This document shows, piece after piece, positions 1-64,000 of a stretch of 64,000 nucleotides of DNA (its first letter is position 1; the number at the start of each line of letters is the position of its first letter). Where the stretch lies: NCBI GenBank assembly GCA_951406725.2, contig OX597829.1, forward strand, positions 20,522,001-20,586,000. Reading direction: 5' to 3'. Under the pieces are notes generated by a model. The model saw only the letters and a program-made list of their open reading frames with translations. It was not told the DNA's origin and ran no database searches. The stretch comes from Octopus vulgaris. Taxonomy: Eukaryota. The position numbers were made by a program, and so were the translations under genes.

Positions 1-327
1 AGAGATTGCAATCCCAGTGGCACAATCAGTCCGAGACCTGGGTATTTACATGAGTGATGATGCAACCTTTCATGTGCATGTTGCTAAATCGGTAATGAAA
101 TCTAGGCGACTGACCGGATGGATTCTTAGAACCTTTAGAACAAGAGACCAGGAAACCATGATGGTCATCTGGAGGACACTTGTTCTAAGCCACTTTGACT
201 ATTGCTCTCAGCTATGGTCACCATCCAGTGTCAAGTTAATCACAGAACTTGAGGCGATCCAACGAAGCTACCCGAAGAAAATAGCCTCTGTGCAGCATAT
301 AAGCTACTGGGAATGACTCAAGAGAGT
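1..327 (+). mobile_element. CR1/Jockey-like LINE RT C-terminal fragment (mirror ~61456..61880)
   Basis: ORF 17..316 VRDLGI...WILRTF...LDYCSQLWSP...LEAIQR, typical post-RT LINE sequence. Confidence 0.8.
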
Positions 328-466
328 GTGGTTCTTTCCACCGTTGATTTGTTGTCTGCTAAAGGGTTTTTGGTTGTTCCAGATTCTGAGTTGTTGGTGT
401 GTCCTACTGGAAGAGTTTTGGTTATTCCAGGGTCTGGGTTGTTCGTACTGGGTGCAATGTTGGTTC

Positions 467-972
467 TGTAGTGACGCTATACAGCGGCACATGCGCGAAG
501 CCCCGGAAGAAGAACCCTTTTGCCTACGTAGCAGTTAGCCGAGGCAAGGGGATCATAGAACGTTTGACCACTAGCAGCAGTCAGCAGCGACTTGAGACAT
601 GGCTATCGAAGGTACAACACGTATATTCTCTCTGTCCGTATTTGATAGCAGTCGGCCGAAGATTTTAACCAAATTGTTGCCGACCACATCATCTTCCCTG
701 TTCCGGACGCCATCTTTGACCAGTGTCGTTTTGCATTTGAACACTTTCTTATTTTACAGCGATAAGGTTCAGCTGAGACACAACTATACCAAAGGGATGC
801 CAGATACACCAATTATCTGTTACCACATAAGAGAATAAAGTAGATATATATTATTTACGTTTGCGTCTTGTTGTTTCTGACGGGTAGAGAATCTGGATTA
901 TTAAAGCAACGGAAAGTGATTGCTTCTCGCACCCCCAAAAGGTCCAGAGAAGACACTCACAAGTTCGTAACA
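467..972 (+). mobile_element. Solo LTR of a Gypsy family related to the central element
   Basis: TGTAGTGACGCTAT...TAACA termini and 4-bp TSD GTTC (463-466, 973-976). The 3' part aligns by eye with the reverse complement of the LTR at 30158..30686. Confidence 0.85.
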
Positions 973-1164
973 GTTCCTTAGAGTGGGTTGGAAACCACAG
1001 TCATGGTTTAGAGTTAAATACTTATATGTTGGGAGGGAACTCTGAGTTTTGAACGGTTTGGGTTGGGATCTACAATCATAGTTCAGAGGTAGGTTTCTAA
1101 GTGATGGGTAGGATCTCCGATTCTGGAATGGTTCTTGTGTGCGTTGGGGTCTACATTGTCTATC

Positions 1165-2225
1165 AAACACATGATTGACAAACGGGCACACATATACACA
1201 CACCATCCTACCAAATTTCTAAAAAAACACACACTTATATTTATACCACAATGGACCCTGGGACCATTCAAAAGCAGCCCACACACAAACACATGTATAC
1301 ATATACACACACAAAGACACATACACTCACACCATATATACGCACACACACAAACACATACTCAATACCAACACACACAAAACGTATACACACACACACG
1401 CCACACAGATACACCCAACAGACATGGACACATATACACACTAATGCACACGCAACACACTAACAAACATTAACCACACACATACACACACAAACGAGCA
1501 CAGATATACACACACCATCCCACCAAAATTTAAAAAACACACATCTCTTTACACCACAATGGACCCTGGGACCAATCAAAAACAGCCTCCCCCTCACACA
1601 CACAAACACATGTATACACATATATACACACACACTCACACCATATATACGCACACACACAAACACATACGCAATACCAACAAATACAAAACGTATATAC
1701 ACACACACACGCCACACAGATACACCCAACTGACATGGACACACATACGAACAAACACATACACACTAATGCACACACAACACACTAGCAAACATTAACC
1801 ACACATATACACACACACAAACGGGCACACATATACACACACCATCGAACCAAATTTTTAAAAACACATCTATTTACACCACAGTGGACCCTGGGACCAA
1901 TCAAAAACAGCCCCCCCCATACACACACACACAAACACATGTATACATATATATACACACACACAAAGGCACACACACACTCACACCATTCTGACCTCCA
2001 TACAGACACACATATACACAGGCAGCACCATGCCAAATGCCAATCACACACATACATACATATACACACACACACACAACACCAAGACAATCACACACAC
2101 GATTGACAAATGGGCACACATATACACACACCATCCTACCAGATTTTATAAACACACAGACACATCTATCCACATATTTATATACACACACACAAAGACA
2201 CACATACTCAAACCATCCTGACCTC
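1165..2225. repeat. Tandem array of ~300-bp CA-rich units, about 3.5 copies (mirror ~59555..60615)
   Basis: Recurring blocks cacatatacacacaccatc..accaaattt and ggaccctgggacca at ~1253, ~1561, ~1886. Confidence 0.8.
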
Positions 2226-2397
2226 TAAAGCCAATCCCCCAAATTATTGATGCTTGAAGGTTCTACATTACTCCTCCTTCCTCCCACCCAAACACACCTA
2301 CAGTGTCCCCTGAAATAGATAATATTCTTTTAAGTTAACATGGTGGACAGGTCAGTTTTAGCTTCCATACTATTATAATGTAAACTTTTTCGAACTC

Positions 2398-2800
2398 ATA
2401 ATATTCTGTGCTTGTATACCAATATTCCACTGAACTTTTTAATAATTCCTTCTGGAAATTATCTTGAAAATGTATAATATATTTGTTGTAATCTTTTGTG
2501 CCTAATATTTCAATGAACTTGTTAAACATTTTTATGTTCTTAACAAGCTCTTGTCACCAAAGAATGTATATATATGTATTGTAGTACTCTGTGTCAACCA
2601 ATATTCTGTGCGTGTTTGAATATACAAATACAATACCAATATCCTACTGAACTTTTTAATAATTCCTTCCGGAAACTATCCTTAACATGTTCCTGAGAAT
2701 GATTATTTATGTTGTAATCTTTTGTGCCCAATATTTTTGGGAACTTGTTCAAATTTTTATGTCCTTAACATGTCCTTGTTACCAAAGACTGTATATATGT
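2398..2800. repeat. Diverged tandem duplication of a ~200-bp probable TE fragment
   Basis: ccaatat..actgaactttttaataattcctt..gttgtaatcttttgtgcc..accaaaga occurs twice (~2420 and ~2636). Confidence 0.65.
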
Positions 2801-2934
2801 AATGTAGCATTTTGTAACAACCAATAATTAACGCAACCAAACTTCTACATGTTACTTTTGACAACTTTTTCCAAAGAGTGAAACCGGTAAAGTAAATAAA
2901 CATCTTTTAAAATTGCATTTCCAAACCTTCTTTC

Positions 2935-3021
<87 letters not shown>

Positions 3022-3149
3022 CGTTTAAATATTTGTTGTGCAAGATTTTTTATGTGAAGTCGTGCGTTGAAACAGATATTGTTGTATTTAGGAATGGTCA
3101 TTTTGCCAGTTTAGCCAATAAAAACACATGCACTATATATTTTTTTTTT

Positions 3150-3362
3150 GTACTTGTTTCAGTCATTTGACTGCGGCCATGCTGGAGCACCGCCTTTAGA
3201 GTGGTGAAAGAGTACAGCAGGGATCACCACCTCCTGCCGGAGCCTCGTGGAGCTTTTAGGTGTTTTTTTCGCTCAATAAACACACACAACGCCCGGTCTG
3301 GGAATCGAAACCGCGATCCTCCGACCGCAAGTCCGCTGCCTTAACCACTAGGCCATTGCGCC
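3150..3362 (-). mobile_element. tRNA-derived SINE (mirror ~58410..58620)
   Basis: Head ggcgcaatggcctagtggtta (A box)...ggtttcgattccc (B box); tail gctccagcatggccgcagtcaaatgactgaaacaagta shared with other SINE copies here. Confidence 0.75.
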
Positions 3363-3433
3363 ATCAGTGGTCCTTTGTTCTCTTCTTACTTATTTGTGTC
3401 TCTCCTTACACAAATAAGTAAGAAGAAAACAAA

Positions 3434-3478
3434 GGACCACTGATGCGGTCACATGAGTATGACGAAAGAACTCTGGCC
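3434..3478 (+). ncRNA. Degenerate type I hammerhead-ribozyme-like motif (mirror 58294..58338)
   Basis: ggacca-CTGATGC-g-gtca(catgagta)tgac-GAAA-g(aa)c-TC-tggcc; core A9 is replaced by C. Confidence 0.5.
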
Positions 3479-3590
3479 GAAATAAGATTAAGATTAATGT
3501 AAAAAATAAATAACACTGAAGCAAAGTAACACCAAATATATAGTGCGTGTGTTTTTATTGGCTAAACTGGCAAAATGACCATTCCTAAAT

Positions 3591-3631
<41 letters not shown>

Positions 3632-3636
3632 TATAC

Positions 3637-3689
<53 letters not shown>

Positions 3690-4845
3690 TATATATTATA
3701 TATATATATATAAATATTTATATATTTATTTATATATATATAAATATTTATATATATACTAGCATTATATATGTGTATATATATGTGTACATCTATATAT
3801 ATATACATCTACACATAAAATATAAAATACAAAGTTATATCTTGATATCGCTAGTGATAACAATACTCAAAATGTATAACAGACTGGAATTGTAATCCTG
3901 CCTCTTGTAATTTGATGAATTGTATCTTGTCCTCCCTCTTGTATAGAAGTGTGGTTACAATCCAGCCTACCTCTACTTCTGGGGTGGCATTTAAAATTTT
4001 TATCCGGGACGTCCTACATCCCAGATATAAAGGTAAAAATAAAATATTTCCACTTTCCAAGGTTCGACTCGAGTACTCCCTTGCACGCTCTGTTGACTTG
4101 AACCTTGCTTCTATTGTGGCAAATTTACTGCCTCTGGTTAGATACTTGATATCTTTCAGACTCGCACCAAGACACTTTTCGATGGTGCTTTCCTTCAGGT
4201 TTTCAAATCTTTTTTTTTCTCTACATTGTGTACTTTATAGACAATAGTCTTTTCTTTAATTTAATGGACTACTCCATTTCTGCGCACTAATTATATTTTT
4301 AATTTATTCCCATTCATGTCAAACCACTTATTCAAGTTCAAGTCATTGATGCAATTTTATACCAATTGCTATTTTTACTTTTGTTATGTTACGGTTATAT
4401 TATACTTTCGTTTGATTTTAATTATTACTTACTACATATAACTCAATTGTTACTATAATCTCTAATTTTTATTGTTAAAGTGAAAGTATCAGACATAAAA
4501 TAGAGAAATGTTTTTGTTTCACTTTTAACATGTAATACTGAAACAGTGGAGAAGATATGATATTGCTATGGGCTCGCCCTAGGCAAGTTGAACATTTTTT
4601 TGCTCATGAAACTACATGGATCCTAAGTAAGGCATGTGTAAAATTTGAATGAAATTGGTTGTGTAGTTCTCAAGTTTTAGGCAAACACACAGACAGACAG
4701 ATAGACACACATTCTCAGTTTTATATAGAGAGAGATACAACTATAAATATTCATATATATAAATATAAATATTTATATATATATAAAAATATAAATATTT
4801 ATATATATATAAATATAAATATTTATGTATATATATAAATATAAA

Positions 4846-4910
<65 letters not shown>

Positions 4911-4934
4911 ATGTATATATATATATCATTTTAG

Positions 4935-6739
4935 TTGCAAGGAAATCGTTTATTAAGTTTGATAATAAGTTGTGGATCCGTAAAGATACTCCCAATGAAT
5001 TTGATGTGCCTATGGGTAGTTCGGATAGTGCGCAGATAGCCGATTTGGTCGGAATATATATTCTCTACGAATTGTCCGACCAATTCCCGGAGATCGCAGG
5101 CGGCCTGTATCGTGACGATTGTCTGTTTTACCTGCAAAACACCACGAACAGAATAGTGCAGAAAACTAAGAGCAGGTTAGCTAGGTTTTTTAATAGAATG
5201 GGCATGAGTATAGTTTTTGATAATGAACTCACCAAGGCTAATTTCCTAGACGTTACGCTTAACCTTAATAGCGACTCATACTGCCCTTACCATAAGCCTT
5301 CCACTAATTTGAAGTATGTCAGTGTCTTCTCAAATCATGCCAAAACCGTAACAGACAATTTGGTTAAAAACATCTCTCTAAGATTGTCTGGCTTGTCCGC
5401 CAGTGCCGATATTTTTATGCAGAAAGCGGAATTTTATAACGCCGCACTATCCAAGGCCGGTTATAGGCAGAAGGTAGTTTATATTGATCCGGCCCTTCCG
5501 ATGCCATCATTCGGTCATCAGGATAGGGCCGTCTATAATAACATAATCAATTTAAGTAAGGACGGGAGCGCGGCGGATGCCGGGGCAGTCGCTCCCGCAT
5601 TTAATTTAGTGAACAAGGATAAATATCGGTCCGGGAGATCTTACACTAACCCAAGACCCGTTATTCATCCGAGATTCACCCACCCGAATGCGAGAGCTGG
5701 CGTCCCGACCCATCACACAGATAGGAATAAGCATATATGGTTTGTAATTCCCTTTGGTAAGCAGATTAGAACTCACCTCCCCCTCATGTTTAGACAAGCC
5801 ATCGCCAATAACTTCCCCAGAAATTCCAAATATTACTCCATGGTTAACTCGCATAAAGTTAGGATAGCTTTCTCCAACACTAAAAACCTCGCCCAGATAA
5901 TCGCCTCCCATAATAATAGGCTACTTACTAAGACCCTATCACCTTTTTCCGGAGGCTCAGCCTCTTCCGCTCCCGGTTTAATGCTCAGTAGGAATAATTA
6001 TAGTAGTAATAATGATATGAGAGCCAGTACAGTGACACATAATCTCAGCTCCAGCCAGGGAGTACCCACTAGGGGTATAGTTATAAATAGGGGTGTTGTG
6101 GTTGACGGTAACAATGGGAGTAGGGTAGAGAGCCCCAATAGCATCCCCAGCATCATTTCCCGCAATAGCAGCACCACGGGCACTAGCAATGACAGCACTC
6201 TGATAGATAGTGGAGAATCAGGGGTTATTCCTATAGTTAATAGTGACGTAGTGGAAAATAGAGTAGTAAGCGGCTGCAGTTCTCGGAACGAATATAGTGA
6301 CAGGAACGCAGTTCTAATTTCAGAAACTAATCCTAGCAGAATAAGATTCACGTCGGCGAACTCCAAGATCAAAAACGCCGTCTACCAATGCAAGGTTTAC
6401 ACGGACTCAGATGTCTTCACTTATGTAGGGGCCTCATCGTCAAGATTGGCTTTGCGAGTCTCCAACCATTACGCAACTTTTCGGGACATGAACAAGCGCC
6501 AGACCACGGGACTCAGCAAGCTAATATGGCGACTGAAGGATACGAACTCAAGCTACAGGCTGGAATGGTCAATTTTGTCGGTGGCCCTCCCATTTGATAG
6601 GGGCAGAAGGCAGTGCAACCTTTGTGTCTCCGAACTCTTCCATATTTTGTTTGCCAGAGGCTGGATGGTAAACGGACTTTTACAGTCGGCTTTTCGATGC
6701 CCCCATTGGCGGCGTTACACTTATCTGGCTTTTAAATAG
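4935..6739 (+). mobile_element. Penelope-like element 1: RT C-terminal half + GIY-YIG endonuclease, uninterrupted ~600 codons
   Basis: [39 protein letters not shown], then AVYQC..YVG..R..NH..LSKLIW.LK..W.I..CNLC..E..C.H. Confidence 0.9.
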
Positions 6740-7303
6740 CGTTTATAAATAATACCGGCACCCATAGCCCTTGGTAACAAATTCTGAAGTAGCCTTTAAG
6801 ATATTTACGATTAACCACTGCAAGGGGAATTACTCCTGTAAGATAAACGGGGCTTGGTTTTTTGACAACACACACACATAAAACATAATATATATTTTTT
6901 TCTGCCACCCAACGGTTCTTACTGCAGTAGCCATTGTGGAGAGCGGCTTAGCCACTGACAGCCGAGCGATCAAACGCACACACGTACACAAAAAATGTTT
7001 TCTACCCCTACGCCAGCACACACATATATAGAACAGTATACACACACATGTCTCTAAGAAGATTTTTTCTCGCCCCTTATAAAACATCCAATATTCCTTA
7101 AATAGTCAGAACTTTATTCTCGGTCACAAAGAACATCTACACACCCTCACCCACATGATTGACTGCTGCCTGACCCGTTAAAATCTTCAGCCACCGGTTC
7201 TCAACATACACTGATAAACAGTTTTGCCATGGGCTCTTAGGAGCCTAGTTCGATTTGTTTTGCTCCGCCTCTGTTCTGTTTTTGTTTTTTCCAACGGATT
7301 TCC

Positions 7304-7396
7304 TATTTCTTCCTGAAGAGAAAGACACAATATGGTCTCATTATTCAATCGGATTTTGGTAAATTGTGCCTTTCGAAACACGTGTAGAATGAAATA
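7304..7396 (+). ncRNA. Type I hammerhead ribozyme downstream of Penelope element 1
   Basis: Stem I tatttcttc/gaa(t)gaaata; CTGAAGA; long stem II gaaagacacaat/attgtgcctttc; GAAA; palindromic stem III cacgtg; GUA cleavage triplet. Confidence 0.8.
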
Positions 7397-7604
7397 AAAC
7401 GATTTCTGTTCAATCTTCGTTCAGCTCCATTTCTTCAATTCACCAATAATATTTTAATTTCAATTATCCGCACCAACGCACGGTTGCAACACCATATGGT
7501 TGTACCTCCAACCGTGCTGTTTTCTGCTGTGATTTTTGCTACCAAGGTATCGGTTAAACTTTTGATTAATCTACTACAAGATTATTCATCTTTCTATTTC
7601 ACAT

Positions 7605-7672
<68 letters not shown>

Positions 7673-7934
7673 TTCACATATATATATATATAAATGTTTA
7701 CATATATATAAATATTTATATAATATATATATATAATGCGTATATATGTATATAAACATTTATATATGGCACCTTGGCAAGTGTCTGCTATTGCCTCTGG
7801 CTAACTATAGCCTTGTGAGTGGATTTGGTAGACGGAAACTAAAACAGCCCCGTCGTATATATGTATATATTTATGTATGTGTGTGTATATGTTTGTGTGT
7901 CTGTGTTTGTCCTGCCAACATTGCTTGACAACCG

Positions 7935-8545
7935 ATGGTGACTGGTCCTGAAGCGCAATGGCATTGCTGGGATCTTTGGCACTATGCAGTGTTGACCTGT
8001 TCTGGCATTACTGTAGCTTTCAATGTCAAAATTTGGCACAATTCCTTTCAGGATCTTCCAGATGTATATTACTGCATACCTCTCCCACCTTCGCTCCAGA
8101 GAGTAGAGTCTTAGCTGTTTCAGCCTTTCCCAGTAGCTTAGCAGTTGCAAAGAGATGATCTTGTTTGTGAATCTTCGTTGGATTGCTTCAAGGTCCGCTG
8201 TGAATTTGACTCTGTTGGGTGACCATAGCTATAAGCAGTAATCCAGGTGGCTGAGGACGAATGTCCGCCAGAGGACCATCATGGTTTCCTTATCTCTGGT
8301 TCTGAATGTTCTCAGGATCCATGCAGCCAGTCGCCTGCACTTTGTCGACATCCTGGTAATGTGCACTTGGAAAGAGGTATCATCACTCATGTTGATACCC
8401 AGGTCCGTCACTGATTTAGGCCCTGGGATTGAAATTCCCTGTGGGCCAGTGAACCCTGTAAGTTTCATATTGAGTTTTGGATGCCGGTAGCGCAGGGCTT
8501 GGAATATTTCAGCATTAAATTGCATACTATTATCCTCAGCCCATC
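7935..8545 (-). mobile_element. CR1/Jockey-like LINE 3' RT fragment (mirror ~53248..53853)
   Basis: ORFs 8229..8525 and 7839..8150: MQFNAE..DLGI..WILRTF..LDYC, YWERLKQLRLYSLERR. Confidence 0.85.
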
Positions 8546-8759
8546 AGTAAAATAACAGTGACAAACGAAAAATACACCACCAATAGTTGTTGCTGACAAA
8601 CAATGGCAGTAATTTTATTCAGCTGAATGCACATCATTGATTGGTTGAAATTACCGAAATACAACAACTTTAAAACGAAATAACTTCTTAAATATAAATT
8701 TTTCTCAAAAACGCTAACAGTAAAAGATATTTTATATGACACATTCTACCAGTATACGA

Positions 8760-9176
8760 AGTTTGAAAGTGTTTAGTTACAAAAAATTATTTTCTAAATC
8801 TGCCGGTCAGAAGGTAAAGATGCATTGCTTCCTTAGTATGTAACTCTTCCTTAGTACGTAACTTACACTTTCTGGTATGCGTCTTATATGGAGTGGTTTC
8901 CATTATAATAGACCAGTTTAAGTTGTTATTTCGTGTTTTTAGTTCATTAATGTATGTAGCGAGTGCCATTGAATTTTTTGTTCCTGGATTTGAGAATGAG
9001 CTGATATGCCCCCTATATCTTGTCTTAAAATCGGTTGTGCTCCTTATGTATACCTTGTTTGGTTCATTAATAGTTCCAGAAATTACAAACTTTATTCTGC
9101 TCCCTTACATTTATATGTTTATTATCTGTGTTCATTATTATTATTATTATTATCATTATTATTATTATTATTATCA

Positions 9177-9213
<37 letters not shown>

Positions 9214-10131
9214 ATTAAGACTATCTGTATTCCCATTATTCTTAAGCTTAAATTTATTATTCCCTGTGATTTTCGATCCTAGATTTGGCGTAGATGAATA
9301 TGATAGTTTGAGACAGGATCTATTAAAAATGGGGTGGTATTTATGGTCCACAGCAAAGTTCTTGTAAATAACACAAACAAATAATTTAGGGAGGTTTTTG
9401 GCCTGAGGGAGAAAGGTGGGGGTTAAACCAGATAACTTCCCATTTTCTCGCTGTTTTATTTCCAGTTTGCCAATGCCTATTATTGTAACAAGAACAGTTA
9501 GAATAAATTAGATATCTTCTAAAGTGAGAGGCATCCTGTTGTTCAGAAGGGTTGTTTATGGACAGGGTATCAATGGAAAGAGCTTACCTGATTTGTATTT
9601 GAATAGTGTATTCTTGATATAATATATATTTTACATGAATTCACTATTCTTTAAGGCTGTGTTATAAATAGGCGTCACATTATAGAAAATCTCTTGGTTT
9701 GATGATAGGTTGGAAATTCTAATTGACATTCCCTTGATGACTCCATTAATAATACTTTGGGGATGGTTTGACAATGCATGGTTAAATTTATTTGGCTTGT
9801 AGGGATAAAATAGCCCATTATCTAAGTTTAGTATTACATCTAAGAAGTTAATAATTCTAGTGGTATTTTCAAACATAATCTCTAAATTATCTACTTTAAA
9901 AAATTTGATTAATTTTTTTCTTAATTCTATCTATTGTTTCTAGTGAAGAGCCAGATATAGCAAGTAAGGCATCGTCCCTGTATAGACCTCCACCGATATT
10001 TGGGAACTCATCCCTAATTTTCGAAAGTAGAAATAGGCCCACTATATCAATGATCTGGGTAGAGTCAGAAGAAACCATTGTAACATCGAAGTTGTCGTGA
10101 ATGTTACTATGGGTTCAAAGCCTGTTTTTAA
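8760..10131 (-). mobile_element. Penelope-like element 2, degenerate, with (AAT)n expansion (mirror ~51652..53030)
   Basis: FDVTMVSSDSTQIIDIVG, GGLYRDD, NFLDVILNL, HKYHPIFNRSCLKLSYS, LATYINELK..NWSII..CKL across broken frames. Confidence 0.8.
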
Positions 10132-10484
10132 TATATATATATATTCTTTTATATAGGGCAGGGTGCAAAATTAGATGGCAACTGGGATAAAATGAGTAAA
10201 TTTTGATTTCTCCTTATTTTCTCCCTACCTGTTTAAAGTCACTACATTGCAATTATTGCATCGTGTTTAGGAGTAAACATTTGTTAGCATAGTTGTTGAA
10301 GTTGAGAGAGTCTGAAACATAGTCAGGTGACAAGTACTTTTCGTCAAGAAATTTTTCCTCAACTTAAGAGAGCCACTCCAGCAGATTATGAAGAAGCTAT
10401 AGAGAATATTTTATGTTGAGATTGTTTTTTTATTCAAGTTTCATTAATTTCATAACATGTGCCATTTTTCCATGATCCTTTCTC

Positions 10485-10647
10485 TCTTTTACTCTTTTAC
10501 TTGTTTCAGTCATTTGACTGCAGCCATGCTGGAGCACCGCTTTTAGTCGAGCCCAGTACTGATTTTATCGGTCTCTTTTGCCGAACTGCTAAGTGACGGG
10601 GACGTAAACACACCAGCATCGGTTGTCAAGCAATGCCAGGGAGACAA

Positions 10648-10680
<33 letters not shown>

Positions 10681-10850
10681 CATATATACAACAGGCTTCT
10701 TTCAGTTTCTGTCTACCAAACCCACTCACAAGGCATTGGTCGGCCCGGGGCTATAGCTGAAGACACTTGCCCAAGATGCCACGCAGTGGGACTGGACCCA
10801 GAACTATGTGGTTGGTTAGCAAGCTACATACCTCACAGCCACTCCTGCAC
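10485..10850 (-). mobile_element. tRNA-derived SINE with internal (CA)/(TA) microsatellite (mirror ~50942..51312)
   Basis: Same head (ggagtggctgtg.ggta..agcttgct..ccaaccacat) and tail (aaatgactgaaacaagtaaaagag) as the copy at 14077. Confidence 0.7.
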
Positions 10851-11999
10851 CATTTTTAATTTCTGTTACATTTCTGATCCTTTTAAGGATGGATATTGAT
10901 GTGATGAGTCTTTTTCAAATGTAATTCCTAAGAATTGAAGCAGCAAATTTACTTTATTTTGGCTTACTAATTTTTCCCCAGCTAAAGTTTTCTTTTATTT
11001 ACTCAAAGAGAATGGTGATAATTTTCTGAAATAGTGTTCAGATTATCTTATATTTGTTTTTAATGCATTTAGCGAAGATCATTTGCTTAGCTGATATAGT
11101 TTTTGTAAAGTAGTGAACATTTGTGAAATATATTTTTTCTAAAATTCAAAAGTGCAGTAAAAACTCATTGTGTCCCACCCCCTGTGTGTTTGTGTGTGCA
11201 CGTGTGTGTGCATGTGTGTGTGTGCATATGTGTGTTTTAGGATCAGTGGCATAACTAAGGAGAGTGACCATTCCTGCCAAGCACATTTTTCAAAATTGGC
11301 ACCTTTTATAAGATGTCTTAATCAATGAGATAAAAATTGTTTGGTATGTGTATGGTGCCTTCTTTTCTTTTTATGTGTTCGCTCACCTTGATTTTAGAAC
11401 CTAGCTGTGCTCCTGGTTAGGGTTGTCATATCAGAACAAGCAGAACCCAGTATACTTCCACTGTCAATCACTGCAGCCTTCCATGGCCAACATACAGTAG
11501 AAGCTAAAAAATAAACAAAAAAAAGAACAAATTTTCAGAATGAATTATATCAACAAATAAATGTAAGTATAATTACCCAAAATGTATCTTCCTAATGCCC
11601 CCCTCTCTCACTCAACAGCCATGTTTCTCTTCTACTATAAGACTCCTGTTTCTGTCCCTCAATACTCACTCCTCTTCAGCTGAGGAATATTGCAAGTTAC
11701 TTAGTGACCTCACTGGTGATGGTGCCACATAAAAAGCACTCAGTACACTTTATAAAGTGGTTGGTGTTAGAAAAGACATCAAACCATAAAAATCATGTCA
11801 AGGCAAACACTAGAGCTTGGTGTAGTCTCCTGTCAAGAACTTTTTCATAAAAACCTTAAAAAATACAAGAAAAAAAAAATCCACTGAATGCCATCTGATA
11901 CTTTATATAACCTCCATTGGCTTTAATAACTTGTATATATCTTTTTTTCAAAGATATTTTTCTGTAGATCTAATGTTTTCAGCATTGCCTAATTTGGAT

Positions 12000-12510
12000 T
12001 TTTAAAAGGTGAAGAAGTCACTGCAAGATGTGTCATGAAATTTTTACTATATATGATTAACCTCATAGAATAACCTTCAATACTATTGTTCCTTTCCTTT
12101 GTCCACTGAATTTACATCAGTGAAAAACTCAACTTGTGTTTGCATTTTGGGTTGCTACAGCAAGGAAAAGTTGTGCAATTCTGAACATCTCTGAGCAGCA
12201 TTCAATATTTGATTTTTCAAAATATTTGGTCCATTTTTTATGTACTAGCAATTTACTGAATTTCTCATCACTCTTGTAATTTTGTAAAACCTACTTCAAG
12301 TTACTAACTCTTCATGTCATTAAACCTCTACTGCTTATCTACCAAATATTTGACACAAAACTCCAATTAAGTATCTTGCTCAAGGTCATCCACTTGAATC
12401 CCGAAAACACTTGCGTTGGTTTCACCCACTTATCCAATGAATACACTGAACATCTGTTGTAGAAAGTAACTACTTCAGCTCAAAATTTTTTACATTCTTC
12501 TTTATATCAT
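12000..12510 (-). mobile_element. hAT-type transposase C-terminal (dimerisation domain) relic (mirror ~49280..49790)
   Basis: Manual translation gives SEMFRIAQLFLAVATQNANTS*VFSLM*IQWTKERN, resembling the hAT PxSNAxxERxFSxM..W...RN motif. Confidence 0.6.
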
Positions 12511-13046
12511 GAGCATTTCTGGCCAGCCAGTCCTTTAGCTTTTGAGGTTGTGAAATTCTGATTCTTTCTTTGTCATCCTCTTTTTCTTCTCTCTTTTTCT
12601 TCCATCTTTCTTCTGTTACTAGAATTTTAACCTTGTCCAATACCTTTCCTCCCTCTCTTGTTATTCTTTCTGCATGTCTTCACCCCCCCACTCTCAGTCA
12701 CTCTTGATTGAGATAATTTTGTATTCAAGACATTCGAAGTCATGGCCATCTCATCTTTTATTCAAACCTAATGCAGTTGTGGCCTGTGCTTCTGACACAT
12801 AAAAGACACTGAGTGCACTCTATGAAGTGGTTGGCATTAGGAAGGGCATCAGGCCATAGAAACCGAGGCAAAATAGACTGGAATATGGTGCAGCTTTCCA
12901 GCTTACTGATTCCAGTGAAACCATCTAACCCATACCAGCATGGTAAACAGATACTAAATGATGATAATAATATGTACAGATCGCGTGTGTATTGTTGGCG
13001 ATCTTTTTCCTCTGTCATCCCTTCCTTGGATCTTTCCTTTTCCTAT

Positions 13047-13081
13047 GTTTCTGATGAAGAGCTCCACTTGAAACGTTAAAT
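13047..13081 (+). ncRNA. Minimal type I hammerhead-like motif within a short Penelope-associated repeat (mirror 48710..48744)
   Basis: gttt-CTGATGA-a-gag(ctcca)ctt-GAAA-cg-TT-aaat; palindromic aacgtt stem III typical of dimerising minimal HHRs. Confidence 0.55.
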
Positions 13082-13689
13082 CCTCCTTCTTTCTTTCCTT
13101 TCCTGAGCGTCCAATAACACTATACTTGTTCCACGTCCTCGCGTTGTTGTGTTTTCCATTTTGGATTAACTATATATATATAAATATGCATACAAGTATG
13201 TGTGTACATGTACCTGTGTGTGTGTCTTCTTGCATGTATCTGTGCATTTGTATGCATGTACATTGGTGTATAGCTATGTGCATCTATCAGAATGTAGTGG
13301 TGTGGTTATTTAAAAACCTTGTCCTCTTTGCCTACCATTTAGATGCAATATCTAGTCACTTGGCTATCTTTCTTCTACTAAGGTCATATAATTTGACTTA
13401 GATCCCACATTTCCAATCAGAGACCGACCCCTATTTTTTATCTACACTGGCTTACATTTCTGAGGAAGTGTCTGTGTCCAACCCCTATCTCTCCTTGTTT
13501 CCCCTGCAACTCTGTTCCCACTGGCCTTTACCTGCACGTTTGTGACCCTGTATGGGTTATATTTATAGAGTGACATCATTTAATTACTGAATACTGAAAC
13601 ATACCTAACAGATGTAATAATGGAATACAAAGTTCAAGCCATGGCCTTTTACTATTCAGCTCTTTACCTCTTGACAGACAGTCTAAGCA

Positions 13690-14033
13690 GCGGAGAATGT
13701 CTTAAGTACTTGTAGTCTTCTTCCTGCAGCTTCTCTCATAGCTAATCCTTCCTATGTGTGATGAGCAAGTTCTGTTGCAAAATCTGCCAGCAAGGAAGGT
13801 GCTGCAGGACTGTGGTGTATTGTCTTTCTTTCTTTGGCATTTTGCTTCTAGGGCCAGCATTTTGTCTTCCTCAAGCTGTTTGACTCCTTCGTTCACTGAG
13901 GTTTTCCATGCTGTTCTGTCCTCAGCTAACTTTTCCCCAAGTTTTTGTATTGATGTAGCACTTGGTCAGACTGCTCTTATATATGCCCTTAAACCTCAGC
14001 TTTGGTCATCCTTTGTGTCTGCTACTGTTCTTT

Positions 14034-14035
<2 letters not shown>
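13690..14035 (-). mobile_element. RTE/BovB-like LINE 3' fragment (mirror ~47757..48100)
   Basis: LAEDRTAWKTSVNEGVKQLEE..FCNRTCSSHIGRISYERSC C-terminal zinc-finger-like tail. Confidence 0.6.
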
Positions 14036-14072
<37 letters not shown>

Positions 14073-14076
14073 CATA

Positions 14077-14470
14077 GGAGTGGCTGTGTGGTAAGCAGGC
14101 ATAGGAATGGCTATGTGATAAGTAGCTTGCTTACTAACCACATGGTTCTGGGTTCAGCCCCACTGCGTGGCACCTTAGGCAATTGTCTTCTACCAAAGCC
14201 TTGTGAGTGAATTTGGTAAATGGAAACTGAAAGAAGCCCATCGTATATATATATATATATGTATGTGTGTCTGTGTTTTTGCCCCCAACATCACTTGACA
14301 ACCGATGCTGGTGTGTTAACATCCCCGTAGCTTAGCGGTTCGGCAAAAGATAACAATAGAATAAGTACTAGGCTTACAAAGAATAAGTCCTGGGGCTGAT
14401 ATGCTTGACTAAAGGCGTGCTCCAGCATGGCCACAGTCAAATGACTGAAACAAGTAAAAGAGAGAGTAAA
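14077..14470 (+). mobile_element. tRNA-derived SINE (mirror ~47010..47405)
   Basis: Head and tail match the 10485..10850 and 17270..17585 copies. Confidence 0.7.
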
Positions 14471-15379
14471 GTGTATATATATATACATATACACCAATGA
14501 AAAGAAGACAAAGAAAATTCTTAACACATCTTTAATTATAAGTTACAAATGTTTCCCTACTATCTCCATTTGCAACACCAGTTTGTATAAAAAATTTAAA
14601 ATAAAAATTGCATAGTATTTGCAGTTTTAGGCATTGGAGAGGCACTTCCTCAGACTTGCATCAAAGGTGTGCTATTACATTGTGCATCTATCAGAGCTTG
14701 TTAGGAAAGTACCGAGAGAAAATAAAAAAGAAAAAATTAAAAGTGTGTGTGTAGAATGAGTTTGTGGGGAAGATATTATGTGCTGGTGGTGGAGAGGAAT
14801 CAAGAGGGTGGATACATATAAAGATATGAGTAAGAAAAGGAATGGAAGAAGGTGAAAGAGAAGTAGAAGGAGGGGAAGAATCCAAAGGCAAGGAAGAAGA
14901 AAAAGAACAGAAAAGAAGAAGGAGGAGTAGTACAGTGGGCAGTGCTGCATATAGCAAAATGGTTTATCCATCATATGCTGCCAGTGTGTCAGCCAGTACA
15001 GGCAGAACCATTGTTACCAAAATTTGTCCAATGGAAGATGATGCATTTGATCACACAGCTGCATTAGTCTGTGACAACTTGAAGTGAAAAGATCTATTAA
15101 ATAGATAACTAAACAATTGTATGGCATCGAAGGAAGAGGATGTTAATGATGTATGTTGTGGGCTGACCTAATTTATGATCCTAGTGTGTTTCGACACTGG
15201 GAAAGGGATACAAGTAGGAAAAGACGAATATACATACAGAAGAATATGTACACATAGATACGTACATACGTATATATACTCATGCAGAGGTAGATACTCA
15301 TACGCACACAAACACACTCAGGTTGGGTAACTGTGTATTTCCTTTGCAGTAGCTCACCTGTTTCTGTCTTCATTCCTGA

Positions 15380-15414
<35 letters not shown>

Positions 15415-16006
15415 TCTTTCTCTTTCTCTGGATGGGTAACCTTGTATTCCTCTGCAGCAAGACACTTCTATCTGTCCTCCTCCTCCAATGACTCCTCTCT
15501 TGAAATTTTTTTTTGTTTAGCAAGTACTTGGCGACCCTGTCAGTGCAGGTGCCATTTAAAAGTACCCCAGTTCACACTGTAAAGTGGTTAGTGTTTGGTA
15601 GGGCGTCCAACTGTAAAAGCCTTGCCAAAACTGACCTCACCTGTGCTTGTGCCATGTAAAAAGCTCTGCCACATATAAGAGTCCACTCTGCTTAGTGGTT
15701 GGTGTTATGAAAGGTATCCATCTGTAAAAATCCTGCCAAAACAGTCACAGAAGTCTGGTGCAGGCTTCTGCCTGGCTGGCTCTTGTCAAACCGTCCCACC
15801 CATGCCAGCATGGAAGGTAGACGTTAAATGATGATATATATATATATAAATAATTTGACCAACCAGATCATTGGATATTGTTATATATCACTGGTTACAA
15901 TGTGCTTTGCATCATTTTAGCTTTTGAATGATGCTATATATGGGATGTATGTGTGTGTATGATTCCTCTGCACATTGCTCTGTTTTTATGCTCAGTCCAA
16001 TTGCAT

Positions 16007-16040
<34 letters not shown>

Positions 16041-16291
16041 AATAACAGGGGATGGTAATTAATAGGTTTTATTAAACTTTATTAATCAAGCTTAATTAAC
16101 AAAGCCTTTGAATTTCAATCTGCATGTTATTATTGTAGTATTTATCCTAAGCAGAAAGGAGTTCCAAATGTATGCCCATACTATTAGATTACCCTGGGAG
16201 ATGGAATTAACATGTGGCAGCTGACATTAAGAAGCACAGGAGCTTTTAAGAAGGCATAATGAGGCTTTTGCCCAAACTAAACTAAACAGAT

Positions 16292-16612
16292 AAGGTGTAA
16301 TGCTCAGTGGTTAGAGTGTCAGGCTCACAATCATGAGGTAATGAGTTTGATTCCCAGACCGGACTGCGTGTTGTGTTCTTGAGCAAGACACTTAATTTCA
16401 TGTTGCTCCAGTTCACTCAGCTGTAGAAATGAGTTGCGATGTCACTGGTACCAAGCTGTTGGCCTTTGCCTTGGATAACATTGGTGGCATGAAGAGGGGA
16501 GGCTGGTATGCATGGCTGGTCTTTCATAAACAACCTTGCCTGGACTTGTGCCTCAGAGGGGAACTTCTAGGTGTAATCCCATGGTCACTCATGACTGAAG
16601 GGTGTCATTACC
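16292..16612 (+). mobile_element. tRNA-derived SINE, second family (mirror ~44820..45140)
   Basis: gctcagtggttagagtg..tcacaatcatgaggtaatgagtttgattccc head followed by tgttgtgttcttgagcaagacac; related to 17600..17800. Confidence 0.7.
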
Positions 16613-17269
16613 TATACATACATACATCACACATATGCACACACACACACACACCTGTGAAATTATAGTCATTACTGGTGCCATGTAAATGGTACTCATG
16701 CTGGTGGCACATAAAAGCACCCATTGCCCTCTTGGGGTGGTTGGCATTAGGAAGGGCATCCAGCTCTTCTTAAATTAGACTGGAATCTGATGCAGCTCTC
16801 CAGCTTACCAGTTTCAGTCAAACCATGTAACCCATCAATATGTGTGTGTACCACAAAGGAATAGGGATTTTAAATCCAGGTAGATACTTTACTAACACTG
16901 TTAAAAATCTAGACTTGGCTAGCCACATCAAATATTAGGAAACATTTGGAATCGTTTAGAATAAACAATTGTTTTGGGGCTTCTTTGAATTGGTAAATCC
17001 TGAATTTGCTTCAAAAGATTCTTATAAAATTCAGGGTGTATAAGAAATACAGAATAAAGAATGGAGAATGATACATCTTTTATTAAAATCTTTTTTTTAG
17101 CATATAAAATTCTGCTACATAACTGTCTTAGGGCCCTTAGATGTGATAGTAATCCAAAGATTGACTTTCTTATATAACTTTTTTTAACCTGGATGAAGTG
17201 AACTGAAATGCTACAGTATCAAAGGTAAATGCCTAAAAATCATAAGTGATAAGTGAATATAAAAGAAAG

Positions 17270-17800
17270 GGACTGTGTGGTAAGAAGCTTGCTCCTCAAC
17301 TACATGGTTCCAGGTTGTCCCACTACATGGTACCTTGGGCAAGCATTTTCTACTATAACCTCAGACCAACCAAAGCCTTGTCAGTGGATGCATGTGTGTG
17401 TGTGTGTATCTTTCTGTCTGTCTTTCCCCTCTCCCACCCCTCACTACTTGACAACAGCTTAGCAGTTCGGCAAAAGAGTCTAATATAATAACCACCAGGC
17501 TTAAAAAGAAGTACTGGGGTTGATTCATTCAACAAAAAAATTCAAAGTGGTGTTCCAACATGGCTAAAGTCTAATGACTGAAACTATTTTTTATATTAAC
17601 TGATGTTATCCAAGGGAAAGGCAAAGGCTGATACAGCTTGGTACCAGTGATATTGCAACTCATTTCCGCAGTTGAGTGAACTGGAGCAACATGAAATAAA
17701 GTGTCTTGCTTAAGAGTACAACACACGGCCCAGTCCAGGAATCGAACTCACTACCTCATAATTGCGAGCCTGATGCCCTAACTACTGAGCCATGCACCTT
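17270..17800. mobile_element. Two SINEs arranged tail-to-tail upstream of the glycosyltransferase exon (mirror ~43635..44165)
   Basis: Plus-strand copy 17270..17585 ends atgactgaaac; minus-strand copy has head ggtgcatggctcagtagttagggc..gagttcgattcc. Confidence 0.65.
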
Positions 17801-18034
17801 CTTCATGTAATAGGGGTATATAAATCTAGGTAGATGTCTTGTAAGCACTCAGGTGCTATCTGAACTTGGCTAACTATGTTGAACAACTGGAGACATGTTA
17901 AATCCAAATAGAATTCCTATCCATGATGATATTCCCGGTGATAAGTAAATCCCAAAACCTACATGTTATCCTGAATTAAGATATGCTATTCTTTTTTCTT
18001 GTTATTGTCTTTATATACATATATATTATATATT

Positions 18035-18060
18035 ATCTTTTCTTTTCTTTTTTTTTGCAG
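18035..18060 (+). promoter_or_regulatory. 3' splice acceptor preceding the glycosyltransferase coding exon (mirror at 43564..43590)
   Basis: tcttttcttttctttttttttgcag| followed by 52 nt and then the ATG; implies upstream non-coding exon(s) that I could not locate. Confidence 0.75.
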
Positions 18061-18112
18061 TGTGATATAACATCAAAGTTTTCTGGACATATCACTGTCA
18101 AGTTACACAGGA

Positions 18113-19141
18113 ATGCCAATATCTGTGAAAATGCTTCGTCTAAAACGTTATTTATGTTTATTATTTTTCTTTTCTATATTTGCTTGCACACTTGTGTTCA
18201 TTGGGATGAAAATGCTCCAGAAAAATGAATTGAAATCTGAAATTTTAAGAAGTGAACAAAAGAGCTATTCTCAAAATCTTCAAGGTGTAATCAGCCAGTC
18301 AGTTGAAATTGCTAAAGATATTATGAAAAAACATGATTTAGTTTTATTTACTTTTATTAACAATGCTTATTTACCTTTTGTCTATAGTTGGTTGTGTAAC
18401 ACTGTTAATATGGGTATCCATGAGCAAATTCTCTTTATTACTACAGATGCTATATCAAAACAACAATTTGAGAAGGATTGGCCTAATGTCAAAGTTGTTG
18501 TGTTGCCCGAGACTTCACTAAATGGTAATCAAACTTATAGTAAAGTTGGTTATGTAAAACTAATGGTGAAACGTACAGAAATTTTAAATTCTTTATTGCA
18601 GAATGATATTGAAATTCTTTTATTTGAAGTTGACTGTCTTTAGGTTTCTAATCCTATTGATGAATGCAAAAAAATGGCATTGGAAAATGATCTGATAGTT
18701 ACATGTATTGCTGGCAGAAAAAGATCTATTGCTGGAGGTTTCATATATATGAAGCCTACAAAAGCTGTGAAAACTCTCTGGCAAGAACTGAATTCAAAGA
18801 CGAGACGTCTTGGCAAAGAAATTGATGGAAAAGATGATAATAAACTTATATCTGAAAGTAAAAATGACCAGGTATTCTTTACGGGACTTATTCGGAATAG
18901 ATTTGGTGGAATAAAATATGAAGTTCTTTAATGGGACAGATATATTGATGGAAAATGGTATGAAATGAAATTAGAAGATCGTCAGAAGAAACATGTTGTT
19001 ATTATTAACAATAACTGGGTAGCTGGAAATGCAAAAAAGTTAAAACGAGCCAAAAAATTTGGACATTGGTTTATAGATGACTCAATGAATTGTAAAATGG
19101 ATCAAGTTGACAGAATAGTTTACCGTGGGTTGTATGTGTAA
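18113..19141 (+). pseudogene. Paralogous glycosyltransferase copy with two in-frame stops (TAG 18641-18643, TAA 18929-18931)
   Basis: Same 1029-nt length and frame as 42483..43511, with no frameshifts. TAG replaces TGG(Trp); TAA sits opposite CCA(Pro). Confidence 0.85.
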
Positions 19142-20131
19142 TTTAAATCAGGGTTAAATATATTCTTTGGTTTCAACATCACATTTGTATTCATTTTTGG
19201 TTTCCTTCTAACATTTTTGGTTCTCATCAGCTGAACATTAGTACACCGGCATACCTGTAGTATATTTATATTTGAGATTTATTTAATCAGTAATTAAAAA
19301 TACATCAATATATACTCAAAACATATACAATAGGAATTTTGTTCAGAATATTAAGCAGGCATTCAGTTTCTGAAGCCATTGAAGAAGCTTCTCTGTAGTC
19401 ACTCAGTAGGTACCTAATATTCTTCAAATTTAACTTAGCGTCCTAAAAGTAATGGATAAATTGATCTGAGCATCTCTACATAGTAAGTAAAGAAAGCAAA
19501 CAACTAAAATACTCATGGATATTGCATTACCACAGAAACAAAAGAACAAATGAGTTGCATAAACAATACATTCTTGTTTAGGCCTACAATCTTTTCAGCA
19601 GCTCTCAATAAATTACAAAAAAAAAAAAATTACAAATCACTGCATATTTCTAGCATTTCATCAATAAACCAAATTCTTAATTACACGAAAACACTAAAAA
19701 TAAAAGACTATAAAAACAGGAATGAGACACAGTTGCTGTGGTAAACACCAACCTTCACAATCCCTACCATTTCATGTACAACTATCTCAAGTATATATGT
19801 ATATATGCACAAATGCGAAAACTCATTGACTTGCATATATATACATATGTGTGTGTTTGTGTGTGTGTGTCTCTGTGTATATGTTTGCATCAGTTTGTCG
19901 TGCTAGTCTATTTGAAACACATGTAGCTAATTAAATTGTTTACAATGCCTCATTATTCTCTGTATTTTCTCTCACTCTCACTCCCTGTATACATCTGTGT
20001 GTATACATGTGTGTGTATATGTGTGTGCATATATGTGTGTATATATATATATATACTTATCTGTATGTATGTATATGTTTATATGTATGTATGTGTATAT
20101 ATGTATATATGTATGTGTGTGTGTGTGTATG

Positions 20132-20166
<35 letters not shown>

Positions 20167-20234
20167 GTGTGTGTCTGTGTATGTATGTATATACATATAT
20201 TTATATATATATGTGTATATATATGTATGTATAT

Positions 20235-21058
20235 AATGTCGGCGTCACTTTCTCATCATGAATGATGTCCATATTGTTCATGAAGCAGAGATCCAGAATG
20301 TTATTTACCCTAATTGGTCTGAGTACTGCTTGCTCCATGAATAGGGCATTGGTGAGGTTGAGCATGAACTCCACCTGTGCTTGCTTGCAATGAGTCAATC
20401 CTTAGAGTATGTGACATTTGGGCCATTTGATGTTGTGTAAGTTGAAATCACCCATAAGAAATATGGTCATGTGGTGATCCAGATTCATGAGGATTTCTTT
20501 AATTCTTGTGAAGCAATCTTCAAACTTGGTTTGGAGCATCTGGTGGGCAATATGTATTGCATATATTATGTTGTCTTATGTATACAATTAGAGTGTCACA
20601 TACTGAATTTGAGTATGACAGTCACTCAGTATACAATTAGAGTGTCACATACTGAATTTGAGTATGACAGTAAGACCTGCAGTGTGAGGTCGACATGAAG
20701 GTATACAGCAACTCCACTATGACTCCTTTCCCTTCTGTCTGTTCATAGTCTGGCATATTTTGGTATGTGTACTTCTGCATCCTCTATATCAAGGCTGAGG
20801 TGAGTTTCCATGAGTGCTATGCATAGGGCTTGATTGCATGCAGTAAGATCTCTCAGGAAAGAAATTTTGCTTTTATTGTGATGCAAAAGGCCCCAATATA
20901 TAATAAAAGTATTTGTGTGATGACTGTACAGGCGTTAGGGGAGGCCATCCCGTGTCTGTTGACTGTGGTGGACAAGGTTCCTTGTTTGTGCTTGAAGTTG
21001 CCAGGTCAGCTGCTGCACAATCTTTTGTGCCATGTACAAAAAAGACTCTTGCTCAGTT
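20235..21058 (-). mobile_element. CR1/Jockey-like LINE AP-endonuclease fragment (mirror ~40618..41403)
   Basis: CIALMETHLS, GVAVY, MGDFNL, NNILDLCFMNN motifs in broken frames. Confidence 0.8.
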
Positions 21059-21059
21059 G

Positions 21060-22559
21060 CTGGCTAGGAAATCGTTAATTAGATATAATAATAAATTATG
21101 GGCTAGGAAGGATACTAGAGACTATTTTGATATACCTATGGGGGCACCAGATTCTGCACAGGCTACTGATTTAGTAGGTATTTTTTTATCAGAACTTCAA
21201 TTAGAAAAATTTAAGTAGGAGGGTGGTCTATATAGAGATGACCTTTTATTACTTACTAGGGATTGTACAAATAGAAAATTAGAATTATATAAAAAGAAAC
21301 TTTATAATTTCTTTAAAAGATATGGTTTAAGTATTACTATTTATAATGAGAACTATAATGTTAATTATTTAGATGTTAATTTTATTTAATAATGTTGTGA
21401 AACCCAACCATTCCATAAAATTAACGAAAATCTGAAATATATTCATTCTTATAGTAATCATCCACCTTCTGTTAAAGAATCGTTGATAAATAATGTAGGT
21501 AAAAGAATATCATTACTTGCTTATGATTTAGAGATTTTTAATAAACATGCACCTTGTTATAATAAAGCCCTGCATGATGCAGGATATAATAATAATATTA
21601 AATTTTTAATACTTGTAAACATAATTATAATTTGAAGGAGTATAATATAAATGATTTTTATAATGATAAACCTAATTATCTGAATTATGATAAATTTTAT
21701 TTAGGTATCTATCATCCTAATAATAATAGGTATTTTGATGATGTAAATAATACATTTAATATTGGAATGAAAAATAAAAATAAGATAAAATTTAATTCAA
21801 TTAATGAAGATAATAAATTTAATATTACAAAAAATATAATAATAATAATATAAAAATAAAATATGGTTAATCGTTCCTTTTGGGGTTCAGTTTAAAGTAA
21901 ATCTTATTAAAAGGATTTTAAATATAATTGAAATATTCATTATGGATAATAAAAAATATAACATTTTTTCTACTAATAATTTTGGAGTTGGGTATTCAAC
22001 TACTACTAATGTTGGTAATATTTCTTCATTAAATACATTTAAATTAAATAAATTCTACAAAGATATATTAAACATTGATTCCAATAATAATAATAAAGAC
22101 CAAGATATAATTTATTGTACATGTAGGGATAAAACTACATGTAAATTTAATAATTGTAATTTAGATAATGTAGTCTATAAGTGTATGGTAACTTTAATAG
22201 ATGATAAGAATTTGAATTATCATAATTTAAACACTATTTATATAGGGTCCACTTTGAATAAAATTAAATCTAGAGTAGCACAACATATGTATTCTTTTAG
22301 GAATAAAAATCTAATAAATTCAACAGGTCTCAGTAAATATATTTGGGACCTTAGATCTAGATCTATTAAATATGAATTAACTTGGGAGATTATTTGTAGG
22401 GCTAAATCATATTCTATATGGAGTAATTATTGTTCATTGTGTAATAATGAATTAAAAGAAATATTATTTAATAACAACTATGTGTTAGTAAACTCATTAG
22501 AGGAACGTAAAATTAAATGTAAACATCAATTAAATTACCTATATAATAGGTTTAGCTAA
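21060..22559 (+). mobile_element. Penelope-like element 3, very AT-rich, RT C-half + GIY-YIG, disrupted
   Basis: FDIPMGAPDSAQATDLVG, GLYRDD, YIHSYSNHPP, CTCR..C...C..NVVYKC..IYIGST..R..QH..LSKYIW..CSLC..CKH. Confidence 0.85.
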
Positions 22560-23478
22560 TAAATGATTATATAAATTGATTAAGATATATTAATTATAGT
22601 AATATATATTAATTTAAATATGATATATATATTTTACTTATTTATTATTTGAACTTTAAATTTATAGTAAAAAGTCATTTAAAATTAAATGCTAACATAA
22701 ATTTATTTATCTATATGATACGTTTAGCTTATTTTTCCGTATGTATAAAACCTTATTTCTTTTTATGTTATTTATTGTAGATATAATTTAGTAGTATTAG
22801 TGTATAATTTACTATATTATTATGTGTTATATTAATATATTTGAATAATTTTAAACTTAGATATTTCCTAATACATAAATGATTATTTATAATTTTATTA
22901 AGACCTATTAATTATAGTAATATAAATTAATTTAATATTATATGTATATTTTATGTAATAATTATTTGGTAATTAATTTATAGTAAATAGTCATTTATAG
23001 TTCTTTTGTTATTCTATTTTTCTTTCATTCATGAAGCTTAAATATTTTTCGTCTTTTTCATTAATAAATATTTTTCATCATTTTCATTGATAATATTATA
23101 TTTTTTTACACGTCTTCACGAGTTTAATTTCTTATAAACGCTAAGTAATGTTTTTTATTTAACAATATTATTTAACTTTTGAATTGTATTAAGTTTGATT
23201 ATTATTATGATTATTATTGTAGCTAAAATATTAATTTATATATAGTTACGATATGTATGTCTATTTATTTATTATGTTTTATGATTATTATTAATTTTAT
23301 AATGTGATTTAACGAATTATATAATTTAATTCGAGAATTAGTTTTGTAAGACAATATATTATTTAAAAGTTAGGTGGTCTATTTATTACATAATATTACA
23401 ATTAAGTAAATTAGTTTAATATTAATTGATATTTTGATCAACTGTATAATTGAATAAAATAATAAATCTATATATACT

Positions 23479-23479
23479 A

Positions 23480-23513
<34 letters not shown>

Positions 23514-26445
23514 GTTTAGGTCCGCTTTCCATGCTAGCATGGGTTAGATGGTTCAACTGGGGTCTGGGAAGCCCGAAGGCTGCACCAGGCCAGTCAAATC
23601 TGGCAGTGTTTCTACAGCTAGATGCCCTTCCTAATACCAACCACTCCGTGAGTGTAGTGGCCGCTTTTTACGTGCCACCGACACATGTGCCAGACGAGGA
23701 TGGCGAACGGCCACGCTCGGATGGTGCTTTTTATGTGCCACCGGCACGGAGGTCAGGTGAGGCTGGCAATGGCCACGATTGGATCGTGTTTGTTACATGC
23801 CACGGGCACAGAGGCCAGTCGATACGGCGCTTGGCTACGGCCACGTTCGGATGGTTCTCTTACATGCCACCGGCACTGGTATCACAACTACAAATTCCAT
23901 TGATGTTGATCGATTTCGATTTTCACTTGCCTCAACAGGTCTTCACAAGTAGAGTTTTGTGTCCCAAGAAGGAAGGTATGTATAGGTGGACTGACTACGT
24001 CCCAGGTAGAGGCCACGGGTTATGGCCTCACTTGTCCTGCCGGGTTTTCTCACGCACAGCATACTTCCAAAGGTCTCGGTCTCCGGTCATTTCCTCGGTG
24101 AGACTTAAAGTTCGAAGGTCGTGCTTCACCACCTCGTCCCAGGTTTTCCTGGGTCTACCTCTTCCACAGGTTCCCTGAACCACTTGGGTGTGGCACTTTT
24201 TCACACAACTATCTTCATCCAATTTTACCACGTGTCCATACCAGTGTAGAGGTCTCTCTTGCACACCATGTCTGATGCTTCTTAGGTCCAACTTTTCTCT
24301 CAAGGCACTTACACTGTGTCGGCTATGAACACTGACATTACACATCCATTGGAACATACTGGCTTCATTTCTTGCAAGCTTATGCATATCCTCAGCAGTC
24401 ACAGCCCATGTTTCACTGCCATGTAGCATGGCTGTTCGTACACATGCGTCATACAGTCTGCCTTTTACTCTGAGAGAGAGGCCTTTTGTTACCAGCAGAG
24501 GTAAGAGCTCTCTGAACTTTGCCCAGGCTATTCTTACTCTAGCAATTACACTTTCAGCACACCCACCCCTGCTACTGACTTGATCACTTAGGTAATGGAA
24601 ACTATCAACTATTTCTAGTTTTTCTCCCTGGAATGTGGCGGAGGATGATCTCTGCGCATTTTCAGTGTTTATTGCACCAGAGCATCTGCCATATACAAAA
24701 TGTATCTTCCCAGTTAGCCTTCCTTTGACATTGCTGCACCTCTTATGTGTCCATAGCTTACACTTGGTGCATCTTATAGAGTTCCTACCTACGCATTTTC
24801 TACAGATCGAGCAGGGCCATCTACCTGAAGGCGTTTGTGATTTGTCTACCTTCCTATTTATTAGGACTTTGGTTTTAGCTAGGTTGACTCTAAGGCATGT
24901 AGTGACGTCATTTTCCAGTGTGCGCACACGAAACGTCATTCTTGAGTGTGCGTGTGCGGGGCTGGAACCTTCTGGAAAGGCCTGAGGAAGTTCCCTCATG
25001 CACATGCGCTAGAGACTGGGGAAGAAAATTCCTTCGCGTTCCTTGTTAGCGTCGTTGACTTGAGAAACGGCTATTGAAGAGAAAGGACGTGTGAAACGTG
25101 TGATCAGCTATTCTCCTGTTCTAGACGCTTGGGATTTGACCTGGTCTGTTGCTGCTGAATTTGTTGTAAGAATCTTACAAATGTTAAAATTCAGCCTTGT
25201 TTCCAGAACCTACCAGTCAGGAACAAAACGCAACTTTAAAAATATATATGATTCTTTATTCTCTTATTTACAAATGAAGCACGTTGGTATATTGGTATCC
25301 ACTTGGTTAAATATAGCAAGGTTGAATTTTAACATTTGTAAGATTCTTACAACAAATTCAGCAGCAACAGAGCAGGTCAAATCCCAAGCGTCAGGAACAG
25401 GAGAATGGCTGATCACACGTTTCACACGTCCTTTCTCTTCAATAGCCGTTTCTCAAGTCAACGACGCTAACAAGGAACGCGAAAGAATTTTCTTCCCCAG
25501 TCTCTAGCGCATGTGCATGAGGGAACTTCCTCAGGCATTTCCAGAAGGTTCCAGCTCCGCACACGCACACTGAAGAATTACGTTCTGCCCACTCACACTG
25601 AGGAATTACGTTCCGCACACGCACACTGAAGAATGACGTTGCCTGTGCGCACACTGGAAAATAACGTCACTACAGGGCCCTTCGATTCTAATCCTTACTT
25701 CCACACCTGAAACTTCTCCTCCAGTTCTGATAGTGACTGAGCAATTAGAGCAAGGTCATCAGCATAGAGGAGCTCCCAGGGGCATTCTGTCTTGAATTCC
25801 TCCGTTATTGCCTGGAGGACTATGATAAATAGGAGGTGGCTGAGGACTGAGCCTTGGTGAACCCCTACCCCTACCCGGAATTCTTCACTGTACTTGTTGC
25901 CAACCCTCACCTTATTAACAGCGTCCCTGTACATGGCTCGCACAGCTCTCACTAACCATTCATCTATCCCTAGTTTCCTCATTGACCACCAGATAAGGGA
26001 TCGGGGCACCCTGTCAAAGGCTTTCTCCAAGTCAACGAAAGCCAGGTACAGAGTTTTATCTTTGGCTAGGTATTTCTCCTGCAGCTGTCTCACCAGAAAT
26101 ATGGCATTGGTGGTGCTTTTCCCTGGCATGAAACCGAACTGCATCTCGTCCAGGTTGACTCTCTCCCTAATCAGTTGGGCTATGACCCTTTCCGTAACCT
26201 TCGTTACCTGATCTAACAGCTTGATACCTCTGTAATTACTTGTATGTAGGGCGTCACCTTTACCGTTGTAGCAGTTGACTATTATGCTACTACACCAGTC
26301 ATTGGGTATGACTCCTTCGTGTATCACCTGGTTAACTATACGGGTGACTAGGCTATAGCCGACACTGCCAGATATTTTGAGCATCTCTGCAGTAATTCTT
26401 GATGGGCCTGGGGCTTTCCCTGTCTTCATGCTTCTAATTGCCTTA
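23479..26445 (-). mobile_element. RTE-clade LINE, 5'-truncated, with (GAT)n tail; interrupted by fold-back element
   Basis: ORFs 25695..26588 and 24028..25005: QFGFMPGKST, AFVDLEKAFDRV, GVHQGSVLS, LLYADD, PHD-like CSIC..C..C..H..C, RGRPRKTW; (CAT)n at 23479..23512. Confidence 0.92.
24898..25674. mobile_element. 777-bp fold-back element with ~300-bp inverted arms, derived from a Gypsy LTR; left arm only
   Basis: TGTAGTGACG...CGTCACTACA termini; arms 24898..25199 and 25317..25674; degenerate 4-5 bp TSD (aggca/gggcc); empty site at ~36790 in the right arm. Confidence 0.85.
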
Positions 26446-26462
26446 TGCTTCATGCTTCTAAT

Positions 26463-29300
26463 GGACGCCGAGGTGAAAATAAAAGATTTCACCATTGTTC
26501 GTGCGGATCGCACAGACCGAAATAAGGGAGGGACAGCCATCTTTATCCATGACTCCTTTTCACTTGATGCCAAGGACATATTTTCCAATGGCTATCGTGA
26601 ATCAGTATCACTATTCAGCAAGGCCAAGGACATAATCATTGTTGGTCTTTACAGGTCTCCCCAAGCACCTCTAAAGTGTTTTGAAGAGTGCCTTAGCAAA
26701 GTCAAGTCCTTCCTCCGGAAGTACCACTCCGGAAACATACTAGTGATGGGTGATTTTAACCCCCCTCATGTGAACTGGCCCACAAATACTCTGAAGTTAG
26801 GCAAATGCTCTACATCAGATAGAGCAGCAGCAGAACTGCTCTTTAATCTGATGTATGAATACTTCCTGACTCAGCTAGTGCTCGAACCAACGAGACAGAA
26901 TAAAATGACCTTGGATCTGGTATTGACCAATCACTCTAGCTTCGTTCACAGTATTTCAGTTGAAAAAACTCTCCTCTCAGACCACATGGTACTCTGCAAT
27001 TTTAATTCCCGACATATAAAAACCAAACCAGCCAATCCCACTCATTTGACAACATAAACTTCCACAAAGCGGACTGGGGAGCAATCAGAAAGGATCTGTC
27101 TTTCATCGACTGGTCTTTTACTTACAATTCCACCCATATTGAGACCGCATGGCAGCACTTTGAAAACATTGTCATCTATACATGCTCTAAACACGCTCCC
27201 ACGAAATCTACTAACACTAACAGTAACCGGCTCCCTAAAAAGAATAAAAGCACTCATCAGGCGCATCAAAAGACTCAACAAAAAAATCAACCAATTAAGA
27301 TATTCCCTCATACATCATCCACATTCAACAACAATGAAAAGGCTAGAGCTGGAAAAGCTTCATCTGCAGACCGACATGAAAACCTCCATTGAAAATCAAA
27401 GAGCTGTGGAGGAATAGTGGGTAATCAAAAGCATCAAACAGAACCCAAAGATGTTCTATTCTTATGCAAATAAGCATAGAACCACTGTCTCACCCATTGG
27501 GCCATTGATTGATGATAACGGCATTCCCCAACACGATGCTAAAGAAATGGCAGAAATATTGCAGAAACAATACTGTTCTGTCTATAGTGTTCCCACTGAT
27601 ATTGACGTAAGGGAAGCGAACGAAGTTGACTCCCAACATAAAATCTAAGACATAACCTTCACTGCCACTGACATCGTAGCAGCAATAAATGAGGTCAAAT
27701 ACTACTCTGCTGTAGGCCCTGATAGATTCCCCGCTAGTCTCCTGAAGGAATGTAGACACCAACTTGCAGTCCCTCTGACCAACCTCTGGAGAAATTCATT
27801 AGACGCAGGTTATATACCGAAATAGTTTCTATCCCAGTCGGTCATCCCGGTTTTCAAACAGGGAAACAGATCCCTCGCACTCAACTATCGCCCAATCTCA
27901 CTCACCTCCCACATCATTAAAGTGTTTGAAAGAGTGTTAAGATCAAGGATAGCTGACTTCCTGGAGACCCACAAACTCCTAAATGCAAATCAGCATGGCT
28001 TTCGCTGTGGCAGGGACTGTCTAACACAGCTCTTACACCACATTGAAGATGTACTCAAAGCCTTGGGAACAGGTTCGAACTCTGACGTCATATATCTTGA
28101 CTTCAGTAAAGCGTTCGACAGGGTAGACCATAATATCCTACTCTCAAAATTGGCAAATTTTGGAATCCGTGGAAAAGTTCTACACAGGATTAAGTATTTC
28201 CTGGCGAATAGAACACAACATGTTGTAGTTGATGGAGTCCACTCAAGCCCAGCAAAAGTCACCAGCGGTGTCCCCCAGGGGACTGTCTTGTGTCCGCTAC
28301 TCTTCATAATTTACATAAACGACCTTTCCAGTGTCGTACATTACTGCAAAGTGAAAATATTTGCTGATGACACTAAGCTCCAGCAAATCGTCAATGAAGA
28401 AGCAGACCGAACTCAACTCCAGTCTGATCTATATGCTGTGAATCAATGGGCAGACAGAAACAAAATGCAACTGAACGAGGGAAAATTTGAGCAGATGCAT
28501 TTTGGAAGAAATTCCTCACTGAAACAGCCATACTCTCTTCCTTCAGGGGAACCGCTCATAGCCTCTAACAATATCAGAGACCTAGGTGTAATTGTTGATG
28601 ACGATCTCAGTTGGAGTGCACACATCAACAAGAAGGTCGATATAGCTAGGATGAGTTCCTGGATCTTAAGAACTTTCCGGTCCAGAGAACAAGGTGCACG
28701 GCTACACCTTGAATATTGCTGCCCACTGTGGTCTCCCCATACAAGACAAAACATCTCGAGGATTGAGTCACCCCAGAGGGCACTCACTAAACGAATTGAA
28801 GGCATGGATGCTCTCGATTACTGGGATCGCCTTAAAGCCTTGAAACTTTACACTTTCCAGCCTCGCCGTGAGCGGTACATCATTTGTACGATGTGGAGAA
28901 TATACCGCCAACTTTGCCCAATCGACCTGAACATTAGCTTCAGGTTTCATCCAAGACTGGGACCACGGGCCATACGTCCCCTGCCCAATTCAAGATCACA
29001 GCATACATGTACACTGCAACATAATTTCTTTTCCTCAACAGGCCCTGCCCTATTTAACATTGTCCCGAGGGAGATCAAAGAGGAAAAGGATCCCATCAAT
29101 TTTAAACGGAGTCTGCATAGATTCCTTCAAAGAATACTAGATAAGCCACCCATAATTGGATACAACTCACCCAACAAGAACTCACTACTTGAATGGACCA
29201 TAAACAAAACTTGACTTAAACAGGATTCGAATAATCCTATCAGGTGGTGCTATTAAGTTAGACATGGCCTGGACCAATCTTTGGTCGAAACATATCTAAG
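26463..29300 (+). mobile_element. CR1/Jockey-like LINE ORF2 (APE + RT), 5'-truncated, disrupted
   Basis: GGTAIF, GLYRSP, MGDFN, LDLVLTN, SDH (APE); NQHGFR, YLDFSKAFDRVDH, SGVPQG, IFADDTK (RT). Confidence 0.92.
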
Positions 29301-30157
29301 TTTATAGTTCTTTTGTTATTCTATTTTTCTTTCATTCATGAAGCTTAAATATTTTTCGTCATTTTCATTGATAATTTTATTCTATTTTTTACACAACGTT
29401 TTCACGAGTTTAATTTCTTATAAACGCTAAGTAATGTTTTCTATTTAACTATTATTTAACTTTTGAATTGTATTAAGTTTGATTATTATTATGATTATTA
29501 TTGTAGCTAAAATATTAATTTATATATAATTTATTGATAATTATTAGTTACGATATATATATATCTATTTATTTATTATGTTTTATGATTATTATTAATT
29601 TTATAATGTGATTTAACGAATTATATAATTTAATTCGAGAATTAGTTTTGTAAGACAATATATTATTTAAAAGTTAGGTGGTCTATTTATTACATAATAT
29701 AACATTTACGTAAATTAGTTTAATATTAATTGATATTTTGGTCAACTATATAATTGAATAAAATAATAAATCTATATATACTACATCATCATCATCATCA
29801 TCATCGTTTAGGTCCGCTTTCCATGCTAGCATAGGTTGGACGGTTCAACTGGGGTCTGGGAAGCTCGAAGGCTGCACCAGGCCAGTCAGATCTGGCAGTG
29901 TTTCTACAGCCGGATGCCCTTCCTAATGCCAACCACTCCGTGAGTGTAGTGGGTGCTTTTTACGTGCCACCGACACAGGTGCCAGACGAGGCTGGCAAAC
30001 GGCCACGCTCGGATGGTGCTTTTTATGTGCCACCGGCACGGAGGCCAGGCGAGGCTGGCAATGGCCACGATCGGATGGAGTTTGTTACATGCAACGGGCA
30101 CAGAGGCCAGTCGATACGGCGCTGGCTACGGCCACGTTCGGATGGTTCTCTTACATG
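29301..30157 (+). repeat. Third copy of arm segment 22994..23866 (AT-rich Penelope flank + RTE 3' tail)
   Basis: Direct repeat that includes the same junction aatctatatatactacatcatcat. Confidence 0.9.
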
Positions 30158-30900
30158 TGTAACGGGAATTATTGCTTCTTGCACTTTTAGGGTGCAACTC
30201 GGGTGCATTCACAATTTCCGTTGCTTAAATTTCCAGATTCTACCAGTCAAAGAACACAAACGCAACAGTAAAAATATATATACTCTTTATTTTTCTTATA
30301 ACAGTAAGAAATAAGGTGGTATATTTGGTTCCACTTGGTATGGATGTGGCAAGGCTGAAACTTTAACGCTTGTAAGAATCTTACAAGTTCAGCAGCAACA
30401 GAGCTGGTCAAATATAGCGTCCTTAGAGAGCGGAGAAATTACACGTCTGCTACAATTTGGTGTGGGCAGCCTTCTGCCCGACTGCTACGTGTCTCTGTAC
30501 CCTTTCTGGTCAAGGTTTCACCTTCCCACGCCTCCTGTCAGCTAAATGCCACATCATCATTCCCTTCTTCTTATCTTCGCGCATGCGCGAGAGGGCGCTT
30601 CCCTTCTGCCTCACCAGAAGGCTCCAAACCCCGCACACGCGAACTTAAGTGGCGTTGCGCGCGCGCTGTTGGATAGCGTCACTACAAAGGCTCCCCCACA
30701 AGTGCGTAAGCACGAAACAAAATTCGTTGTAGTGACTTTAAAACTCAAGGTGGATACCAGATAACCAAAATAGCACACAATATAACAAATCAAGGCAGAA
30801 TTTACAATATAAACAAGAAATGCACCAAAAGGAAAAAGGAGAAAAAATACTCAAAATGAGCAAAGTTCAGTGAGTATTGAAACTGTCACAATTGAGAATG

Positions 30901-32350
30901 TCAAATATAAATAGTTTTGGAAAGTTTTTTCGGCCAGTGAACAGTTCTGCCTGACCTCGTAAAATAAGGTCTGTTCGAGGCAGGCTGCGACGACGAAGGT
31001 GGTGTTGCCGATGATGGTGTTGATAAAGGTGCATGTGTAAATAGTTGTGTTGTCAAAGGTGCATGTGTGAATGGTGGTGTTGTCAAAGGTGCATGTGAAA
31101 GTTCAACGATGGTTGTGGCAGTGGGGTTATTAAAAGATGTGGACACCTCAAAATATGCCCTTTTAAGACGATCTACGGAGACGGTCTCTGAACGACCGTT
31201 AATTTCAAGTTTGAATACTTTCGGCGTGCGAGAAATCACACGAAAAGGTCCTTTATAAGGAGAAACAAGAGGTCCTTTGACAGAATCATCACGAATAAAT
31301 ACATGCGTCCAAGAATCAAGATCTGATGGCACATTAAAAGGAGGATTTTGGTGTCGAGGGTCCATAGGAGGAAGGGCAGAAAAATATCTGCGTAGTCGAG
31401 CAACATAAGACTCTAAATTAAGAGACTGTGACTTGTCTGGCACCAACATCGTACCAGGCAATGCTAGTGTGGTACCATACAAGAGCTCAGCAGACGAAAA
31501 CCCAAGGTCTGCTTTAATCGCAGTCCGACATCCAAGCAGGACGATTGGTAGAAATTCAGTCCACGACTGTGGATTCGGCGAGGCACGCAACGCGGCCTTA
31601 AGTTGCCTGTGGAAACGCTCCACCATCCCATTAGAAGCGGGGTGGTAACTAGTGGTACGTATATGATGCATCCCCAGGATTCGTGATAACTCACGAAACA
31701 AGGCAGACTCGAATTGTCGACCACGATCAGTGGTTAAACTGGACGGTACACCATACCTAGAAATCCAATTAGACACGAAAGCTTTCGCAACAGTTTCAGC
31801 AGAAATGTCTGCTATTGGAATAGCTTCCGGCCAGCGTGAAAAGCGATCAATACAAGTTAAAATGTATGAGAACCCGCGACTCACAGGCCATGGTCCAACC
31901 AAATCAAAGTGGACATGGCGAAAACGGGCTTCAGGAGAAGAAAACTGTCCAAGTGGAGCACGAACGTGTCTATGGACTTTAGCACTCTGGCACCTCAAAC
32001 AAGAGCGTGCCCAAGAGGTAATTGATCGTCGCATATTGGGCCAGAAGAACCGAGCAGTAACGAGCTTTACTGTGGCAGAGATACCTGGATGTGACAGTGA
32101 ATGAAGAGCATCAAACACAGAACGTTGATGTTTCTCAGGTACTAATGGTCTAGGTGAACCGGTAGAGACGTCACAAAGAATAGAGCCTTCTGCTGAAGGG
32201 AGCGGAAGGTAGGCAAACTTACAGTTAACAAACTTAGGCGAAGTTAAATCCAACTCCTCTAAAGGTGGTTGATCCTGCGAAATAGCAGTTAAGTCAATTG
32301 CTGCAGGAGAGGAAATGGAATTGACAGGGAGTCTAGAGAGCATCTGCAGG
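30901..32350 (-). pseudogene. pol: Gypsy pol: integrase with 30-bp tandem repeats (HAPLTT..) in its tail
   Basis: [42 protein letters not shown]. Confidence 0.9.
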
Positions 32351-33082
32351 GACGTTCTCCCTCCCTGGCACATGCCTAATATCACTTGTAAATTGAGAAA
32401 TATAGTCCAGGTGACGGAAAGCACGAGGAGAGAGTTTATCCGTTTTAGAAGATAGTGCAAAGGTAAGGGGCTTGTGATCAGTATAAATCACAAACTCTCG
32501 TCCCTCGAGCTGGTGCTGAAAATGCCGAGCTGACAGATAGATCGCTAGTAACTCTCGATCAAAAGTACTATATCTGCGTTCAGCTGGCTTTAGCTGGCAA
32601 GAAAAGAAAGCCAAAGGTTTAACTTCACCCTCTACGGTGTGCTGCAAAACAGCGCCAATTGCAGACTCTGATGCGTCCACAGATAATGTAAGTGGAGCAT
32701 CAGGAGCCGGATGTGCTAAAACAGGGACTGAAGCTAGTTCCTTTTTAACTAACTCAAAGGCAGACAGTGCTTCAGCCGAAAGAGTAAGACGGGCGTCCTT
32801 TTTAGAATTGCCCTTTAGCATCTGCGTTAAAGGAAACAACTTGTCCGCACACCGATCTATGAAACGTCGATAGAAATTAACTATGCCCAAAAAATGGCGA
32901 AGTTGACGCAAAGAAGAAGGTGGTGCGATGCGCTGAATAGCATCGACTTTAGACGAGAGTGGTTTGATTCCTCTCGAATAAATATAATGACCGAGAAAAT
33001 TAAGAGATGGTTGCCCAAAAACACACTTGTCTGGATTAATGCGAACACCATAGTCGCGAAGACGCTGAAAAAGCTGAGACAA
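32333..33082 (-). pseudogene. pol: Gypsy pol: RT thumb + RNase H
   Basis: [41 protein letters not shown]. Confidence 0.9.
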
Positions 33083-34056
33083 GTGCAGGAGATGATTTTC
33101 ATGCGTATCACTTGCGTGAGAATATCATCGACATACGCGAAAACAAAATCAAGTCCACGAACAACTTCATCTATAAAACGTTGGAACGTACTAGTAGCGT
33201 TCCTCAAACCAAAACTCATAAACAAAAATTCGAAACAGCCAAAAGGAGTGGTAATTGCCGTTTTAGGAACATCGTCTGGGTTGACCGGTATTTGATGATA
33301 AGCACGTATAAGGTCAACCTTAGAAAAAATGGTACAGCCATGGAGATTTGCCGAAAAGTCGTTTAGAATCCTTATTGGATATTTGTCCGGAATCGTCACC
33401 GAATTTAGACGCCGATAATCTCCCACCGGGCGAAAATCTGTATCCCCTTTTCTAACTAAATGAAGGGGTGATGCCCATGGACTAGTGGATGGGCGTATCA
33501 GACCGAGCTGGAGCATATGCTCAAACTCAGCCCTAGCAGTTTTAAGTCGATCAGGTGAAAGACGCCGTGGACGCGAAAAAACAGGCGGTCCAGTTGTTGT
33601 TATAAAGTGTTGTGTCGAGTGTAATGGCTTAGCCACTTTAAAGGTAACATCAAATAGCTCTGGAAAAGAGGCCAAAAGAGAGTGAAAAACGTCTCCAGAT
33701 GTTGAAACAAAAAATGTCGGGCTAAGAGCTGAATTGGTAGATTCACTGGTCGGCGTGGAGAGTGTAGTCGAAGTATCGACTAGCCTCCGACGTCTGACAT
33801 CTACCAATAAATCAAAATTGCTTAGAAAATCCGCACCTAAAATAGGATGCTGAATGTCAGCAATGATAAAAACCCATTGAAAGTCTCGACGAAGATTAAT
33901 ATCAAGGCGTAACGAGATCTGACCGAATGTGGATATTGGTGACGAGTCAATAGCGTGCAATGTAACGTTAGATCGTTTTGGCCTGTCGGTTGTGAGACGC
34001 AAAGGCCAAATGCTGCAACAAGAACCAGTGTCCACCATGAAGTTTTTCTTCGACAC
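32881..34056 (-). pseudogene. pol: Gypsy pol: protease + RT N-part
   Basis: MVDTGS, ILGADFL, SPWASP, DYRRLN, YHQIP, FGLRNA, YVDD; frameshift near 33100. Confidence 0.9.
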
Positions 34057-34753
34057 TTGATCCTTGACGAAAAATGCACGATAACTAGAAAATGTTGTGG
34101 AGGAAGTTGACGTGCTTAAATTCTCCGAAGCTAGTTTAAAGGTGCATGGCTGTATGCACTTATGTGCTTTCTCTCCAAAATTGGAGTGATACCAACACAG
34201 TCCGGACTTTGACTGTGTGGCACGTGACGATGTACGGCTTCGACTCCGCGATTTTGAAAATCGCTTGCCATCGCGTCCATCCTTTTGGTGAGACTTTCTA
34301 TTTGTTTAGAAAGTCCCTCAATCGAAGCTGAAAAAGCTTGTGAGCAGGCACCAGCAGACCGTGATGTTAGAGATATTTTGTAGTTTTTTAAGTTTTAGAT
34401 GATTCTGTCAAAGGAAAGTCAAACGACAATGAATCAAAGCTGAACGGACGCAACAAGGAGAAAAGGAAAAACAAGACCAGCAATTGAATCAATAAAATTT
34501 TTTGTATGTGAAATTTACAAAAAAAAAGGGTTTTTTTTTGGGGGTTTTTTTTTGTACTGTGTGCACAGAGAATAAAAAAATTCTTTTCTTTTTTATTTTA
34601 CAAACCTTCGTCGCGTCTTAACCGAAAAAAAAAATTTTCTTTTTTTTTTTTTTACGTGCGTGTGCTAAGATGAAAATAGCTGAAAACTTTGAGGATGATG
34701 ACTGCGCAAATTGATCGTGGTTCAGACTAGGCAGAAACTGGTTTTGTTGAGTG

Positions 34754-34768
34754 TTCTCGGGGTCACCA
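34754..34768 (-). promoter_or_regulatory. Primer-binding site complementary to tRNA-Trp 3' end
   Basis: TGGTGACCCCGAGAA on the minus strand, 1 nt after the 5' LTR end. Confidence 0.8.
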
Positions 34769-35297
34769 CTGTAACGGGAATTATTGCTTCTTGCACTTTT
34801 AGGGTGCAACTCGGGTGCATTCACATTTCCGTTGCTTAAATTACCAGATTCTACCAGTCAAAGAACACAAACGCAACAGTAAAAATATATATACTCTTTA
34901 TTTTTCTTATAACAGTAAGAAATAAGGTGGTATATTTGGTTCCACTTGGTATGGATGTGGCAAGGCTGAAACTTTAACGCTTGTAAGAATCTTACAAGTT
35001 CAGCAGCAACAGAGCTGGTCAAATATAGCGTCCTTAGAGAGCGGAGAAATTACACGTCTGCTACAATTTGGTGTGGGCAGCCTTCTGCCCGACTGCTACG
35101 TGTCTCTGTACCCTTTCTGGTCAAGGTTTCACCTTCCCACGCCTCCTGTCAGCTAAATTCCACATCATCATTCCCTTCTTCTTATCTTCGCGCATGCGCG
35201 AGAGGGCGCTTCCCTTCTGCCTCACCAGAAGGCTCCAAACCCCGCACACGCGAACTTAAGTGGCGTTGCGCGCGCGCTGTTGGATAGCGTCACTACA

Positions 35298-35640
35298 AAG
35301 GCTCCCCCACAAGTGCGTAAGCACGAAACAAAATTCGTTGTAGTGACTTTAAAACTCAAGGTGGATACCAGATAACCAAAATAGCACACAATATAACAAA
35401 TCAAGGCAGAATTTACAATATAAACAAGAAATGCACCAAAAGGAAAAAGGAGAAAAAATACTCAAAATGAGCAAAGTTCAGTGAGTATTGAAACTGTCAC
35501 AATTGAGAATGTCAAATATAAATAGTTTTGGAAAGTTTTTTCGGCCAGTGAACAGTTCTGCCTGACCTCGTAAAATAAGGTCTGTTCGAGGCAGGCTGCG
35601 ACGACGAAGGTGGTGTTGCCGATGATGGTGTTGATAAAGG
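35298..35640 (-). mobile_element. Remnant of a second tandem Gypsy copy (PPT, 3' UTR and integrase tail) sharing the 34770..35297 LTR
   Basis: Identical by eye to 30687..31029. Confidence 0.9.
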
Positions 35641-38179
35641 ATAGAAAGACCGATTCTATGACACCCTATTACAGACTACCTCGTTGACAAATGACAGAGA
35701 CCTTCTCTTTGTGGCAGGGGACTTCAATGGACATGTTGGACGGCATGTCGGGGGCTTCCACGGCATACATGGAGACTACGGTTTTGGTTCTCGCAATGAG
35801 GAGGGAAGACAGTATGTGAGAGAGAACCGTGATGTGGTAAGAGAGAAATGTGTTCACATAGATGATGGTTCACTTGCACTAAATGAGGATGCAAAGAGAG
35901 AGGTTTGGAGATGCCACTATGAAAGGTTGCTGAATAAAGAAAATAAATGGGATAAAGAGAGTCTGCCGAATGTCGACCCAACAGAGGGACCAGCTATCCA
36001 AGTTGACAGTTCCTTGGTAGTTAAGGCAATTAGAAGCATGAAGACAGGGAAAACCCCAGGCCCATCAGGAATTACTGCAGAGATGCTCAAAATATCTGGC
36101 AGTGTCGGCTATAGCCTAGTCACCCGTATAGTTAACCAGGTGATACACGAAGGAGTCATACCCAATGACTGGTGTAGTAGCATAATGGTCAACTGCTACA
36201 AAGGTAAAGGTGACGCCCTACATACAAGTAATTACAGAGGTATCAAGCTGTTAGATCAGGTAACGAAGGTTACGGAAAGGGTCATAGCCCAACTGATTAG
36301 GGAGAGAGTCAACCTGGATGAGATACAGTTCGGTTTCATGCCAGGGAAAAGCACTACCAATGCCATATTTCTGGTGAGACAGCTGCAGGAGAAATACCTT
36401 GCCAAAGATAAAACTCTGTACCTGGCTTTCGTTGACTTGGAGAAAGCCTTTAACAGGGTGCCCCGATCCCTTATCTGGTGGTCAATGAGGAAACTAGGGA
36501 TAGATGAATGGTTAGTGAGAGCTGTGCGAGCCATGTACAGGGACGCTGTTAATAAGGTGAGGGTTGGCAACAAGTACAGTGAAGAATTCCGGGTAGAGGT
36601 AGGGGTTCACCAAGGCTCAGTCCTCAGCCAACTCCTATTTATCATAGTCCTCCAGGCAATAACAGAGGAATTCAAGACAGAATGCCCCTGGGAGCTCCTC
36701 TATGCTGATGACCTTGCACTAATTACTGAGTCACTATCAGAACTGGAGGAGAAGTTTCAGGTGTGGAAGCAAGGATTAGAATCGAAAGGCTTTAGAGTCA
36801 ACCTAGCTAAAACCAAAGTCCTAATAAATAGGAAGGTAGACAAATCACAAACGCCTTCAGGTAGATGGCCCTGCTCGATCTGTAGAAAAGGCGTAGTAGG
36901 AACTCTAGAAGATGCACCAAATGTAAGCTATGGACACATAAGAGGTGCAGCAATGTCAAAGGAAGGCTAACTGGGAAGATACTTTTTGTATGTGGCACAT
37001 GCTCTGGTGAAATAAACACTGAAAATGCGCAGATACCATCTTCCGCAACACTCCAGGGAGAAAACCTAGAAATAGTTGATAGTTTCCATTACCTAGGTGA
37101 TCAAGTCAGTAGCGGGAGCGGGTGTGCTGAAAGTGTAACTGCTAGAGTAAGAATAGCCTGGGCAAAGTTCAGAGAGCTCTTACCTCTGCTGGTAACAAGA
37201 GGCCTCTTGCTCAGAGTAAAAGGCAGACTGTATGACGCATGTGTACGAACAGCCATGCTACATGCCAGTGAAACATGGGCCGTGACTGCTGAGGATATGC
37301 GTAAGCTTGCAAGAAATGAAGCCAGTATGTTCCAATGGATGTGTAATGTCAGTGTTCATAGCCGACACAGTGTAAGTGCCTTGAGAGAAAAGTTGGACCT
37401 AAGAAGATCAGACATGGTGTGCAAGAGAGACCTCTACACTGGTATGGACACGTGGTAAAATTGGATGAAGATAGTTGTGTGAAAAAGTGCCACACCCAAG
37501 TGGTTCAGGGAACCTGTGGAAGAGGTAGACCCAGGAAAACCTGGGACGAGGTGGTGAAGCACGACCTTCGAACTTTAAGTCTCACCGAGGAAATGACCGG
37601 AGACCGAGACCTTTGGAAGTATGCTGTGCGTGAGAAAACCCGGCAGGACAAGTGAGGCCATAACCCGTGGCCTCTACTTGGGACGTAGTCAGTCCACCTA
37701 TACATACCTTCCTTCTTGGGACACAAAACTCTACTTGTGAAGACCTGTTGAGGCAAGTGAAAATCGAAATCGATCAACATCAATGGAATTTGTAGTTGTG
37801 ATACCAGTGCCGGTGGCATGTAAGAGAACCATCCGAACGTGGCCGTAGCCAGCGCCGTATCGACTGGCCTCTGTGCCCGTGGCATGTAACAAACACGATC
37901 CAATCGTGGCCATTGCCAGCCTCGCCTTACCTCCGTGCCGGTGGCACATAAAAAGCACCATCCGAGCGTGGCTGTTCGCCAGCCTCGTCTGGCACATGTG
38001 TCGGTGGCACGTAAAAAGCGCCCACTACACTCACGGAGTGGTTGGCATTAGGAAGGGCATCCAGCTGTAGAAACACTGCCAGATTTGACTGGCCTGGTGC
38101 AGCCTTCGGGCTTCCCAGACCCCAGTTGAACCGTCCAACCCATGCTAGCATGGAAAGCGGACGTTAAACGATGATGATG
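35641..38179 (+). mobile_element. RTE-clade LINE, right-arm copy with additional 5' sequence (APE remnant, internal deletion)
   Basis: ORF 35684..36970: AGDFNGHVG..GFGSRNEEG joined directly to RQYVRENRDVV, then RT; (GAT)n tail at ~38170. Confidence 0.92.
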
Positions 38180-39117
38180 TAGTATATATATAGATTTATT
38201 ATTTTATTCAATTATATAGTTGACCAAAATATTAATTAATATTAAACTAATTTACTTAAATGTAATACTATGAAATAAATAGACCACCTAACCTTTAAAT
38301 AATATATTGTCTTACAAAACTAATTCTCGAATTAAATTATATAATTCGTTAAATCACATTATAAAATTAATAATAATCATAAAACATAATAAATAAATAG
38401 ATATACGTATCGTAACTAATAATTATCAATAAATTATATATAAATTAATATTTTAGCTACAATAATAATCATAATAATAATCAAACTTAATACAATTCAA
38501 AAGTTAAATAATATTGTTAAATAAAAAACATTACTTAGCGTTTATAAGAAATTAAACTCGTGAAGACGTGTAAAAAATATAATAATATTATCAATGAAAA
38601 TGATGAAAAATATTTATTAATGAAAAAGACGAAAAATATTTAAGCTTCATGAATGAAAGAAAAATAGAATAACAAAAGTAGTATAAATGACTATTTACTA
38701 TAAATTAATTACCAAATAATTATTACATAAAATTAATATTAAATTAATTTATATTACTATAATTAATAGGTCTTAATAAAATTATAAATAATCATTTATG
38801 TATTAGGAAATATCTAAGTTTAAAATTATTCAAATATATTAATATAACACATAATAATATAGTAAATTATACACTAATACTACTAAATTATATCTACAAT
38901 AAATAACATAAAAAGAAATAAGGTTTTATACATACGGAAAAATAAGCTAAACGTATCATATAGATAAATAAATTTATGTTAGCATTTAATTTTAAATGAC
39001 TTTTTACTATAAATTTAAAGTTCAAATAATAAATAAGTAAAATATATATATCATATTTAAATTAATATATATTACTATAATTAATATATCTTAATCAATT
39101 TATATAATCATTTATTA

Positions 39118-40615
39118 GCTAAACCTATTATATAGGTAATTTAATTGATGTTTACATTTAATTTTACGTTCCTCTAATGAGTTTACTAACACATAGTTGT
39201 TATTAAATAATATTTCTTTTAATTCATTATTACACAATGAACAATAATTACTCCATATAGAATATGATTTAGCCCTACAAATAATCTCCCAAGTTAATTC
39301 ATATTTAATAGATCTAGATCTAAGGTCTCAAATATATTTACTGAGACCTGTTGAATTTATTAGATTTTTATTCCTAAAAGAATACATATGTTGTGCTACT
39401 CTAGATTTAATTTTATTCAAAGTGGACCCTATATAAATAGTGTTTAAATTATGATAATTCAAATTCTTATCATCTATTAAAGTTACCATACACTTATAGA
39501 CTACATTATCTAAATTACAATTATTAAATTTACATGTAGTTTTATCCCTACATGTACAATAAATTATATCTTGGTCTTTATTATTATTATTGGAATCAAT
39601 GTTTAATATATCTTTGTAGAATTTATTTAATTTAAATGTATTTAATGAAGAAATATTACCAACATTAGTAGTAGTTGAATACCCAACTCCAAAATTATTA
39701 GTAGAAAAAATGTTATATTTTTTATTATCCATAATGAATATTTCAATTATATTTAAAATCCTTTTAATAAGATTTACTTTAAACTGAACCCCAAAAGGAA
39801 CGATTAACCATATTTTATTTTTATATTATTATTATTATATTTTTTGTAATATTAAATTTATTATCTTCATTAATTGAATTAAATTTTATCTTATTTTTAT
39901 TTTTCATTCCAATATTAAATGTATTATTTACATCATCAAAATACCTATTATTATTAGGATGATAGATACCTAAATAAAATTTATCATAATTCAGATAATT
40001 AGGTTTATCATTATAAAAATCATTTATATTATACTCCTTCAAATTATAATTATGTTTACAAGTATTAAAGAATTTAATATTATTATTATATCCTGCATCA
40101 TGCAGGGCTTTATTATAACAAGGTGCATGTTTATTAAAAATCTCTAAATCATAAGCAAGTAATGATATTCTTTTACCTACATTATTTATCAACGATTCTT
40201 TAACAGAAGGTGGATGATTACTATAAGAATGAATATATTTCAGATTTTCGTTAATTTTATGGAATGGTTGGGTTTCACCCATTATTAAATAAAATTAACA
40301 TCTAAATAATTAACATTATAGTTCTCATTATAAATAGTAATACTTAAACCATATCTTTTAAAGAAATTATAAAGTTTCTTTTTATATAATTCTAATTTTC
40401 TATTTGTACAATCCCTAGTAAGTAATAAAAGCTCATCCCTATATAGACCACCCTCTAAATTAAAATTTTCTAATTGAAGTTCTGATAAAAAAATACCTAC
40501 TAAATCAGTAGCCTGTGCAGAATCTGGTGCCCCCATAGGTATATCAAAATAGTCTCTAGTATCCTTCCTAGCCCATAATTTATTATTATATCTAATTAAC
40601 GATTTCCTAGCCAGC
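39118..40615 (-). mobile_element. Penelope-like element 3, right-arm copy
   Basis: ORFs 40285..40722, 39821..40282 and 39328..39732; carries some stops/frameshifts different from the left copy. Confidence 0.85.
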
Positions 40616-41493
40616 AACTGAGCAAGAGTCTTTTTTGTACATGGCACAAAAGATTGTGCAGCAGCTGACCTGGCAACTTCAAGCACAAACAAGGAACCTT
40701 GTCCACCACAGTCAACAGACACGGGATGGCCTCCCCTAACGCCTGTACAGTCATCACACGAATACTTTTACTATATATTGGGGGCCTTTTGCATCACAAT
40801 AAAAGCAAAATTTCTTTCCTGAGAGATCTTACTGCATGCAATCAAGCCCTATGCATAGCACTCATGGAAACTCACCTCAGCCTTGATATAGAGGATGCAG
40901 AAGTACACATACCAAAATATGCCAGACTATGAACAGACAGAAGAGAAAGGAGTCATAGTGGAGTTGCTGTATACCTCCATGTCGACCTCACACCGCAGGT
41001 CTTACTGTCATACTCAAATTCAGTATGTGACACTCTAATTGTATACATAAGACAACATAATATAGTCATATGCAATACATATTGCCCACCAGATGCTCCA
41101 AACCACATAGTCAAGTTTGAAGATTGCTTCACAAGAATTAAAGAAATCCTCATGAATCTGGATCACCACATGACCATATTTCTTATGGGTGATTTCAACT
41201 TACACAACGTCAAATGGCCCAAAGGTCACATACTCTAAGGATTGACTCATTGCAAGCAAGCACAGGTGGAGTCCATGCTCAACCTCACCAATGCCCTATT
41301 CATGGAGCAAGCAGTACTCAGACCAATTAGGGTAAATAACATTCTGGATCTCTGCTTCATGAACAATATGGACATCATTCATGATGAGAAAGTGACGCCG
41401 ACATTATATACATATATATACACACATATACATATATATATACACACATATACATATATATATAAATATATGTATATACATACATACACACAG

Positions 41494-41526
<33 letters not shown>

Positions 41527-42482
41527 CATACACACAGACACACACACACAAATATATGCACATACATATACACACACACGTATACACACAGATGTATACA
41601 GGGAGTGAGAGTGAGAGAAAATACAGAGAATAATGAGGCATTGTAAACAATTTAATTAGCTACATGTGTTTCAAATAGACTAGCACGACAAACTGATGCA
41701 AACATATACACAGAGACACACACACACAAACACACACATATGTATATATATGCAAGTCAATGAGTTTTCGCATTTGTGCATATATACATATATACTTGAG
41801 ATAGTTGTACATGAAATGGTAGGGATTGTGAAGGTTGGTGTTTACCACAGCAACTGTGTCTCATTCCTGTTTTTATAGTCTTTTATTTTAGTGTTTTCGT
41901 GTAATTAAGAATTTGGTTTATTGATGAAATGCTAGAAATGGCAGTGATTTGTATTTTTATTTTTTTGTAATTTATTGAGAGTGCTGAAAAGATTGTAGGC
42001 CTAAACAAGAATGTATTGTTTATGCAACTCATTTTTCTTTTGTTTCTGTGGTAATGCAATATCCATGGGTATTTTAGTTGTTTGCTTTCTTTACTTACTA
42101 TGTAGAGATGCTCAGATCAATTTATCCATTACTTTTAGGACGCTAAGTTAAATTTGAAGAATATTAGGTACCTACTGAGTGACTACAGAGAAGCTTCTTC
42201 AATGGCTTCAGAAACTGAATGCCTGCTTAATATTCTGAACAAAATTCCTATTGTATATGTTTTGAGTATATATTGATGTATTTTTAATTACTGATTAAAT
42301 AAATCTCAAATATAAATATACTACATAAATATAAATATACTCTCTAAAAGAGAGTAAAAGAGGGTACAGGTATGCCGGTGTACTAATGTTCAGCTGATGA
42401 GAACCAAAAATGTTAGAAGGAAACCAAAAATGAATACAAATGTGATGTTGAAACCAAAGAATATATTTAACCCTGATTTAAA

Positions 42483-43511
42483 TTACACATACAACCCACG
42501 GTTAACTACTCTGTCAACTTGATCCATTTTACATTTCCTTGAGTTATCTATAAACCAATGTCCAAATTTTTTGGCTCGTTTTAACTTTCTTGAATTTCCA
42601 ACTACCCAGTTATTGTTAATAATAACAACATGTTTCTTCTGACGATCTTTTAATTTCATTCTATACCATTGTCCATCAATATATCTGTCAAATGGAAGAA
42701 CTCCATATTTTATTCCACCAAATCGTTTATTAATAAGTTTGTTCAAGTATGCCTGGTCATTTTTTCTTTGAGATACACGTTTATTACCACCTTTTCCTTC
42801 AATTTCTTTGCCAAGACGTCTCATCTTTGAATTCAGTTCTTGCCAGAGAGTTTTCACAGCTTTTGTAGGCTTCATATATATGAAACCTCCAGCAGCAGTA
42901 TTTTTTCTGCCAGCAACACGTGTAATTATCATATCATTTTTCAATGCTATTTTTTTGCATTCATCAATAGGATTAGAAACCCAAAGACAGTCAACTTCAA
43001 ATAAGAGCAATTCAATATCATTCTGCAATAAAGAATTTAAAATTTCTGTACGTTTCACCATTAGTTTTACATAACCAACTTTACTAAAAGTTTGAGCACC
43101 ATTTAGTGAAGTAATGGGCAACACAACAACTTTGACATTAGGCCAATCCTTCTCAAATTGTTGTTTTGATATAGCATCTGTAGTAATAAAGAGAATTTGC
43201 TCATGGATACCCATATTAACAGTGTTACACAACCAACTATAGACAAAAGGTAAATAAGCATTGTTAATAAAAGTAAATAAAACTAAATCATGTTTTTTCA
43301 TAATATCTTTAGCAATTTCAACTGACTGGCTGATTACACCTTCAAGATTTTGAGAATAGCTCTTTTGTTCACTTTTTAAAATTTGTGATTTCAATTCATT
43401 TTTCTGGAGCATTTTCATCCCAATGAACACAAGTGTGCAAGCAAATATAGAAAAGAAAAATAATAAACATAAATAACGTTTTAGACGAAGCATTTTCACA
43501 GATATTGGCAT
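42483..43511 (-). CDS. Type II membrane glycosyltransferase, nucleotide-diphospho-sugar transferase (PF03407/GT77-like) family, 342 aa, single coding exon
   Basis: Intact ORF with N-terminal TM (YLCLLFFFSIFACTLVFIGM). Family-like motifs: TFINNAY..F..SWLCN, LLFEVDCLW..NP (DxD position), GGFIYMKPT, NDQ, NNNWV.G. Polypyrimidine tract + CAG acceptor just upstream (exon starts 43563). Confidence 0.8.
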   Translation of the reverse strand: MPISVKMLRLKRYLCLLFFFSIFACTLVFIGMKMLQKNELKSQILKSEQKSYSQNLEGVISQSVEIAKDIMKKHDLVLFTFINNAYLPFVYSWLCNTVNMGIHEQILFITTDAISKQQFEKDWPNVKVVVLPITSLNGAQTFSKVGYVKLMVKRTEILNSLLQNDIELLLFEVDCLWVSNPIDECKKIALKNDMIITRVAGRKNTAAGGFIYMKPTKAVKTLWQELNSKMRRLGKEIEGKGGNKRVSQRKNDQAYLNKLINKRFGGIKYGVLPFDRYIDGQWYRMKLKDRQKKHVVIINNNWVVGNSRKLKRAKKFGHWFIDNSRKCKMDQVDRVVNRGLYV

Positions 43512-45396
43512 TCCTGTGTAACTTGACAGTGATATGTCCAGAAAACTTTGATGTTATATCACACTGCAAAAAAAAAGAAAAGAAAAGATAATATATAATA
43601 TATATGTATATAAAGACAGTAACAATAACATGAAGAAGGTGCATGGCTCAGTAGTTAGGGCATCAGGCTCGCAATTATGAGGTAGTGAGTTCGATTCCTG
43701 GACTGGGCCGTGTGTTGTACTCTTAAGCAAGACACTTTATTTCATGTTGCTCCAGTTCACTCAACTGCGGAAATGAGTTGCAATATCACTGGTACCAAGC
43801 TGTATCAGCCTTTGCCTTTCCCTTGGATAACATCAGTTAATATAAAAAATAGTTTCAGTCATTAGACTTTAGCCATGTTGGAACACCACTTTGAATTTTT
43901 TTGTTGAATGAATCAACCCCAGTACTTCTTTTTAAGCCTGGTGGTTATTATATTAGACTCTTTTGCCGAACTGCTAAGCTGTTGTCAAGTAGTGAGGGGT
44001 GGGAGAGGGGAAAGACAGACAGAAAGATACACACACACACACATGCATCCACTGACAAGGCTTTGGTTGGTCTGAGGTTATAGTAGAAAATGCTTGCCCA
44101 AGGTACCATGTAGTGGGACAACCTGGAACCATGTAGTTGAGGAGCAAGCTTCTTACCACACAGTCCCTTTCTTTTATATTCACTTATCACTTATGATTTT
44201 TTAGGCATTTACCTTTGATACTGCAGCATTTCAGTTCACTTCATCCAGGTTAAAAAAAGTTATATAAGAAAGTCAATCTTTGGATTACTATCACATCTAA
44301 GGGCCCTAAGACAGTTATGTAGCAGAATTTTATATGCTAAAAAAAAGATTTTAATAAAAGATGTATCATTCTCCATTCTTTATTCTGTATTTCTTATACA
44401 CCCTGAATTTTATAAGAATCTTTTGAAGCAAATTCAGGATTTACCAATTCAAAGAAGCCCAAAAACAATTGTTTATTCTAAACGATTCCAAATGTTTCCT
44501 AATATTTGATGTGGCTAGCCAAGTCTAGATTTTTAACAGTGTTAGTAAAGTATCTACCTGGATTTAAAATCCCTATTCCTTTGTGGTACACACACATATT
44601 GATGGGTTACATGGTTTGACTGAAACTGGTAAGCTGGAGAGCTGCATCAGATTCCAGTCTAATTTAAGAAGAGCTGGATGCCCTTCCTAATGCCAACCAC
44701 CCCAAGAGGGCAATGGGTGCTTTTATGTGCCACCAGCATGAGTACCATTTACATGGCACCAGTAATGACTATAATTTCACAGGTGTGTGTGTGTGCATAT
44801 GTGTGATGTATGTATGTATAGGTAATGACACCCTTCAGTCATGAGTGACCATGGGATTACACCTAGAAGTTCCCCTCTGAGGCACAAGTCCAGGCAAGGT
44901 TGTTTATGAAAGACCAGCCATGCATACCAGCCTCCCCTCTTCATGCCACCAATGTTATCCAAGGCAAAGGCCAACAGCTTGGTACCAGTGACATCGCAAC
45001 TCATTTCTACAGCTGAGTGAACTGGAGCAACATGAAATAAAGTGTCTTGCTCAAGAACACAACACGCAGCCCAGTCCAGGAATCAAACTCATTACCTCAT
45101 GATTGTGAGCCTGACACTCTAACCACCGAGCCATGCACCTTATCTGTTTAGTTTAGTTTGGGCAAAAGCCTCATTATGCCTTCTTAAAAGCTCCTGTGCT
45201 TCTTAATGTCAGCTGCCACATGTTAATTCCATCTCCCAGGGTAATCTAATAGTATGGGCATACATTTGGAACTCCTTTCTGCTTAGGATAAATACTACAA
45301 TAATAACATGCAGATTGAAATTCAAAGGCTTTGTTAATTAAGCTTGATTAATAAAGTTTAATAAAACCTATTAATTACCATCCCCTGTTATTATTG

Positions 45397-45433
<37 letters not shown>

Positions 45434-46022
45434 ATGCAATTGGACTGAGCATAAAAACAGAGCAATGTGCAGAGGAATCATACACACACATACATCCCAT
45501 ATATAGCATCATTCAAAAGCTAAAATGATGCAAAGCACATTGTAACCAGTGATATATAACAATATCCAATGATCTGGTTGGTCAAATTATTTATATATAT
45601 ATATATCATCATTTAACGTCTACCTTCCATGCTGGCATGGGTGGGACGGTTTGACAAGAGCCAGCCAGGCAGAAGCCTGCACCAGACTTCTGTGACTGTT
45701 TTGGCAGGATTTTTACAGATGGATACCTTTCATAACACCAACCACTAAGCAGAGTGGACTCTTATATGTGGCAGAGCTTTTTACATGGCACAAGCACAGG
45801 TGAGGTCAGTTTTGGCAAAGCTTTTACAGTTGGACGCCCTACCAAACACTAACCACTTTACAGTGTGAACTGGGGTACTTTTAAATGGCACCTGCACTGA
45901 CAGGGTCGCCAAGTACTTGCTAAACAAAAAAAAATTTCAAGAGAGGAGTCATTGGAGGAGGAGGACAGATAGAAGTGTCTTGCTGCAGAGGAATACAAGG
46001 TTACCCATCCAGAGAAAGAGAA

Positions 46023-46100
<78 letters not shown>

Positions 46101-47408
46101 TCAGGAATGAAGACAGAAACAGGTGAGCTACTGCAAAGGAAATACACAGTTACCCAACCTGAGTGTGTTTGTGTGCGTATGAGTATCTACCTCTGCATGA
46201 GTATATATACGTATGTACGTATCTATGTGTACATATTCTTCTGTATGTATATTCGTCTTTTCCTACTTGTATCCCTTTCCCAGTGTCGAAACACACTAGG
46301 ATCATAAATTAGGTCAGCCCACAACATACATCATTAACATCCTCTTCCTTCGATGCCATACAATTGTTTAGTTATCTATTTAATAGATCTTTTCACTTCA
46401 AGTTGTCACAGACTAATGCAGCTGTGTGATCAAATGCATCATCTTCCATTGGACAAATTTTGGTAACAATGGTTCTGCCTGTACTGGCTGACACACTGGC
46501 AGCATATGATGGATAAACCATTTTGCTATATGCAGCACTGCCCACTGTACTACTCCTCCTTCTTCTTTTCTGTTCTTTTTCTTCTTCCTTGCCTTTGGAT
46601 TCTTCCCCTCCTTCTACTTCTCTTTCACCTTCTTCCATTCCTTTTCTTACTCATATCTTTATATGTATCCACCCTCTTGATTCCTCTCCACCACCAGCAC
46701 ATAATATCTTCCCCACAAACTCATTCTACACACACACTTTTAATTTTTTCTTTTTTATTTTCTCTCGGTACTTTCCTAACAAGCTCTGATAGATGCACAA
46801 TGTAATAGCACACCTTTGATGCAAGTCTGAGGAAGTGCCTCTCCAATGCCTAAAACTGCAAATACTATGCAATTTTTATTTTAAATTTTTTATACAAACT
46901 GGTGTTGCAAATGGAGATAGTAGGGAAACATTTGTAACTTATAATTAAAGATGTGTTAAGAATTTTCTTTGTCTTCTTTTCATTGGTGTATATGTATATA
47001 TATATACACTTTACTCTCTCTTTTACTTGTTTCAGTCATTTGACTGTGGCCATGCTGGAGCACGCCTTTAGTCAAGCATATCAGCCCCAGGACTTATTCT
47101 TTGTAAGCCTAGTACTTATTCTATTGTTATCTTTTGCCGAACCGCTAAGCTACGGGGATTGTAAACACACCAGCATCGGTTGTCAAGTGATGTTGGGGGC
47201 AAAAACACAGACACACATACATACATATATATATATACGATGGGCTTCTTTCAGTTTCCGTTTACCAAATTCACTCACAAGGCTTTGGTAGAAGACAATT
47301 GCCTAAGGTGCCACGCAGTGGGGCTGAACCCAGAACCATGTGGTTAGTAAGCAAGCTACTTATCACATAGCCATTCCTATGCCTGCTTACCACACAGCCA
47401 CTCCTATG

Positions 47409-47453
<45 letters not shown>

Positions 47454-47454
<1 letters not shown>

Positions 47455-47682
47455 CAATAATAATTCTCTAAAAGAGATATAGACAGTAACTGCTCGATAA
47501 CATAAGGGACTAAAGCCATCTGAATATGGCTAGGGACAGGGCAGGGTGGTGGGGGTGTTACTGTCAAAGGCCGACACCGTCACGGTGGGACACCGTGACG
47601 GTGTCGTGTGACGTGTGCTGGGCAACAGTAACACCCCCACCACCCTGCCCTGTCCCTAGCCATATTCAGATGGCTTTAGTCC

Positions 47683-47686
<4 letters not shown>
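47454..47686. mobile_element. Right-arm-specific MITE inserted in (TA)n, 61-bp perfect inverted repeats
   Basis: 47504..47564 is the exact reverse complement of 47625..47685; absent from the (TA)n at 14037..14069. Confidence 0.85.
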
Positions 47687-47757
<71 letters not shown>

Positions 47758-50700
47758 AAAGAACAGTAGCAGACACAAAGGATGACCAAAGCTGAGATTT
47801 AAGGACATATATAAGAGCAGTCTGACCAAGTGCTACATCAATACAAAAACTTGGGGAAAAGTTAGCTGAGGACAGAACAGCATGGAAAACCTCAGTGAAC
47901 GAAGGAGTCAAACAGCTTGAGGAAGACAAAATGCTGGCCCTAGAAGCAAAATGCCAAAGAAAGAAAGACAATACACCACAGTCCTGCAGCACCTTCCTTG
48001 CTGGCAGATTTTGCAACAGAACTTGCTCATCACACATAGGAAGGATCAGCTATGAGAGAAGCTGCAGGAAGAAGACTACAAGTACTTAAGACATTCTCCG
48101 CTGCTTAGACTGTCTGTCAAGAGGTAAAAAGCTGAATAGTAAAAGGCCATGGCTTGAACTTTGTATTCCATTATTACATCTGTTAGGTATGTTTCAGTAT
48201 TCAGTAATTAAATGATGTCACTCTATAAATATAACCCATACAGGGTCACAAACGTGCAGGTAAAGGCCAGTGGGAACAGAGTTGCAGGGGAAACAAGGAG
48301 AGATAGGGGTTGGACACAGACACTTCCTCAGAAATGTAAGCCAGTGTAGATAAAAAATAGGGGTCGGTCTCTGATTGGAAATGTGGGATCTAAGTCAAAT
48401 TATATGACCTTAGTAGAAGAAAGATAGCCAAGTGACTAGATATTGCATCTAAATGGTAGGCAAAGAGGACAAGGTTTTTAAATAACCACACCACTACATT
48501 CTGATAGATGCACATAGCTATACACCAATGTACATACATACAAATGCACAGATACACGCAAGAAGACACACACACAGGTACATGTACACACATACTTGTA
48601 TGCATATTTATATATATATAGTTAATCCAAAATGGAAAACACAACAACGCGAGGACGTGGAACAAGTATAGTGTTATTGGACGCTCAGGAAAGGAAAGAA
48701 AGAAGGGGGATTTAACGTTTCAAGTGGAGCTCTTCATCAGAAACATAGGAAAAGGAAAGATCCAAGGAAGGGATGACAGAGGAAAAAGATCGCCAACAAT
48801 ACACACGCGATCTGTACATATTATTATCATCATTTAGTATCTGTTTACCATGCTGGTATGGGTTAGATAGTTTCACTGGAATCAGTAAGCTGGAAAGCTG
48901 CACCATATTCCAGTCTATTTTGCCTCGGTTTCTATGGCCTGATGCCCTTCCTAATGCCAACCACTTCATAGAGTGCACTCAGTGTCTTTTATGTGTCAGA
49001 AGCACAGGCCACAACTGCATTAGGTTTGAATAAAAGATGAGATGGCCATGACTTCGAATGTCTTGAATACAAAATTATCTCAATCAAGAGTGACTGAGAG
49101 TGGGGGGGTGAAGGCATGCAGAAAGAATAACAAGAGAGGGAGGAAAGGTATTGGACAAGGTTAAAATTCTAGTAACAGAAGAAAGATGGAAGAAAAAGAG
49201 AGAAGAAAAAGAGGATGACAAAGAAAGAATCAGAATTTCACAACCTCAAAAGCTAAAGGACTGGCTGGCCAGAAATGCTCATGATATAAAGAAGAATGTA
49301 AAAAATTTTGAGCTGAAGTAGTTACTTTCTACAACAGATGTTCAGTGTATTCATTGGATAAGTGGGTGAAACCAACGAAAGTGTTTTCGGGATTCAAGTG
49401 GATGACCTTGAGCAAGATACTTAATTGGAGTTTTGTGTCAAATATTTGGTAGATAAGCAGTAGAGGTTTAATGACATGAAGAGTTAGTAACTTGAAGTAG
49501 GTTTTACAAAATTACAAGAGTGATGAGAAATTCAGTAAATTGCTAGTACATAAAAAATGGACCAAATATTTTGAAAAATCAAATATTGAATGCCGCTCAG
49601 AGATGTTCAGAATTGCACAACTTTTCCTTGCTGTAGCAACCCAAAATGCAAACACAAGTTGAGTTTTTCACTGATGTAAATTCAGTGGACAAAGGAAAGG
49701 AACAATAGTATTGAAGGTTATTCTATGAGGTTAATCATATATAGTAAAAATTTCATGACACATCTTGCAGTGACTTCTTCACCTTTTAAAAATCCAAATT
49801 AGGCAATGCTGAAAACATCAGATCTACAGAAAAATATCTTTGAAAAAAAGATATATACAAGTTATTAAAGCCAATGGAGGTTATATAAAGTATCAGATGG
49901 CATTCAGTGGATTTTTTTTTTTTGTATTTTTTAAAGTTTTTATGAAAAAGTTCTTGACAGGAGACTACACCAAGCTCTAGTGTTTGCCTTGACATGATTT
50001 TTATGGTTTGATGTCTTTTCTAACACCAACCACTTTATAAAGTGTACTGAGTGCTTTTTATGTGGCACCATCACCAGTGAGGTCACTAAGTAACTTGCAA
50101 TATTCCTCAGCTGAAGAGGAGTGAGTATTGAGGGACAGAAACAGGAGTCTTATAGTAGAAGAGAAACATGGCTGTTGAGTGAGAGAGGGGGGCATTAGGA
50201 AGATACATTTTGGGTAATTATACTTACATTTATTTGTTGATATAATTCATTCTGAAAATTTGTTTCTTTTTTTTTGTTTATTTTTTAGCTTCTACTGTAT
50301 GTTGGCCATGGAAGGCTGCAGTGATTGACAGTGGAAGTATACTGGGTTCTGCTTGTTCTGATATGACAACCCTAACCAGGAGCACAGCTAGGTTCTAAAA
50401 TCAAGGTGAGCGAACACATAAAAAGAAAAGAAGGCACCATACACATACCAAACAATTTTTATCTCATTGATTAAGACATCTTATAAAAGGTGCCAATTTT
50501 GAAAAATGTGCTTGGCAGGAATGGTCACTCTCCTTAGTTATGCCACTGATCCTAAAACACACATATGCACACACACACATGCACACACACGTGCACACAC
50601 AAACACACAGGGGGTGGGACACAATGAGTTTTTACTGCACTTTTGAATTTTAGAAAAAATATATTTCACAAATGTTCACTACTTTACAAAAACTATATCA

Positions 50701-51111
50701 GCTAAGCAAATGATCTTCGCTAAATGCATTAAAAACAAATATAAGATAATCTGAACACTATTTCAGAAAATTATCACCATTCTCTTTGAGTAAATAAAAG
50801 AAAACTTTAGCTGGGGAAAAATTAGTAAGCCAAAATAAAGTAAATTTGCTGCTTCAATTCTTAGGAATTACATTTGAAAAAGACTCATCACATCAATATC
50901 CATCCTTAAAAGGATCAGAAATGTAACAGAAATTAAAAATGGTGCAGGAGTGGCTGTGAGGTATGTAGCTTGCTAACCAACCACATAGTTCTGGGTTCAG
51001 TCCCACTGCGTGGCATCTTGGGCAAGTGTCTTCTGCTATAGCCCCGGGCCGACCAATGCCTTGTGAGTGGGTTTGGTAGACAGAAACTGAAAGAAGCCTG
51101 TTGTATATATG

Positions 51112-51148
<37 letters not shown>

Positions 51149-52570
51149 TTGTCTCCCTGGCATTGCTTGACAACCGATGCTGGTGTGTTTACGTCCCCGT
51201 CACTTAGCGGTTCGGCAAAAGAGACCGATAAAATCAGTACTGGGCTCGACTAAAAGCGGTGCTCCAGCATGGCTGCAGTCAAATGACTGAAACAAGTAAA
51301 AGAGTAAAAGAGAGAAAGGATCATGGAAAAATGGCACATGTTATGAAATTAATGAAACTTGAATAAAAAAACAATCTCAACATAAAATATTCTCTATAGC
51401 TTCTTCATAATCTGCTGGAGTGGCTCTCTTAAGTTGAGGAAAAATTTCTTGACGAAAAGTACTTGTCACCTGACTATGTTTCAGACTCTCTCAACTTCAA
51501 CAACTATGCTAACAAATGTTTACTCCTAAACACGATGCAATAATTGCAATGTAGTGACTTTAAACAGGTAGGAGAAATCAAAATTTACTCATTTTATCCC
51601 AGTTGCCATCTAATTTTGCACCCTGCCCTATATAAAAGAATATATATATATATTAAAAACAGGCTTTGAACCCATAGTAACATTCACGACAACTTCGATG
51701 TTACAATGGTTTCTTCTGACTCTACCCAGATCATTGATATAGTGGGCCTATTTCTACTTTCGAAAATTAGGGATGAGTTCCCAAATATCAGTGGAGGTCT
51801 ATACAGGGACGATGCCTTACTTGCTATATCTGGCTCTTCACTAGAAACAATAGATAGAATTAAGAAAAAAATTAATCAAATTTTTTAAAGTAGATAATTT
51901 AGAGATTATGTTTGAAAATACCACTAGAATTATTAACTTCTTAGATGTAATACTAAACTTAGATAATGGGCTATTTTATCCCTACAAGCCAAATAAATTT
52001 AACCATGCATTGTCAAACCATCCCCAAAGTATTATTAATGGAGTCATCAAAGGAATGTCAATTAGAATTTCCAACCTATCATCAAACCAAGAGATTTTCT
52101 ATAATGTGACGCCTATTTATAACACAGCCTTAAAGAATAGTGAATTCATGTAAAATATATATTATATCAAGAATACACTATTCAAATACAAATCAGGTAA
52201 GCTCTTTCCATTGATACCCTGTCCATAAACAACCCTTCTGAACAACAGGATGCCTCTCACTTTAGAAGATATCCAATTTATTCTAACTGTTCTTGTTACA
52301 ATAATAAGCATTGGCAAACTGGAAATAAAACAGCGAGAAAATGGGAAGTTATCTGGTTTAACCCCCACCTTTCTCCCTCAGGCCAAAAACCTCCCTAAAT
52401 TATTTGTTTGTGTTATTTACAAGAACTTTGCTGTGGACCATAAATACCACCCCATTTTTAATAGATCCTGTCTCAAACTATCATATTCATCTACGCCAAA
52501 TCTAGGATCGAAAATCACAGGGAATAATAAATTTAAGCTTAAGAATAATGGGAATACAGATAGTCTTAAT

Positions 52571-52619
<49 letters not shown>

Positions 52620-54128
52620 TAATAATAATAATAATAATGATAATAATAATAATAATAATGAACACAGATAATAAACATATAAATGTAAGGGAGCAGAATA
52701 AAGCTTGTAATTTCTGGAACTATTAATGAACCAAACAAGGTATACATAAGGAGCACAACCGATTTTAAGACAAGATATAGGGGACATATCAGCTCATTCT
52801 CAAATCCAGGAACAAAAAATTCAATGGCACTCGCTACATACATTAATGAACTAAAAACACGAAATAACAACTTAAACTGGTCTATTATAATGGAAACCAC
52901 TCCATATAAGACGCATACCAGAAAGTGTAAGTTACGTACTAAGGAAGAGTTACATACTAAGGAAGCAATGCATCTTTACCTTCTGACCGGCAGATTTAGA
53001 AAATAATTTTTTGTAACTAAACACTTTCAAACTTCGTATACTGGTAGAATGTGTCATATAAAATATCTTTTACTGTTAGCGTTTTTGAGAAAAATTTATA
53101 TTTAAGAAGTTATTTCGTTTTAAAGTTGTTGTATTTCGGTAATTTCAACCAATCAATGATGTGCATTCAGCTGAATAAAATTACTGCCATTGTTTGTCAG
53201 CAACAACTATTGGTGGTGTATTTTTCGTTTGTCACTGTTATTTTACTGATGGGCTGAGGATAATAGTATGCAATTTAATGCTGAAATATTCCAAGCCCTG
53301 CGCTACCGGCATCCAAAACTCAATATGAAACTTACAGGGTTCACTGGCCCACAGGGAATTTCAAACCCAGGGCCTAAATCAGTGACGGACCTGGGTATCA
53401 ACATTAGTGATGATACCTCTTTCCAAGTGCACATTACCAGGATGTCGACAAAGTGCAGGCGACTGGCTGCATGGATCCTGAGAACATTCAGAACCAGAGA
53501 TAAGGAAACCATGATGGTCCTCTGGCGGTCATTCGTCCTCAGCCACCTGGATTACTGCTCATAGCTATGGTCACCCAACAGAGTGGAATTCACAGCGGAC
53601 CTTGAAGCAATCCAACGAAGATTCACAAACAAGATCATCTCTTTGCAGCTGCTAAGCTACTGGGAAAGGCTGAAACAGCTAAGACTCTACTCTCTGGAGC
53701 GAAGGTGGGAGAGGTATGCAGTAATATACATCTGGAAGATCCTGAAAGGAATTGTGCCAAATTTTGACATTGAAAGCTACAGTAATGCCAGAACAGGTCA
53801 ACACTGCATAGTGCCAAAGATCCCAGCAATGCCATTGCGCATCAGGACCAGTTACCATCGGTTGTCAAGCAATGTTGGCAGGACAAACACAGACACACAA
53901 ACATATACACACACATACATAAATATATACATATATACGACGGGGCTGTTTTAGTTTCCGTCTACCAAATCCACTCACAAGGCTATAGTTAGCCAGAGGC
54001 AATAGCAGACACTTGCCAAGGTGCCATATATAAATGTTTATATACATATATACGCATTATATATATATATTATATAAATATTTATATATATGTAAACATT
54101 TATATATATATATATATATATGTGTGAA

Positions 54129-54198
<70 letters not shown>

Positions 54199-54404
54199 GT
54201 GAAATAGAAAGATGAATAATCTTGTAGTAGATTAATCAAAAGTTTAACCGATACCTTGGTAGCAAAAATCACAGCAGAAAACAGCACGGTTGGAGGTACA
54301 ACCATATGGTGTTGCAACCGTGCGTTGGTGCGGATAATTGAAATTAAAATATTATTGGTGAATTGAAGAAATGGAGCTGAACGAAGATTGAACAGAAATC
54401 GTTT

Positions 54405-54497
54405 TATTTCATTCTACACGTGTTTCGAAAGGCACAATTTACCAAAATCTGATTGAATAATGAGACCATATTGTGTCTTTCTCTTCAGGAAGAAATA
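54405..54497 (-). ncRNA. Type I hammerhead ribozyme, right-arm copy
   Basis: Mirror of 7304..7396 with core and stems conserved. Confidence 0.8.
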
Positions 54498-55099
54498 GGA
54501 AATCCGTTGGAAAAAACAAAAACAGAACAGAGGCGGAGCAAAACAAATCGAACTAGGCTCCTAAGAGCCCATGGCAAAACTGTTTATCAGTGTATGTTGA
54601 GAACCGGTGGCTGAAGATTTTAACGGGTCAGGCAGCGGTCAATCATGTGGATGAGGGTGTGTAGATGTTCTTTGTGACCGAGAATAAAGTTCTGACTATT
54701 TAAGGAATATTGGATGTTTTATAAGGGGCGAGAAAAAATCTACTTAGAGACATGTGTGTGTATACTGTTCTATATATGTGTGTGCTGGCGTAGGGGTAGA
54801 AAACATTTGTTTGTGTACGTGTGTGCGTTTGATCGCTCGGCTGTCAGTGGCTAAGCCGCTCTCCACAATGGCTACTGCAGTAAGAACCGTTGGGTGGCAG
54901 AAAAAAATATATATTATGTTTTATGTGTGTGTGTGTTCGTCTGAGCCTGCCTTGTCAAGGTAACCCCCCTATGTCAAAAAACCAAGCCCCGTTTATCTTA
55001 CAGGAGTAATTCCCCTTGCAGTGGTTAATCGTAAATATCTTAAAGGCTATTTCAGAATTTGTTACCAAGGGCTATGGGTGTCGGTATTATTTATAAACG

Positions 55100-56904
55100 C
55101 TATTTAAAAGCCAGATAAGTGTAACGCCGCCAATGGGGGCATCGAAAAGCCGACTGTAAAAGTCCGTTTACCATCCGGCCTCTGGCAAACAAAATATGGA
55201 AGAGTTCGGAGACACAAAGGTTGCACTGCCTTCTGCCCCTATCAAATGGGAGGGCCACCGACAAAATTGACCATTCCAGCCTGTAGCTTGAGTTCGTATC
55301 CTTCAGTCGCCATATTAGCTTGCTGAGTCCCGTGGTCTGGCGCTTGTTCATGTCCCGAAAAGTTGCGTAATGGTTGGAGACTCGCAAAGCCAATCTTGAC
55401 GATGAGGCCCCTACATAAGTGAAGACATCTGAGTCCGTGTAAACCTTGCATTGGTAGACGGCGTTTTTGATCTTGGAGTTCGCCGACGTGAATCTTATTC
55501 TGCTAGGATTAGTTTCTGAAATTAGAACTGCGTTCCTGTCACTATATTCGTTCCGAGAACTGCAGCCGCTTACTACTCTATTTTCCACTACGTCACTATT
55601 AACTATAGGAATAACCCCTGATTCTCCACTATCTATCAGAGTGCTGTCATTGCTAGTGCCCGTGGTGCTGCTATTGCGGGAAATGATGCTGGGGATGCTA
55701 TTGGGGCTCTCTACCCTACTCCCATTGTTACCGTCAACCACAACACCCCTATTTATAACTATACCCCTAGTGGGTACTCCCTGGCTGGAGCTGAGATTAT
55801 GTGTCACTGTACTGGCTCTCATATCATTATTACTACTATAATTATTCCTACTGAGCATTAAACCGGGAGCGGAAGAGGCTGAGCCTCCGGAAAAAGGTGA
55901 TAGGGTCTTAGTAAGTAGCCTATTATTATGGGAGGCGATTATCTGGGCGAGGTTTTTAGTGTTGGAGAAAGCTATCCTAACTTTATGCGAGTTAACCGCG
56001 GAGTAATATTTGGAATTTCTGGGGAAGTTATTGGCGATGGCTTGTCTAAACATGAGGGGGAGGTTAGTTCTAATCTGCTTACCAAAGGGAATTACAAACC
56101 ATATATGCTTATTCCTATCTGTGTGATGGGTCGGGACGCCAGCTCTCGCATTCGGGTGGGTGATTCTCGGATGAATAACGGGTCTTGGGTTAGTGTAAGA
56201 TCTCCCGGACCGATAATTATCCTTGTTCACTAAATTAAATGCGGGAGCGACTGCCCCGGCATCCGCCGCGCTCCCGTCCTTACTTAAATTGATTATGTTA
56301 TTATAGACGGCCCTATCCTGATGACCGAATGATGGCATCGGAAGGGCCGGATCAATATAAATTACCTTCTGCCTATAACCGGCCTTGGATAGTGCGGCGT
56401 TATAAAATTCCGCTTTCTGCATAAAAATATCGGCACTGGCGGACAAGCCAGACAATCTTAGAGAGATGTTTTTAACCAAATTGTCTGTTACGGTTTTGGC
56501 ATGATTTGAGAAGACACTGACATACTTCAAATTAGTGGAAGGCTTATGGTAAGGGCAGTATGAGTCGCTATTAAGGTTAAGCGTAACGTCTAGGAAATTA
56601 GCCTTGGTGAGTTCATTATCAAAAACTATACTCATGCCCATTCTATTAAAAAACCTAGCTAACCTGCTCTTAGTTTTCTGCACTATTCTGTTCGTGGTGT
56701 TTTGCAGGTAAAACAGACAATCGTCACGATACAGGCCGCCCGCGATCTCCGGGAATTGGTCGGACAATTCGTAGAGAATATATATTCCGACCAAATCGGC
56801 TATCTGCGCACTATCCGAACTACCCATAGGCACATCAAATTCATTGGGAGTATCTTTACGGATCCACAACTTATTATCAAACTTAATAAACGATTTCCTG
56901 GCAA
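55100..56904 (-). mobile_element. Penelope-like element 1, right-arm copy (also open)
   Basis: ORF 55100..57004 is nearly identical to 4907..6739. Confidence 0.9.
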
Positions 56905-56946
56905 CTAAAATGATATATATATATATATATACACACACATATATAC

Positions 56947-56983
<37 letters not shown>

Positions 56984-58112
56984 TTTATATTTATATATAT
57001 ACATAAATATTTATATTTATATATATATAAATATTTATATTTTTATATATATATAAATATTTATATTTATATATATGAATATTTATAGTTATATCTCTCT
57101 ATATATAAAACTGAGAATGTGTGTCTATCTGTCTGTCTGTGTGTTTGCCTAAAACTTGAGAACTACACAACCAATTTCATTCAAATTTTACACATGCCTT
57201 ACTTAGGATCCATGTAGTTTCATGAGCAAAAAAATGTTCAACTTGCCTAGGGCGAGCCCATAGCAATATCATATCTTCTCCACTGTTTCAGTATTACATG
57301 TTAAAAGTGAAACAAAAACATTTCTCTATTTTATGTCTGATACTTTCACTTTAACAATAAAAATTAGAGATTATAGTAACAATTGAGTTATATGTAGTAA
57401 GTAATAATTAAAATCAAACGAAAGTATAATATAACCGTAACATAACAAAAGTAAAAATAGCAATTCGTATAAAATTGCATCAATGACTTGAACTTGAATA
57501 AGTGGTTTGACATGAATGGGAATAAATTAAAAATATAATTAGTGCGCAGAAATGGAGTAGTCCATTAAATTAAAGAAAAGACTATTGTCTATAAAGTACA
57601 CAATGTAGAGAAAAAAAAAGATTTGAACACCTGAAGGAAAGCACCATCGAAAAGTGTCTTGGTGCGAGTATGAAAGATATCAAGTATCTAACCAGAGGCA
57701 GTAAATTTGCCACAATAGAAGCAAGGTTCAAGTCAACAGAGCGTGCAAGGGAGTACTCGAGTCGAACCTTGGAAAGTGGAAATATTTTATTTTTACCTTT
57801 ATATCTGGGATGTAGGACGTCCCGGATAAAAATTTTAAATGCCACCCCAGAAGTAGAGGTAGGCTGGATTGTAACCACACTTCTATACAAGAGGGAGGAC
57901 AAGATACAATTCATCAAATTACAAGAGGCAGGATTACAATTCCAATCTGTTATACATTTTGAGTATTGTTATCACTAGCGATATCAAGATATAACTTTGT
58001 ATTTTATATTTTATGTGTAGATGTATATATATATAGATGTACACATATATATACACATATATAATGCTAGTATATATATAAATATTTATATATATATAAA
58101 TAAATATATAAA

Positions 58113-58175
<63 letters not shown>

Positions 58176-58750
58176 TGTTGTATTTAGGAATGGTAATTTT
58201 GCCAGTTTAGCCAATAAAAACACACGCACTATATATTTGGTGTTACTTTGCTTCAGTGTTATTTATTTTTTACATTAATCTTAATCTTATTTCGGCCAGA
58301 GTTCTTTCGTCATACTCATGTGACCGCATCAGTGGTCCTTTGTTTTCTTCTTACTTATTTGTGTAAGGAGAGACACAAATAAGTAAGAAGAAAACAAAGG
58401 ACCACTGATGGCGCAATGGCCTAGTGGTTAGGGCAGCGGACTTGCGGTCGGAGGATCGCGGTTTCGATTCCCAGACCGGACGTTGTGTGTGTTTATTGAG
58501 CGAAAAAAACACCTAAAAGCTCCACGAGGCTCCGGCAGGAGGTGGTGATACCTGCTGTACTCTTTCACCACTCTAAAGGCGGTGCTCCAGCATGGCCGCA
58601 GTCAAATGACTGAAACAAGTACAAAAAAAAAATATATAGTGCATGTGTTTTTATTGGCTAAACTGGCAAAATGACCATTCCTAAATACAACAATATCTGT
58701 TTCAACGCACGACTTCACATAAAAAATCTTGCACAACAAATATTTAAACG

Positions 58751-58843
<93 letters not shown>

Positions 58844-60810
58844 GAAAGAAGGTTTGGAAATGCAATTTTAAAAGATGTTTATTTACTTTACCGGTTTCAC
58901 TCTTTGGAAAAAGATTGTCAAAAGTAACATGTAGAAGTTTGGTTGCGTTAATTATTGGTTGTTACAAAATGCTACATTACATATATACAGTCTTTGGTAA
59001 CAAGGACATGTTAAGGACATAAAAATTTGAACAAGTTCCCAAAAATATTGGGCACAAAAGATTACAACATAAATAATCATTCTCAGGAACATGTGAAGGA
59101 TAGTTTCCGGAAGGAATTATTAAAAAGTTCAGTAGGATATTGGTATTGTATTTGTATATTCAAACACGCACAGAATATTGGTTGACACAGAGTACTACAA
59201 TACATATATATACATTCTTTGGTGACAAGAGCTTGTTAAGAACATAAAAATGTTTAACAAGTTCATTGAAATATTAGGCACAAAAGATTACAACAAATAT
59301 ATTATACATTTTCAAGATAATTTCCAGAAGGAATTATTAAAAAGTTCAGTGGAATATTGGTATACAAGCACAGAATATTATGAGTTCGAAAAAGTTTACA
59401 TTATAATAGTATGGAAGCTAAAACTGACCTGTCCACCATGTTAACTTAAAAGAATATTATCTATTTCAGGGGACACTGTAGGTGTGTTTGGGTGGGGGGA
59501 AGGAGGAGTAATGTGGAACCTTCAAGCATCAATGATTTGGGGGATTGGCTTTAGAGGTCAGGATGGTTTGAGTATGTGTGTCTTTGTGTGTGTGTATATA
59601 CATATGTGGATAGATGTGTCTGTGTGTTTATAAAATCTGGTAGGATGGTGTGTGTATATGTGTGCCCATTTGTCAATCGTGTGTGATTGTCTTGGTGTTG
59701 TGTGTGTGTGTGTATATGTATGTATGTGTGTGATTGGCATTTGGCATGGTGCTGCCTGTGTATATGTGTGTCTGTATGGAGGTCAGAATGGTGTGAGTGT
59801 GTGTGTGCCTTTGTGTGTGTGTATATATATGTATACATGTGTTTGTGTGTGTGTGTATGGGGGGGCTGTTTTTGATTGGTCCCAGGGTCCACTGTGGTGT
59901 AAATAGATGTGTTTTTAAAAATTTGGTACGATGGTGTGTGTATATGTGTGCCCGTTTGTGTGTGTGTGTGTGTGTATGTATGGTTAATGTTTGCTAGTGT
60001 GTTGTGTGTGCATTAGTGTGTATGTGTTTGTTCGTATGTGTGTCCATGTCAGTTGGGTGTATCTGTGTGGCGTGTGTGTGTGTATATACGTTTTGTATTT
60101 GTTGGTATTGCGTATGTGTTTGTGTGTGTGCGTATATATGGTGTGAGTGTGTGTGTATATATGTGTATACATGTGTTTGTGTGTGTGAGGGGGGAGGCTG
60201 TTTTTGATTGGTCCCAGGGTCCATTGTGGTGTAAAGAGATGTGTGTTTTTTAAAATTTGGTGGGATGGTGTGTGTATATCTGTGCTCGTTTGTGTGTGTA
60301 TGTGTGTGGTTAATGTTTGTTAGTGTGTTGCGTGTGCATTAGTGTGTATATGTGTCCATGTCTGTTGGGTGTATCTGTGTGGCGTGTGTGTGTGTATACG
60401 TTTTGTGTGTGTTGGTATTGAGTATGTGTTTGTGTGTGTGCGTATATATGGTGTGAGTGTATGTGTCTTTGTGTGTGTATATGTATACATGTGTTTGTGT
60501 GTGGGCTGCTTTTGAATGGTCCCAGGGTCCATTGTGGTATAAATATATGTGTGTGTTTTTTTAGAAATTTGGTAGGATGGTGTGTGTATATGTGTGCCCG
60601 TTTGTCAATCATGTGTTTGATAGACAATGTAGACCCCAACCCACACAAGAACCGTTCCAGAATCGGAGATCCTACCCATCACTTAGAAACCTACCTCTGA
60701 ACTATGATTGTAGATCCCAACCCAAACCGTTCAAAACTCAGAGTTCCCTCCCAACATATAAGTATTTAACTCTAAACCATGACTGTGGTTTCCAACCCAC
60801 TCTAAGGAAC

Positions 60811-61316
60811 TGTTACGAACTTGTGAGTGTCTTCTCTGGACCTTTTGGGGGTGCGAGAAGCAATCACTTTCCGTTGCTTTAATAATCCAGATTCTCTACC
60901 CGTCAGAAACAACAAGACGCAAACGTAAATAATATATATCTACTTTATTCTCTTATGTGGTAACAGATAATTGGTGTATCTGGCATCCCTTTGGTATAGT
61001 TGTGTCTCAGCTGAACCTTATCGCTGTAAAATGAGAAAGTGTTCAAATGCAAAACGACACTGGTCAAAGATGGCGTCCGGAACAGGGAAGATGATGTGGT
61101 CGGCAACAATTTGGTTAAAATCTTCGGCCGACTGCTATCAAATACGGACAGAGAGAATATACGTGTTGTACCTTCGATAGCCATGTCTCAAGTCGCTGCT
61201 GACTGCTGCTAGTGGTCAAACGTTCTACGATCCCCTTGCCTCGGCTAACTGCTACGTAGGCAAAAGGGTTCTTCTTCCGGGGCTTCGCGCATGTGCCGCT
61301 GTATAGCGTCACTACA
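60811..61316 (-). mobile_element. Solo LTR, right-arm copy
   Basis: Mirror of 467..972 with GAAC flanks on both sides. Confidence 0.85.
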
Positions 61317-61882
61317 GAACCAACATTGCACCCAGTACGAACAACCCAGACCCTGGAATAACCAAAACTCTTCCAGTAGGACACACCAACAACTCAGAAT
61401 CTGGAACAACCAAAAACCCTTTAGCAGACAACAAATCAACGGTGGAAAGAACCACACTCTCTTGAGTCATTCCCAGTAGCTTATATGCTGCACAGAGGCT
61501 ATTTTCTTCGGGTAGCTTCGTTGGATCGCCTCAAGTTCTGTGATTAACTTGACACTGGATGGTGACCATAGCTGAGAGCAATAGTCAAAGTGGCTTAGAA
61601 CAAGTGTCCTCCAGATGACCATCATGGTTTCCTGGTCTCTTGTTCTAAAGGTTCTTAGAATCCATCCGGTCAGTCGCCTAGATTTCATTGCCGATTTAGC
61701 AACATGCACATGAAAGGTTGCATTATCACTCATGTAAATACCCAGGTCTCGGACTGATTGTGCCACTGGGATTGCAATCCCTCCAGGTCCAGTGTATTTA
61801 TTGGGTATTGCATATAGTTTTGCATGCTGATAGCATAAAGCTTGAAACTTTTCAGCATTGAACTGCATGCTATTCTTTTCAG

Positions 61883-61963
<81 letters not shown>

Positions 61964-61974
61964 TATATAGAAGG

Positions 61975-62025
61975 AGCTTCTACAGGACTAGAACTGTTTC
62001 ATTCAAGAGAAATCTTCAGGAAGCT
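61975..62025 (-). ncRNA. Type I hammerhead ribozyme
   Basis: AGCUUC-CUGAAGA-UUUC(UCUU)GAAU-GAAA-CAG(UUCUAGUC)CUG-UA-GAAGCU: full core, 6-bp stem I, GUA triplet. Confidence 0.8.
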
Positions 62026-62314
62026 AGTTAACAAGAATTGTATTGGCATTTATACATTTAGGCAGGTTTAAAGGGGTGTTGGTGGGGGACTTTTTGGGGG
62101 TAGGCATAGCGCAAAATATCATACTTGGGGGAGTGGTCAAGGAGTCAGTGTTAAATTAGATAGAAGAATAAATAAAAAAATAAAAAAATAAAAAAAATAT
62201 AAAATAATAAAATTTAAAAAAAATAAATAAATAAATAAATAAAAAAATAAAAAAATCTATATATAAAAAAAGGGGAATAGAGTTTTAGGTAAATAAGGAG
62301 ATTCTCACTTATAC

Positions 62315-63130
62315 CTATGCACACATGTATACATACATACACACACATACAAACATATATACATATACATACACACATACATACACACACATATATATAC
62401 ATATATATACACTTACACATACATATACATATCTACACATACACATATATGTGTGTATACATACACACACTCACATGCATACACGTATACACACATGTAT
62501 ATATACACACACGACCACACATACATATACGCACAGAAAAATATATATACACATACACACACATACTCACATACACGCATACACACACATATCCACACAC
62601 ACACATGCACACACAGCACACTAGTCCCTATATACACATATATACACATACACACACATATACACACACACATATACATATACATACATGTATATATATA
62701 TATATATACATATATATACATATGTGTACCTATGCATACCTACACACACACACATATATATACACATACAAATACAGACCCATTCCCTAATTTTAATTTT
62801 ATTATCTTCGTTTATTACTTTTGTTATCTTTGGCCGCTTGGTCACAAACATCTTGGCTATGACAGCCAGTCCATTTATCTGCCTACTGGAAAACAAGCAC
62901 TCATTCACTCACGCACACTCTTTAGCACGTACACTCACTCATTCGTACACTCATACACATACACGCACGCACGCGTTATATTCATACATACATACATCTA
63001 CATACATTCACGTATATACACATACGTACGCGTACCTACAGATTCATGTCTACACTCTTAGAAGGCTAGTCTATATATATACACCAATAAATATAAATAC
63101 ACACACATACATATACACCTACATACAAAT

Positions 63131-63185
<55 letters not shown>

Positions 63186-63398
63186 CATATATATACGCAT
63201 ACATATACATACACACATACACACACATACGCATACACACACATATACATATATATACACACATACACATACATACATATACACACATACACATACATAC
63301 GTATACATACATACATACATCCATACATCCATACATACATACATTTATACACATACACACACCCACATACATACATATATATACGCGCATATATATAT

Positions 63399-63482
<84 letters not shown>

Positions 63483-63622
63483 AAAGGGCTTAGTAAAATA
63501 AATTACTTTGCCGCATACTTTTATATAATGTAATAATTTGAATTCGCCTTAAATGGTCCCTTTGCATACTGAACACTTGGTGAAATTGATTAATAATTAA
63601 TTAATTTTACCCTCAATTGTTG

Positions 63623-63681
<59 letters not shown>

Positions 63682-63990
63682 CATATATATTCATACACAC
63701 ACATACATATACATACATACATATACAAATATACGCACACACATACATACATACTCATATACTCATACACGCACATACACATGTACATGCGTACCCATAC
63801 ACACACACACACGCGCGCGCATCCATATATACACATAAGTACACCCATGCGTAAAAGTATACATATATCTATGCTTACACATACACACACACACACGCGC
63901 CTCCTTATATTCATACTTACATGCATACTCAAAAAATAAGTAAATAGTAAAATATATATACGCGCAGTTATTCATACATGCATACTCAAA
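62315..63990. repeat. Compound (CA)/(TA) low-complexity microsatellite field
   Basis: Directly visible; the ORFs here are H/T/Y/I repeats. Confidence 0.9.
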
Positions 63991-64000
63991 AAATAAATAA

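What the first reader, a model, noticed from the sequence alone, without database searches (positions are those of the whole stretch)
1..61782. At least 62-kb palindrome with ~26-kb arms and an all-transposon 9.6-kb spacer
Seen: colinear mirror symmetry of every TE, SINE and microsatellite. Arm-specific events: fold-back insertion at 24898, MITE at 47454, ~190 bp at 17807..17999 missing on the right, ~49-bp tandem duplication at 20580..20670, and small right-only inserts at ~42325 and ~54936. Identity looks highest in the outer arms and lower near the centre and in the gene. Inference: an ampliconic palindrome maintained by arm-to-arm gene conversion, analogous to sex-chromosome palindromes. 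The alternative is two haplotypes assembled back-to-back.
Basis: partly seen in the sequence, partly recalled or inferred. Interest (0 to 1): 0.7.

Follow-up and report, generated by a model that had tools for sequence, protein, structure and literature searches.

The report
Octopus palindrome shielding diverged glycosyltransferase copies
In an octopus genome, a 26-kb stretch is duplicated back-to-front and kept about 99.5% identical, except for the business end of a sugar-transferring enzyme gene, whose two copies split long ago and differ sharply, a pattern like the human red/green opsin genes.

Summary
The palindrome is in the sequence: arms 1-26445 and 36022-61782, 292 substitutions in 25,246 columns, a 9,576-bp spacer, no Ns. 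The window is from an Octopus. Each arm holds one PF03407 (GT77-like, GT-A fold) glycosyltransferase gene, and these carry the real signal. Arm divergence falls into four blocks: 0.53%, 9.46% (613 bp of the catalytic domain), 0.50%, and 2.54% next to the spacer. The left gene (two stops) groups with one O. vulgaris protein; the intact right gene groups with a second O. vulgaris protein and an O. sinensis one (15 of 15 informative sites; AU p=0.0003). So the two gene lineages predate those species' split, yet their flanks are nearly identical. Best reading: an old inverted duplication re-homogenised by arm-to-arm copying, in long episodes rather than steadily, with a divergence peak where the right copy evolved fast (dN/dS about 3, strongly more basic). 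Back-to-back haplotypes is unlikely but needs reads to exclude. The spacer also holds a third copy of arm sequence. Z-linkage is untested. New member of a known kind.

The parts
1..26445 (+). Left arm (continues off the left edge of the window)
36022..61782 (-). Right arm, inverted copy of the left arm
26446..36021 (.). Spacer, 9,576 bp, wholly repeat-derived, with several rearrangement junctions
18113..19141 (+). Left glycosyltransferase CDS (PF03407), single coding exon, ancestral type, broken by in-frame stops at codons 177 and 273
42483..43511 (-). Right glycosyltransferase CDS, intact 342 aa, N-terminal hydrophobic anchor, GT-A fold, derived type
18509..19121 (+). Divergence peak, left side (58 substitutions in 613 columns, 9.46%; codons 133-337)
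42503..43115 (-). Divergence peak, right side
23254..26445 (.). Older inner block of the left arm (2.54% from right arm 36022-38407), mostly a non-LTR retrotransposon (RTE-like; clade name recalled, Pfam gives RVT_1 only)
24898..25674 (.). Left-only 777-bp fold-back made of two inverted pieces of an LTR related to the spacer Gypsy LTR; 5 extra bases by length (imperfect target duplication)
26446..26461 (+). Arm-spacer junction with a short templated copy of adjacent arm sequence (repair-junction signature, inferred)
26462..29300 (+). 5'-truncated LINE with endonuclease and RT (CR1-like; clade name recalled)
29301..30157 (+). Third copy of arm sequence (equals left 22994-23866); about equally distant from both arms
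30158..35640 (-). Young Gypsy-type LTR retrotransposon (RT, RNase H, integrase); LTRs 30158-30686 and 34770-35297 (526 of 528 identical) plus a duplicated 343-bp internal 3' end at 35298-35640
35641..36021 (+). Extra 5' part of the right-arm retrotransposon, absent from the left arm
17808..17995 (.). 188 bp present only in the left arm, 65 bp upstream of the putative splice acceptor of the gene
47454..47685 (.). Right-only fold-back MITE in a TA run
20580..20671 (.). Left-only 49-bp tandem duplication
42326..42368 (.). Right-only 43-bp insert
54935..54971 (.). Right-only 37-bp insert

Best explanation
A real inverted segmental duplication in an Octopus genome, built around a tail-to-tail pair of PF03407/GT77-like glycosyltransferase genes. 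Shown: the two gene lineages are older than the O. vulgaris / O. sinensis split; the arms are 0.5% apart on both sides of the gene; only the catalytic-domain exon segment (9.5%) and the 3.2 kb next to the spacer (2.5%) are older. Inferred: the duplication is at least as old as the 2.5% block; arms pair (hairpin or inter-chromatid) and copy onto each other, at least once in a tract of 14 kb or more and more patchily near the gene; tracts crossing the catalytic segment did not persist, first because selection kept two different enzymes, later because overwriting the intact right copy with the dead left copy is harmful and 9% divergence impedes copying. The right lineage changed fast and became strongly basic, most simply a change of acceptor substrate toward an anionic glycan (inferred, untested).
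For: Quartet sites with O. vulgaris P0001/P0002: 15 orthologue-type, 0 swapped, 0 concerted; same 15/0/0 with O. sinensis P0003; a left+right clade is rejected for codons 133-342, AU p=0.00026. Left vs P0001 95.3%, left vs right 87.1%. P0001 and P0002 both list a longest contig of 58,760,710 bp in an assembly collapsed with purge_dups (PMC10700109 passage), which fits linked paralogues. Four-block segmentation 0.53 / 9.46 / 0.50 / 2.54% (inner vs background p=3e-18, peak p=7e-47). 1 substitution in the 425 columns right after the peak. dS in the peak 2.1-2.8% matches the inner block; dN 11-13%. Whole CDS Nd 54.7, Sd 4.3, ratio 3.2. Codons 58-132 are identical between arms and the left copy there carries derived-type D75 and F81, while codon 43 and 133-337 are ancestral type: a mosaic. 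Private residues 19 right vs 6 left, p=0.015; 17 of 21 charge changes raise the right copy's charge, p=0.007; net +26 vs +10. Third copy in the spacer is star-like with the arms (private sites C 18, L 13, R 12 of 821). No N gap.
Against: O. vulgaris and O. sinensis flanking DNA could not be fetched, so the classic test (arms closer within species than between) is made only for the gene, not the flanks. The outer 14 kb is not overdispersed, so ongoing short-tract conversion is not shown there; one re-duplication gives the same. The left copy has two stops, so selection for two working enzymes is not what holds the peak now. dN/dS significance depends on the method (Fisher p 0.007; 0.019 with rounding up; 0.0005 with transition weighting), rests on about 4 synonymous changes, and conversion itself can strip synonymous differences. 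The concentration of changes after the DxD-type motif (37 of 166 vs 7 of 141) is not seen between the O. vulgaris pair (25 of 168 vs 15 of 141, p=0.31), and P0002 is not basic (+7), so the charge shift is particular to this lineage. Two small clusters of differences lie in repeats and may come from other repeat copies. The same-length contig does not show that P0001 and P0002 are adjacent or inverted. A 0.5% difference is within octopus heterozygosity (1.22%).
Confidence: 0.68

Rival explanations
1. Recent inverted duplication of a derived-type cassette (0.5% old), after which the left gene's catalytic segment was overwritten by ectopic conversion from an older ancestral-type paralogue or pseudogene elsewhere in a gene cluster.
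For: Outer arm uniform at 0.55%. Left N-terminal half carries derived-type residues 75 and 81. The family is multi-copy in Octopus: clusters of 4, 3 and 2 member sequences. Two stops are many for DNA only 0.5% old (4.4% of random substitutions make a stop).
Against: Needs a second patch for ancestral-type codon 43, and does not explain the 2.5% inner block, which shares an insertion site across both arms and the third copy and shows that inverted homology is older. dS in the peak equals the inner-block divergence.
Confidence: 0.16
2. False duplication: two haplotypes joined back-to-back, the gene types being ancient balanced alleles (trans-species polymorphism, as recalled for primate ABO).
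For: 0.5% background is within octopus heterozygosity (1.22% in O. vulgaris). Arm-specific insertions and microsatellite lengths could be allelic. A narrow non-synonymous peak is also expected of old balanced alleles.
Against: No N gap. The spacer has biological junctions and a third copy, so local duplication is real anyway. A mis-join would need same-family Gypsy copies in opposite orientation on each haplotype; the only near-identical repeat is 872 bp. Both gene types list the same 58.76-Mb contig length in an independent purged O. vulgaris assembly, which would need a second false duplication.
Confidence: 0.09
3. The duplication is real and about 2.5% diverged throughout, and the 0.5% background is an artefact of read correction or polishing mixing the two arms.
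For: The block anchored by the unique spacer is the one that stays at 2.5%.
Against: DNA immediately beside the 9.5% peak, where reads are best anchored, is the most identical (1 of 425 columns after it, 3 of 925 before the CDS). Arm-specific indels are as rare in the outer arms as substitutions are.
Confidence: 0.04

Closest known systems
Divergence peak in duplicated genes under gene conversion (human red/green opsin exon 5; RHD/RHCE; Teshima and Innan model, as reviewed in PMC3924837)
   Same: High, largely amino-acid-changing divergence confined to one coding stretch, flanks kept nearly identical, and the peak grouping by gene type across species.
   Different: Here the pair is inverted within a >52-kb palindrome, the peak spans about 200 codons, one copy is now a pseudogene, and homogenisation looks episodic.
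Large sex-chromosome palindromes of primates and mice (PMC8327919; bioRxiv 10.1101/800185)
   Same: Arms over 8 kb, about 99% identical, short spacer with rearrangements concentrated at the centre, a gene in each arm.
   Different: Arm identity 98.8% overall (99.35% outer) rather than up to 99.99%; the gene copies are strongly diverged, not identical; no evidence on sex linkage or testis expression.
Tigriopus GOT1p1/GOT1p2 paralogues (PMC3728101, abstract)
   Same: Invertebrate paralogues with islands of divergence despite conversion; conversion did not keep every copy functional.
   Different: The abstract mentions no large palindrome; different enzyme family.
PF03407 / CAZy GT77 transferases (plant RGXT xylosyltransferases; Dictyostelium AgtA)
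   Same: Pfam match E=2.5e-23, GT-A fold, database names of octopus relatives refer to UDP-xylose:fucose alpha-1,3-xylosyltransferase.
   Different: Mollusc clade with EVD in place of DxD; donor and acceptor unknown; no solved sequence relative.

Membership tests
Large ampliconic palindrome (criteria in PMC8327919) | Inverted arms of at least 8 kb | tested here: met
   At least 26.4 and 25.8 kb
Large ampliconic palindrome (criteria in PMC8327919) | Arm-to-arm identity of at least 99% | tested here: inconclusive
   99.35% over 1-18508, 99.0% over 1-23253, 98.84% over the whole arm, gaps excluded
Large ampliconic palindrome (criteria in PMC8327919) | Real structure on one chromosome, not an assembly duplicate | not testable with these tools
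   No reads; indirect support from no gap, junctions, third copy, O. vulgaris pair
Sex-chromosome palindrome | Location on a sex chromosome (Z = O. vulgaris chr16, O. sinensis LG20) | tested here: inconclusive
Sex-chromosome palindrome | Arms closer within species than to orthologous arms of another species | not testable with these tools
   No eukaryote genome collection; only proteins of other species were available
Divergence peak under gene conversion | Local peak of paralogue divergence with low-divergence flanks on both sides | tested here: met
   9.46% between 0.53% and 0.50%
Divergence peak under gene conversion | In the peak, orthologues of other species are closer than the paralogue | tested here: met
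   15/0/0 quartet sites; AU p=0.00026
Divergence peak under gene conversion | Excess of amino-acid changes | tested here: met
   dN/dS about 3-6, Fisher p 0.0002-0.02 by method and region
Divergence peak under gene conversion | Both copies functional with different activities | tested here: not met
   Left copy has stops at codons 177 and 273; its O. vulgaris counterpart P0001 is full length; activities not assayed
PF03407 nucleotide-diphospho-sugar transferase | Pfam score above gathering cut-off | tested here: met
   83.6 bits vs 22
PF03407 nucleotide-diphospho-sugar transferase | GT-A fold with N-terminal membrane anchor | tested here: met
   Model pLDDT 91.8; best Z 14.4, rmsd 3.8, 216 aligned to glycogenin, tied with other GT-A enzymes; hydrophobic residues about 13-31 read from the sequence
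PF03407 nucleotide-diphospho-sugar transferase | Alpha-1,3 transfer onto fucose, as the database names imply | not testable with these tools
   Names are automatic annotation

The most novel reading that the evidence does not exclude
Octopuses carry a conserved palindromic glycan-diversification locus, comparable to RH or ABO: an inverted pair of GT77-like transferases whose shared regulatory DNA is repeatedly synchronised by arm-to-arm copying while the catalytic segments are driven apart by selection (surface-glycan conflict with pathogens, or gamete or self recognition), with copies dying and being reshuffled by lineage; it might lie on the Z chromosome.
Probability: 0.2. Interest if true: 0.78.

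Novelty: new member of a known kind. Interest (0 to 1): 0.55.

Why it matters
It is a clean, cross-species-anchored case of gene divergence under gene conversion, inside a large palindrome, in a mollusc; my searches found no such report for octopus. It points to a fast-evolving octopus glycosyltransferase of unknown substrate and gives a natural pair of enzymes (ancestral O. vulgaris type vs the basic derived type) for mapping specificity. It also shows that arm identity misdates such palindromes several-fold, and that purging tools could collapse them as haplotigs.

Tried and rejected
Other host genes in the arms: 95 of 100 listed open frames of 55 aa or more from the left arm and right tail were scanned (the other 5 overlap frames scanned); 3 of 95 had Pfam hits at E<=0.01, one LINE endonuclease and two below cut-off. 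Rfam 0 and ARAGORN 0 hits. Conversion from A-to-I edited mRNA as the cause of the peak: rejected, A/G differences run both ways (11 and 12). Steady short-tract conversion over the whole arm: not supported in 1-14000, though 14001-23253 and the inner block are overdispersed. Tree of residues 34-132: unresolved. Solved-structure sequence search with the family profile: 0 hits. Search for shorter homologues: 1 hit of 86 candidates, unused. Cluster membership and accessions of the octopus proteins could not be obtained, so their positions and orientation stay unknown. Matching contig lengths to chromosome names: no hit in 2 supplementary files; supplements of the O. vulgaris genome paper were not available and may hold chromosome lengths. 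Literature searches octopus+palindrome+gene conversion (1 unrelated paper), cephalopod+nucleotide-diphospho-sugar transferase (0), octopus+glycosyltransferase+positive selection+tandem duplication (0), GT77+fucose+mollusc (1 review). The first halfA/halfB alignment of the fold-back (7.7%) was misaligned and is replaced (4.3%). The species was not identified beyond the genus.
Full report
Observation. Self-BLAST and unique 25-mer anti-diagonals show one colinear inverted repeat: 1-14069 with 61782-47722 (98.2% with gaps), 14034-17811, 17996-24896 and 25677-26445 with 36790-36022. The match reaches base 1, so the arms continue off the window. The window holds no N.

Source and gene. The only host gene found in the arms is a PF03407 nucleotide-diphospho-sugar transferase (other frames, Rfam and tRNA scans negative). 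The best of 57 homologues are from Octopus vulgaris (86% and 88%), O. sinensis (90%), O. bimaculoides and Argonauta, so the window is from an Octopus; I did not determine the species. The right copy (43511-42483) is an intact 342-aa frame; the left (18113-19141) has stops at codons 177 and 273. The genes point toward each other. The model (pLDDT 91.8) is a GT-A fold, closest to glycogenin and related retaining enzymes at Z about 14, several tied. Substrates are unknown.

Divergence along the arms. After masking 13 microsatellite intervals and 8 columns around each indel (23,417 columns kept, 224 substitutions), segmentation gave four blocks: 1-18508 0.53% (90 of 16,945), 18509-19121 9.46% (58 of 613), 19122-23253 0.50% (18 of 3,578), 23254-26445 2.54% (58 of 2,281). 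The peak is codons 133-337 of the gene. The CDS differs at 62 of 1,029 bases, with Nd 54.7 and Sd 4.3, dN/dS 3.2; Fisher p ranges from 0.0002 to 0.019 by region, rounding and transition weighting. dS in the peak (2.1-2.8%) matches the inner block. The outer 14 kb is not overdispersed (index 1.2 at 500 bp, p=0.21), whereas 14001-23253 without the CDS is (index 4.3, p=0.0005), with identical runs up to 1,297 columns and two tight clusters inside repeats.

Age of the gene pair. At 44 amino-acid differences between the arms, the left copy matches O. vulgaris P0001 at 36 and the right at 5. Quartets with P0001 and P0002 give 15 sites grouping left with P0001 and right with P0002, none swapped and none grouping left with right; the same counts hold with O. 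sinensis P0003; a left+right clade is rejected for residues 133-342 (AU p=0.00026, 8 rows). The derived clade holds proteins of both O. vulgaris and O. sinensis (support 99/97), so the split of the two types precedes that speciation, given as 2.5 mya in PMC10700109 (passage), whichever species the window is from. The left copy differs from P0001 at 16 of 340 residues, at least 1.6% of bases, three times the arm background. So the flanks are younger than the genes: they have been copied between arms since. The N-terminal half is a mosaic: codons 58-132 are identical between arms, and the left copy there carries D75 and F81, shared with P0002 and not with P0001 or O. bimaculoides (Argonauta has F81 too, so that site is weaker).

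What changed. The right copy has 19 private residues against 6 for the left among five octopus proteins (p=0.015), and 17 of 21 charge-changing differences raise its charge; residues 133-342 are net +26 against +10. E172, D174, G209 and D252, invariant or nearly so in the 57-row alignment, are kept in both. Changes flank these motifs, in parts that in GT-A enzymes shape the acceptor site (recalled, not tested). Against generality: P0002 is net +7, and the O. vulgaris pair shows no concentration after the DxD-type motif.

Spacer. It reads: short templated junction, truncated LINE (26462-29300), a third copy of arm sequence (29301-30157), a young Gypsy element with LTRs 526 of 528 identical and a duplicated internal end, then extra 5' sequence of the right-arm LINE. 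The third copy is about as far from each arm as they are from each other (private sites 18, 13, 12 in 821 columns). The Gypsy has no matching flank on its right, so the centre was rearranged after it inserted (inferred). Primate X palindromes also rearrange mostly at the centre (PMC8327919, passages).

Mechanism. Shown: geometry, block structure, cross-species grouping, amino-acid excess, two stops. Inferred: an old inverted duplication; later arm-to-arm copying, with at least one long tract; persistence of the peak through selection and then through the divergence barrier and protection of the intact copy. This is the pattern described for red/green opsins in PMC3924837 (passages) and for Tigriopus GOT1 (abstract). 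It works like those cases; it fails one feature of them now, since one copy is dead.

Artefact. A 0.5% difference lies within octopus heterozygosity (1.22%), so identity alone decides nothing. Against haplotypes: no gap, biological junctions, a third copy, and both gene types listing one 58.76-Mb contig length in a purged O. vulgaris assembly. Against consensus mixing: the best-anchored flanks are the most identical. Reads are still needed.

Sex chromosome. Z is O. vulgaris chr16 and O. sinensis LG20 (bioRxiv 2024.12.09.627507, section 5 read; PMC10925132, passages). I could not match the homologues' contigs to these; unseen supplements may settle it.

Literature seen. Passages: PMC10700109, PMC3924837, PMC8327919, PMC8724618 (GT77 AgtA; molluscs have disubstituted fucose), PMC10925132. 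One section: bioRxiv 2024.12.09.627507. Abstract: PMC3728101. Search listing only: bioRxiv 10.1101/800185. Supplement search only: PMC13508932. ABO trans-species polymorphism and the RTE, CR1 and Penelope clade names are recalled. No report of this locus or of an octopus palindrome under conversion appeared.

Verdict. Observation confirmed; interpretation partly supported; new member of a known kind; interest 0.55.

Noticed in passing
window 24898-25674: The fold-back is an inverted dimer of LTR pieces (about LTR 1-338 plus reversed 1-458) related to the spacer Gypsy LTR, with the same LTR end at both termini. Its halves differ by 13 of 303 (4.3%), no less than the 2.5% of the block it sits in, so it may have moved as a unit: a possible LTR-derived, integrase-mobilised MITE-like element.
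   Followed up: partly
window 467-972 and mirror about 60811-61316: Solo LTR of the same Gypsy family with a perfect 4-bp target duplication, present in both arms.
   Followed up: no
window 30158-35640: Gypsy element with a tandem-type structure: an extra 343-bp copy of the internal 3' end and purine tract lies outside the 5' LTR and is cut off at 35640; no matching target site.
   Followed up: partly
window 4787-6739 and 55100-57010: Long open frame in both arms, Penelope-like by recalled motifs, no Pfam hit; a very AT-rich relative lies at about 20900-23400 and 38300-40770.
   Followed up: no
window 16298-16394 and 21209-21242: Tight clusters of arm differences (9 in about 100 bp inside a tRNA-type SINE; 6 in 34 bp inside a Penelope-like RT) in otherwise near-identical DNA: remnants of old divergence or conversion from other repeat copies.
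   Followed up: partly
window 19547-19696: Five 1-bp indels in 150 bp, all with the base missing in the right arm; could be local consensus error.
   Followed up: no
window 18059-18060 and 43564-43565: Polypyrimidine tract and AG about 50 bp upstream of the start codon; the 5' untranslated exon and promoter were not located.
   Followed up: no
P0002, P0003 at residue 299: The O. vulgaris and O. sinensis derived-type proteins have His where both window copies and P0001 have Asn in the C-terminal NNNW motif, near where GT-A enzymes often have a metal-binding His (recalled).
   Followed up: no
window 61886-64000: AT microsatellite, A-rich run and degenerate ATAC/AC arrays; their mirror would lie left of the window.
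   Followed up: no

Follow-up and report, generated by a model that had tools for sequence, protein, structure and literature searches.

A convergent pair of GT77 glycosyltransferase genes in Octopus vulgaris with replacement-rich catalytic domains between near-identical flanks

The Pfam family GT77/PF03407, to which the octopus genes described here belong, also includes RGXT1 and RGXT2 of Arabidopsis and AgtA of Dictyostelium. RGXT1/2 transfer xylose from UDP-xylose to L-fucose (PMC2793385) and AgtA is a GT77 alpha-3-galactosyltransferase (PMC8724618). The Octopus sinensis copies were named after RGXT by annotation transfer, and xylosyltransferase is for them a putative activity. A peak of coding divergence in otherwise homogenised non-coding DNA is described for the red/green opsins (PMC3924837) and for ATP1A1 of Leptodactylus frogs (bioRxiv 2020.08.04.234435). 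A third described system is the rabbit Sec1/Fut2/Fut1 cluster, for which conversion, an inactive copy and a tie to glycan diversity and a pathogen are reported, with emphasis on homogenisation and on an inactive protein that acts as a dominant negative (PMC4398370).

Inverted arms and the two genes

The window (the whole 64,000-nucleotide stretch of O. vulgaris DNA that was analysed) contains two inverted arms. The left arm (1..26445) runs past the window start and matches the right arm (36022..61782, read as 61782-36022) in megablast blocks of 92.6–99.4% identity. Retroelement pieces make up the spacer between them (26446..36021): an RT ORF at 27826-29214 (minus strand), a fragment at 29301-30157, an LTR element at 30158-35640 (minus strand) and the start of an RT ORF at 35645 (plus strand).

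Each arm carries one GT77 gene of 342 codons, and the two coding sequences align without gaps. The left gene (18113..19141, plus strand) has a class-A catalytic domain, two stops and no frameshift, and its residues 1-176 are those of database protein P0058. The right gene (42483..43511, minus strand) is intact and belongs to class B with 20 private replacements; its residues 34-342 are those of P0063. The first stop of the left gene is a TAG at codon 177 (18641..18643, plus strand), where Trp is invariant in our 62-sequence alignment, and the second a TAA at codon 273 (18929..18931, plus strand), where Pro stands in all 8 remaining copies of O. vulgaris and O. sinensis. As assembled, the left gene represents a null of recent origin.

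Putative upstream exons were found for both genes by tblastn and sequence. The one of the left gene (14959..15066, plus strand) matches the N-terminus of the O. sinensis model XP_029648611 (P0059), and its boundary was placed from the sequence at a following GT (15067); that of the right gene lies at 46414..46521 (minus strand). A putative splice acceptor, an AG that follows a pyrimidine tract (18059..18060, plus strand), was likewise read from the sequence. The coding exon starts at 18061 (43563 in the right copy), and the P0059 match also begins at 18061. PF03407 was the sole family returned by the Pfam scan, which gave no GT6 match; it scored 83.8 bits (cut-off 22) for residues 102-312 of the right gene, covering positions 2-207 of the 208 in the model.

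Near-identity of the flanks had been noted from the sequence-only reading, and this holds for substitutions. Leaving tandem repeats aside, there are 86 differences between the arms in 15,677 upstream sites (0.55%) and 2 in the 474 sites of the first 500 bp downstream. It does not hold for indels close to the gene, as an intron segment of 187 bp (17809..17995) is present in the left arm only and the right 3' flank alone has some 40 inserted bp (42326..42364). From codon 133 on, in contrast to these flanks, 58 of 635 sites differ (9.1%; Fisher p=6e-44). Outside the coding sequence, the most divergent stretch of 635 sites contains 11 differences; counting the retrotransposon region past 22.9 kb raises this figure to 29.

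Replacement excess and the predicted enzyme

Left and right copies differ at 62 nucleotides in 49 codons, only 3 of which are silent-only codons, and at 46 of 342 residues including the two left-copy stops. This agrees with the earlier estimate of about 46 residues. The concentration of differences in the C-terminal catalytic half was also borne out: a divergence island in codons 133-337 (18509..19121, plus strand; 43115-42503 in the right copy) holds 58 of the 62, while the alignment shows residues 58-132 to be identical as claimed. Between 18674 and 18730 there are 11 differences in 9 codons and every one is a replacement, just as first counted.

For the whole coding sequence the dN/dS of left versus right is 3.4 (p=0.002, or p=0.02 under the least favourable pathway), and in codons 133-342 it is 4.5 (pN 0.105, pS 0.025), ratios that stand on 4–6 silent differences and cover the whole left-right path rather than the right branch alone. 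Silent changes make up 3 of 37 single-hit codons (p=0.004-0.03). The pS of 0.025 in codons 133-342 also exceeds the flank level, though borderline (p=0.04-0.07). The replacement excess read from the letters as a sign of diversifying selection is supported by the dN/dS. Simple pseudogene decay, which had been judged insufficient, accounts for only 7 of the 46 differences.

Transversions are over-represented compared to the flanks (32/62 vs 59/167, p=0.03). RNA editing was considered as a source of the differences and rejected: A/G changes are 23 of the 62, with 12 in one direction and 11 in the other. In distant relatives the sites that differ show a lower mean conservation (0.43 vs 0.60); this would also be expected of tolerant surface sites.

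The modelled protein (pLDDT 90.5) has a predicted GT-A fold. Its best structural match is 6mw8 (Z 15.0, rmsd 3.5, 212 aligned), and Foldseek matches include glycogenin and ABO (GTA/GTB, E about 3e-6), with GTB aligning at Z 12.8 and rmsd 3.4 over 187 residues. A search of the PDB by sequence gave a best E of 0.42 and a profile search 0 matches. E172-V-D174 (ExD) and D252-Q253, candidates for the DxD-type metal-binding motif and the xED-type motif, are invariant or nearly so among the 62 sequences and lie at the places expected from the order of elements in a GT-A fold. With motif sites assigned by secondary-structure order and not by superposition, the conserved, putatively catalytic motifs are without changes, and the differences cluster next to the inferred G-loop and the inferred xED helix. 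For segments whose limits were picked after viewing the data, differences number 0/56 (residues 75-130), 1/43 (145-187), 9/19 (188-206), 7/14 (237-250), 0/3 (NDQ) and 7/9 (254-262). The model further has a predicted hydrophobic stretch at about 13-31 within helix 3-51, a candidate type II membrane anchor.

The charge shift seen in the sequence-only reading is present and comes mainly from basic residues that the intact right copy gained, rather than from change in the left. The right copy has a net charge of +26 compared to +7 to +20 in the 8 other copies. Of 19 private changes in it, 11 increase the charge and 1 decreases it (P about 0.0004, in a test also chosen after viewing the data and with a null built from left codons).

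Paralog classes and competing explanations

The search for further paralogs suggested earlier was successful. There are at least five O. vulgaris and four O. sinensis GT77 copies on record, and at the protein level, where the class assignment was made, they fall into two classes with both found in both species. In a tree of residues 133-342 class B has a support of 100/100 and includes the right copy, and the left copy falls together with P0001 and P0060; a clade joining left and right is rejected (p-AU 0.0004). The tree of residues 34-132 gives no resolution among the octopus copies. For the 154 residues compared in 188-342, the left copy has 7 differences from O. sinensis P0060 and 37 from the right copy. 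The 46 differences could be sorted into 14 old class markers, 20 right-private and 7 left-private changes, with the other 5 unassigned. Since both classes occur in both species, the coding divergence is older than the flanks of the arms suggest. There are also incompatible sites: I246 and T257 unite the left copy with P0001 and P0060, while I98 and N217 unite P0001, P0059 and P0060 without it. A metagenome scan for a related locus gave 39 pattern matches with 0 confirmed, and a search for shorter homologs gave 2 matches among 31 candidates, with no left- or right-like fragment. We found no paper on the cluster in a literature search that had most subscription journals outside its reach, and 'glycosyltransferase' and 'transferase' have 0 occurrences in the main text of the O. 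vulgaris genome paper.

The best reading, which we hold with moderate confidence, is selection on substrate specificity combined with homogenisation of the flanks by conversion. The genes would encode GT77/PF03407 glycosyltransferases of the predicted GT-A fold, probably anchored in the Golgi membrane by the N-terminal helix. In the O. vulgaris/O. sinensis lineage the gene was amplified to a cluster and, as shown at the protein level, class A, close to the ancestral form, and class B, the derived one, split before the two species did. Selection, for which the replacement excess argues, would have driven replacements round the inferred donor- and acceptor-binding surfaces with the catalytic motifs fixed. 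Arm-to-arm conversion would keep intron, stem and flanks nearly identical and leave the left gene a patchwork, while selection presumably kept the catalytic part from homogenisation. The right copy appears to have gained about 20 more changes towards a strongly basic catalytic domain, most likely tuned to an acceptor with more negative charge, for example a sulfated glycan. The selective agent would most likely be a parasite, microbe or gamete reading surface glycans, and this step is speculative.

A close rival, possible if not probable, is a young inverted duplication of a class-B gene, whose left copy was overwritten once, between about codon 99-133 and a point in the 3' flank, by a class-A paralog located elsewhere in the cluster, with the selection acting earlier among paralogs and not between these arms. 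The island is a single block (codons 133-337), and the left copy is class A throughout residues 133-187 (0/54 differences) and class-B-like at 75, 81 and 98. An intact class-A gene (P0001) and the intact class-A protein CAI9734453 are on record, class-A contigs are present in the runs X1 and X2 (see below), and the arms, at 0.55%, differ less than the 1.22% heterozygosity published for the species. One long conversion tract would also explain most of the left copy. However, extra events are needed for the class-A E43, for K217 inside the putative tract and for R261/N262, which the left copy shares with O. sinensis P0060 and not with P0001. Selection is still required too, as silent divergence between the donor and recipient classes is about 2.5%.

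It is unlikely that assembly produced the pattern, either by joining two haplotypes as inverted arms or by making the left gene a chimera during polishing, in which case the copies would be alleles or the stops errors. The arm divergence does lie in the range of heterozygosity, and one published O. vulgaris assembly used Nanopore reads with short-read polishing. Public contigs, which are unphased, cover the gene in three runs (X1, X2 and X17), and the 7 left-private changes, both stops included, are found in the contigs of 0 of the 3; this absence is weak evidence because contigs drop minor variants. The right-copy sequence, by contrast, is confirmed by public contigs: those of X1 follow it by count over 18498-18825 and have its private letters at 18698, 18704 and 18707. 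The 187-bp intron segment is found in X1 and X2 contigs, attached to class-B coding letters in X1, and a 43-letter insertion at the 42326..42364 site is found in X1 and X2 contigs and not in the X17 contig. X17 (library type guessed as RNA) has pieces spanning 18064-19831 with letters of both classes and intron bins 17824-17985 without cover; we did not count it as expression evidence because it is one study with a guessed library type. X12, also guessed as RNA, is without cover of the gene. Against an assembly effect stand the lack of any N in the window, the unique 9.6-kb spacer, the left copy's freedom from frameshifts, its R261/N262 shared with an O. sinensis paralog, and the presence of both classes in O. 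sinensis proteins and in independent runs.

Relaxed constraint or local mutation without adaptive change (pseudogene decay, or the copying back of A-to-I edited RNA) is highly improbable: it fits the null left copy and the lower conservation of the differing sites, but relaxation predicts a dN/dS near 1 and not 3–4, class markers and changes of the intact copy account for 34 of the 46 differences, A/G changes are balanced with transversions in excess, and the intron is retained.

Significance and comparison with known systems

The substrates of animal GT77 members are predicted at best, and here signs of strong selection on such enzymes are found in a much-studied octopus. The cluster offers natural pairs of near-identical enzymes whose few differences flank the predicted active site, which allows a direct mapping of specificity. 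More doubtful is a system resembling the histo-blood groups, in which GT77 classes differ in donor or acceptor specificity and null copies vary between animals, giving individual- and species-specific surface glycans in an arms race with a glycan-reading parasite or in gamete recognition. If null copies do vary between animals, the locus would be a testable candidate to explain why individuals of a species of interest for aquaculture differ, through their glycans, in susceptibility to parasites or in fertilisation.

ABO has the GT-A fold that is predicted for the octopus enzymes but belongs to another Pfam family (GT6), with an identity of 12–14%. The ABO forms are alleles of one locus, whereas the octopus copies are paralogs in the assembly. 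G-loop residues of ABO help bind the donor, and in the octopus enzymes the class markers 204-206 immediately precede the inferred G-loop. Like the octopus cluster, the rabbit Sec1/Fut2/Fut1 cluster has linked glycosyltransferase paralogs and an inactive copy, together with the conversion that is proposed for the octopus genes. The rabbit fucosyltransferases are, however, of a different enzyme family.

The evolutionary analogy is with the red/green opsins and Leptodactylus ATP1A1, from which a coding peak in homogenised flanks is already known and where coding sequences likewise group by paralog across species. RHCE/RHD is reportedly of the same kind. Unlike the opsin type, the octopus locus has a peak of about 200 codons, at least five copies and one null partner.

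Divergence between the arms

An inverted duplication makes up the window: two arms of ~25 kb flank a 9.6-kb spacer of retroelement pieces, and the sequence contains zero N. There is one 342-codon reading frame per arm, and the pair is convergent. The left copy (18113–19141, forward strand) has stops at codons 177 and 273, and the right copy (43511–42483, reverse strand) is intact. Our recount agrees with the sequence-only reading: 46 of 342 residues are unlike, two of them being the left stops. Of the 62 nucleotide differences, 58 lie from codon 133 on. The claim that this catalytic part is more divergent than its flanks also held, with 9.1% (58/635 sites) vs. 0.55% upstream (86/15,677, tandem repeats left out). 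In comparable non-coding windows the count peaks at 11 differences, or at 29 within the retrotransposon region. The retrotransposon adjoining the spacer (23000–26445) shows 1.4–4.6% arm divergence per 500 bp, above the remainder of the arms, as if it were older or converted from other copies. A small second patch in an intron (16298–16394) has nine arm-to-arm substitutions in 97 bp. An O. sinensis gene model suggests an upstream exon at 14959–15066.

Only the left arm carries a ~783-bp insertion (24894–25676), presumably MITE-like, with 62-bp terminal inverted repeats that are 93.5% alike; 189 bp of it are 79% like both LTRs of the central element. The LTR retrotransposon at 30158–35640 (reverse strand) is young, judging from its 872-bp repeats (99.66% identical). 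At 35640 one of these repeats ends directly against a different retroelement without a target-site duplication, suggesting a rearrangement junction in the spacer. Long open frames, one per arm (4787–6739 and 55100–57010; 650 and 636 aa between stops), have what we take to be a Penelope-type retroelement look; a Pfam scan of the left-arm frame gave zero matches.

Paralog classes and replacement excess

The search for further paralogs proposed from the sequence was successful, giving nine copies over two Octopus species. O. vulgaris has three named proteins besides the products of the left (P0058) and right (P0063) copies, and four O. sinensis proteins are located together on one contig. Over residues 133–342, class A comprises the left copy, P0001, P0059 (XP_029648611) and P0060, and class B the right copy, P0002, P0061, P0062 and P0003. 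Class B had a support of 100/100 in the tree of these residues, class A being weakly resolved. A clade of the left and right copies was rejected by a clade test on the same residues. Class A looks ancestral, since at nine diagnostic sites the fragment P0067 agrees with class A six times and with class B once. Both species contain both classes, which are thus older than their split 2.5 million years ago, and the arms differ less than the 1.22% usual between two alleles in the species (both values from excerpted text of PMC10700109).

The 46 differences sort into 14 class markers, 20 right-private and seven left-private residues (including both stops), private meaning not in any of the other eight copies, and five in none of these groups (249, 257, 261, 262, and 304). 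In its catalytic part the right copy has a net charge of +26, compared with +7 to +20 for the other copies; the 19 right-private changes in this part include 11 charge-raising and one charge-lowering (P about 0.0004, post hoc against a single-base null).

The divergence is also replacement-dominated, as the sequence-only reading had stated. Nei-Gojobori counting, excluding the two stop codons, gave 54.7 replacement vs. 4.3 silent differences (dN/dS 3.4, one-sided p = 0.002; p = 0.02 with all ambiguous paths taken as silent). For codons 133–342 pN is 0.105 and pS 0.025; codons 1–132 lack the excess (three replacement, one silent), and 2/100 fourfold sites are unlike. The silent count is small and conversion can depress it, but in that case too selection would be needed to protect the replacements.

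The sole N-glycosylation sequon (N139-Q-T) is kept in the left copy (18527–18535) and lost in the right (43097–43089). P0002 and P0061, class-B proteins of O. vulgaris, have D139 at this position and their own burst of changes at residues 139–166 (window numbering), within and ahead of the helix that comes before the DxD-like motif; 10/54 residues in 133–187 are unlike the left copy. In these two and P0062, Asn replaces the conserved G209.

Predicted fold and placement of the changes

The right copy matches PF03407 and its predicted fold is a GT-A enzyme (pLDDT 90.5), nearest in shape to structures that we take to be GT8-type and GT6 enzymes. The homolog search accepted 57 of 1289 candidates, those with names being molluscs and one annelid. 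Placed without superposition from the predicted secondary structure and a GT-A core description (bioRxiv 2019.12.31.891697, in excerpt), the DxD equivalent would be E172-V-D174, the G-loop A207–G209 and the xED equivalent N251–Q253. These putative motifs are the same in both copies. With segment borders chosen post hoc, differences are dense immediately before the presumed G-loop (9/19) and either side of NDQ (7/14 and 7/9), likely hypervariable segments are less changed (3/14, 5/34, and 8/39), and residues 75–130 have zero differences.

Origin of the pattern and known systems

The locus belongs to a multi-copy cluster with two trans-species classes, a replacement excess, a charge shift and intact motifs in the right copy. 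On balance we lean towards patchwork homogenisation with a selection barrier, in which arm-to-arm conversion would have homogenised the sequence. A single conversion event from a third paralog is less likely but still credible. The left copy is a mosaic, class A from residue 133 on but with D75, F81, V98, and K217 shared with the right copy, and holds sites incompatible with any single tree. Either history implies past positive selection in the family.

Assembly effects are improbable. Contigs, which lose minor variants, from 4 of 24 listed public runs were compared with 17500–19900. Run X1 has two contigs with 9 differences, and 13 differences plus two gaps, the counts expected of the right copy there; among the variants listed are right-private letters at 18698, 18704, and 18707. 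Run X2 has an intact, P0001-like class-A piece. What tells against the left copy is that its seven private residues, both stops included, are absent from the X1, X2, and X17 contigs and replaced at full depth; given the loss of minor variants, the left null could be specific to a single animal, missing from the contigs for that reason, or an assembly error. Contigs reaching the flanks nearly match the window (5/238, 1/220, and 1/318 differences), and the cluster as a whole may therefore have flanks of low divergence. Record 1 of X1 over 17761–18526 is a further copy type, in which the 187-bp segment of the left arm (17809–17995) is joined to class-B letters, with the first ATG reading ATA at 18115. 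Non-adaptive processes, set against the replacement excess, are very hard to credit.

Selection may target substrate specificity, and the right copy's acceptor could be anionic; naming a selective agent on the cluster would be a speculative step. As background from other species' loci, excerpted sources describe sulfated and blood-group-A forms among oyster glycans recognised by galectins with a role in parasite infection (PMC8699351) and a clam gene of the same annotation, among several other genes in a Perkinsus-resistance QTL interval (PMC13504780).

The signal is real and strong, and comes from an enzyme family that is little known in animals; a description of the octopus GT77 cluster was not found in the main text of the open-licence literature. 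By sequence the gene is not GT6/ABO and, unlike ABO, its copies are known here as paralogs. As far as the excerpted sources go, the left/right pattern matches the opsin case (PMC3924837) and frog ATP1A1, and the locus resembles the rabbit Sec1/Fut cluster. The octopus cluster is thus a further case of an already known evolutionary pattern.
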